Origin: a virus
Taxonomy: Duplodnaviria > Caudoviricetes
DNA: 36,449 nt
Strand: one strand, 5' to 3'
IMG/VR virus record: IMGVR_UViG_3300026270_000555
Span: 1 to 36,449 of that record
Shown piece after piece: positions 1 to 36,449 of the stretch. Under the pieces are notes generated by a model. The model was not told where the DNA came from, ran no database searches, and worked only from the letters and a program-made list of their open reading frames with translations. Made by a program: the position numbers and the translations under genes. How positions within the stretch are numbered: position 1 is the first letter of the stretch; each line of letters starts with the position of its first letter.

Positions 1-85
1 TGGCGTTGTCTCCGCCTGTTTGTGAAGTTGAGCGATTAACTTCTTGTGATTTTAACTTCGCTCTTATTTCAGCCAATGATGCCAT
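1..85 (-). CDS. gp32: 5' end of single-stranded DNA-binding protein (gp32-like); runs off the window
   Basis: Not in the ORF track. ATG at 85 gives MASLAEIRAKLKSQEVNRSTSQTGGDNA, which I recognise as the N-terminus of gp32-like SSBs of large T4-like phages. A GGAGG RBS lies at 94-98. Only 28 codons are visible. Confidence 0.7.
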   Translation of the reverse strand, partial: MASLAEIRAKLKSQEVNRSTSQTGGDNA

Positions 86-161
86 AATGTAAGCCTCCTA
101 TATTGCCTATGTTTGTTTGTGCCTAAATGTATATTAAGCATTTCTACATAATATACAATGA

Positions 162-167
162 TATTTA
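162..167 (-). promoter_or_regulatory. Late-type promoter TAAATA upstream of the SSB gene
   Basis: GATAAATA on the minus strand; same core as the motif before most structural genes (T4 late consensus TATAAATA). Confidence 0.55.
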
Positions 168-174
168 TCAGAAA

Positions 175-591
175 TCAAGTACTATTATTGGTAATATGAC
201 TATTTTTTTGTGCTACAAAGAAAGGCCAGCCAAATTTAAAGGTGTATATGCCATTGTATGAGAGATAACCATAGGTTTTTAAAGATTCGTTTTTGCTAGT
301 CTTGTATTCTCCTATATCGTCTAGTAAACCAGCATTGTCTTGTGTGATATTACATTTGATATCTTTGACAACGACATACACGTCTTCAAGAATTTGGTTG
401 CCTTTCAAAACTGTATCTCTGTCTGACTTGTTCTCTAAACTTACTTCTAGAATGTTTTGGCCAATGTGAGGTGTAATATCTATTTTTTCATTGGTATAGA
501 TTCCGTCATGCACAATCTCTCCGTTCATTATTATTTTTCCTGCAGGAGATTTGTTGTTTGTTTTTCCTATTTCTAATTGTAGTTGAATCAT
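175..591 (-). CDS. Hypothetical protein (138 aa), translationally coupled to the radical SAM gene
   Basis: ATGA overlap at 588-591 with the upstream stop codon; beta-rich pattern; no motif recognised. Confidence 0.75.
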   Translation of the reverse strand: MIQLQLEIGKTNNKSPAGKIIMNGEIVHDGIYTNEKIDITPHIGQNILEVSLENKSDRDTVLKGNQILEDVYVVVKDIKCNITQDNAGLLDDIGEYKTSKNESLKTYGYLSYNGIYTFKFGWPFFVAQKNSHITNNST

Positions 592-2093
592 TTTTTATTT
601 TTTTTCCAGTGCCATATTAGTCTTTTTGCTATACTCATTTTAGAACTAAATCTATAATCTGTCATGTAGCCATACTGATATGCTTTTTCTAATAATTCGA
701 TCCACCATTTAACTCTATTTTCAAAAGTGTTTTCAGGATTTTGTTTTGACTTCCAATAATCGTATTGGTTACCTGTTAAATTTTCTTTGACATCTTCCCA
801 TTCGATTTCTAACCTTCTTGCGTGGGTGTCAGCAAGTGGACTTCCTGGGAGTAAGTGCAATATTCCTACAGGATTGACAATCATATCAGGAAATTTGATA
901 TCTTTATAAGTTTCTACTAGACTCATTGTGTCATCAAAATCTTTTCTAGTCTCAGTTGGATATCCAACCATTAAATTCCATTCTTGGGTTATGCCTACTT
1001 TATGTAAACTTTGTATCATAAGATGTAAATCTTCATTATTAAATTTTTTACCCATATGATTTCTTACGGCTTCACTACCCGATTCAACCCCTACAATTAC
1101 GTGTTTACATCCTGCTTCTTTCATTAAATCATAATCTTCCGGTGTGGTTTGTCCTTTGGGCCTTGCTATGTATTCACCATAATAAGAAATTGTGTTTGGC
1201 AAACGTTTTGATAGTGCTTGGTTCATTTGTCTAAACGCTTTCATTGATCCATTTATTAGACTGTCAGACATCATGAAATGTTTTATACCTTGTTTTTCGT
1301 ATATTTCGATCATTTCATCTGCAATTTTATTTCCATCCTTAAAAACAAATTTAGGCTCAAATGTAAACACATCACAAAAAGTGCATTTACGTACACAACC
1401 TTTTGATCCTGTAATAGTTGCCGCGGCCGCTTGATCTGTGAGGTGAAATATTTTAGAATGTTTTTCATACAAGTCTGTTTTATAATCTATATAAGATGGT
1501 GTAGGTACCTGGTTTAGTTCTTCGTGTGTCAGTTGTCTATGAGTTTGGACTTTTCCTCTCGTTCCGTTAACAAGCATATCAACCAATGTGCTTTCACTTT
1601 CATTAATGAACACAGTATCGGCTAATCCTGTTTCCAACATTATATCCGACATCATTTTATTATTTTTGTATTTTTTCTTTACATTATCATCTTGGCTTAT
1701 TCCAGGACCACCAAGAAGAATTTTTTGTTTTGGATTTATGCTTTTAATTTGATAACAAATATCATGGGTAAAACATAAACTTTGATAACTTAGAAGTGAG
1801 AAGCCTATCCATTCTGCATCATAATCTAACAATCTTTGTGCTATTTTTTTAATATATTTTTTATACCATTCCCTCGCCTCATCGGTCATCTCATTAAAAA
1901 ATTGCAAGTATTTTTCAATTTCTGTGGCAAAGTTTGTTTTGTTATAATCAATTTGTATTTCTATATTAAGGTCTAGGGTGGTTGTCTTTAACCCATGTGA
2001 ATCACAAATACCTTTTAGTAGTGCAGGTGCCATAGGCATGGCATCAATTTTTGAGAACGGATTAAAAACAAATAGGGCGTGGTATTTTGACAT
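588..2093 (-). CDS. Cobalamin-binding-domain radical SAM protein (class B methyltransferase-like architecture)
   Basis: CxxxCxxC in SKGCVRKCTFC; N-terminal B12-binding-type domain (P.MAPALLKG, IGFS, ILLGGP); GVESGS and LMVGYPTET motifs. Confidence 0.88.
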   Translation of the reverse strand: MSKYHALFVFNPFSKIDAMPMAPALLKGICDSHGLKTTTLDLNIEIQIDYNKTNFATEIEKYLQFFNEMTDEAREWYKKYIKKIAQRLLDYDAEWIGFSLLSYQSLCFTHDICYQIKSINPKQKILLGGPGISQDDNVKKKYKNNKMMSDIMLETGLADTVFINESESTLVDMLVNGTRGKVQTHRQLTHEELNQVPTPSYIDYKTDLYEKHSKIFHLTDQAAAATITGSKGCVRKCTFCDVFTFEPKFVFKDGNKIADEMIEIYEKQGIKHFMMSDSLINGSMKAFRQMNQALSKRLPNTISYYGEYIARPKGQTTPEDYDLMKEAGCKHVIVGVESGSEAVRNHMGKKFNNEDLHLMIQSLHKVGITQEWNLMVGYPTETRKDFDDTMSLVETYKDIKFPDMIVNPVGILHLLPGSPLADTHARRLEIEWEDVKENLTGNQYDYWKSKQNPENTFENRVKWWIELLEKAYQYGYMTDYRFSSKMSIAKRLIWHWKKNKK

Positions 2094-2099
2094 ACAACT

Positions 2100-2128
2100 A
2101 GTATATACTATGTATGGGAAAATGTAAA
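2100..2128 (-). promoter_or_regulatory. sigma70-type promoter for the radical SAM gene (probably leaderless)
   Basis: TTTACA(2128-2123)-17 nt-TATACT(2105-2100), then 6 nt to the ATG; no SD. Confidence 0.6.
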
Positions 2129-2133
2129 TGGTA

Positions 2134-4047
2134 TTATGAAAGATTAGCCAGTGACTTAATTCTGTCTAATTCTGTATTAATCTGCTCTGCTTCTTCCTGT
2201 GCTTCTTCTGGTATTTTTGAATTGAATTGTTCTATCGCTGTTTCAAGTGCAGTTGCTTTGTCGCCGCCATCTTTTAAATGTTGTTCAATGTAAGGTTTAA
2301 GATCTTCAAATGCAACACCTTCTTGTTTTGCTCTTTGTAATTCCATTCTTCTTTTAATTACTGCGGCCTTCATTTTAGGATCGCTCATTAAGTCTGGATT
2401 TTTTTGAATATCGTTTAGTGTTTTTAATTTTTCTCTTCTGTCTTCTTCGTCTTTTGGTGCAGTAGCATATTCATTTGCTGTTTGTTCTGCCCATGATTCA
2501 AAAGCAACTTCTTCTTTAGCGCCATATTCTTTAGACTTGTCACCGTATTCTTTACCTTTGATGTTTTTAAATTTGTTTATGTCTTGTGGATCTTTTCTAA
2601 CTTCGTCTTTGTATTCTGGATCTGATTGCATTTTTTTGTAATCATCGATGTATCTTTTTGCTAGTTGTATTGCAATTTTTTTATTACTGTTATAGTCTGG
2701 TCCAGGTTTGAAAGATGTTTGTCCTTCTTGCTCTAATCCGTCTGCTACTCTTGAAGCAAAGTTAGCCACTCTGTCTTCTTCACCTTTTGGTGTTGAAATT
2801 AGTCTTGATGCTATATCTGAAAGTATTGAGCCTAACATAGTGTTCTTGTCTTTAAATTTTGTTACTGATAACATTTTGTCTGCGGCATCGTCTTTTCTCA
2901 AAACTAATTTGTTGTCAGGATCAGTTAAGAAACCTTGTACAACTGCACCGTGATCAACTGGTGCTTGTATTGGTGCATCAATTGGTTCATCACCTGGATC
3001 TAATTCTGTTACTGGCTCTTCTTTAGGTGCATTTTCTAGTTCAGCCATTACCTTGTTGATAAGTGGGAAAGCATCTTCTACTCTTTTATCTAAATTAGTC
3101 ATTGTAAATTTTTCTCTTAATTTAGCCACTGTTTCGTCGTCTAGTATTTGTTCTTCTGATGTTTTGAAATCTTTACTTGCATTTTCGTAATGTGTTTGAT
3201 TAGAAAGGCTTCTCATATAACCTCTTAAATTTTCTAATTTTAATTTTGTTTTTTCAATTATATCACCTGCGTTGTCATTTAATTGATCTTTGTTTGAAAC
3301 ATATCTTGAAAATGAATTTAATTTTGCAATATCTTCTGAAGTCGAAACAATGTGTTGTCCAAATTCGTCATGTGGTCTTCCGCCATTTGCAACGTGTCTC
3401 ATCATTGCTCTCGCACCTGCTAGGTGTGTCATTGGATACTTGAATCTTTCACCATCTTCGTTTTCGATGTATAGTGATTGTATCTGTCTTGATCTAGCAC
3501 CAGGCACAGTTTCGTCAACTTTGCCTTTGTGTCTAATTATTAATTTTGTTTTGTCTAAATTTTCGTATGAACGTTTTGCAGTACCCGTAAGTCCTTCTGC
3601 AACTGGTGCCTTTTCAACACCTGCTAATTTTGTAATTCTTTCTAGTTCTTCCGACATCTCATCGTTATTTACCGTTTGATTGGTGTCTGCTAGATTCTTG
3701 TAATCCTGCTTTGTAAGATTGCTTTTAGTAATATCACGCACATCAAAGGATAATTGATGCTCTACTGCAAAGTCTTTTAGTTCTTTAAGGAACGCATACC
3801 ATTCGTCTTTGCTGTCCTCATCAATTTTGTCCACTAAATTACGGTTGTAAAACACTTTCATAGTACCGTCTTCTGCTATGGATACACTGACTGAACCAAA
3901 TGTGTCAGCATCTTCTTTAAACTCAAATTCAAAAAATACAGCACTGCTTGGGTCTGCTGTTGCGGCACCGTTTTCGTCACCTAATCTAATATTAGTGAAC
4001 TGTGATCTAATTTTGTTGAATAAATCTTGTGAGTTTTTTGGGTTCAT
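2134..4047 (-). CDS. Phage protein (637 aa), acidic, probable head/internal virion protein
   Basis: Long ORF after the terminase with its own TATAAATA; ELERITKLAG and C-terminal ELDRIKSLA motifs. Function is inferred. Confidence 0.7.
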   Translation of the reverse strand: MNPKNSQDLFNKIRSQFTNIRLGDENGAATADPSSAVFFEFEFKEDADTFGSVSVSIAEDGTMKVFYNRNLVDKIDEDSKDEWYAFLKELKDFAVEHQLSFDVRDITKSNLTKQDYKNLADTNQTVNNDEMSEELERITKLAGVEKAPVAEGLTGTAKRSYENLDKTKLIIRHKGKVDETVPGARSRQIQSLYIENEDGERFKYPMTHLAGARAMMRHVANGGRPHDEFGQHIVSTSEDIAKLNSFSRYVSNKDQLNDNAGDIIEKTKLKLENLRGYMRSLSNQTHYENASKDFKTSEEQILDDETVAKLREKFTMTNLDKRVEDAFPLINKVMAELENAPKEEPVTELDPGDEPIDAPIQAPVDHGAVVQGFLTDPDNKLVLRKDDAADKMLSVTKFKDKNTMLGSILSDIASRLISTPKGEEDRVANFASRVADGLEQEGQTSFKPGPDYNSNKKIAIQLAKRYIDDYKKMQSDPEYKDEVRKDPQDINKFKNIKGKEYGDKSKEYGAKEEVAFESWAEQTANEYATAPKDEEDRREKLKTLNDIQKNPDLMSDPKMKAAVIKRRMELQRAKQEGVAFEDLKPYIEQHLKDGGDKATALETAIEQFNSKIPEEAQEEAEQINTELDRIKSLANLS

Positions 4048-4054
4048 ATAGTGT

Positions 4055-4062
4055 TATTTATA
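4055..4062 (-). promoter_or_regulatory. T4-type late promoter TATAAATA
   Basis: Exact T4 late consensus, 7 nt before the ATG at 4047. Confidence 0.75.
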
Positions 4063-4144
4063 CGCCTTTTTGCTGAATAGCATATTGGGTCTAAGTCCTT
4101 TTTACCACCAATATAAAGCGGTCTGTGTTGTTTGTAGACACCAT

Positions 4145-5737
4145 TTATCCTGTGAAAGAGCCAAATATAGGCATTGGTGTTAGTTCTGATGTTCTGTCTG
4201 TCCACTTCTCAAATATTTTGGGATCAAAATCAGCAAGTACTTTCATCATACGTGTCATAAGCAAACAAGCACTTACTAAATCGTCATGCTGGCCAGGTTT
4301 TGCTTTAAAACTTAAACCACTTGCTACGAAATCTTTAAGTTCAGATATTAGTAATTGTGAATTAATTTTCATTTTTCCGCCCTCAATTAACTCTTTAAAT
4401 TTTGTACAAGCATCAATTTTAAATTTAGCAGTGGTGTTAAATCCTCTTCTAAATTTTCTTCTATGTCCTTTTCTTATCGGTTCTGACAAAAACATTCCTT
4501 GTATATTTTCTTCACCTATATCCATTACTCTTAATAGTGCCGCTTCACCGATAGTATTGTTTTCCATGCTGTAAAATATTTGTGGTGATGCACTTGCATC
4601 TTGTTCCATAATTGTATCGTATATGTGTTTGTTGATACCTTGCAAAATTCTTATCTGTTGATTCATTGGTGTAGTGTTATGATGCCATTCACCGACCTGT
4701 TCAAATGTTGGCAATTCAAAAACCTGTATGGCCGCAAAGTCTCCGCCTGTACCCATGGCAGGATCAAGTGATACCATATAAGTCATGCCTGGAGTAGGCT
4801 TTTTAAACCAACGCACTTGTCCTGTTGTTTCTACAGGTGCGTTGCCTTCCATGTCTGCTAGTGTGATACTTGATATTAGTGTTTCGTCAAAGATTAAGAA
4901 TTCACATTCATGTTCCCTTCTAAACCTTTCTTCACCTATTCTGGCTCTTTCTGCATCTGCCCATGTTTCATCTCTGTCAGGATGTTCTGACCAATGTGCT
5001 TTCATGGCATAGAAACCGTTAGTTCCAGTTATTTTATCATTGCCGTATTCGTCAAATCTTTTGTTTGCTTCTTTCCAAATTAATGCAAATTGATCTTCAT
5101 CTGAGTTAGGTGTTGATGTGATCATACACTTACCACCTGTTGACAGTGTTGGAGATAGTGAAGTCCAAAATTCTTTGGCTTTTTCTGGTGGTTGCACGAA
5201 TGCAAACTCATCACAATATATTAATGTAAGTGACATACCCCGTCCTGTGTTTTCAGTTGTAGTAGTTGCCATAATCTTCGAACCGTTGTCAAATTCTATA
5301 CTGTTCCTATTGTATTGTGTTACACCTGCTTTAATCCAACTAGGCAACATCTCATAAGCATAACGCACCCTTGACATAATGTCGGAAGCACCTGCGTATT
5401 TGTGTGCCGCAATTAGTATCTGCGAGTCTGGTCTAAACATAGCATACCATATTAAGAAACCTGATGCACAGGTTGTTTTTCCTGTTTGCCTAGGTAACAT
5501 GGCAATTGAAAATCTATGATCGTTATAACTGTTAATTAATCTTTCTTGATATGGGTAAGGTTCAAATGGTAAAGATCCTTTTACTGGATGTTGTATTTTC
5601 ATGAACGTTTTCATAAAGAATAATGGGCCAGTTTTTGGGTCCATACACTGTTCAAGTTGTAAAACTTGTTCTTTGGTGTATTTGTGTTTCTTATTGGCTT
5701 TCTTAACTTGTTCGCCGTCTAGTGATACATACGCCAT
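4145..5737 (-). CDS. gp17: Terminase large subunit (gp17-like)
   Basis: PYPYQ adenine-binding motif, Walker A PRQTGKT, Walker B LIYCDEFAF, TSTPN coupling motif, nuclease motifs LDPAMG and HDDLV; no intein or intron seen. Confidence 0.95.
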   Translation of the reverse strand: MAYVSLDGEQVKKANKKHKYTKEQVLQLEQCMDPKTGPLFFMKTFMKIQHPVKGSLPFEPYPYQERLINSYNDHRFSIAMLPRQTGKTTCASGFLIWYAMFRPDSQILIAAHKYAGASDIMSRVRYAYEMLPSWIKAGVTQYNRNSIEFDNGSKIMATTTTENTGRGMSLTLIYCDEFAFVQPPEKAKEFWTSLSPTLSTGGKCMITSTPNSDEDQFALIWKEANKRFDEYGNDKITGTNGFYAMKAHWSEHPDRDETWADAERARIGEERFRREHECEFLIFDETLISSITLADMEGNAPVETTGQVRWFKKPTPGMTYMVSLDPAMGTGGDFAAIQVFELPTFEQVGEWHHNTTPMNQQIRILQGINKHIYDTIMEQDASASPQIFYSMENNTIGEAALLRVMDIGEENIQGMFLSEPIRKGHRRKFRRGFNTTAKFKIDACTKFKELIEGGKMKINSQLLISELKDFVASGLSFKAKPGQHDDLVSACLLMTRMMKVLADFDPKIFEKWTDRTSELTPMPIFGSFTG

Positions 5738-5744
5738 AGTAAAG

Positions 5745-5750
5745 TATTTA
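5745..5750 (-). promoter_or_regulatory. Late promoter TAAATA
   Basis: 7 nt before the terminase ATG. Confidence 0.65.
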
Positions 5751-5776
5751 ATGCTTTAAAGATGTTAGGAAAAGTA

Positions 5777-6871
5777 TTACTTTGCTTCTTTATCTTTGAT
5801 GGCTTTTTTCATTGGTTCTTTTTTGTCGCCATCTTTGTCCATATCTAAAAAGTCAGGTTTTGCTTTTGCTTCTGCAACTTTTGCCGCTTCTTGATATTCT
5901 TTTTTGAAACCTTCGTATTGTGCTCTTAGACTGTTTGCTAAATCTTCTTCAGTAATTGTGTCTTCGAAAGCCTTAAGTTCATTATCACCTGGGTGACCTT
6001 TTTGTATTTGAACTTTCTTTCTGTTTAAACCACCTGAATTGGTATTAACTAATGAATCAGTGTCTTGTACTTTTACATCTGGTTCGTTATCAAATGTTTC
6101 TTCTGCTTTCTCATCATCTGGTGCAGTAACAACATCTCTCATTCTAGCCATGTCCATAGAACCCGTTGCGTCATCTTGATCCATTTCTGGTTCTGCTTTT
6201 GGTTCATCAGCACCTATCATTTTTGCATCTACTGGTTGCACACCTGCTAGTTTTAGAATTTGCATCATCATTGATGCTTCTTCTGGAGAATCAGTTGAAA
6301 TTTGTATTGCTTCGTTTACTTGTTTTTTGTCTTCTGTTTTCATTGTATCTGTATTTACCTCGAAATCGCTATCTCTTAATGTATGCTCTTCGTCTCCAAC
6401 TTTAAATTTATCACCTTTTTTAAGACCAGCCGCCTTCGCTTTTTGTACTGCCTGTGCAAAAGCATTTCCCTCGTCTGTAGGTTGCTCTGAATCCATAGCA
6501 GGTTCCATATCTCCTACTTTTTCACCCTCATCGTCATACTCATCTGCAACCATTCTTGCCGCAGTTTCATATTCATAACTTTGTGGGAAAGGTAATTCTT
6601 TTGATTTTTTAACAAGTGCCGCTACAACATCTCTTTTTGGCATTTTTAAATTTCCGTCTTCGTCTTGGAATTCACCTATTGCCTCTTGAGCGCCAATGTG
6701 TATGTCTGACATACCACCTTCGTCTGTTTTTATTGTTGGTTCACTTTGAACAGCATTTTGCACAACAGCCTGTGGGTTTGTTGCTTGAACGTTTGCTACT
6801 GCATCTTTAACTAATTCTGGTTTAGTTTCTGCAATCTCAGTTAACTTCTTTAGTACGTCAATCATTTCCAT
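5777..6871 (-). CDS. Acidic low-complexity protein, probable prohead core/internal head protein
   Basis: Very D/E/K-rich; several (I/L/V)xE sites; QILKLAG motif; C-terminal DMDKDGD (DxDxDG) loop. Confidence 0.65.
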   Translation of the reverse strand: MEMIDVLKKLTEIAETKPELVKDAVANVQATNPQAVVQNAVQSEPTIKTDEGGMSDIHIGAQEAIGEFQDEDGNLKMPKRDVVAALVKKSKELPFPQSYEYETAARMVADEYDDEGEKVGDMEPAMDSEQPTDEGNAFAQAVQKAKAAGLKKGDKFKVGDEEHTLRDSDFEVNTDTMKTEDKKQVNEAIQISTDSPEEASMMMQILKLAGVQPVDAKMIGADEPKAEPEMDQDDATGSMDMARMRDVVTAPDDEKAEETFDNEPDVKVQDTDSLVNTNSGGLNRKKVQIQKGHPGDNELKAFEDTITEEDLANSLRAQYEGFKKEYQEAAKVAEAKAKPDFLDMDKDGDKKEPMKKAIKDKEAK

Positions 6872-6874
6872 AAC

Positions 6875-7495
6875 TTATTTTCCTTTTGCTGGATTTGGGT
6901 TGCCTTTAATTGGACCATCATGTCCTTTAACTGGAGATGGAGATCCTGCTTCTTCTTTGCTTTGTGCATCTTGGGTTTTATTATCTGTACCTTTTTCAAC
7001 TTCGTATTTGCTTTCTCTGTCTTTTAATAATTCTTTTAACAAACTCATGTTTGCTTTAGTTGAGTGAAAGTCTTCTGCGTTTACTTTTGGTGAATCTGTC
7101 ATTTCAATATCTAATAATTTGTTTTTGTATTCTGAATTTTTTGCAACTTGCATTTGATCTTGATATTCTTCTGTTGGTTCACCAGGTTTTCTTACAACAA
7201 TTTTTGAAGCATTAACACCTAAATAATCTGATAGGTATTCTTTCATTACATTTGAACTTGCTGGATAGTTTGTTGTAACGTCAAAAATTGTTACTTCTTC
7301 ATTTGATAAATGTGGGAAATCTAAAGGCATAGTCATTATAGGTGTTTTCTTACCCGCTGACATTTTTGCAACTTCAAATTTTGCTAGTGCTGTTTCCATT
7401 TTAGAAGCAAAATCGTCTGGTAACTGTCCCGCTACCTTTATTTTAAAGTCATATGACTTGCTAGATTCTGCTAGATACTGTGTAAACGTGCTCAT
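6875..7495 (-). CDS. Probable internal head protein with capsid-targeting-like N-terminus
   Basis: Start moved to ATG 7495 (MSTFTQYLAES), 6 nt after TAAATA at 7502-7507; resembles the T4 internal-protein targeting peptide MKTYQEFIAE. Confidence 0.65.
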   Translation of the reverse strand: MSTFTQYLAESSKSYDFKIKVAGQLPDDFASKMETALAKFEVAKMSAGKKTPIMTMPLDFPHLSNEEVTIFDVTTNYPASSNVMKEYLSDYLGVNASKIVVRKPGEPTEEYQDQMQVAKNSEYKNKLLDIEMTDSPKVNAEDFHSTKANMSLLKELLKDRESKYEVEKGTDNKTQDAQSKEEAGSPSPVKGHDGPIKGNPNPAKGK

Positions 7496-7504
7496 ATGCA
7501 ATAT

Positions 7505-8026
7505 TTAGTCTTTTTTAAGTAGTTTCTTCATTAATTCATTACGATCTGAGATAACAAAACCGTCGGATTCCTCTATAGGACCACCGTCTTTATTGCTTTG
7601 ATCTAACTTCTGCTTTTTAAGTTGTAATTCAATCATTTTTAGTTTTTTGTCAATCTTGCCGCTTTTTGCATCTATGGCATTTCTCAAGAAATTACTGGCA
7701 ACCTCGAAGATACGCCCTGAATAACGTGAGTCAACGTTCATGCCCAAGTCCATTAAATTCTTGTAACTCTCTTCTGATTCGATAGCCAGTTTGTCTAATT
7801 CTAAATCTGACAGTTCTCCAAGTCCTTTTACTTGTGGTAAAGCGGCCGCAACTTTGTCAAATTCTGCATATGATTTTTTCAATGCCGCGGCAGTTTTAGG
7901 ATCGACATTTTTCATTACTTCGCCTGTCTTTTCTTTGTTTGCTTTGGCTTGTTCTTTCTTATCTACCTCTTTGAATGCCTCTTTGACATTTGGTAAATTA
8001 AGAATATCTTCTAGTTTCTTTGTCAT
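7505..8026 (-). CDS. Helical protein, possible terminase small subunit
   Basis: 173 aa, coiled-coil pattern, near gp4-like and terminase genes, TAAATA at 8032-8037. The function is inferred from size and position. Confidence 0.45.
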   Translation of the reverse strand: MTKKLEDILNLPNVKEAFKEVDKKEQAKANKEKTGEVMKNVDPKTAAALKKSYAEFDKVAAALPQVKGLGELSDLELDKLAIESEESYKNLMDLGMNVDSRYSGRIFEVASNFLRNAIDAKSGKIDKKLKMIELQLKKQKLDQSNKDGGPIEESDGFVISDRNELMKKLLKKD

Positions 8027-8034
8027 GTTTTTAT

Positions 8035-8475
8035 TTACTTACGTTTTCCATTATGAAAAAGGTCATCTTCTGATACTACTCTAAATCTTATTTTTCTCTG
8101 TTTTGCATATGCTGTTGCGGCTTCCCATTTAGCCATGTTCAAAACTACTTGTTTTTTCTTTGCTTGACTTTTTCCTGCACGTTCCATAGTCATTTGATCC
8201 GAAGGTTTTACTTCTATCATTTCTGCATGTTTTCTACCATTCTTGTCCATGTACACAATAAAAAAATCTGGCACATATACTGTATATTTTCCTGTGAAAG
8301 GATTTCGATATGGGATTTTAATTGACTCACTCGCCCATTGATACACGTTAGGATGTTCATCGCACAATCTCATGAAAGCGTGTTCCCAACTTGAACGGTA
8401 AGTTGGAGTTTTCAATCCAACATACTTCCCCCCATTCTTTGGTGAAAATTTTCCTCTTGCAAATCTTGGTAGCAT
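8035..8475 (-). CDS. gp4: Head completion nuclease (T4 gp4 / TnsA-like PD-(D/E)xK)
   Basis: YRSSWE, WASE..IPY, YVPDF, IEVKP and N.AKWEAA motifs. Confidence 0.88.
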   Translation of the reverse strand: MLPRFARGKFSPKNGGKYVGLKTPTYRSSWEHAFMRLCDEHPNVYQWASESIKIPYRNPFTGKYTVYVPDFFIVYMDKNGRKHAEMIEVKPSDQMTMERAGKSQAKKKQVVLNMAKWEAATAYAKQRKIRFRVVSEDDLFHNGKRK

Positions 8476-8852
8476 TAATCTAGAATGTTTCTAGATACAA
8501 GTTCTTTAGTAGTCAGTGTTTGTCTAACACCTAGCCTACTAGACTTATACCTGTTAGCATTTAATATTAGTGTTATTAGTTCTGATAGTTGTACTTCCGT
8601 AGCACCGGACAATTTGTCTAATATTTCTTGTGGACTGATATTATCTATTTTTGCTTGTGCCATGATTACATAAGCAGTGGATTCTGCAGATGCTCTTTTG
8701 AATCCTCTCTTAACAAAAAATGCAATACAGGCATCATAATCGCCCGGAGCCATTTCATATTCTGTTTGATAATTTGTCGTTGTTAATTTCTGGATTGTCT
8801 CGTCCAAACCGTCGCTTGTTTTTGGTGGTAAGTTTGTATAAAATTCAGCCAT
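8475..8852 (-). CDS. Hypothetical phage protein (125 aa)
   Basis: TAATG-type 1-nt overlaps with both neighbouring genes. Confidence 0.75.
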   Translation of the reverse strand: MAEFYTNLPPKTSDGLDETIQKLTTTNYQTEYEMAPGDYDACIAFFVKRGFKRASAESTAYVIMAQAKIDNISPQEILDKLSGATEVQLSELITLILNANRYKSSRLGVRQTLTTKELVSRNILD

Positions 8853-10246
8853 TATAAGTTCGCCTTCTCAATGTTAACTGTTATGTCTTGTGTTGATCTA
8901 TCTATTTTAATAAAACCATTTGTTACTAATTTTCTTATATCCGTGATTGCTTTATTCCTGTAAACTCTTTTTGTAGTATCTTGTGAATTCTTATAAGCAA
9001 CATCACTTTGTGCAACCGTCTGTCCTGTACGTGATCCTATATCTTTGTAATATATGTGACCTGCAATGATATCTTTTATCTTATCATTTGTTGTGACTAA
9101 ATTATAAGCCTCATTGGCTGTTAAAAAATTTACACTGTCAAAGGTAGAAGTAGAACCTATAACTGTTGTATCTGCTTTATCGGAATTGTCAGTTATTCCT
9201 TTTGCCACTGCTAATGTTCCTACTGCCGCAATAGCACCTACTCCAAAATTTGCAACTGGACTTGAAACTGTTCCTGCCTGTTTTCCTACTTCTAGTATTC
9301 CTTTTTTGGCAAGTCCTTTTAATTCTTCTTTCGCTCCTGCTTTTTTAATTTTTTTAGCATTGTTATATGTTTTCGATGCCGCCAAAATCGCACCTAAATA
9401 GTTTTTACCTTGTACTGCTTTCATTACAGATCCTATACCGTCTACTACACCACCAGGACCAAATATTGAATTTGTCCCTTTTCCAAATACTGTTAATGGC
9501 GACGGTTCGTGATCATAGTTTAATGTTGCAAAACCTGGCACATCATTTTTATTAATTGTTCCAGAATCATATAATACTGTTTCATAATAAACTTGCATCA
9601 CATTTGAAAGTGTGCCTGCTCCATCGGCATTATCTACTGAGTCGTGTGCAAAAGAACCAATAACTGGATTTACTAATTGCATTGAAGTAAATCTCTTTTT
9701 GTGTAGCAAAAAGATTATTATACTTTTTAAATATGGTTTCTTTTTTTTGGCTGGAGTGTCTAATCCAAACTTGTTAAATCTTCTTCTTTCTGTAATATCG
9801 TCGTATGCGTTATCTTTTGTATCCGATATTGTAAGTCCACTTTGTCCAAGGTTCACTGAATCTGCTATATGATACTCATAATATTTTTTCCAAAAAGCAT
9901 TAACGGTATCAGCATGGTCATCATGGAACGTAATGTTTACTGGTTCATATTGAATACGTGTTGCCACATATGCTTTTTTGTTGTACTGCACCAGTTCTTC
10001 TAGGTTCATACCGTATCTTGGTAAGTCACAACTTTTGACCAACATATCTAATTGCACATCTTCTTGTGGATTATATGGACTTACGAACATTGATTCATCA
10101 GTCTGAATCATAACATGAAACATGAACTTCTGTTTCGGCATAAGTCTGTAATTGTCGTCTATGTACAGTCTTGATGCGTGACGGAAGTCCTTCATGCCTG
10201 GTTGGCCATTTTGGATCCCTTGTAAAAAGTCGTTTATCTTTGGCAT
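8852..10246 (-). CDS. Tail-tube-fold baseplate protein (gp48/gp54-like tube initiator or cap)
   Basis: LVKSCDLP...YN...IQYEPVNITFHDD parallels the tail tube motif ITRPNL...YN...TWEPITITLRDD; directly downstream of the tube gene. Confidence 0.6.
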   Translation of the reverse strand: MPKINDFLQGIQNGQPGMKDFRHASRLYIDDNYRLMPKQKFMFHVMIQTDESMFVSPYNPQEDVQLDMLVKSCDLPRYGMNLEELVQYNKKAYVATRIQYEPVNITFHDDHADTVNAFWKKYYEYHIADSVNLGQSGLTISDTKDNAYDDITERRRFNKFGLDTPAKKKKPYLKSIIIFLLHKKRFTSMQLVNPVIGSFAHDSVDNADGAGTLSNVMQVYYETVLYDSGTINKNDVPGFATLNYDHEPSPLTVFGKGTNSIFGPGGVVDGIGSVMKAVQGKNYLGAILAASKTYNNAKKIKKAGAKEELKGLAKKGILEVGKQAGTVSSPVANFGVGAIAAVGTLAVAKGITDNSDKADTTVIGSTSTFDSVNFLTANEAYNLVTTNDKIKDIIAGHIYYKDIGSRTGQTVAQSDVAYKNSQDTTKRVYRNKAITDIRKLVTNGFIKIDRSTQDITVNIEKANL

Positions 10247-10253
10247 ATACTTG

Positions 10254-10261
10254 TATTTATA
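10254..10261 (-). promoter_or_regulatory. T4-type late promoter TATAAATA
   Basis: Exact consensus, 7 nt before ATG 10246. Confidence 0.75.
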
Positions 10262-10266
10262 GCCAC

Positions 10267-10293
10267 AAAAAAAGCACCATAAAAAGGTGCTTT
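10267..10293 (-). terminator. Intrinsic terminator after the tail tube gene
   Basis: AAAGCACC/GGTGCTTT stem followed by a T7 tract on the minus strand. Confidence 0.7.
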
Positions 10294-10322
10294 CCTTGTA
10301 TTATAAATGCTAATTCTAATTT

Positions 10323-10943
10323 TTACGAACCAGTACTTAATGTACCAACTGTTCTTGCAACTGCTGTACCAATACCTGTTCCTTGTGGTGTTTGTATACA
10401 GTTGTCATATCTAACCGACATTGTAATTGTAGCCGGGTCTGATGTTGCGTATGCTAGTGTGTTGTAGTTAACGTTTTCAACATAAGCACCATATAACTCA
10501 AATGTTTCTAATACATTTGGTGTGCTTGAACCGTTACCACCGTCTAACATTTCAATTCTAGTTGTAAATTTGTAATCAATACCCGATGCCGCCGAACTTT
10601 GTTCAAAGAAATCGAATTGTTTCTGAATTTGTTCTCCAACAAGTTTAGTAACTGAGTTGTTTACATCATCTCTTAATGTGATTGTAATTGGTTCCCAAGT
10701 GTGTTTACCAGCAACATAAACTTTTGAGTTGTAAACATCTAATGTTACGTTATCAAATGTTAAGTTTGGTCTAGTAATGTCTACTACTTGTTTCGTTAAT
10801 TCTGAACGCGGTGTTGATACTCCAAAACCTTCCAGGATCGCTCTAAAACGATATTGTAGTTTTGGCATCAATAAGCCTTGTGATGCTGAACTCTGATCGT
10901 TCGCTAGTGGTACTGTAAATTTTGATAAAGTTGATATTGCCAT
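10323..10943 (-). CDS. gp19: Tail tube protein (gp19-like)
   Basis: Follows the sheath gene; PKLQYRFR, AGKHTWEPITITLRDD and YD terminal motifs; AGGAG RBS; TAAATA at 10956-10961. Confidence 0.85.
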   Translation of the reverse strand: MAISTLSKFTVPLANDQSSASQGLLMPKLQYRFRAILEGFGVSTPRSELTKQVVDITRPNLTFDNVTLDVYNSKVYVAGKHTWEPITITLRDDVNNSVTKLVGEQIQKQFDFFEQSSAASGIDYKFTTRIEMLDGGNGSSTPNVLETFELYGAYVENVNYNTLAYATSDPATITMSVRYDNCIQTPQGTGIGTAVARTVGTLSTGS

Positions 10944-10969
10944 GTTTCTCTCTCCTATTTATTCAAAAA

Positions 10970-13900
10970 TTAGTTCCCTAATTTTGCAATTTCTCCTGTG
11001 TTTTTAATTCTCAACGGTATGTAAATGAATTCAACTGATTTGATTGGCTCAATTGCTATATCTACATACAGTTCGTTTCTGTCTATTCTAGTAGGTGTGT
11101 TGTTTGTGTCATCACAAACTACTAGGAAGTCATACAATGCTCTTTGACCAACAAGTTCTAGTAAGAATGATTCAATTGCTTGTTTGATTTCATTTCTTGT
11201 AAGTTCATCGTTTGGTTCAAATATAAATGGTTTTCCAATTGCATCTAATTGACTTCTTAGGTACACTGCTAATCTAGAAACATTTATTCTATCTAGTGCT
11301 GAACTTGAAGAAGTTTTAGTTAAGTTACCAAAGTTAACAATTCCTGCTCCTGAGAAGAACGTGATTGGGTTAACTTTTACTTCATGCATTGAATCTCTCA
11401 CTGCCTCTGTTACAGATATTGTTTCAAATTCACCTGATGATGCGTTAATGTAACCAACTGATGTTGCATTGTCAACAATACCTCTTCTTGTTCCTGATGG
11501 TGCAAACCATGGGAAAGCAATATTGTCGTTGTTTGCTAAAGTTCTCATCATCATGTGTGACGCTGGAACTACAATTGATTTTCCGCTGTTGTCAGTTGTT
11601 AAACCTGATGGATAAAACACACCCAAGTAATCACTTGCACTTACTAATCCATCTTCGCCGTTATCTAATGCTGACGCTGAGTTGTTTGCCCAGTTTTGGA
11701 TAGCAGTTGATGTTCCTTCTAATCTCATTGGAGTATCTCCAACTACAAATGCTGTGTTGTTTCTGTCAGTGTTTAAGTTAATCATGTTTGAAATCAACTC
11801 TGGATAACCAGGTGTTGCAATAACGTTGAAGCCTCTTTGGTCTTCTCTGATTGCTTGGTTAGTGTCGATCTCTGATTTTAATTGTTCAACAATTACTTTT
11901 CTCTGTGCTTTTCTACCAAAAGATCCAGAACCGTTTGCGTTGTTGCTTGATTTAGTTACCCATCTGTCTGGGTAGTAAGATGCTACTGACTCGTTGCTTT
12001 GTCTTACGTTTCCTAAACCACTTGATCCGCTTCCTGGATATTTTGCAGTTGTGATGTAACTGTTTTTGTATTCTTTAACATTGTAACCACTTCTTCTTGT
12101 GTTCCAAAGTAATATACCTTGTGGGTATGCCGCTGGATCTGGAGCATCTGGATCTAAGAAACCATCACTTAACAATGCTTTGATTGTTGAAGGAGTTCCT
12201 GCCGCTTTGCTAGTTCCTGCCGCTTTATCAGTTGAAGTATGCCATCTTGCATCTGCAAAAACAATACCGTCTTCTGTTGTTTGGTCTGTTTTGTCAACTA
12301 GTTCCCAAGCCGCACCTGATGTAGTTACTGCAACTTGGTTCGCTGTGTTTGAAGAACTTAAAGTTGCTGATGTGTTGTATTTGTAAAGTTTTGGATAGTT
12401 TTCTAAGTCTGAAGTATCAATCCATAAGTCGTTAGTTACAAGTGCAGTACCATCTGATTGTGTAGTTGGTGCTGTTGCACTAAACTGTGGACCATTTGGA
12501 TCTGTACTTGCGTATGCTGTTGCATATCCAACCCAAGTAGTACCATTGTGTGCCATAATGTCAGCAACATCAATGTTTGTGTCATACCATAATGTACCGT
12601 CTGCTGGTTCATTGTTTGGTGTGCTTGTACTTGCTGTGTATGATAATCTTTTCCAGTTAGTTGCGATCACTTCTGATCCTGTTGAAGAATCTTCTGTGTC
12701 ACCTGCAGGTGCAACATATAAGTTGTCCACTAAAGTTGAACTGTTTGCAGTGTAACCACCGTAAGCGTGTGCTTGTGATGTTCCAAAACCAGCATCACCT
12801 AACACGTCACCTGTTCCTGTGTTGTTCATTCTAATGTCACCACCTAGTGTGTGTTCTATAACAATTTCACCAGTTGATAATTTAGATGCTTTGATGTTTA
12901 TAAGTCTTGTTGTTGAATTAGCCGCCGCACTTGCGTCAACTTTTCCGTTTACATCTGCAATAAATGTGTCAGCAGTTGTACCACTCATAGTAATTTCTAT
13001 TGGAGTACTCATTGCCGATTGATTTTTTCTAGATTCACTTATTGTAAATGTTTCTGAACCTGTAAATGTGTGTGAAGTTAATCTACTTGTGATAGTTGTT
13101 TTTCCACCTTCGTATCTGAATAACTGGAAATCACCAACATTGTTTGTTGTGTCATCTTGTGAACCATCTGTTGTGTTAATCTTTTGCTCAGTTACATTGT
13201 ATTGTGCATACAAAGTTCCAACTGTCAAAGCAGTTCCACCGTTAGCCGCATCTAAGTTGTAAATCGCAGAATTATTTGATTCATATAATGGTGCCGCTAC
13301 TGTTGAGAAACTTGCACTTGCTGAACTGTATAATTTAGCAACAATGTTTGCTCCTGAGTTCGCTGAAGTTGTTTTAAACCAAACCGAACCAGTTGGTCTG
13401 TTCTCATCTGCTGTTTTCCAAGTTGGTCTGTTTGTGTGTTTGTCTTGTAAAAATTTAGGTGCTCTGTAGTTTCCTGCTGTGATTCCTAAACCTGCTAATA
13501 GTCCTGTACCTTCTTCAAAGTCAACTATTTCTCTGTTTGTTGAATCACCGAACTCACCACCATCATGGAAAATGTCTAAGTTTCCTGTTGTAGTGTTGAT
13601 GCTTGAACTTACACCTGGAATGTTTGCCGCGTTCAAAGCCGTGTTAACATTTGATAAAGCAGTACCACCTGTCTGTACAGTGATACCATTAATTTTCATG
13701 TTATGGCTGTTTGTAACTGTTGTTCCAGAAGCAACTGAAATAATAGGTAGTGATAAGTGCCATGCACTTGACCCAACTTGTACCCAAGCATTTGCTTCTG
13801 TTTTCTTGTAAATCTTGTTAGTTACGTGTGTTGTATTGATTGCGTAATCACCTGTGATACCAATTGAAGTTTTTGGTACACCAGTTGAAACACCACCTAC

Positions 13901-14410
13901 TAAATCAGTAACTGATGTAATAAGTGTTGGTGCAATCGTTGTGAATTTTTGATCTGTTTTTGACCACTCAAATAATCCATAACTGCTTGATGCAAGGTCA
14001 AACCAGTATGTGCCATCTGTTGGTGCCGCTGTAGGAGCCGATGCACTTCCTAGTAATTCACTAGTGTTAACATTTGCTCTTAAAACGTATGCTCTGTTGG
14101 CAACTCCTAAGAAAGAATATGCCGCTTGTAGACCCCATTCATTTAATTCATAACCATGTAATGAATTGCCTGATGCGTCTTGATAAAATTTTGGATCACC
14201 AAAAGTTTCTGTTAATTCTCTTTGTGAAGAAATCAAATAAGCAGTGTTGGCGTTTGCTGTTTGTGTTCCAGCCGCTGTGCTGTCACCTGCTCCGTTCTTC
14301 TTATCCTGTGATGATGCTACTATGAATAGTGGTGTAGTACCCGCATCTGATGGTACATAAAAACTTTCGTTTATTACACTTACCTCTACTCCTGGTGCTG
14401 TTAATGCCAT
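10970..14410 (-). CDS. gp18: Tail sheath protein (gp18-like) with large central insertion domains
   Basis: N-terminal APGVEV, FGDP; C-terminal PWFAPSG.RRG, DRINVSRL, FEPND, CDDTNNTP..ID.NEL, EFIYIP; AAGGAG RBS. Confidence 0.95.
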   Translation of the reverse strand: MALTAPGVEVSVINESFYVPSDAGTTPLFIVASSQDKKNGAGDSTAAGTQTANANTAYLISSQRELTETFGDPKFYQDASGNSLHGYELNEWGLQAAYSFLGVANRAYVLRANVNTSELLGSASAPTAAPTDGTYWFDLASSSYGLFEWSKTDQKFTTIAPTLITSVTDLVGGVSTGVPKTSIGITGDYAINTTHVTNKIYKKTEANAWVQVGSSAWHLSLPIISVASGTTVTNSHNMKINGITVQTGGTALSNVNTALNAANIPGVSSSINTTTGNLDIFHDGGEFGDSTNREIVDFEEGTGLLAGLGITAGNYRAPKFLQDKHTNRPTWKTADENRPTGSVWFKTTSANSGANIVAKLYSSASASFSTVAAPLYESNNSAIYNLDAANGGTALTVGTLYAQYNVTEQKINTTDGSQDDTTNNVGDFQLFRYEGGKTTITSRLTSHTFTGSETFTISESRKNQSAMSTPIEITMSGTTADTFIADVNGKVDASAAANSTTRLINIKASKLSTGEIVIEHTLGGDIRMNNTGTGDVLGDAGFGTSQAHAYGGYTANSSTLVDNLYVAPAGDTEDSSTGSEVIATNWKRLSYTASTSTPNNEPADGTLWYDTNIDVADIMAHNGTTWVGYATAYASTDPNGPQFSATAPTTQSDGTALVTNDLWIDTSDLENYPKLYKYNTSATLSSSNTANQVAVTTSGAAWELVDKTDQTTEDGIVFADARWHTSTDKAAGTSKAAGTPSTIKALLSDGFLDPDAPDPAAYPQGILLWNTRRSGYNVKEYKNSYITTAKYPGSGSSGLGNVRQSNESVASYYPDRWVTKSSNNANGSGSFGRKAQRKVIVEQLKSEIDTNQAIREDQRGFNVIATPGYPELISNMINLNTDRNNTAFVVGDTPMRLEGTSTAIQNWANNSASALDNGEDGLVSASDYLGVFYPSGLTTDNSGKSIVVPASHMMMRTLANNDNIAFPWFAPSGTRRGIVDNATSVGYINASSGEFETISVTEAVRDSMHEVKVNPITFFSGAGIVNFGNLTKTSSSSALDRINVSRLAVYLRSQLDAIGKPFIFEPNDELTRNEIKQAIESFLLELVGQRALYDFLVVCDDTNNTPTRIDRNELYVDIAIEPIKSVEFIYIPLRIKNTGEIAKLGN

Positions 14411-14451
14411 TTTACGTGTTCTCCTTGCAAGTTTGTACGTATATACTGAAG

Positions 14452-14459
14452 TATTTATA
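14452..14459 (-). promoter_or_regulatory. T4-type late promoter TATAAATA for sheath/tube
   Basis: Exact consensus, about 40 nt upstream of the sheath ATG. Confidence 0.75.
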
Positions 14460-14530
14460 AGAATATTCGTAATTTAACACTTAATTTACTAAATCAGTGG
14501 TGCCTATATAGGCAACGTAAATACTTGCAT

Positions 14531-14890
14531 ATGAATAATGCAGTTAGACCCTTATGTGTAGAGTGCAAAACCAAACCAAGAGCATATGCTTATAGGAAGA
14601 ATGACAAGATCTATTGGCGTAGGCTGTGTGATACCTGCAATAGGAAAAAGCATAACAAGAAAGTAGGCGGAATAACAGCACTACAAAGGTCGGGGTATAA
14701 AAAGAAACGTAAGTGCGAATTGTGTGGATTCAAAGCACAAAATCCTGTACAACTAGATGTGTTTTTTGTTGACGGAAATTTGAGGAATACTGCTATTACT
14801 AATTTAAAAACTGTGTGTGCTAATTGCCAAAGATTAGGTGGTACTAAACGTCTTGGTTGGCGTATCGGCGACCTCGAAGCGGATGATTAA
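14531..14890 (+). CDS. Zn-ribbon / degenerate HNH-fold protein
   Basis: Four CxxC pairs; LDVFFVDG..N...NL..VCANC is an HNH pattern lacking His. Start placed at ATG 14531, 7 nt after TAAATA 14518-14523. Confidence 0.75.
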   Translation: MNNAVRPLCVECKTKPRAYAYRKNDKIYWRRLCDTCNRKKHNKKVGGITALQRSGYKKKRKCELCGFKAQNPVQLDVFFVDGNLRNTAITNLKTVCANCQRLGGTKRLGWRIGDLEADD

Positions 14891-15439
14891 ATCATCGACT
14901 TTTTTGTACAAGTCTTCTAATGTACCGTTGTTATCAATAACGTAATCAAAACTGCTATCAAGCCAATCCCATTCTGATTTATGGGCACCTCGTTCTTGCA
15001 TCTCTTTTTGTGTGGGCAATTCTCCTCTTTTGACACATATAATTTTGCCACCTTTTGCCTTAATTTTTTTAATTTCATTAACAAATCTTGTGTCTGAAAT
15101 TACAGTGTTGTCACCTTTGTATCTTCCCAAACAACTATCTACCCATATGCCATCATACATATTGCCACGCATGACTTCAGTACCAAAGTATTGTAATACC
15201 CATCTAGGTGTGACTGGCTTGCCAAATCTTTCACTCCAAAATTCATCAGGCTGTTCACGCCATTCTCTGCTGGCATCTGTTTTGCCTTCTAACAGTTCTC
15301 TGTCCCAATTGAACATGGAACTTACTGCATCTTTCAAACTTTTTGCAAATGAATCTCTTCTATAACTGTGCTGTGCAACCAGTCTTTCTGCAACTGTGTC
15401 CTTACCAGATCCGATTAATCCTACGATTCCTAATAGCAT
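14834..15439 (-). CDS. gp1: Deoxynucleoside monophosphate kinase (T4 gp1-like)
   Basis: P-loop GLIGSGKDT, SFA.SLKD, TPRWVLQYFGTE, VISDTRF.NE, H.SE and IDNNGTL motifs. Confidence 0.9.
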   Translation of the reverse strand: MLLGIVGLIGSGKDTVAERLVAQHSYRRDSFAKSLKDAVSSMFNWDRELLEGKTDASREWREQPDEFWSERFGKPVTPRWVLQYFGTEVMRGNMYDGIWVDSCLGRYKGDNTVISDTRFVNEIKKIKAKGGKIICVKRGELPTQKEMQERGAHKSEWDWLDSSFDYVIDNNGTLEDLYKKVDDLIIRFEVADTPTKTFSTT

Positions 15440-15444
15440 TCTTT

Positions 15445-15473
15445 ATTATACTATTTTTTAAGACGTTTTTCAA
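15445..15473 (-). promoter_or_regulatory. sigma70-type promoter for the dNMP kinase (probably leaderless)
   Basis: TTGAAA(15473-15468)-17 nt-TATAAT(15450-15445), then 5 nt to the ATG. Confidence 0.65.
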
Positions 15474-15633
15474 TGACTAATTTTGCTTCTTTTACCGCAC
15501 CTAATATAGATTTTCTTATGTCTAACTTTTTACTTTTTAAGGCACTGATGGACATATTTTCTAGATCATTTACAATTTGTTCTAGTTCATCTATATCGCA
15601 ATCTTCATATTTCTTGTATCTGGAGTCCGTCAT
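15451..15633 (-). CDS. Small hypothetical helical protein (60 aa)
   Basis: Fills the gap between neighbours; TAAATA at 15642-15647 lies 8 nt before the ATG. Confidence 0.6.
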   Translation of the reverse strand: MTDSRYKKYEDCDIDELEQIVNDLENMSISALKSKKLDIRKSILGAVKEAKLVIEKRLKK

Positions 15634-15665
15634 GACACAATTATTTAAAAGGATTTAGATTGTTA

Positions 15666-16427
15666 TTAACCAATAACAAAACTGTGTGGTGTTCCACCTT
15701 CTGCAAAATTACCTAGATCTTGTTCGAGTCTATCAATTTCTGCTTGGCCTTCTTGTTTCAATGCATCACCGTTAAGTGTTGTTCCGCCTTGTGGACCTGC
15801 TATTGTATTAAACTTGCCTCTCGCTTCGCCTAACATAAGTTTTGCAACAGCAAGTGTGTAATCTCTAATCCATGGTTTTGCATATATGTCTTTGAACAAT
15901 GTAATGTCTGGTCTATAATTGTCAGTGTGCATGAGCACTGTTTCGTTGTCTGCTCTAGGTTTTTGAGTTATTGTTAATTTTTTAGTTGCCACATCAAAAT
16001 GAAACTGTATAAAACTTCCAAACATTTTTCCTATCATTTCTTGATAAGATGCAAAAGCATAGTAAGTTGCCAAACCACCTGTTGCACCTGCTCTCAACAA
16101 GTAGGTATTTGTGTATGCCAAGTTGAATGGTTCAAACAATGTTCCACCTTCTCCACCTTCAGTTCGTGATCCAACAGTCCTTCTGTTAAGGTTTCTCACG
16201 TTGATTATTTCATCTGGTAAAATGTATGAATTTTGATTTTTCTTAAGTTCAAGAAAAGCATAAGATTCTTCAACTGCATTTGAAGATCTCTGTCTAAATT
16301 TATTCAATGCTCTAGTAAGAGCAGTTTCATAGTGTTTTGGGTCTAATTCAACGTCAATCATACCATCACCGAGGCTGTTTTTAACGTAATCGTATATCTC
16401 TTGTTGACCTGTTTGTAGTTCTGACAT
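15666..16427 (-). CDS. gp13: Neck protein (gp13-like head-tail adaptor)
   Basis: LG.GMIDVEL, WIRDYTLA..K..LGEARGKF...GPQGG.TLNG motifs; start at MSELQ (16427), 5 nt after TAAATA. Confidence 0.82.
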   Translation of the reverse strand: MSELQTGQQEIYDYVKNSLGDGMIDVELDPKHYETALTRALNKFRQRSSNAVEESYAFLELKKNQNSYILPDEIINVRNLNRRTVGSRTEGGEGGTLFEPFNLAYTNTYLLRAGATGGLATYYAFASYQEMIGKMFGSFIQFHFDVATKKLTITQKPRADNETVLMHTDNYRPDITLFKDIYAKPWIRDYTLAVAKLMLGEARGKFNTIAGPQGGTTLNGDALKQEGQAEIDRLEQDLGNFAEGGTPHSFVIG

Positions 16428-16429
16428 AC

Positions 16430-16465
16430 ACATATTTATTGCCTTTGCCTACGCAATAAATATGT
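16430..16465. promoter_or_regulatory. Back-to-back late promoters forming a 13-bp inverted repeat
   Basis: ACATATTTATTGC-10 nt-GCAATAAATATGT, with a TAAATA on each strand facing the divergent genes. Confidence 0.75.
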
Positions 16466-16470
16466 ATGAT

Positions 16471-17640
16471 ATGCCAAGATTATCCATTTTCAAGCCTGAA
16501 AAGGGCAATGACTACAAGTTCTTCGATCGTAACATCAAAGAGATGTTTACTGTGGGAGGAACTGATCTCCATTTTCACAAATATTTAGGTCCATATGATC
16601 AGGGAGATACAAACAAGGATGGTCCAGCATCTCCCAGCCAACCTAGAGTTACTGGACAAGATTTAAATGAAACTACCATACAAGATTTGCTATTTTTAGA
16701 AAATAGAGATAGAAAATATGCAGACGATGTGTATGTTGTCAGAGGCATATACAATGTGCAAGATCAGGATTTTAACCTATCACAATTTGGTATGTTTCTA
16801 TCAAACGATACATTATTTTTGACAGTACATCTAAATGACATAGTTGAAAGAATAGGAAGAAAACCTATGTCAGGCGATGTAATAGAATTGCCACATATGA
16901 AAGAAGATTATTCATTGGACGAAAGCATACCAATAGCATTGAAAAGATATTATGTTGTAGAAGATGTAAACAGAGCCGCAGAAGGATTTTCACAAACTTG
17001 GTGGCCACATCTACTTAGACTTAAGATGAAATCACTTGTTGATTCTCAAGAATACAAAGATATATTAGGTGATGCTCAAGCAACAGGATCACTGGCAAGT
17101 TATATGTCAACTTACAATAGAGAGAAAACAATAAATGATCAAATTGTTAAACAAGCAGAAGAAGATTCACCAAAAGCAGGATTTAATTACAAACAATACT
17201 ATGTTGCACCTATTGATGAACGAGGAAACATTAGAACAGACAACGTAAACACTACATCACAGAGAGCAAGTCAGTCAAGAAATGTAAATGCAGTCATAGA
17301 CACACCTGCAAGTTCGCACTATGGATTTTATTTGGACGGAGATGGTGTTGCACCAAACGGAAATCCTGCAGGTTTTGGTATTAATTTTCCTACTTCAAAT
17401 GTGGATAAAGGTGATTATTTCCTTAGAACAGATTACTTGCCAAACAGATTGTTCCGTTATGATGGAAACAGATGGGTAAAAATAGAAGATTCAGTAAGAA
17501 TAACTACAACGAACACAGATACCAGAGGAAACTTTAAAACAAATTTTGTCAATAATACTACCGAATCTACAATAAACGGATTAACTACAAAACAAAGACA
17601 GTCATTGACAAATGCACTGAAACCAAAGGCTGACAATTAA
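16471..17640 (+). CDS. Neck / head-closure protein (gp14-like)
   Basis: DLLFLENRDRKY, LSQFG.F...D.LF.T.H and GDVIELPH motifs; lies between gp13-like and gp15-like genes. Start placed at MPRLS (16471). Confidence 0.6.
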   Translation: MPRLSIFKPEKGNDYKFFDRNIKEMFTVGGTDLHFHKYLGPYDQGDTNKDGPASPSQPRVTGQDLNETTIQDLLFLENRDRKYADDVYVVRGIYNVQDQDFNLSQFGMFLSNDTLFLTVHLNDIVERIGRKPMSGDVIELPHMKEDYSLDESIPIALKRYYVVEDVNRAAEGFSQTWWPHLLRLKMKSLVDSQEYKDILGDAQATGSLASYMSTYNREKTINDQIVKQAEEDSPKAGFNYKQYYVAPIDERGNIRTDNVNTTSQRASQSRNVNAVIDTPASSHYGFYLDGDGVAPNGNPAGFGINFPTSNVDKGDYFLRTDYLPNRLFRYDGNRWVKIEDSVRITTTNTDTRGNFKTNFVNNTTESTINGLTTKQRQSLTNALKPKADN

Positions 17641-19082
17641 TGCTACACTTTTACGAAGGACAGGTTAGAAAATTTTTAACTCAATTTATAAGGATATTGA
17701 GTAATTTTTCTGTGGAAACAGGTAAAGATTCAAAAAGAGAAGTGCAACTAAGACCGGTGCCTGTGGTGTATGGAGATCCAACAAGGCAAGTGGCAAACAT
17801 AATAAGAAATAATTCTGAGAATGCTTTACAATACGCACCAAGAATCGCTTGTTATGTGAGAGAATTAAACTATGATAGAGATAGAATGCAGAATCCGTAT
17901 CATATTGAAAAACAACATTTGAAAGAAAGAGATGTTGACACTGACGGCAACTACACAAATCAGTTAGGTGCTGGTTATACTGTTGAAAAAGTTATGCCAT
18001 CACCGTTTAGATTAGAAGTATCCGCAGATATTTGGAGCACAAACACAGATCAAAAATTACAAATTATGGAACAAATTTTATATTTGTTCAATCCTGATTT
18101 TGAAATACAAAAATCAGACAACTATATTGATTGGACAAGTTTAAGTTATGTCGAATTGACAGGTGTAACTTTTAGTTCAAGAACTATTCCTGTTGGTGCA
18201 GACTCGGAAATAGATGTTGCTACATTAACATTTTCTATGCCTATCTGGTTATCACCACCAGTTAAAGTTAAAAAGTTAGGTGTAGTACAAAAAATTATCA
18301 TGAGCATTTACGATGATGATGGTGGAATAGCAAAAGGTTTAATAGATGGAGAACTTATTTCGAGAAGTTATATCACACCAAACAATTTTGGCTTATTGGT
18401 ATCAGGAAATCAATTAAGATTATTGGGCACAACAGGAGTAAATGTTAAATCAGGTGGTGATGGATATTACACAGGAGCAAACGCACCAACTAATTTTGAT
18501 CCGTTCGAAGCATTTGGACCAGCAGTCAATTGGAAAGTGTTGTTAGATCAATACGGAAAAGTAGTAAATGGCACGTCACAAATCAGGCTTACACAACAGA
18601 ACGGAAATGAAATCATTGGTACTATTGCAACCACAACATTAGATGATACAATATTATTGTACAACATCGACTCAGACACAATTCCTTCTAATACACTTAC
18701 AGCAGTTAAAAAAATTATTAATCCTGCAACATTTGATCCAGGCACACCGGCCAACGGTGACAGATATTTGGTCATAAACGACGTAGGAGATTCTACAGCA
18801 AGTTTCCAAAGTTCAACTTGGGGTACACTTGTGGCAAGTGTTGGAGATATTATAGAATATAACAGTACAACAAGCAAATGGAATGTGGCTTTTGATGCAT
18901 CAGATCCAGACTCAACACAACATTATGTGACAAACCTTAATACAGGTATCCAATATAGATGGGACGGAATTGAATGGAAAAAATCCTATGAAGGAATATA
19001 TGCCGCTGGTAAATGGAGCATTGTGCTGGACGGTGGAGCAGATCCTGGATACAATTCAAGCCTTGACGCAACTACTCCTTAA
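17640..19082 (+). CDS. gp15: Tail terminator / sheath stabiliser (gp15-like) with C-terminal extension
   Basis: HFY..QVR..L.QF...F, VPVVYG, YDRDR, P.PF.L, LQIMEQIL..FNP motifs; about 200 aa extra domain with GDRYL and GDIIEY. Confidence 0.75.
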   Translation: MLHFYEGQVRKFLTQFIRILSNFSVETGKDSKREVQLRPVPVVYGDPTRQVANIIRNNSENALQYAPRIACYVRELNYDRDRMQNPYHIEKQHLKERDVDTDGNYTNQLGAGYTVEKVMPSPFRLEVSADIWSTNTDQKLQIMEQILYLFNPDFEIQKSDNYIDWTSLSYVELTGVTFSSRTIPVGADSEIDVATLTFSMPIWLSPPVKVKKLGVVQKIIMSIYDDDGGIAKGLIDGELISRSYITPNNFGLLVSGNQLRLLGTTGVNVKSGGDGYYTGANAPTNFDPFEAFGPAVNWKVLLDQYGKVVNGTSQIRLTQQNGNEIIGTIATTTLDDTILLYNIDSDTIPSNTLTAVKKIINPATFDPGTPANGDRYLVINDVGDSTASFQSSTWGTLVASVGDIIEYNSTTSKWNVAFDASDPDSTQHYVTNLNTGIQYRWDGIEWKKSYEGIYAAGKWSIVLDGGADPGYNSSLDATTP

Positions 19083-19092
19083 TTGTTATAAT
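19063..19092 (+). promoter_or_regulatory. sigma70-type promoter for the Nudix gene (probably leaderless)
   Basis: TTGACG-18 nt-TATAAT with extended TGn, then 5 nt to ATG 19098. Confidence 0.65.
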
Positions 19093-19097
19093 AACAC

Positions 19098-19526
19098 ATG
19101 GAAAAAAATATAGTATGTTCTGGTGCATTATTTTATTCGACCAGTACTAAACGTTTCTTGTTTTTGCAAAGAACTGACAAAAAAACGCAAGGTATGTGGG
19201 GTTTGGTTGGTGGACAGGCAAAATATACCGAGTCAGCATTTGAAGGATTAAAGAGAGAAATTGAAGAAGAAGTAGGCAGTTTGCCTAAATTTAAAAAAGT
19301 AATTCCCCTAGAAATGTTTACATCAAACGATCAGAAGTTTTTCTTTCACACATATTTGATTGCTATTGAATCAGAATTTATTCCAAAATTAAACGGAGAA
19401 CACTCAGGATATTGTTGGACTGCGTTTGAATGTTGGCCCAAGAACCTGCACATGGGTCTTAAAAATACTTTGAACAACAAAAGTATAAAAGGAAAATTAC
19501 AGACTATATTGGATTTGATTGTTTAA
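19098..19526 (+). CDS. Nudix hydrolase
   Basis: Nudix box G-QAKYT-E-SAFEGLK-RE-I-E-EE-V-G. Confidence 0.9.
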   Translation: MEKNIVCSGALFYSTSTKRFLFLQRTDKKTQGMWGLVGGQAKYTESAFEGLKREIEEEVGSLPKFKKVIPLEMFTSNDQKFFFHTYLIAIESEFIPKLNGEHSGYCWTAFECWPKNLHMGLKNTLNNKSIKGKLQTILDLIV

Positions 19527-22500
19527 CAATCTTGGATGTATTTTTTACCTGTAAGTTTTTCTATGTCTTTTATCATCTCTTCCATGTTAACCCTTACAGT
19601 TTTGCCGGTTTTTGTGTTTCTTGAGAAGTATTCCCACTCACCTTTTTCGTTGTGTGGAGATATTTTTGTAACGTTTCCTGCTTCGTCACGAACATAAACT
19701 TCTGCACTTGCTGAATCGTCCTTGGCGTATATGTGTGCGATGTTAGAAGTTCCGGATGGATCACCCGACAACACTCCTAGTTCAACGTGACCTGTTACCC
19801 TTAAACTAGTATCGTTTAATAACTGTAAACTGTCAGATCTGAATCTACCTGAAATGTTTTGCGATCCGTTTTTCATGAAAGCAAATTCTAATATTCCGTC
19901 TTCAGATGAGTCACTTGCATCTAGAATCTTACCTGAGATTTTTGCATAGTTTACTTCTTGATCGTTGTCATTTTCACCCTTAAATTTTATCTGTCCTAAG
20001 TAGTCAGCATCTGCTACACTAGAACTATTTCTTTTCAATGATATTACTGGGCCTGCTGAATTTGAATCTTCTGTTGTAGTAATCGTTAATGAATCATCTG
20101 TTGTTGTATTTGTAATTGTTTGGCTTCCTAATACCGCTACCGCACCTGTTCCTTGTGGATCTAATGTGATGTTTGCATTAGAACCTGGTGATTGTATAGT
20201 GTCAGTCAATACACCTGCTGTGAATGTTTTTTGTCCTGCTATTGTTTGGTTGTTACTTGTTAAAACTTGTAATGATGTTGATGCACCACCTTGATTACGT
20301 AAAAGTTGTACCCTATAACCGTTGACTGTTGTCGAAGCACCACTTGTACTTGCCGCTGATAATGTAACTGTTGTACCAGACAGGGCGGCTGTAAATGCAA
20401 GTTGATCTGATCCTTTACTTGATACTTGAGGTGCTGTCGTCACGTAAGCATCTGTACCGTCGGTGACAACAAAAACTTCACTTATGGATGCCGCTGATTC
20501 TGAACTGCTATTACCCACTATCACGTAGTGAGCACCATTGGCGTTGTCAGTTGTGAAAGTGTCTATCGCAGTAGCAGAACTCGATACTGATACCTGTCCT
20601 ACTGTTTTCGTATTGTCACTTGATGCACTCGATTCTGAATCACTTAATAATACTCTGTACATTTTGACAGCAGTGTTAGGCTCATTTCCTGATGCTCTTA
20701 GTCTTACACTACCGCTGTCTATGTCTGCAGTCAAAGTTAACAGCGAATTATTGCCTGTGAAATGATCATTGTACATTGTGATAAACGCATCTGTGCCGTT
20801 ATGCACAACCAAACATTCAATATTTGTTAGTTCTGTTTTTCCTGAGTTGTTTGCACTTATGTAATATTTTGCACCTCTGTATGATGAAGCAGACCATGTG
20901 TCTAAATTTTCTACTGCACTATCTACGTCTGAGTTGACAATCGTTGCTGTGTTTCCTGAACTTGATGCGGATGTATTATCTCCCAGTCCAATCCTAAAGA
21001 ATTTAACTGAGTTTACATCTGCTGTACCTGTACCTCTCAATCTAACCGTTGATCCTGATATGTCAGCGTCAAAAGCCACTTGTGTGTTTGATCCTGATCT
21101 TACTATACCACCTGTAGAAGTAAATGCCGCTGTATCATTGTGAACTAAACTTACAGTTTGTGTCGCGATTTCGTCATTTATTTCATCTCTGGTTACCATT
21201 AGGTAGAATGCACTATCAAAAGAAGATGTATCAAATGTATCCACGTTAATAGCACTTGTTGAAATACTAGTTTTCTCACCAGTGCTTGTACCACTCGCTT
21301 CACTTACTGAAGCCTGTGTTGCTATGTCAGTCCAACCTGAGGAGTCGTATCTTTCATATGATTCGGTGGATGTGTTGTATCTTATCATACCAACCTTACT
21401 TGCGGTTGGTCTATTTGCTGTTGTACCAGTGGGCAGTGTCAATGCACCTGGTTCTAATTTTAAGTTATTGTGTGTGATGTATAAATCGTCTGAGGTCTGT
21501 CCATTTGCTCTATAAATGTTAATTGCTTCCATTCCTAATCTTGCAAAAAATATTTTTGTGTTAGGATTACAACTTGCTCTTAATCTTGCTTTTCCGTTTG
21601 ACACATCTGCTGTAAAAGTTGCCAGTGTGTTGTTTGCAGTAATAACAAAACTTTCAGATACTGTTGCATCTGTGCCAGCATCATTAATGGTCATTGTGAT
21701 CTCTGAATTTTGATATTCTGATCCAGATTCCATTGTTACAAAATATCTTGCTGATTTATATTTGAACACATCGAAACTGTCTACAGTTTCTACAGCACTG
21801 TCTATATCTTTTTTAATGCCGTAATGGAAGTTGTCAAATTCTCCCAACTTTGTTTTTGTTCCTAAATCTTGTCTGTATAATATTGCTGTTCCAGTAGTGT
21901 TTCCACCTGATGCCGAACTTAATGTAACAGTTGCTCCAGATATTGCCGCACTAAAACTGTGTAATGGTGTGCCCCTGCTTGATACTAGGGCATATTGATC
22001 ATGGAATACTGTTGTACCATCGTGTGTTAAACTTAATTCTGAAATTTGATAATCACCAGCAGTGTCATCTTTTATTAATATAACATATTTTGCACCTCTG
22101 ATATCTGTTTTTGTAAATTGGTCTAATGTTGTTGCACTAGAACTAATACTTGTGGATGTTGCAATTATTTTTGAGTTTGTGTTTGCAACAGTTTCATGAT
22201 GATCTCCTAGTGCTATCCTATAAACTCTAAGATTTGTGTGTGACGATGTGTTTGTTTCTGCTGACAGTTGAACAGAGTCACCAGATATAGCCGCAGTGAA
22301 GTCTACTATTCTTGTTGAATCCTCATTAACATTATAAACAGAAATATAAGGAGTGCTGTCGTCATGCACAATTGATACTTTGTAGTGTCCGGTAAAATTA
22401 TTATCTTTGTCTTCAACTCCAACATCATAAATCGCTCCACGATATTCTTTGATGTCGAACTCGTCTATTACTGCCGATGTTTGATTTAATTTGTAGTAGT

Positions 22501-23137
22501 TAAATTGTTTGACTGCGGTGTTGTTACCACCGCCACCTCCTGATGATTCTGCAAATGTTAACGCACCAGATCCGTCTGTCTGTAGCACCTGTCCATTGCT
22601 TCCATCTGCTGTTGGAAGTGTATAAGCACCGTTGACATTAATTGTTCCTGTTGTTTGTACCCCGGAAGTGATTGTTTTTAATTTTTCTGAGCCGTAATAA
22701 TATAATTTTAGTTCACCTGTAGAACCGTCCGCTTTAAGATAATTTGCTAATCCTCCACTACCATCATCTGATCCTATTATAACATCACTGTTGTCAGCAT
22801 AAGTTCTGATGTTTATGTCACCGGTTGTTTCGTTAATGTTTAAATTAGTTCCAGTGTGTTTGATATTTGCATCTGCATCGGTACCTAATCTTAATTCGAT
22901 ACTGTCATTAAATTTTATGTTATCAGTGGCTGTGCCTCCAGCAATAGAAGTTGCTGTGAGTGTGGTTGTTGTAAGATTTCCGCTGACTGTTAATGTTGAT
23001 GAAGGTTCTGAAGTACCAATTCCTACTCGTGAGTTTGTTACATCTAGGTATAACAAGTTAGTTTCAAATGCAAGGTCAGTGCCATTTCTAGTCAGATTGG
23101 ACTTTAGTACCGACCCTGATATACGACCTATGGCCAT
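19523..23137 (-). CDS. Large virion structural protein (1204 aa; baseplate/fibre-like) with six internal ~95-aa repeats
   Basis: N-terminal MAIGRISG..L.SNL.R module shared with paralogues; repeats of D.F....(Y)R.A.Y...E...HDGT; S/T/G-rich. Confidence 0.75.
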   Translation of the reverse strand: MAIGRISGSVLKSNLTRNGTDLAFETNLLYLDVTNSRVGIGTSEPSSTLTVSGNLTTTTLTATSIAGGTATDNIKFNDSIELRLGTDADANIKHTGTNLNINETTGDINIRTYADNSDVIIGSDDGSGGLANYLKADGSTGELKLYYYGSEKLKTITSGVQTTGTINVNGAYTLPTADGSNGQVLQTDGSGALTFAESSGGGGGNNTAVKQFNYYKLNQTSAVIDEFDIKEYRGAIYDVGVEDKDNNFTGHYKVSIVHDDSTPYISVYNVNEDSTRIVDFTAAISGDSVQLSAETNTSSHTNLRVYRIALGDHHETVANTNSKIIATSTSISSSATTLDQFTKTDIRGAKYVILIKDDTAGDYQISELSLTHDGTTVFHDQYALVSSRGTPLHSFSAAISGATVTLSSASGGNTTGTAILYRQDLGTKTKLGEFDNFHYGIKKDIDSAVETVDSFDVFKYKSARYFVTMESGSEYQNSEITMTINDAGTDATVSESFVITANNTLATFTADVSNGKARLRASCNPNTKIFFARLGMEAINIYRANGQTSDDLYITHNNLKLEPGALTLPTGTTANRPTASKVGMIRYNTSTESYERYDSSGWTDIATQASVSEASGTSTGEKTSISTSAINVDTFDTSSFDSAFYLMVTRDEINDEIATQTVSLVHNDTAAFTSTGGIVRSGSNTQVAFDADISGSTVRLRGTGTADVNSVKFFRIGLGDNTSASSSGNTATIVNSDVDSAVENLDTWSASSYRGAKYYISANNSGKTELTNIECLVVHNGTDAFITMYNDHFTGNNSLLTLTADIDSGSVRLRASGNEPNTAVKMYRVLLSDSESSASSDNTKTVGQVSVSSSATAIDTFTTDNANGAHYVIVGNSSSESAASISEVFVVTDGTDAYVTTAPQVSSKGSDQLAFTAALSGTTVTLSAASTSGASTTVNGYRVQLLRNQGGASTSLQVLTSNNQTIAGQKTFTAGVLTDTIQSPGSNANITLDPQGTGAVAVLGSQTITNTTTDDSLTITTTEDSNSAGPVISLKRNSSSVADADYLGQIKFKGENDNDQEVNYAKISGKILDASDSSEDGILEFAFMKNGSQNISGRFRSDSLQLLNDTSLRVTGHVELGVLSGDPSGTSNIAHIYAKDDSASAEVYVRDEAGNVTKISPHNEKGEWEYFSRNTKTGKTVRVNMEEMIKDIEKLTGKKYIQDC

Positions 23138-23219
23138 ATTAGGTACCTCTCTATAATAATGTTAGTGTAGCATATGCCACACACAGCCTCGTTTCATTGC
23201 CGGCTGACAGCAGTACTAG

Positions 23220-23227
23220 TATTTATA
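23220..23227 (-). promoter_or_regulatory. T4-type late promoter TATAAATA
   Basis: Exact consensus, 82 nt upstream of ATG 23137. Confidence 0.7.
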
Positions 23228-23234
23228 CCGCCAC

Positions 23235-23262
23235 AAAAAAAGGGCGACCAAAGCCGCCCTTT
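23235..23262 (-). terminator. Intrinsic terminator
   Basis: AGGGCGGC-TTTG-GTCGCCCT followed by a T tract. Confidence 0.85.
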
Positions 23263-23289
23263 AATTCTATTAAAAAGTAATTCTATTTA

Positions 23290-24282
23290 TTAGTGACTTG
23301 TTCTTACTGCCGCTAATACTGAACCTGTACCTGTTGTAGTTTTGTTTGTAAGAGCTCTACCAATTACGTTGAATGCTGTACATTCTGATTTTTGAGCCGC
23401 TTTTGCATAACCTGGTACTGATGCAGAAATAAGTCTGTCACCTTTGTTTACTGTACCAATAACTTTAACGTCTACTCTTCCTGTCATTGCTACGTATGGG
23501 TGTGTGTTGTCATCACCAGCCGCACCGTTCATTTTGAACGCCGCTTGTCCTTCATGAGAAACTACACCAAACACATCGTCTGATGCTTCTTCGTTTACTG
23601 CACAAATTTCTTCTGCTCCGCCTAATGCTACAACTGTTCCTGGTGCTAATACTTCGTTAGCCGCAAATCTTTCTGCAACGTCCGAATATTGCGCCGCTGT
23701 TGCTGTACCTTCTAGGTTTGCTACCAATGTACCTGCTGATACTGTGATACCACCTGATTTGTCAGCCGCTGTCGCAGTTGTTGTACCCATTGTGAATTTG
23801 TCTGCTGACTCATCCCAAATGATTGCCGCGTTGTTACCTGTTGAACCCCTCTCAATAATAAAACCAGCGTCGTTTGATGATGCTGATATACCTGTGTTAA
23901 GTTCAATTAAGTTATCTGCGATTGTTGTGTTTGTTGAGTTAACAGTAGTTGTTGTACCGTTTACTGTCAATTGACCTGTTACAACCACGTTACCTGAGAA
24001 CGTTGCTGAAGTGTCATTGATCACAACTTCGTTATTACCGTCTGCCGCAATCGTGATCGTTCCGTTTGATCCCGAGTCAGTTACTGTAATGCTCGTGTTT
24101 AATTGAGAAATACTGTTTTGCGATAGACCCGCTAATGAGTCATCAACGTATTTCTTGTTTGCGAATTGACCGTCGGCATTTGGTGCCGCAGTTGATCCAC
24201 CTGTAATAGTATTTGCACTTGCTGATATTACTATATCACCAACTGATATACCATTATGTACTCTAAAGTTTCTTGTTGTCAT
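23290..24282 (-). CDS. Fibre-like structural protein (330 aa) with C-terminal chaperone-like domain
   Basis: LTVNGTTTTV...DAG..IERG...WDES module; C-terminal YSDVAERF...PGTVV.LGG..EI...FGVVS...GRV.VKV.G...KGD.L. Confidence 0.7.
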   Translation of the reverse strand: MTTRNFRVHNGISVGDIVISASANTITGGSTAAPNADGQFANKKYVDDSLAGLSQNSISQLNTSITVTDSGSNGTITIAADGNNEVVINDTSATFSGNVVVTGQLTVNGTTTTVNSTNTTIADNLIELNTGISASSNDAGFIIERGSTGNNAAIIWDESADKFTMGTTTATAADKSGGITVSAGTLVANLEGTATAAQYSDVAERFAANEVLAPGTVVALGGAEEICAVNEEASDDVFGVVSHEGQAAFKMNGAAGDDNTHPYVAMTGRVDVKVIGTVNKGDRLISASVPGYAKAAQKSECTAFNVIGRALTNKTTTGTGSVLAAVRTSH

Positions 24283-24337
24283 AGTTCCATATATCCCGTA
24301 TGTTTGTTGCTTTAATTGTTAAAGGAATTTTTGTCGT

Positions 24338-24377
24338 AAAAAAAACGCTCTAACAGTAGTATTTACCGTTAGAGCGT
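24338..24377 (-). terminator. Intrinsic terminator with a late promoter at the top of its hairpin
   Basis: ACGCTCTAACGGTA-AATAC-TACTGTTAGAGCGT plus a T tract; TAAATA at 24360-24365. Confidence 0.75.
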
Positions 24378-24405
24378 CTAAAATTATCGTTAAGGTTATA
24401 TTCTA

Positions 24406-26022
24406 TTAAACTGCCGCTAATGAATATTGTACTTTCGCCGCTGTTACGCCACCTGTACTCAATGCTTTAACTTCTACTGTACCACTGTTGTAGTTTGCAG
24501 TAATTGTTGCTAAATCACTTGAACCAGTATTTGTAATACCGTGTACAGTTATGAATGCAGTTGTACCGTTGTGTACAACAACACCTTTCATAGCCGCGTA
24601 TTCTGTGTTTGCAGTATCTGTTAACTGTATGAACAATTCAGCACTTCTGTATGAAGCACCGTTAAATGTCATAATGTTAGTTGCAGTTGATGTAAAGTTA
24701 ACTGAACTTGTCTCAGATCTTGCAACACCACCTGTCGCTAACGCAGTATTGTCAGCACCTGTAATTGCAAATATTCTTGCCGCACTGTGTGGAGCAGAAG
24801 TAAATGTAATGTTAGTACCTGATACTGTGTAGTTTTCAGTTGGTTCTTGGTATACGTTGTCGATGTAAACAAAAACGTTGTTCACTGATTCTGGAGCCGA
24901 TCCAAAGAAACCAGTGAAAGTTGTAGTTGATCCATCACCTGTTGTTGAAACTTTTGAGAAAGTAGGTGTGTCACCTGCTGTCGCCAAGTTAACAAATGTT
25001 GATCCATCTTGACAACCTTCGTATTGACCTGTTTGTGAGTTAAATCTAATGATACCTGTTGCCGCGGTTGGTCTACCTGCTGTGTTACCAACTGGTAATC
25101 TAAACGCTCCGCCGTCACCTGATCCGTCTAATGCGTATGCTGGTGAACTTGTTCTTAAACCAATTGCGTCTGCTGAACCGTCTAAGAAAAATGCGTGTGT
25201 TTGTGCCGCTGATTCCATTCTAAAGTCAAGGTCGTTTGCTGAAGCATCGTTAAATGTAACTGCTCTTGTGAAACTTGCACCACCTGTGATGTTTGCGTTC
25301 AAGTCTGCATATGAGTCAATTGTTACGTTACCTGCAGTCGTTCCATCTTCTCCTGATGTGATAGCCGCCGCAAACTCGTCTGCTGATTCGTCCCAAATGA
25401 ATGAAACGTTAGCCGCCGAACCTCTGTTCATGAATAACCCTTGGTCAAACGTGTTAGCCGCTCCACCTGAGTTATTTTTTGCTAATGTAATCATCGGATC
25501 TTCAATAGTTAATGTTGCACTATCAACTGTTGTTGTAGTACCGTTAACTGTTAAGTTTCCTGTTACTGTTAAGTTTGATGTGATACCTTTTCCTGTATCA
25601 AATGCCAAACCACCTGATGTGATTGACATGATCTGGTTTCCTGCGATATCAAATCTAATTATATCTTCATCTGAACTTTCCTCAACTTGGATTTTTGTAT
25701 CTTCGTCAGTATCTTGAATCGCTGAACCTGATGCCAAGTTTTTCCAAGCACCGCCGGCATAACCTTCAATTGTTGAAAGTGTGCTGTTGTATCTTATGTC
25801 ACCGTTTGCCGATGATCCTGGTCTTTGTCCAGTTGTTCCAGACGGTAATCTTACTGCGTCTGTAGCCGAGACGTGTAAAGTAGTTGCCGGTGAAGCCGTT
25901 CCTACACCAACTCTACTATTTGTTACATCTAAGGCTAATAAATTTGTTTCAAATGCTAAATCAGTGCCTGATCTTGCCAGGTTGGCTGATAACATCTGTC
26001 CTGTTATTCGTCCTATTGCCAT
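24406..26022 (-). CDS. Modular virion structural protein (538 aa)
   Basis: MAIGRITG N-terminal module, two LP.G.T..RP modules, NGTTTTV module, GDGSTTTF module and one HNGT repeat; AGGGGA RBS; TAAATA at 26070-26075. Confidence 0.75.
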   Translation of the reverse strand: MAIGRITGQMLSANLARSGTDLAFETNLLALDVTNSRVGVGTASPATTLHVSATDAVRLPSGTTGQRPGSSANGDIRYNSTLSTIEGYAGGAWKNLASGSAIQDTDEDTKIQVEESSDEDIIRFDIAGNQIMSITSGGLAFDTGKGITSNLTVTGNLTVNGTTTTVDSATLTIEDPMITLAKNNSGGAANTFDQGLFMNRGSAANVSFIWDESADEFAAAITSGEDGTTAGNVTIDSYADLNANITGGASFTRAVTFNDASANDLDFRMESAAQTHAFFLDGSADAIGLRTSSPAYALDGSGDGGAFRLPVGNTAGRPTAATGIIRFNSQTGQYEGCQDGSTFVNLATAGDTPTFSKVSTTGDGSTTTFTGFFGSAPESVNNVFVYIDNVYQEPTENYTVSGTNITFTSAPHSAARIFAITGADNTALATGGVARSETSSVNFTSTATNIMTFNGASYRSAELFIQLTDTANTEYAAMKGVVVHNGTTAFITVHGITNTGSSDLATITANYNSGTVEVKALSTGGVTAAKVQYSLAAV

Positions 26023-26117
26023 TGTGTTTTCCCCTTATCGATAATTGTTTTTTATTGCAAAACTAATGATATTTATTTGATTCTCCGTATTTGACGGTGT
26101 TAAATACCCGTAACAAT

Positions 26118-26663
26118 ATGAAAAGTGCGTATATAACAGTAGTTGGAAACCTGCCCATAAGGTTTGATTTAGAGCAGGCCCAGAAGATTGGCCCAGTAAT
26201 AGCGTCATCTAACTCCAATAAAAGCATTAATTTCGAGTATGCTACCGTAAACAGTGAAGTAAATCTACAGGATATGCTTAATTCTCCAAATTTTAATGAA
26301 ACAAAATTATTGGTTCCTGAGCCACTTTTTAAGAAATATGTGTTTTTTGACACGGTCACTTGCCTACCAGAATTTCCTGGATTGGTCAGTTACGATATCG
26401 ACCCTACAAAATGTTCACCACAAACATTGAGTATAATGTTGGCAGTATACAATAAACCAAAAATTGTATTTTTGCTAGGATATGATATTTCAAATCCTAC
26501 AGAACTTACAAGACTTAAAAGTGTTGCACTGGCAAATCCAGACACAAAATTTATGTACATATGTAATCCGCCGAGAACCTTTCAATTGGATGATTTGTCC
26601 AACGGGTTTTGCGACACATTTATAAAATTTCAAGAGTTAATAGACAAATGGCAAAATCAATAG
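26118..26663 (+). CDS. Hypothetical protein, possibly a degenerate DUF115/MptE-like fold
   Basis: VVGN...FDL and S.Q.L....A....KIVFLLGYD patterns; start placed at ATG 26118, after TAAATA at 26101-26106. Confidence 0.5.
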   Translation: MKSAYITVVGNLPIRFDLEQAQKIGPVIASSNSNKSINFEYATVNSEVNLQDMLNSPNFNETKLLVPEPLFKKYVFFDTVTCLPEFPGLVSYDIDPTKCSPQTLSIMLAVYNKPKIVFLLGYDISNPTELTRLKSVALANPDTKFMYICNPPRTFQLDDLSNGFCDTFIKFQELIDKWQNQ

Positions 26664-27010
26664 TATACAAATACAGTTTGAAACTTATGTGGCCGGCAAT
26701 TTGCCGCAATCGTAGTGTAGAAATTCTTAAGGAGAGACCAGACCTCGTGGATCAGATGAATAAGTTTCGACAAAAAACAGATACTGTGTTAAGGCTTATA
26801 TGCCGTAAACATCATCAAGTGGATGCCAATCATATGATGTCAGGCATTAGGTTATGGTTTGAATCTGGACAAGACTGTTATGAATTTATAATCAAGCAAC
26901 CTGAATTCAGTTGGGAAATACTTCCTGAACTATCTGTGATGAATGAAATTACAAGCCAATTACAAACATTTGATATAGTGTATACACCTACTGGCGTAAC
27001 AATAGATTAA
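26648..27010 (+). CDS. Hypothetical protein (120 aa)
   Basis: ATG at 26648 overlaps the end of the previous gene; ORF fills the gap to the convergent gene. Confidence 0.6.
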   Translation: MAKSIVYKYSLKLMWPAICRNRSVEILKERPDLVDQMNKFRQKTDTVLRLICRKHHQVDANHMMSGIRLWFESGQDCYEFIIKQPEFSWEILPELSVMNEITSQLQTFDIVYTPTGVTID

Positions 27011-28023
27011 TCTGCAAAACCATGCATCACTACAATTCTTGCACCAGCGTGGGCGCCTTCACCAAAGTTGATTGTAGTACCTGATATGGTATAGTTTTGA
27101 TCTGGTTCTTGCATCACACCGTCCACATAGACGACGATATTATTTTCATCTGTAGGAGTTATGCTCATTGTAAATGTAGATGTTGATCCATCACCTGCAA
27201 ATATATCTTTTGTAACGTTAGCGGCATTGGCATCTGTACGTAAGTTTGTGTACGTGGATCCATCTTGTGATACTTCATACTGTCCAGTTGTTGTGTTAAA
27301 TCTAATTACACCTTCTTGTGCTGATGGTCGTTGTGCTGTCGTACCTGTTGGTAGGACAATGGCAGTATCCGCTTGGAACAAATATTTTCCTGTACCCGCT
27401 GTGTCAAATTCCATGTCGGCATTGGAAGAACCTGTTTGAAGTTTATTTCCTGAGAAACTAAAGTCACCTGTGTCTGCTTGATTGTTCTGTAATCCTAATG
27501 TTCCTGTATATCTTGCCCCTGAAATGTAAACTGCTTTTCCTGAAAAATTTATTCCGTTGGGTAAGTTTGATCCTATAAAGTGTAACACACCAGATTGATA
27601 ATCAAAGAACCATTCATCGTTGTTACCTGAACCTGTGGCAAACACTTGGTCTCCGGAACTTGCGGCACTTCCAGCATTTCCTGATGTGTGTATGTAGACT
27701 TTGACTTGATATGTGGATCCAAATTCAGGTGGAATCCAATCAGTTATCCCTGTCTTCCATGTTCTGTTTGCTGTTGATGTACCGTCCATTGTCGTTTCAT
27801 CTGGTGCAGAAGTTGGATACACTGTTACCACACCTGAACTTGATCCCGGCATTGTGCCTGGAATGCTAGATGCTTGGTTCCAAGTCTTGTCACCTCTTAA
27901 TAATAAAGGAGATGCTATGGCTTCGTTGGGTGCTTTCTTGGACGCATTGGTGTCCGTTTTGGTTGCACCATATCCAATTTTCTTCCAAAGATAGTCTACT
28001 TTTTTTGCGTCAGTTATTGCCAT
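27007..28023 (-). CDS. Modular virion structural protein (338 aa)
   Basis: WFFDYQSGVL domain, then LPTGTTAQRP and GDGSTSTF modules; coupled to the upstream gene by a TAATG overlap. Confidence 0.72.
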   Translation of the reverse strand: MAITDAKKVDYLWKKIGYGATKTDTNASKKAPNEAIASPLLLRGDKTWNQASSIPGTMPGSSSGVVTVYPTSAPDETTMDGTSTANRTWKTGITDWIPPEFGSTYQVKVYIHTSGNAGSAASSGDQVFATGSGNNDEWFFDYQSGVLHFIGSNLPNGINFSGKAVYISGARYTGTLGLQNNQADTGDFSFSGNKLQTGSSNADMEFDTAGTGKYLFQADTAIVLPTGTTAQRPSAQEGVIRFNTTTGQYEVSQDGSTYTNLRTDANAANVTKDIFAGDGSTSTFTMSITPTDENNIVVYVDGVMQEPDQNYTISGTTINFGEGAHAGARIVVMHGFAD

Positions 28024-31000
28024 TAATCTATGCTCAGTGCTGTAACACTGTCTCCTGATTCTAATTTAATTCTTACTAATATCACGTTACCTGTGGCATT
28101 AGTTCCGTTCTCTGTACCTAAAGTAAATGTAAATTCTTGTGACGAATATGTAGTGCCGTCAACTACCCTGTCTCCAGAGTTGAATGCACAACCATTTGAT
28201 CCGTTTCCGCCTGATCCTGTGTTTGCTCCTGGGACACCTGAACCACCATATGTAGTTGAACAATCTAACCAACCATTCAATGAACTTGCACTATCAATTG
28301 CTGTGCCTGGTGCCGCAATAAACATTCCTGAAACTTTTCCTGACATTGTCAAATCAAAACTAGCCATTGTAGATCTTCTAAATGCGAAAGTATAGTACTG
28401 TGCCTGGCCACCGTCTCTGCCTGTGTTCAAATCAGGGCCAACAGGAAGGTATCCTGAACTTAAATCAGTTGTGAAATGTTTTATTGTTCCAAATCTTGAT
28501 ATGGCTTCGGTTGTCCCCGCCACAGTAACAGCACCTGACCATGCGTTGCTGGTGTAGTAGTTTGTGGCAGAATTGAATGAAGGTGTGTCTGACGAGGACC
28601 CGAACCCTGTTATTCTTAGAGCATCGTCATCATGACCTGCTCCTAAAGAATCTGATACTGTGATACCACCTGCTTCATTGTCTAATGTCAACAATGACGC
28701 TGTGTACACTTGAATTTTTGTTGCACTTGAATTATATGATCCTGTGCCATTTGCATTTTTACTTCTTGCTCTAATTGTTTTTATTGACCTCACACCTGAA
28801 CTTGTTATCGGAACAGTCAATGCTCCTAATGTGTATGGACTACCTACACCTGTATTCTTGATAGGTATAGTACTGCTCAACATTGTACTTGCTCCGTCTA
28901 TTTGTGCATATGTAAATGCTGAATCTGTTATTGCATCACCAGATGTTGATTCTTGGTTTGTGTCGTTATGAACTTGGTGAGGTGAGTTTGTATCTTGGTA
29001 TGCTTGTCCTGTAAAGTTAGCAACTGTTGTTCCTGTTACTGTCACTGTTGGTGATCCTGTGTTGTAGTATGGAACACCAGAAATATAACGTTTAGATCCT
29101 GCTGTGCCTTCTGCTACTGTACCAATTGTTGTAGTTGGAGTTCCTGTAAGAAGGTCTCTAACTACATAAACTAAATTTGTGTTACCTCCACCTGTACTTT
29201 CAATCCTTTGGGCATTCAATCCAGCAACGTAATCTGTAAGTGCCTGTGTAATTTTTGCAGTGGCTACCAAATAAAGTCTTTGTGCATAAGAACCATCAAC
29301 TTCGTCGTAGTCTCTGTGGTTAGTAATAACTAGGTCAGTGAACGTGCCGTTGTTAGAACCACCTTCGGATGTTGTGAAAGTCCTTGAACCGCTGGCGCTG
29401 GCGTTGATTGATGCTAGTACAGTTTGGTTTACTGTTGAACCTGTGCCGTTTGAACTGTTTGTTAAGAAATTTGTACAGGTATTTGTGTCTATAGTACCTG
29501 ATGTGTATCGTCTTGCAGTGGTTGTGTTTAGTGAGGCTCCTGGTGATAAACTTGCAAATGAACTTGTACCATCGTCAAATCCATGACACAATTTTGGTGA
29601 TGTGCCTTGTGCTGAATCACTCAATGTCAAACTTTTGCTTGATAAACCTGCAGGTGCACTTGGCGTTGATTTCATTGTGAAAGTTACTGTTTCGTTGTCA
29701 TTTTGATGTATTGTGTCTGGTGTTCCTGTTGCTCGGAAATCCATAACTATACTTCCTGCCGACTGTCCTGAGTAGTTGTGATCTAGTGTGTTGCCCACTG
29801 TACCTGCATCTGATCCATTCTCTGGCACACTGTTCACTGCTGAAGAGTCATTAAGGAAATCATACTCATAATGGTCTGCATTTTGTGATGTGTTTGTGAA
29901 TCTAACCAATGCCCTGTTGGCACCATCTAGATCAGTAACATCAAAAAGTGAAAGACTGTTGTTGCCTGAACCTGTGCTTACTGTTACTGCCGTACCGGCA
30001 ATGTTTGCTCTCACATCAGGTTCAACAATAATGTTTAAGTTTGCTGTTGATGGTGATCCTGTGTGTCCGTTTGCCAGTGATAATGAAGTATTATAGGTAA
30101 CTGTTGTACCTGCACTCTGTTGGCCGCCGCTTAGGTTAAAAGTATTTGTGATAGTTTGTCCTGTGTCACCTGACGATCCGGAACCAACTGCAACCACAGT
30201 GTTTGAATCACCTTCTCCAAAGTTCCAAGTGTACTGTTGTGTCGCTGAAAAACTTGAATTTGCTCCTGGATTTGTTGCTGTGTTGTTTGTGAACGTTACA
30301 GGAAATCCAGATGTTCCTTCTTCATTAACTCCTCTGACAACTCCACCTGCCGCAGAATATGCCGCCGTGTGTGTTGAATAAACTTCAAAATTATTTGTAG
30401 CCGTTTGTGGATAAGTTGATGAGTCTGCTGTTGGGTGTGTAAGCAATCTTAACTTGATTGCGTACTTGGTATCACCAGTTCCTGTTCCTGCAACTGTGCT
30501 TCCATCATCCGCCGCTGAGTTGTTATAAGTGTGTGCCAATCTTGCACCACCTTGCCCACCAGCCGCTGTGTTATTTGCAATGGAATCTTCTGTTCCATCT
30601 CCCCAATCAACATCAAAAGTATTCGTTGCGGCAGTGTTTGTAGTATTATTTTGTAGATATACTGTCGCTCCTGTGTTGGCTGTTGTAATTGGAGAGCCAC
30701 CTGATGAAGCCGCATACATGGCGAACGCTACCACTGGTGCCGCTGTGGCAATGGCAATGTAATTTGTTCTTGTTAAACTTGCTTCAGAACCTGCTGATCC
30801 TGAAACTGCCGCTGTATTATTGTATGCTCTCACTGTAATTGATTGTAATCCTGTATTAGTGTATGTGTGTGTTGGACTTGTTGTTGAAACAGTATCACTG
30901 TTGCCGTCGCCCCAAGTTATGTCATATCTGTTTGCATTACCCACTGCTGTTATTGATAATGTAATTGTTTCTCCTGATGATATATTAACTTTATTTGATG

Positions 31001-31712
31001 TAAATGTAACACTTTTTACGTATGTGTTGTTACGTATGTTTTCCATTGTTTCGTTCAAGGCATCAATTGCATCTGTAACTTTTGTTGTTGGAGTTAAAGA
31101 TGTGTATGAGCCATCACCGAATGTTGAGTCAGTTGGTGTTGATAATTCTTGTGTCATTCCATTTATGGCAGATCCTGAACCTGACAGTGCCGCTACCGAA
31201 TCATCGATGTATTTTTTGTGTGCCGCATCATCGTCTGCTGTTGGTGTTGCTACCTGCAACCTTGCTAAATTTACAGATGATAGATCAGTTCTAGTTGATC
31301 CATCACTTGTTGTTGTTCCAACTCTAAATTTGTTTCTGACTTCGTCCCAATAGAAGACTGCATTGTTTTCACCAGTTCTGTTTATCATTAGACCTGCATC
31401 TGTGGCACTTGATGCATTTTCATTAAGTGTAATAATATTATCTTCTACTACTAAATTTTGTGAATCTATTGTTGTTGTAGTACCTTCTACAACAAGATCT
31501 CCTGTAATAGTATGACTTCCTTGTGTTCTTGTATTTCCATTTACATCTAATGCAAAATTTCCAGGAGAATCAGTCTTTACACCAATCCTACCGTTTGTTA
31601 CATCAACATGGAGTAAATGTTGTAGTGCTGGATTTCCGCCACTAAAACTTAGATCCTGAACACGAATCAGGTTAGATTCTAATAATTCACCTGCTATCTT
31701 TGTTATTGCCAT
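28023..31712 (-). CDS. Large fibre/adhesin-like virion protein (1229 aa) with PKD-like domains
   Basis: Divergent MAITKIAG N-module, GTTTTIDS module, PKD-like WGDG...HTY (x2) and WNFGEG segments; TAAATA at 31726-31731. Confidence 0.72.
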   Translation of the reverse strand: MAITKIAGELLESNLIRVQDLSFSGGNPALQHLLHVDVTNGRIGVKTDSPGNFALDVNGNTRTQGSHTITGDLVVEGTTTTIDSQNLVVEDNIITLNENASSATDAGLMINRTGENNAVFYWDEVRNKFRVGTTTSDGSTRTDLSSVNLARLQVATPTADDDAAHKKYIDDSVAALSGSGSAINGMTQELSTPTDSTFGDGSYTSLTPTTKVTDAIDALNETMENIRNNTYVKSVTFTSNKVNISSGETITLSITAVGNANRYDITWGDGNSDTVSTTSPTHTYTNTGLQSITVRAYNNTAAVSGSAGSEASLTRTNYIAIATAAPVVAFAMYAASSGGSPITTANTGATVYLQNNTTNTAATNTFDVDWGDGTEDSIANNTAAGGQGGARLAHTYNNSAADDGSTVAGTGTGDTKYAIKLRLLTHPTADSSTYPQTATNNFEVYSTHTAAYSAAGGVVRGVNEEGTSGFPVTFTNNTATNPGANSSFSATQQYTWNFGEGDSNTVVAVGSGSSGDTGQTITNTFNLSGGQQSAGTTVTYNTSLSLANGHTGSPSTANLNIIVEPDVRANIAGTAVTVSTGSGNNSLSLFDVTDLDGANRALVRFTNTSQNADHYEYDFLNDSSAVNSVPENGSDAGTVGNTLDHNYSGQSAGSIVMDFRATGTPDTIHQNDNETVTFTMKSTPSAPAGLSSKSLTLSDSAQGTSPKLCHGFDDGTSSFASLSPGASLNTTTARRYTSGTIDTNTCTNFLTNSSNGTGSTVNQTVLASINASASGSRTFTTSEGGSNNGTFTDLVITNHRDYDEVDGSYAQRLYLVATAKITQALTDYVAGLNAQRIESTGGGNTNLVYVVRDLLTGTPTTTIGTVAEGTAGSKRYISGVPYYNTGSPTVTVTGTTVANFTGQAYQDTNSPHQVHNDTNQESTSGDAITDSAFTYAQIDGASTMLSSTIPIKNTGVGSPYTLGALTVPITSSGVRSIKTIRARSKNANGTGSYNSSATKIQVYTASLLTLDNEAGGITVSDSLGAGHDDDALRITGFGSSSDTPSFNSATNYYTSNAWSGAVTVAGTTEAISRFGTIKHFTTDLSSGYLPVGPDLNTGRDGGQAQYYTFAFRRSTMASFDLTMSGKVSGMFIAAPGTAIDSASSLNGWLDCSTTYGGSGVPGANTGSGGNGSNGCAFNSGDRVVDGTTYSSQEFTFTLGTENGTNATGNVILVRIKLESGDSVTALSID

Positions 31713-31775
31713 AATACTACTTCAATATTTACCAATTAATCTCCTTGATTAAATCTAACACTAAATATTCATTAT

Positions 31776-32642
31776 ATGACGCTATTACCCATCAACAAAC
31801 CCGAGAAAATATCAACTTCTAGGATATCTGTACAGCAAATTGATCTGCACAAAAACGCATTGTCGGGAGATTTTATCGACGGTGGTACAATTACAAACTT
31901 TAATTCTTCAGGAATAGTAGACAAATCAGATAACACACAATTGACTGTGAATAATGATCATGTCGAGGTTGCAACTGATTTAAATGTAAAAGGAACAATT
32001 AGAGTAGAAAATTTAGAATATGTATCAGCACAAGTTCCAAAATTAAATGTACAAAAAGCAGTTATGGTTGACCATAATGAGGTGCTTTGGAAAGACAAAT
32101 TAGGCAAAGCAGTCAAAATCAGTAGCCTCGAACAACTTGGAGTACTAAGAAATTTACAAGTGCGAAATACTTTGTATGTCGCTGACGGAAGAGTTGGAGT
32201 GAACACAACGGCACCAAGTGCAGACTTTTCAGTAAACACAGGGGGATATGAAGTAATAACACGTATGCACGAGTCAAATGCTTTTGTCGGAACGCACACC
32301 CACGTTGCTTTTGCTATTGGTACAGATGATACAGCAAGGTTAACTTGTAGAGCAAATGGCGATGTCGTTGTTGGTTCTGAAACAGGCAAGCCTGTAAATC
32401 TAAATGTGTATGGCAATGTTGGTATAGGAGTAAAATATCCACAAGAATCTTTGCACGTTGACGGCAATATTAAATTTGCTGAAAGAACTTTTGCCTCTGG
32501 AGAACAAGCACCTACTGACGGAAGATGGGACACTGGCTCTGTGGTATGGAATGAAAAGCCTGATAAGAATTTACCTGTTGGTTGGATATGCACAAAAGGT
32601 GGAAAGCCAGGTAGTTGGCGACCATTTGGAATGATATACTAA
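31776..32642 (+). CDS. Fibre-like protein (288 aa)
   Basis: GRVGVNTTAP and GNVGIGV..P...LHVDG repeats; C-terminal VVWN..P...GWICT.GG.PG.W..FG; TAAATA at 31762-31767. Confidence 0.65.
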   Translation: MTLLPINKPEKISTSRISVQQIDLHKNALSGDFIDGGTITNFNSSGIVDKSDNTQLTVNNDHVEVATDLNVKGTIRVENLEYVSAQVPKLNVQKAVMVDHNEVLWKDKLGKAVKISSLEQLGVLRNLQVRNTLYVADGRVGVNTTAPSADFSVNTGGYEVITRMHESNAFVGTHTHVAFAIGTDDTARLTCRANGDVVVGSETGKPVNLNVYGNVGIGVKYPQESLHVDGNIKFAERTFASGEQAPTDGRWDTGSVVWNEKPDKNLPVGWICTKGGKPGSWRPFGMIY

Positions 32643-32845
32643 CCTAGTTCAACACAACAACTAAATCTAATTTGAAAAAAATAATGATATATCAATAGTC
32701 CTATGACTATTCCTTCTAGCCATGCTATGTAGGCAGACATGATTGGATACTTTCTTATAAAAGAAAGTTTGTAATTCCAAAGTTTTTTGAAAATATTACT
32801 CGCCCAACTTGTGAACGTTATGAATAACCGTAACAATGTGTCCAT
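32639..32845 (-). CDS. Small membrane protein; start uncertain
   Basis: One hydrophobic segment (AYIAWLEGIVIGLLIYHYFF); the annotated start overlaps the upstream gene by 50 nt. Confidence 0.45.
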   Translation of the reverse strand: MDTLLRLFITFTSWASNIFKKLWNYKLSFIRKYPIMSAYIAWLEGIVIGLLIYHYFFQIRFSCCVELG

Positions 32846-33260
32846 TACTTATTCCATCATTTACCGGAATCGGAGAACCAAAAGTTATTTCGCCGCCTGA
32901 GTAAGTGTAGTTGGTAGTTGGAATTTGATATACACCTCCAACAAAGACAAGCATATCTGTTGCATCTGTTGGCACAACACTTAAGGTTGCCGCAGTCGAA
33001 CCATCAAGTGTGTTTCCTTTACCTCCACCAAACACAGTTGTAGATCCATCTCCTTGAAACTTGTCAATTACTAAAGTTTTTTCTCTTGATGCTTCTGATA
33101 CGTTGTACCATTGTGAACCATTGTAAACTTGATATGTTGAAGTTGTTAAATTAAAAATTATTTGCCCGTTTTGTCCTGCGGGTCTATTCGCTGTTGTGAC
33201 ACTTGGAATCTCTAGAGTTTGCCCTTGTGTTGCTTGTGGGTTTTTTACGTATCTACCCAT
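32796..33260 (-). CDS. Small modular structural protein (154 aa)
   Basis: IPSVTTANRP..G.I.FN and FQGDGSTTVF...VFVGGVYQ.P modules. Confidence 0.72.
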   Translation of the reverse strand: MGRYVKNPQATQGQTLEIPSVTTANRPAGQNGQIIFNLTTSTYQVYNGSQWYNVSEASREKTLVIDKFQGDGSTTVFGGGKGNTLDGSTAATLSVVPTDATDMLVFVGGVYQIPTTNYTYSGGEITFGSPIPVNDGISNGHIVTVIHNVHKLGE

Positions 33261-33265
33261 GGCTA

Positions 33266-33595
33266 TTATAATCCTATTGTTGAGATAGTCGCTACCACTG
33301 AAGCCGATGAATCTGGTGTTTCAACATAAATTTTATCACCACTTGATAAAATCATTTTCTCAGTATCTATAATGTAAGTGTCAGTACCTTGGATGGTTAA
33401 AGCATTGTAAATTTTGTTATTTTCTGTTGGCACAGTCGTAGATCCATCACTTGGTAAAAGATATATGTTCACAACTGCATCACTGCTTGTTACGTTGCAC
33501 AAATGTATTGATGTAACAGCCGTATCCGCTGATGCTTGAAACACAAAATCAAGTGCTGTTGTTGTAGTAGTTGCTAATCTTTGTCTTATTGCCAT
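33266..33595 (-). CDS. Small beta-rich structural protein (109 aa)
   Basis: TAVTSIHLCN...EKMILSSGDKI; follows a gene ending in AIALG, a pairing I recognise from marine myoviruses. Confidence 0.65.
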   Translation of the reverse strand: MAIRQRLATTTTTALDFVFQASADTAVTSIHLCNVTSSDAVVNIYLLPSDGSTTVPTENNKIYNALTIQGTDTYIIDTEKMILSSGDKIYVETPDSSASVVATISTIGL

Positions 33596-33598
33596 TGT

Positions 33599-34432
33599 TT
33601 ATCCTAATGCAATGGCTAATGCCGTTGCTTTCTTTTTACTTATCAGTTCTCCTTCAGTACCAGAACTGATGTTTGAGTTAATAAAGAACAATCCAGTACC
33701 GCCTCCACCTGCTGTTTTGTTGTAAATTTTGGTTACAGCACTTGCAGTTGGTGTACTAGCCGCCGCTGAAAATGTTAAAGTGTCGTTAATAACCACATCA
33801 CCTGTTCCGTTTGATGCAAGTGTTAGGTTAGCATTTGATGTTGCTGATGATATTGATTCGATATTTGTTAAATTTTGTCCTAGATCAATTGTAATTGTGT
33901 CTGGTTCTGAACCTGCTGTGCTGATGTTTGCTCCACCAACGAATTGTAAAATTTGTCCTGAGTCAACAGTAATTGCAGTTGAATCGTCACCTGCAACTTT
34001 AAGCGAAAATGAACCTGCCGCACCATCGACATAAGTTTTTGTTGCCGCATCTGATCCAGAAGTAGGTTCGCCAACTTGTATTTTTGCCAAAGCCGTATCG
34101 GCAATTGAAGTTCCTGTTCCGTCTGAAGTTGTTGTGACTGCTTTGAAAACGTCATCGCCTTCGTTCCAATACAGTGCCGCGTTGTTTGCCGCTCCTCTGT
34201 TTACTAAAATACCTGCGTCAACATCACTAGGAGTTGAATTGTTTCTGCTTAAAATTATGATTGGATCTTCTATCGTTAATGACGCTGTGTCAATAACTGT
34301 ATTAGTACCATCAACTACTAAATCACCTTTTACTCTTGTTGTTTTTGAATCGAAAATTACTGAATTCGAGCCACCTGCTCCCGTGCCCGTTTTAATTGTA
34401 TAATCACCTGATGTTCTTAAATGCTTTGCCAT
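33599..34432 (-). CDS. Fibre-like structural protein (277 aa)
   Basis: GDLVVDGT...DAGILVNRG...WNE module, DAATKTYVD, C-terminal ALAIALG; TAAATA at 34440-34445. Confidence 0.72.
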   Translation of the reverse strand: MAKHLRTSGDYTIKTGTGAGGSNSVIFDSKTTRVKGDLVVDGTNTVIDTASLTIEDPIIILSRNNSTPSDVDAGILVNRGAANNAALYWNEGDDVFKAVTTTSDGTGTSIADTALAKIQVGEPTSGSDAATKTYVDGAAGSFSLKVAGDDSTAITVDSGQILQFVGGANISTAGSEPDTITIDLGQNLTNIESISSATSNANLTLASNGTGDVVINDTLTFSAAASTPTASAVTKIYNKTAGGGGTGLFFINSNISSGTEGELISKKKATALAIALG

Positions 34433-34450
34433 TTGCTATTATTTATGTAG

Positions 34451-34478
34451 AAAAGGGGGAGCGTGTATCTCCCCCCTT
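34451..34478 (-). terminator. Intrinsic terminator
   Basis: GGGGGAG/CTCCCCC stem followed by TTTT. Confidence 0.7.
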
Positions 34479-34496
34479 AAAGCACGTATTGTTCTA

Positions 34497-34919
34497 TTAT
34501 CTAACGTCGATGTTCGCTTTACCAGAATCTTGACCTTCGTCAGTTCCTTCTGCTTTTAGCGTGTATGGTTTGCTACCTGTAGCACCACCTGCCGTTACAT
34601 AGTGTACTGTGTTGTTGTAGAATTTCTCAACGTATGCAACTGTTGAGTCGTCTAATATAACTTGTACACAAAACTGGTTAGACGTGTTTTGTAATGAACC
34701 TGGAGCAACTGCTTTCAATTCATATACTGCTTCAGATGAGTCTTCCAAGTGTATTTTGAATAACTTAGATCCTCTTTGTGAAACAATGTAAGCAGTAGTT
34801 GAATCAACTTTAGCACCACCTGATGGTCTGTAAGCCGTTACTGCGATTTTTCCTGAAAGGTTGCCACCGAAGTCATTTGCTCCGCTAACAAGTTTGTCTT
34901 TTCTTATTGGTCTTCCCAT
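34497..34919 (-). CDS. Phage protein (140 aa), probable abundant virion (decoration-type) protein
   Basis: MGRPIRK...YIVSQRGSK.F; own late promoter, strong AAGGAG RBS and terminator; close to the capsid gene. Function is inferred. Confidence 0.65.
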   Translation of the reverse strand: MGRPIRKDKLVSGANDFGGNLSGKIAVTAYRPSGGAKVDSTTAYIVSQRGSKLFKIHLEDSSEAVYELKAVAPGSLQNTSNQFCVQVILDDSTVAYVEKFYNNTVHYVTAGGATGSKPYTLKAEGTDEGQDSGKANIDVR

Positions 34920-34926
34920 TTTTTTT

Positions 34927-35017
34927 CTCCTTTAAAGGAGTCCAATCCTAGTTCTCCTAGGTACGCGGTTGGTATATCCGCATAAGTCTTCTACATTGGT
35001 AGAAGCACGTTTGAACT
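34927..35017 (-). ncRNA. Candidate structured 5' leader RNA (four-way junction plus RBS hairpin)
   Basis: Stems AGUUCAA/UUGGACU, CUUCUAC/GUAGAAG, UAUGCGG/CCGCGUA and CCUAG/CUAGG; begins 5 nt after TAAATA (35023-35028). Confidence 0.6.
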
Positions 35018-35057
35018 ATCAGTATTTATTATTTTTTGCGATGTTTAATGTGTGTAT

Positions 35058-35099
35058 AAAAAGAAAGAGTGGTGTAAAAGAAAAGCAGTCACACCACTC
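35058..35099 (-). terminator. Probable intrinsic terminator after the 77-aa gene
   Basis: GAGTGGTGT/ACACCACTC 9-bp stem, 15-nt loop, followed by TTTCTTTTT. Confidence 0.55.
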
Positions 35100-35129
35100 C
35101 TGAGGTTATCGTATTTCTAGATTGTTATA

Positions 35130-35363
35130 TTATTTTCTGTTGTAGATATGATATAAAATCCAAACTGCTACCAACCCAATCAGACCTTGATCTGAAAAGC
35201 CTTGCAGTACGCCCTGGACGTTTCCTATTACAGAAACATTTGGCCAGAACGGAATACCTTGACCGTTGAAAAGGATTTCTAAAACGATTCCTAACGCAAT
35301 CAATGATACTCCTACGTCAGCAATTCCTTTTGCCCATCCTTTTATCTTGTTAAGATAATCCAT
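35130..35363 (-). CDS. Small two-helix membrane protein (77 aa)
   Basis: Two hydrophobic segments, basic C-terminus, GGGAGG RBS, TAAATA at 35410-35415. Confidence 0.75.
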   Translation of the reverse strand: MDYLNKIKGWAKGIADVGVSLIALGIVLEILFNGQGIPFWPNVSVIGNVQGVLQGFSDQGLIGLVAVWILYHIYNRK

Positions 35364-35512
35364 GTTGGACCTCCCTTGTGATTGTAAAGTTTCTTTCGAA
35401 ACTCTGATTTATTTAGAAGTCTAAAATAAAAATAAAACTACCTTATTTGGTCTAAGGTCACTATGGACACGAAAAAAAATTTTAATAAGAGTTGTTAATT
35501 GAAATAAAGTCG

Positions 35513-35544
35513 AAAAAAAAGGGCGACATAAAGCCGCCCTTTTT
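35513..35544 (-). terminator. Intrinsic terminator after the major capsid gene
   Basis: AAAAAGGGCGGC-TTTAT-GTCGCCC-T8. Confidence 0.88.
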
Positions 35545-35566
35545 GAAAATAAAATAAACCTGTGGC

Positions 35567-36449
35567 TTATTTGAATTTTAAGTTTCCTGATGTTACAGCA
35601 ACTTTTCCAACGTAGTCAGCCGCGTTACCAAGTGATGATGCAGTGTTTGTTAACTCTACATAACCGTATCTTGTTAAGAAGCCTACTACTGGTTCGAAAG
35701 TAGCCGGATCAAGAACAACACCTGAAGACATTAAAGGTATGTATGGGCAGTAGAATGCCGGAGCATCTGCCTCACTTGCACCTTTGTAACCTACAAGTAC
35801 GTCTGTGTCGTCTGCCGCGTAAGCGTCAACGTATACTCTCATAGCACCGTTTAAAGTTCCAACGAATTTAGTGTTAGTTGGAGACTCAAAAGTACCTTCT
35901 GTTGATCTTGCAAACGCAGAAGTTGTTGCTGATTGAAGAATAGTTAAAGCAGTTGGAGAAACTACCGCGTAGTTTCCAGCGCCTCTTCTTGTTCTTGTAG
36001 CAATCTGGTTAGCAACTCTGTTGATTAACACAGCCAAAGCCGCGTGTTCATCACCAACGAATGTTGCAGTACCTGATACAGCCGCTTGGTCAAAAGTTTC
36101 AGAAGCAGTTCCTGCCAATGTTCTTAATGATCCAATGATCTCTTGGTCGATCTCAGCAGTAATCTCTTGTGCTAATGCCGCCATGATTTCTGCTTCAACG
36201 TCTATACCTTGTTGTGCTTGAGCATCTTGAGCCGCTTCAAAAGTCCATCTAGCACTTAATTTTCTAGATTTCGCTTCAACCGGTTGTTTCAAGATCTGGA
36301 TTGATAATCTTTTTCCAGGTTCACCTTCTAAAGCCGCTGTTGAAGACGCCTTTGGAGTAGTGTTGTTCTGGTTACCAGAATATGCTTTCGCAATTTTGAA
36401 TGGAGATAATGCTTCTTCACCTGCAGTCGTGTTTGACGCAACTGTGTCT
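35567..36449 (-). CDS. gp23: Major capsid protein (gp23-like), 5' part outside the window
   Basis: VEAKSRKLSARWT.E.AQD, EITAEID.E, TRRGAGN, AFYCPYIPL, FEPVVGFLTRYG motifs. The frame stays open past the ORF-track start (…LEGEPGKRLSIQILKQ) to the window edge. Confidence 0.96.
   Translation of the reverse strand, partial: DTVASNTTAGEEALSPFKIAKAYSGNQNNTTPKASSTAALEGEPGKRLSIQILKQPVEAKSRKLSARWTFEAAQDAQAQQGIDVEAEIMAALAQEITAEIDQEIIGSLRTLAGTASETFDQAAVSGTATFVGDEHAALAVLINRVANQIATRTRRGAGNYAVVSPTALTILQSATTSAFARSTEGTFESPTNTKFVGTLNGAMRVYVDAYAADDTDVLVGYKGASEADAPAFYCPYIPLMSSGVVLDPATFEPVVGFLTRYGYVELTNTASSLGNAADYVGKVAVTSGNLKFK

Follow-up and report, generated by a model that had tools for sequence, protein, structure and literature searches.

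Conditional loss of Type II-like restriction sites in a PA5oct-like jumbo phage clade and its probable link to a DpdA-like guanine modification

The window, by which we mean the whole stretch of 36,449 nucleotides analyzed here, corresponds to the module for virion structure and DNA packaging in a PA5oct-like jumbo phage and represents about a tenth of a genome of ~360 kb. The genes that serve as landmarks lie on the minus strand. They include a gene for a radical SAM protein with a weak B12-binding match (588..2093), whose place in the mechanism discussed below is not established, the terminase large subunit gene (4145..5737), a small-terminase-like gene, the tail sheath gene (10970..14410), and the 3' part of the major capsid protein gene (35567..36448). 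The terminase, used here as the clade marker, is 82-96% identical to proteins of uncultured relatives and 54.6% identical to those of PA5oct and Paride (Arenbergviridae, Wroclawvirus), the nearest cultured relatives. No tRNA was found in the window.

Inspection by eye had suggested that GCAGC and GCTGC are missing from this DNA, while GCCGC and GCGGC occur by the dozen, and the computed plus-strand counts bear this out (0 and 0 versus 85 and 11). At a GC content of 37.5%, base composition predicts 28 GCWGC sites, values that the original prediction had set too low (~35% and ~20 sites). A maximal-order Markov model raised the expectation to 40, and 100 within-gene synonymous-codon shuffles of the 34 open reading frames of the window raised it to 67±4 (z about -16). 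The suspected gap thus withstood the comparison with codon-shuffled sequence, and zero observed sites against both expectations rule out lower-order k-mer bias as its cause.

Silent recoding is most visible at Ala-Ala pairs. In all 88 pairs the first codon is GCG (75) or GCC (13) and never GCA or GCT, just as had been noticed for those checked by eye, whereas the remaining Ala codons of the window are GCA (564), GCT (172), GCC (67), and GCG (68). The three Ala runs cited as examples, GCG GCC GCG GCA in the radical SAM gene (1419..1430), GCG GCC GCT in the small-terminase-like gene (7841..7849), and GCG GCG GCT in the tail sheath gene (12920..12928), were read correctly, and all are on the minus strand. 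Loss of Ala-Ala from the proteins was rejected, as the pairs occur at a normal level (88 observed versus 86.3 expected). Since the pairs are retained and the site is broken at the central base W rather than at C, deamination of cytosine at a methylated site was rejected as well.

GCWGC is one of about 11 Type II-like words that are purged, and the purge applies only where an H-G-R guanine is missing, that is, a guanine preceded by a non-G and followed by A or G; sites with such a guanine are referred to here as shielded. Across its full length (1..36449), the window lacks GCWGC and unshielded copies of RGCY, GCGC, GCNNGC, GCN7GC, CGCG, CTNAG, CTRYAG, CTTAAG, GTGCAC, and CAATTG, with 0 unshielded sites observed in coding DNA versus ~170 expected. 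Overlooked on inspection by eye were the losses of AGCT (1 versus 97 expected by codon shuffle) and GCGC (6 versus 27) as well as those of the further families. The sole AGCT lies within GAGCTC (23352..23357), with a GA step next to it on either strand, and the six GCGC sites (2519..2522 and at 6690, 23691, 27053, 29395, and 35979) all adjoin an H-G-G guanine. Two GCNNGC sites (15217..15222 and at 32386) lack an internal GR step, and both are G-flanked. GR-containing sites are kept (observed/expected: GATC, 128/104; GANTC, 105/109), and 39% of the guanines of the window are in H-G-R context.

The same pattern was found in 735 kb of coding DNA from seven clade records, in which 81 unshielded sites were observed versus ~2,693 expected, with shielded copies near expectation. 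Unshielded sites numbered (observed/expected) 2/968 for RGCY, 0/531 for GCNGC, 0/170 for GCNNGC, 3/130 for GCN7GC, 0/76 for CGCG, 19/196 for CTNAG, and 32/277 for GCGC; the internally shielded classes gave 3277/3377, 1066/441, 542/553, 1043/1068, 263/347, and 1059/1343. The site families were selected once 368 palindrome families had been scanned, the window included, but the rule also held in two phages outside this selection, G010 (RGCY, 0/400; GCNGC, 0/102) and G013 (1/144 and 0/70). When 10 shield models were compared, HGR (81/2693) and GR (73/2448) left the fewest survivors, while GA+GGC (289/2984), GA only (5211/7834), GG only (1218/4886), HGA+HGGC, and three control motifs fitted less well. 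A 5' G abolishes the protection, as GGGC-type RGCY stands at 60/363 versus 2106/2277 for HGGC; a G precedes GAGCT in 2 of 104 cases and GGCGC in 2 of 203. GCNGC shielded by its flank only, as in GGCWGC, is purged in the clade (0/323) yet persists in G013 (9/30), a contrast that the H-G-R rule does not explain.

In GCSGC, one strand always carries an H-G-G guanine. GCSGC is therefore always shielded, and the selecting enzyme could read either GCWGC, as TseI does, or GCNGC, alternatives that these counts do not separate; GCWGC may be the unshieldable half of GCNGC. Thus, avoidance of GCWGC is real as predicted, but the word is not a lone target, and a GCNGC enzyme is an equally possible cause.

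In relatives, 126 of 134 terminase loci contain no GCWGC, one contains a single G-flanked copy, and seven, forming one nested lineage, lack the purge entirely. Strong long-term selection against a restriction-type site, as first proposed from the window, is thereby supported across the clade. The GCWGC purge spans GC contents of 33-46%, while that of AGCT is intermittent. The purge is also present in the more distant G010 (57% terminase identity) and G013, partial in G008 (1170/1897), and missing from the sister lineage G014 (unshielded GCNGC, 63/66). Paride has the same gene module as the clade relatives, yet no purge is evident over its 41 kb (159/144), and 49 kb each of Phosso and ACP17 revealed no clear footprint.

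Type II enzymes are known for the purged words; TseI reads GCWGC. Further enzymes with sites among these words are Cac8I, MwoI, DdeI, AflII, ApaLI, and Fnu4HI. AGCT, GCGC, CGCG, RGCY, CTRYAG, and CAATTG are named as enzyme sites in PMC5567051, and GCNNGC is listed as a recognition site in PMC6286503; 'GCWGC' in PMC11094077 is a primer and not a site report. Restriction-site avoidance occurs in about a tenth of the viral genomes surveyed (Rusinov et al. 2018, PMC6286503), and the window resembles the virulent double-stranded DNA phages described there in having lost short palindromic Type II sites completely and silently. It differs from plain avoidance in that the purge is conditional on H-G-R and leaves GATC, GANTC, and CCNGG untouched. 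T7, on the other hand, purges the GR-containing GATC (5/106) and CCNGG (9/70), and HTVC008M purges GR-containing GANTC (12/81); as negative controls, both lack an H-G-R-type footprint. The positive control is Escherichia phage CAjan, whose modification has been mapped. Its DpdA1 dPreQ0 system acts at GA and GGC (PMC7544227), and it has the same kind of conditional footprint as the clade, with unshielded versus shielded counts of 0/15 versus 75/71 for CCNNGG, 1/18 versus 124/104 for CCGG, and 1/13 versus 95/90 for CCNGG.

A candidate for the shield lies outside the window, where close relatives carry a module of genes for a DpdA-like protein, DpdL, a glycosyltransferase, FolE, and QueE. On contigs G033 and G034 the DpdA-like gene occurs together with orthologs of the capsid (95 and 97% identity) and terminase (88 and 90%) of the window, and the phage of the window presumably carries the module, too. 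Among 80 fragmentary DpdA-like loci, 79 lack GCWGC, and FolE was found in 44, QueE in 13, and DpdL in 57. FolE is encoded on G033, a PTPS/QueD-family protein on G032, and a QueE ortholog on G006:C13; the DpdL motif LxxxHRHxF is present in G006:C13 and G013. The DpdA-like protein has a DSGGxQ motif and a weak match to a 'TGT domain-containing protein' (E 9e-6), and its profile matches modestly a gene near dpdL in ACP17 (49.7%, E 1.7e-4). No sequence match to it was found in Pfam, PHROG, or PDB, nor one to CAjan DpdA, and phiST was absent among the 19 records matched by the DpdA-like query. The TGT family PF01702 had no match in five terminase contigs, which do not cover the module, and QueC was missing from two sets of fragmentary virus records (0 of 5 and 0 of 3). 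A metagenome scan returned no near-complete clade genome.

The phage has purged these words wherever they lack an H-G-R guanine, and we consider it probable that the remaining sites are protected from host Type II enzymes by a DpdA-like guanine exchange. A DpdA-like phage transglycosylase would replace guanines in H-G-R context with a 7-deazaguanine derivative, which would keep the Type II enzymes of the host from cutting sites bearing this motif; at unshieldable sites, mutation would be the sole escape, hence the silent recoding. This reading takes the modified base to be G and not its partner C, and the selecting agents to be host restriction endonucleases, presumably many of them. With DpdL present and no QueC found, the inserted base is likely to be either 7-deazaguanine or a carboxy-derived form that may bear a sugar. 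Purging of sites that contain G but no GR indicates, indirectly, that many guanines stay unshielded, i.e., that replacement is partial, and the purge counts do not fit all-guanine replacement of the phiST type.

Known systems provide parallels. As in CAjan and Pseudomonas phage iggy (motif GA, PMC10484667), the proposed guanine replacement is limited to a motif and would block enzymes whose sites hold it, and CAjan shares the polymerase-clamp-dpdA gene order and, like the clade, has conditionally lost unshielded sites of its own. Unlike these DpdA1 phages, the clade has DpdL and a glycosyltransferase and no QueC was found in it, and the motif deduced for it is broader on the 3' side and blocked by a 5' G. 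The clade resembles DpdL phages (PMC10516641) in its FolE, QueD, QueE, and DpdL (LxxxHRHxF) without QueC; phiST, a DpdL phage, replaces all G via DpdA3 without a motif (PMC10516641), whereas the footprint in the clade implies partial, motif-specific replacement. The DpdL related to the clade is 54% identical to that of ACP17 and 31% to that of phiST, and in ACP17, as in the clade, a glycosyltransferase gene lies between the TGT-like gene and dpdL; the main text of PMC10516641 does not deal with this glycosyltransferase. PA5oct and Paride share module and gene order with the clade, and a deazaguanine system was noted in PA5oct (Iyer et al. 2021, PMC7824862), but the 41 kb of Paride lack the purge. 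For neither phage did our literature search yield a base or motif determined by measurement. In favor of the proposed guanine exchange, DNA of phage 9g containing dG+ is still cut in part by BstUI, CviKI-1, HhaI, HinP1I, SfcI, and MfeI, and also by AluI (PMC5567051).

Selection could also come from the phage itself, through an encoded nuclease that cuts unmodified GCWGC or GCNGC in host or competitor DNA, with the phage shielding GCSGC, purging GCWGC, and losing the other words to host enzymes. The GCWGC purge is indeed the most absolute and most conserved while AGCT avoidance varies, and its complete lack in one nested lineage would suit such a nuclease. We nevertheless regard this as unlikely, given that the purge recurs in the distant G010 and G013 and that it varies together with other sites typical of Type II enzymes. 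Pfam, which misses many restriction endonucleases, revealed no such family among 111 + 148 proteins from incomplete genomes; the nuclease matches were GIY-YIG SegE, weak PD-(D/E)XK, SNase, UvdE, and exonucleases.

Quite unlikely, too, is that the purge avoids host methyltransferases (orphan m4C or m5C enzymes at GCWGC, AGCT, and other words) or methyl-dependent BisI-family enzymes cutting DNA marked in a previous host, with deazaguanine blocking methylation of GR-containing sites. Orphan methyltransferases of Chloroflexi produce m4C at GCWGC and those of Thaumarchaeota act at AGCT (PMC6329791), marine methyltransferases are mostly orphan (PMC8919816), Type IIM sites include GCWGC, GCNGC, and GCNNGC (PMC6286503), and dG+ blocks M.HpaII and M.MspI (PMC5567051). 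Yet loss down to zero indicates lethal cutting, the break at W gives deamination no role, and weak Type IIM avoidance has been ascribed to overlapping orthodox Type II sites (Rusinov et al., PMC6286503).

A modified partner cytosine (Y-C-D context) or another chemistry might provide the shield instead of a DpdA product; counts cannot distinguish G in H-G-R from C in Y-C-D, and genes for glycosyltransferases, methyltransferases, and radical SAM enzymes are numerous in the clade. This is decidedly unlikely, considering the proximity of H-G-R to mapped DpdA motifs and the CAjan-like order of DNA polymerase B, clamp, and DpdA. Moreover, no cytosine methyltransferase family was found in the records searched: neither PF00145 (0 of 29 and 0 of 21) nor PF01555 (0 of 5 and 0 of 26) was detected in them, all but two of these records being fragments. 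The site-specific methylase envisaged at the outset thus found no backing as a phage gene in these records. Codon-pair or mutational bias without any enzyme, favored by nothing beyond general TA and CG biases, has virtually no likelihood and is already refuted by the codon shuffle, by the spacing specificity (GCN7GC is purged, while unshielded GCN3GC, GCN4GC, and GCN5GC are kept at ratios of 0.69-1.11), and by the absence of the purge in G014.

Site avoidance and deazaguanine shielding are usually treated as separate anti-restriction strategies; under guanine exchange at H-G-R, both appear to be combined in a widespread uncultured clade, each taking its part of the task at the level of single bases. 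If so, the motif of an unmeasured DNA modification can be deduced from sequence alone, by a conditional-purge method that passed one positive (CAjan) and two negative controls, and a sharp prediction follows for a QueC-less, glycosyltransferase-linked pathway. More tentatively, and with the balance tilted against so broad a claim, we speculate that this jumbo-phage clade, abundant in the sea, has an undescribed DpdA subfamily that places a 7-deazaguanine with an attached sugar at H-G-R, that the complement of purged sites reveals both this motif and the restriction arsenal of the uncultured host, and that conditional purging is a general read-out of modification motifs from genome sequence.

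The absence of GCWGC need not mean a GCWGC enzyme, and the gap is therefore a poor host marker; its proposed use for host prediction proved weak, with the host placed no further than a likely alphaproteobacterium. Host contigs sampled from two MAG bins that hold clade contigs were not depleted in GCWGC or AGCT, so that co-binning provides no host evidence, and a paper on moraphages (PMC12619734) offered no link to the clade. Matches to ClpP and to a 77-amino-acid membrane protein gave no host identity, the latter being found in 28 of 401 MED657-class genomes at up to 45%. Cellular copies of cytochrome b (401 genomes) reach no more than 63% identity to the phage protein, and that of Azospirillum reaches 61%.

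The GCWGC gap in the window is real and strong. On the plus strand, GCAGC and GCTGC both number 0, next to 85 GCCGC and 11 GCGGC; base composition would predict 28 GCWGC sites, a Markov model 40, and shuffling of synonymous codons within 34 ORFs 67±4. The original prediction, which had put the compositional figure at about 20, was thus too low on this point but correct about the absence. It was also right that Ala-Ala is routed through GCG or GCC: the first codon is GCG (75) or GCC (13) in 88 of 88 pairs, including the three quoted Ala runs, all accurately read, whereas the remaining Ala codons are mostly GCA (564) and GCT (172) versus GCC (67) and GCG (68). The number of Ala-Ala pairs is at expectation (88 versus 86). 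Further words purged from the window are AGCT (1 versus 97 expected) and GCGC (6 versus 27 expected).

These gaps follow a conditional rule. GCNNGC sites without an internal GA or GG were purged (observed/expected: GCAAGC, 14/151; GCACGC, 10/51; GCATGC, 6/55; GCTAGC, 3/38) and those with one were kept (GCAGGC, 252/245; GCCAGC, 112/104; GCGAGC, 24/24). A G preceding the GA or GG step abolishes protection, and sites were therefore classed by an H-G-R guanine (non-G before, A or G after) inside, adjacent, or nowhere, the last class being unshielded. In a scan of 368 palindrome families in 735 kb of coding DNA pooled from seven clade records, unshielded counts were 2/968 for RGCY, 0/531 for GCNGC, 0/170 for GCNNGC, 3/130 for GCN7GC, 0/76 for CGCG, 19/196 for CTNAG, 32/277 for GCGC, 0/49 for CTGCAG, 0/28 for CTTAAG, 0/41 for GTGCAC, and 11/82 for CAATTG, and the internally shielded classes of the purged families were near or above expectation. 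No purge was seen for the spacing variants GCN3GC, GCN4GC, and GCN5GC. The window itself holds 0 unshielded sites versus about 170 expected. Among 10 shield models compared, HGR and GR fitted best; retention was full in HGGC and partial (0.35 to 0.64) in HGA and other HGG contexts. Every GCSGC has an H-G-G guanine, which leaves GCWGC as precisely those GCNGC sites that cannot be shielded; likewise, AGCT and GGGCT (0/11 in the window) are the unshieldable part of RGCY. At 34 dereplicated strong-avoider loci, a 5' G was present on one or both strands at 98 of 105 AGCT and 134 of 137 GCGC sites. G-flanked GCWGC was purged in the clade pool (0/323) but tolerated in record G013.

The purged families were selected after the scan; two records outside the pool, G010 and G013, reproduced the pattern for RGCY, GCNGC, GCNNGC, CGCG, and GCGC, with the CTNAG and CTRYAG purge weaker or absent. 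The purge of unshielded sites was partial in G008 (1170/1897) and not seen in the non-avoider G014 (228/316) or in 41 kb of Paride (159/144). In the clade pool and the window, TANNTA was also depleted when unshielded (1035/2449; TAAATA, 172/752), partly so in G014 (37/70) and G008 (60/136) as well.

Known phages offer a comparison. In CAjan, for which dPreQ0 was mapped at GA and GGC (PMC7544227), counts covering 50 of 59.7 kb showed its own unshielded sites purged and shielded ones retained (CCNNGG, 0/15 versus 75/71; CCGG, 1/18 versus 124/104; CCNGG, 1/13 versus 95/90); no published statement of this conditional purge was found in the literature searched. CAjan (L583) also lacks TACGTA (0/11) and unshielded CAGCTG (0/8). 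T7 (GATC, 5/106; CCNGG, 9/70) and HTVC008M (GANTC, 12/81; 49 of 147 kb covered) purge GR-containing sites, whereas the window retains them. No clear footprint emerged in Phosso or ACP17 (49 kb each). According to the digests described in PMC5567051, dG+ DNA of phage 9g is cut by AluI and partly by BstUI, CviKI-1, HhaI, HinP1I, SfcI, and MfeI; the sites of these enzymes are the set purged in the clade.

The window carries PHROG matches to terminase, tail tube, sheath, neck, and dNMP kinase; the major capsid gene is represented by its 3' part. Among cultured phages, PA5oct/Paride has the closest terminase (54.6%), and IMG/VR holds many relatives at 82 to 96%, whose CheckV figures (86,865 bases = 24%) imply a genome of about 360 kb. 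A marine setting is suggested by Tara gene names and by the MED/TMED titles of related records. A 501-amino-acid radical SAM protein with a weak B12-binding match (588-2093, minus strand) is encoded next to a conserved gene upstream of the terminase gene and resembles a protein in record G032 (L558:9885-11435). A 77-amino-acid hydrophobic protein (35130-35363, minus strand) is 84 to 100% conserved among hundreds of metagenome proteins; distant homologs (up to 45%) occur in 28 of 401 MED657-class genomes, and a search for a cultured-phage match returned none.

Related phages share the gap, as had been proposed for testing: among 134 terminase loci, which are related and overlapping, so that counts are not independent, GCWGC is absent from 126, present as a single G-flanked site in 1, and at normal counts in 7. 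When 104 unique terminases were placed in a midpoint-rooted FastTree, the non-avoiders shown came out as a single long branch within the avoiders, for which loss of the purge is the simple reading if the midpoint root is assumed; AGCT avoidance is patchy across the same tree. This nested lineage (L126, L131, L132, L134, L139-L141, and G014; terminase, 82 to 84%; GCWGC counts normal) offers a natural comparison for effects of host shift or gene loss. In the more distant G010 (L274-L283), TGCA (59/622 in coding DNA) is purged besides GCWGC, and the surviving sites follow no G-flank rule.

Most likely, the G at H-G-R is replaced by a 7-deazaguanine derivative after replication. Such a base would stop host type II enzymes from acting wherever the recognition site includes or adjoins it, and unshieldable sites would be removed through silent change. 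Lineage differences, with AGCT patchy, CTNAG, CTRYAG, and GCGC relaxed in G032, and TGCA purged in G010, fit a varied pool of host enzymes.

Candidate shield genes lie outside the window, whose own assembly is a single contig, the window itself. Of 29 related records, 4 carry FolE, both near-complete ones among them; its module partners are QueD, QueE, a glycosyltransferase, a T-fold protein bearing the motif LxxxHRHxF, and a DSGGxQ protein of about 490 amino acids with a putative TGT fold. On G033 and G034, 2 of 21 long contigs searched, capsid (95% and 97%) and terminase (88% and 90%) orthologs of those in the window accompany the module, which is thus physically linked to the clade; G033 also encodes a Vut_1/YhhQ transporter. 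In the MAG G006, which also holds two clade terminase contigs, contig C13 encodes a homolog of the 490-amino-acid protein. C13 has the word signature of the clade (GCWGC, 0/39; AGCT, 0/94), and the 80 closest IMG/VR loci of this homolog (79 to 100%) hold 1 GCWGC versus about 975 expected. The protein has homologs in PA5oct/Paride (33%, shared gene order) and a match near dpdL in ACP17 (49.7%, E 1.7e-4), but none to CAjan DpdA. The DpdL candidates of ACP17 and phiST share 54% and 31% identity, respectively, with the T-fold protein of G013. That this DpdA-like subfamily places a sugar-bearing 7-deazaguanine at H-G-R is a tentative and rather doubtful suggestion.

Less likely alternatives are selection against GCWGC by a self-sparing phage nuclease, as the original prediction had also considered, avoidance of host methylation or of methyl-dependent cutters, and a shield of other chemistry. 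Paride has the module yet shows no purge. QueC was looked for and not found in the mostly fragmentary records. A phage-encoded form of the site-specific methylase proposed in the original prediction is not supported, since no C5 or N4/N6 methyltransferase was found in the mostly fragmentary clade records.

Restriction-site avoidance is classical (PMC6286503; see also PMC12707154), deazaguanine protection of DNA is established (PMC6884629, PMC10484667, PMC10516641, PMC8594841), and a deazaguanine system is on record for PA5oct (PMC7824862). In this clade, the two known strategies appear to act together. Within the openly accessible main texts searched, we found no account of conditional purging around a DpdA motif and no measured base for the DpdA-like subfamily of the clade.

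Cytochrome b (61% to Azospirillum), DUF1178, TctA, and DctP hint, if weakly, at a likely alphaproteobacterial host. The host-like cargo of G032 (L556-L564), G033 (L539-L548), and G002 (L149) is unusual, comprising cytochrome b, alternative oxidase, SodC, SufB, ClpX/ClpP/ClpA-like proteins, a TonB receptor, a phosphate-binding protein, TctA, DctP, a CHASE2 adenylate cyclase, peptide deformylase, and a cadherin/RTX-repeat gene adjoining TolC- and HlyD-like genes. About 190 kb of jumbo-phage DNA with two terminase copies (C2, C6, C13, and C24 of G006) sits in a GTDB MAG labeled Rickettsiales MED657, and a terminase contig (L081, G007) was binned in TMED41; sampled host-like contigs of both bins differ in GC and show no purge. 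On the phage contig C6 (L454), inspection of the sequence and local similarity point to an uninterrupted series of about a dozen putative radical SAM/SPASM-like genes.

Follow-up and report, generated by a model that had tools for sequence, protein, structure and literature searches.

The scaffolding protein of phage P22 limits its own synthesis, an autoregulation that is not known to involve a conserved multi-helix RNA. In T4, as described in PMC3014915, gp32 and gp43 are translational repressors of their own mRNAs, acting on structures in the leaders, and the genes e, soc, 49 and I-TevI carry hairpins that sequester the ribosome-binding site (RBS): a stem beside a late promoter, whose element is TATAAATA, conceals the Shine-Dalgarno sequence (SD). 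The gp32 and gp43 operators, a pseudoknot or one hairpin, serve replication proteins for which nucleic-acid binding is the main job. The leader described here also lies next to a late-promoter-like site and holds its SD in a stem, but it is a multi-helix RNA that precedes the gene of a probable virion protein, and its binding by that protein is putative.

The window, that is, the whole stretch of 36,449 nucleotides analysed, is part of a T4-related myovirus with gp23, terminase, sheath and gp15. Its gp23 has its best cultured match (76%) in the jumbo Sinorhizobium phage Phosso, and 13 of the 14 sequencing runs that hold at least half of the words of the stretch are labelled marine or seawater. 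The features referred to below are the following:

35567..36448, minus strand: T4-like major capsid protein gp23 (PF07068, E 2.8e-82), its 5' end cut by the window
35130..35363, minus strand: 77-aa hydrophobic ORF, the upstream neighbour, with its own TAAATA and SD
35023..35028, minus strand: TAAATA, late-promoter-like -10 element, its putative function taken from the T4 element
35011..35017, minus strand: 5' element AGUUCAA, the 5' strand of P1, beyond the Rfam model; nearly all relatives retain its GU(C/U)
34917..35005, minus strand: freshwater-2 RNA (RF02980), Rfam covariance-model match over the whole model
34988..35005, minus strand: P2 hairpin, variable in length and sequence
34962..34984, minus strand: P3 hairpin UAUGCGG/CCGCGUA, the most conserved helix, with a 9-nt loop here
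34947..34961, minus strand: P4 hairpin with the 7-nt loop GGAGAAC, of putative T-loop-like spacing
34939..34945, minus strand: 3' strand of P1, UUGGACU, present only in tail-bearing subtypes
34927..34940, minus strand: anti-SD hairpin CUCCU/AGGAG, which holds the SD (34932-34927); a subtype feature
34497..34919, minus strand: 140-aa MGRP gene, with 1059 homologues and a predicted all-beta fold
4047, 5737, 8026, 10246, 31712 and 34432, minus strand, and 31776, plus strand: TAAATA-near starts without evident SD

The only Rfam match in the window is freshwater-2 (RF02980, type Cis-reg) at 34917-35005(-), with 72.1 bits against a gathering score of 49.9, an E value of 2.7e-9 and model positions 1-84 of 84 covered. 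In the alignment CUUAUGCGG/CCGCGUA and the AGAAC loop fall in three hairpins, followed by the SD and the AUG, and no broken pair is marked. The preliminary description had recognised no known family, a claim of novelty that by its own terms yields to a match with an existing Rfam family; hence the RNA is an additional copy of a catalogued family of unassigned function and not a new one. The three hairpins of the model are P2, P3 and P4 and it has the same UUGGA...AAGGAG...AUG tail, but it starts at P2, draws that tail unpaired and has no place in its structure for the 5' GU element, P1, the anti-SD hairpin or the promoter. Its cut-off is missed by many true relatives (for example L003 with 44.3 and L082 with 38.3 bits). 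The motif presumably originates from a survey of 224 motifs (PMC5737381). The word freshwater-2 was found neither in the main text of that paper nor in six supplements of PMC10690425 and two of PMC12510878. Within this coverage, to which the supplement that describes the motif and three further PMC10690425 files may add, no paper was found that assigns freshwater-2 a function or a phage context.

The sequences named in the preliminary description were all found on the minus strand at the positions that it gave, including the palindrome at 34940-34927 that shares CU (2 nt) with P1, and the named structure begins, as had been claimed, just past the late-promoter-like TAAATA, after a gap of 5 nt. 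The 79-nt piece folds exactly into the four-way junction that had been drawn (z -4.83; 0/200 shuffles as low). The whole leader region also folds better than its shuffled controls (z -4.36), and the transcribed strand does so more clearly than the opposite strand (z -4.55 vs -2.44). The structure is under selection and constitutes a real RNA fold. To obtain the linkers of 0-2 nt ascribed to the junction, P2 must be lengthened by GU/AC across a bulged G, which is its form in the predicted minimum-energy fold; with the stems as originally named they measure 5, 3, 0 and 1 nt. In the same predicted fold, calculated for nested folding only, a 6-bp P1 and a 4-bp RBS hairpin coexist, and the predicted cost is 2.2 kcal/mol to free the SD and 0.9 to lose P1. 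The proposal that P1 and the RBS hairpin are coupled as a switch was rejected, since both helices are present together in the predicted fold of the window and the hairpin occurs, by pattern, in 0/113 leaders of the subtypes B, C and D defined below. The arrangement recalls the T4 genes e, soc, 49 and I-TevI, in which, however, the late start lies inside the hairpin and frees the SD; in the window TAAATA precedes both arms, and a choice among promoters therefore cannot open the hairpin.

Conservation was studied in 172 unique leaders, anchored on TAAATA and the MGR start, of which 168 were parsed; the four left out, from three cultured phages and L242, have no RNA. P3 is paired at all seven positions in 167/167 leaders (one bulged variant skipped). 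Its pair 6 is compensatory (GC 152, UA 10, AU 5) and pairs 1, 2, 4 and 7 are invariant in 167/167, with pairs 1-4 partly fixed by the parser. What is kept in P3 is the letters as well as the pairing, which fits recognition by a partner. The two loop-closing pairs of P4 are paired in 168/168, with four and five pair types. In a 34-row alignment of tail-bearing leaders two-sided changes affect six of the seven pairs of P2, two of P3, four of P4 and none of P1, and the anti-SD hairpin shows one one-sided change only, these counts being of sequences and not of events and six A2 rows after L016 being misaligned at P1. The covariation that had been proposed as a check on homologous leaders is therefore found in P2, P3 and P4, and P1 and the RBS hairpin are without clear compensatory change.

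The 3' tail sets the subtypes (A 47, A2 8, B 12, C 100 and D 1; n=168). Type A, to which the window belongs by likeness, has P1 and CUCCU/AGGAG in 47/47, with a variable hairpin loop and no two-sided change in P1. Type A2 has the anti-SD hairpin in 6/8 and keeps P1 partly, with one A-U to G-C change in four. Type B presents a different closing helix, CAGAGC/GCUCUG, in 12/12 and A-rich P3 loops, and type C has no tail, no 3' strand of P1 and no hairpin. P2 is missing in a few short leaders, short forms being L082, L194, L195 and L239. The four-way junction does not hold as the architecture of the family, because the 3' strand of P1 is missing in 100/168 leaders and shows no two-sided change in the 47 of type A. 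Judged by the distribution of the 3' tails among subtypes, the junction and the RBS hairpin are features of this lineage, and the family core consists of the 5' GU, the base of P2, P3 and P4. Two further helices were considered and rejected: a replacement P1 in tail-less leaders, whose best helix averages 2.82 against 2.76 +/- 0.05 for permuted pairs (n=95), and a pseudoknot of 5'-GUUC with GAAC of the P4 loop, which fits types A and B but not most type C leaders, since these start with GUC(A/U/G). A quick protein tree with 132 rows interleaves the subtypes, which change 21 times where four changes would be the minimum. In L003 and L005 compared with the window, and in L268 compared with L270, proteins that are about 89-90% identical follow leaders of different subtypes, which suggests exchange of leaders between phages.

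TAAATA stands 4-6 nt before the conserved GU in 158/168 leaders. It also occurs within 130 nt upstream of 15 of the 31 window ORFs checked, and on the strength of this placement and of the T4 element it may be read as a late promoter. Among the 15 TAAATA-to-ATG leaders of the window the freshwater-2 leader is the longest (103 nt), and nine have 13 nt or less; in many window genes the ATG lies 5-13 nt after TAAATA with no evident SD, and near-leaderless late mRNAs would result. Four metatranscriptome assemblies contain pieces of the region, and one contig, that of a related strain, spans 34906-35018; contigs cannot fix start, strand or level, and the beginning of this one at 35018 is a weak hint only. 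As to other RNAs and neighbours, the 77-aa ORF belongs to no Pfam or PHROG family found, is present in 69 of 78 close loci and is covered by RNA-library contigs of relatives. At 23135-23219(-) an 82-nt GC-richer leader with two hairpins precedes a 1204-aa gene; it folds no better than shuffles (z -0.76) and has no real Rfam match. Just upstream of the freshwater-2 leader a manA RNA (RF01745) is found in L288 (1130-1339; 55.5 bits, above cut-off), where it follows gp23, and in L080 (1184-1393; 49.6 bits, below it).

In uncultured jumbo phages from aquatic habitats the RNA is strictly associated with one conserved gene, in both directions. A DNA pattern made of P3 only retrieved at least 120 loci from IMG/VR, with about 580 estimated. 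Among the pattern-selected loci listed, 120/120 have TAAATA no more than 60 nt upstream of the P3 core, compared with 3% of background windows; of the 117 that are readable, 116 lead into an MGR[P/S/A] gene, and three others end at a contig edge. Conversely, 160 of the 162 loci selected by protein and provided with upstream DNA carry the RNA core. The RNA keeps a constant place over the initiation region of a single gene family, as expected of an operator. Three complete genomes of 344-365 kb have one clear RNA copy beside one gene copy each, their two further RF02980 matches, of 22-23 bits, being at noise level. Among downstream proteins longer than 100 aa, 99 of 100 link into one family, whose freshwater-2-linked members diverge to about 20% identity; the exception is L128, in which the leader precedes an unrelated gene and a shorter family member lies about 2 kb downstream on the same strand. 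Linkage and covariation together support the earlier proposal of a cis RNA leader to a probable virion gene, one that is conserved and covaries. Four family members (L094, L114, L120 and L130) have 366-416 aa; in L094 and L120 a long insertion precedes the profile matches, which lie deep in the protein, and the gene still follows a freshwater-2 leader.

The 140-aa product is confidently modelled by AlphaFold as all-beta (pLDDT 85). The protein has a basic N-terminus, with a mean of +3 in 12 residues, and is near neutral overall. For the window protein Pfam and PHROG yielded no family of useful significance, the PDB no sequence match, and Foldseek against the PDB no hit at E 0.001. The best hit of the fold search VIA (Z 5.1 over about 50 residues, SH3/KOW/Tudor-like) is weak and is not taken as evidence, and the best Atlas structure match (0.85) is an unnamed protein. 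The BFVD structural neighbours are phage proteins, among them two from Atu_ph07; two weaker matches carry the annotation of possible surface protein. The leader by blastn and the window protein by tblastn gave no match in 50,697 phage records; with the divergent member L092 as query, homologues were recovered from the cultured jumbo phages PA5oct, Atu_ph07 and Phosso at E 3e-9 to 6e-3. The PA5oct homologue PQE65_gp102 is annotated 'structural protein, ESI-MS/MS', and Atu_ph07 gp498 is reported from each of the 13 gel bands of the virion, covered to 75.5% by 23 peptides (PMC6102473). The 140-aa protein is probably a virion protein, for which a surface or decoration role may be proposed. The homologues of the cultured phages start with MGRP, have C-terminal extensions and are preceded by TAAATA and about 30 nt only; in PA5oct, Phosso, Atu_ph07 and Vibrio phage 2.275.O no RF02980 match comes near the cut-off (best 22.3 bits). 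Since MGRP is kept in PA5oct, Phosso, Atu_ph07 and L242, which lack the RNA, the basic arm does not serve the RNA solely. Cellular genomes gave 36 pattern matches, of which four have MGRP context, all on contigs of metagenome-assembled genomes (MAGs). These leader and MGRP gene pairs stand on GTDB MAG contigs labelled Rhizobium, Crocinitomicaceae, Vampirovibrionales and Rickettsiales (L302, L304, L306 and L315), which are probably phage DNA inside bins.

The initiation region differs among subtypes. The SD is predicted to be paired with a probability of 0.89 in type A, 0.11 in type B and 0.22 in type C, and in type B (12/168) no mask of SD or AUG is predicted (0.1 kcal/mol). Type C P3 loops end in ACCCR, and in 79/100 their 4-mer end is complementary to UGGG of AUG-GGA, against 28 +/- 4 when the loops are shuffled; the full match occurs in 0/47 type A and 0/12 type B leaders. 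This pairing cannot covary, as MG is fixed by the protein, and does not explain the GGA, as the next position is A.A in 84/100. Codon 2 is GGA in the genes of 165/168 leaders, a count inflated by related sequences; for comparison, codon 2 ends in A in about 70% of neighbouring genes and GGA amounts to 30% inside the MGRP gene. A nucleotide-level constraint therefore extends into the gene. The spacing published for T-loops is a 7-nt loop with U or G at position 2, a purine at 4, A at 5, a final pyrimidine and two extruded bases (10.1101/2022.12.26.521914), and the P4 loop fits N[UG]NRA-NY in 164/168 leaders, being pyrimidine-first in 101/168. A T-psi-C-type loop had been dismissed at first, but P4 may still carry a T-loop-type motif of the kind seen in the tRNA elbow and in the FMN and cobalamin riboswitches. 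It is a candidate by its sequence spacing, and the window loop, which starts with a G that could pair with position 7, is a weaker fit.

With this information freshwater-2 is tentatively read, at somewhat less than even confidence, as a translational operator of a probable virion gene to which a protein binds, likely the gene's own product. Late transcription would start at about 35017, making the whole leader RNA. P2, P3 and P4 would pack into a compact core, perhaps via the T-loop-type P4 loop, and the initiation region would be weakly masked, in type A by the CUCCU hairpin and in the tail-less subtype possibly by pairing of the P3 loop with UGGG of AUG-GGA. A protein binding the near-invariant P3/P4 core would hold the masked state, the simplest candidate being the unassembled gene product, and synthesis would fall once free subunits exceed the capsid sites. 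P1 would be an optional stabilising add-on and not a switch. The operator is favoured by the RNA's strict linkage to one gene and its single copy, by the conservation of P3 letters and by a start region that is weakly masked in most subtypes, and it is further supported by the two-way linkage across proteins that diverge so widely, by the codon 2 constraint, by the paired SD of type A and by the loop complementarity of type C. The basic N-terminus, the virion detection of Atu_ph07 gp498 and the T4 gp32/gp43 precedent add to this, and autogenous control by the MGRP protein is plausible; as in P22, a morphogenesis protein would limit its own synthesis, but protein and phage are unrelated. Against the operator count type B without a predicted mask and the absence of the loop pairing in types A and B, the dispensability of the RNA in relatives that keep MGRP, the near-neutral protein, the L128 leader before an unrelated gene and the interleaving of subtypes on the protein tree. 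A more elaborate form, in which free subunits of a virion surface protein bind P3/P4 of a tertiary-folded, T-loop-bearing operator and lock the start through a loop-AUG pseudoknot in type C and the anti-SD hairpin in type A, is possible but doubtful.

The same leader could act without any regulation, as a constitutive stabiliser of the 5' end or translation enhancer in which a compact fold at +1 would shield late mRNA from host nucleases ahead of a strong SD and raise the yield of a high-copy virion protein. This explanation, conceivable though on balance not expected, accounts well for a fold that begins at the predicted start site in the longest of the late leaders, for an SD predicted to be mostly open in types B and C, for subtypes that swap among close relatives and an RNA that can be lost, and for a homologue abundant in virions. 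It accounts poorly for type A, which keeps CUCCU opposite AGGAG in 47/47 despite a variable loop and would thereby lower initiation, and the invariant letters of P3 and the GGA of codon 2 exceed the needs of a barrier, unless they serve a tertiary fold.

The near-invariance of the RNA core in front of a protein that falls to about 20% identity counts against binding by the gene product itself, and a constant outside partner fits it at least as well. Such a partner could come from the phage, as another late protein, or from the host, as an RNA-binding protein or an RNA, and the position of L128 before another gene agrees with it, as do the T-loop-like P4 loop and the exposed ACCCR loop, which are typical contact surfaces. 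Yet complete genomes have one clear copy, at this gene only, where more sites would be expected for a general regulator, and we consider a separate partner unlikely. A riboswitch that tunes virion composition to the state of the host through a small molecule is more improbable still. A compact core of several helices, with its joining and loop letters conserved, would suit an aptamer, and glutamine aptamers (RF01739; cut-off 35 bits) do stand in the same region of the related phages L123 (981-1028, 50.4 bits) and L194 (62-115, 49 bits), just upstream of the freshwater-2 leader, directly (6-7 nt) after a TAAATA or TAAATA-like site and before basic ORFs of 32-33 aa; but no expression platform is common to the subtypes, P1 and the anti-SD hairpin fold together and are not mutually exclusive, the target is a structural gene, and no riboswitch family matches the stretch. 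A processed or packaged stand-alone RNA, a tRNA mimic or decoy as had also been suggested, has tRNA-like size and, in the window subtype, a 7-bp P1 beside a 4-5 bp arm with a 7-nt T-loop-like loop in its favour, but it is the least credible, since the leader is, as first stated, no tRNA (ARAGORN 0 genes, no Rfam tRNA match), the P3 loop, of 9 nt in the window, is very variable in length elsewhere, the acceptor-like closing stem is absent in 100/168 and followed by CCU and not CCA, and the RNA is always joined directly to an SD and ATG.

The value of the finding lies in the phage and gene context that it gives to freshwater-2 and in the leads that can be tested. The Rfam model could be improved by adding the 5' GU and the promoter spacing, with P1 and the anti-SD hairpin as subtype features. 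Because the RNA is tied to one late gene family that has RNA-less homologues in cultured phages, a candidate ligand can be named, and the motif becomes testable with a 100-nt RNA and a 140-aa protein. If the more elaborate operator reading is true, an orphan Rfam motif would gain a function and a structured operator would be added for a virion component.
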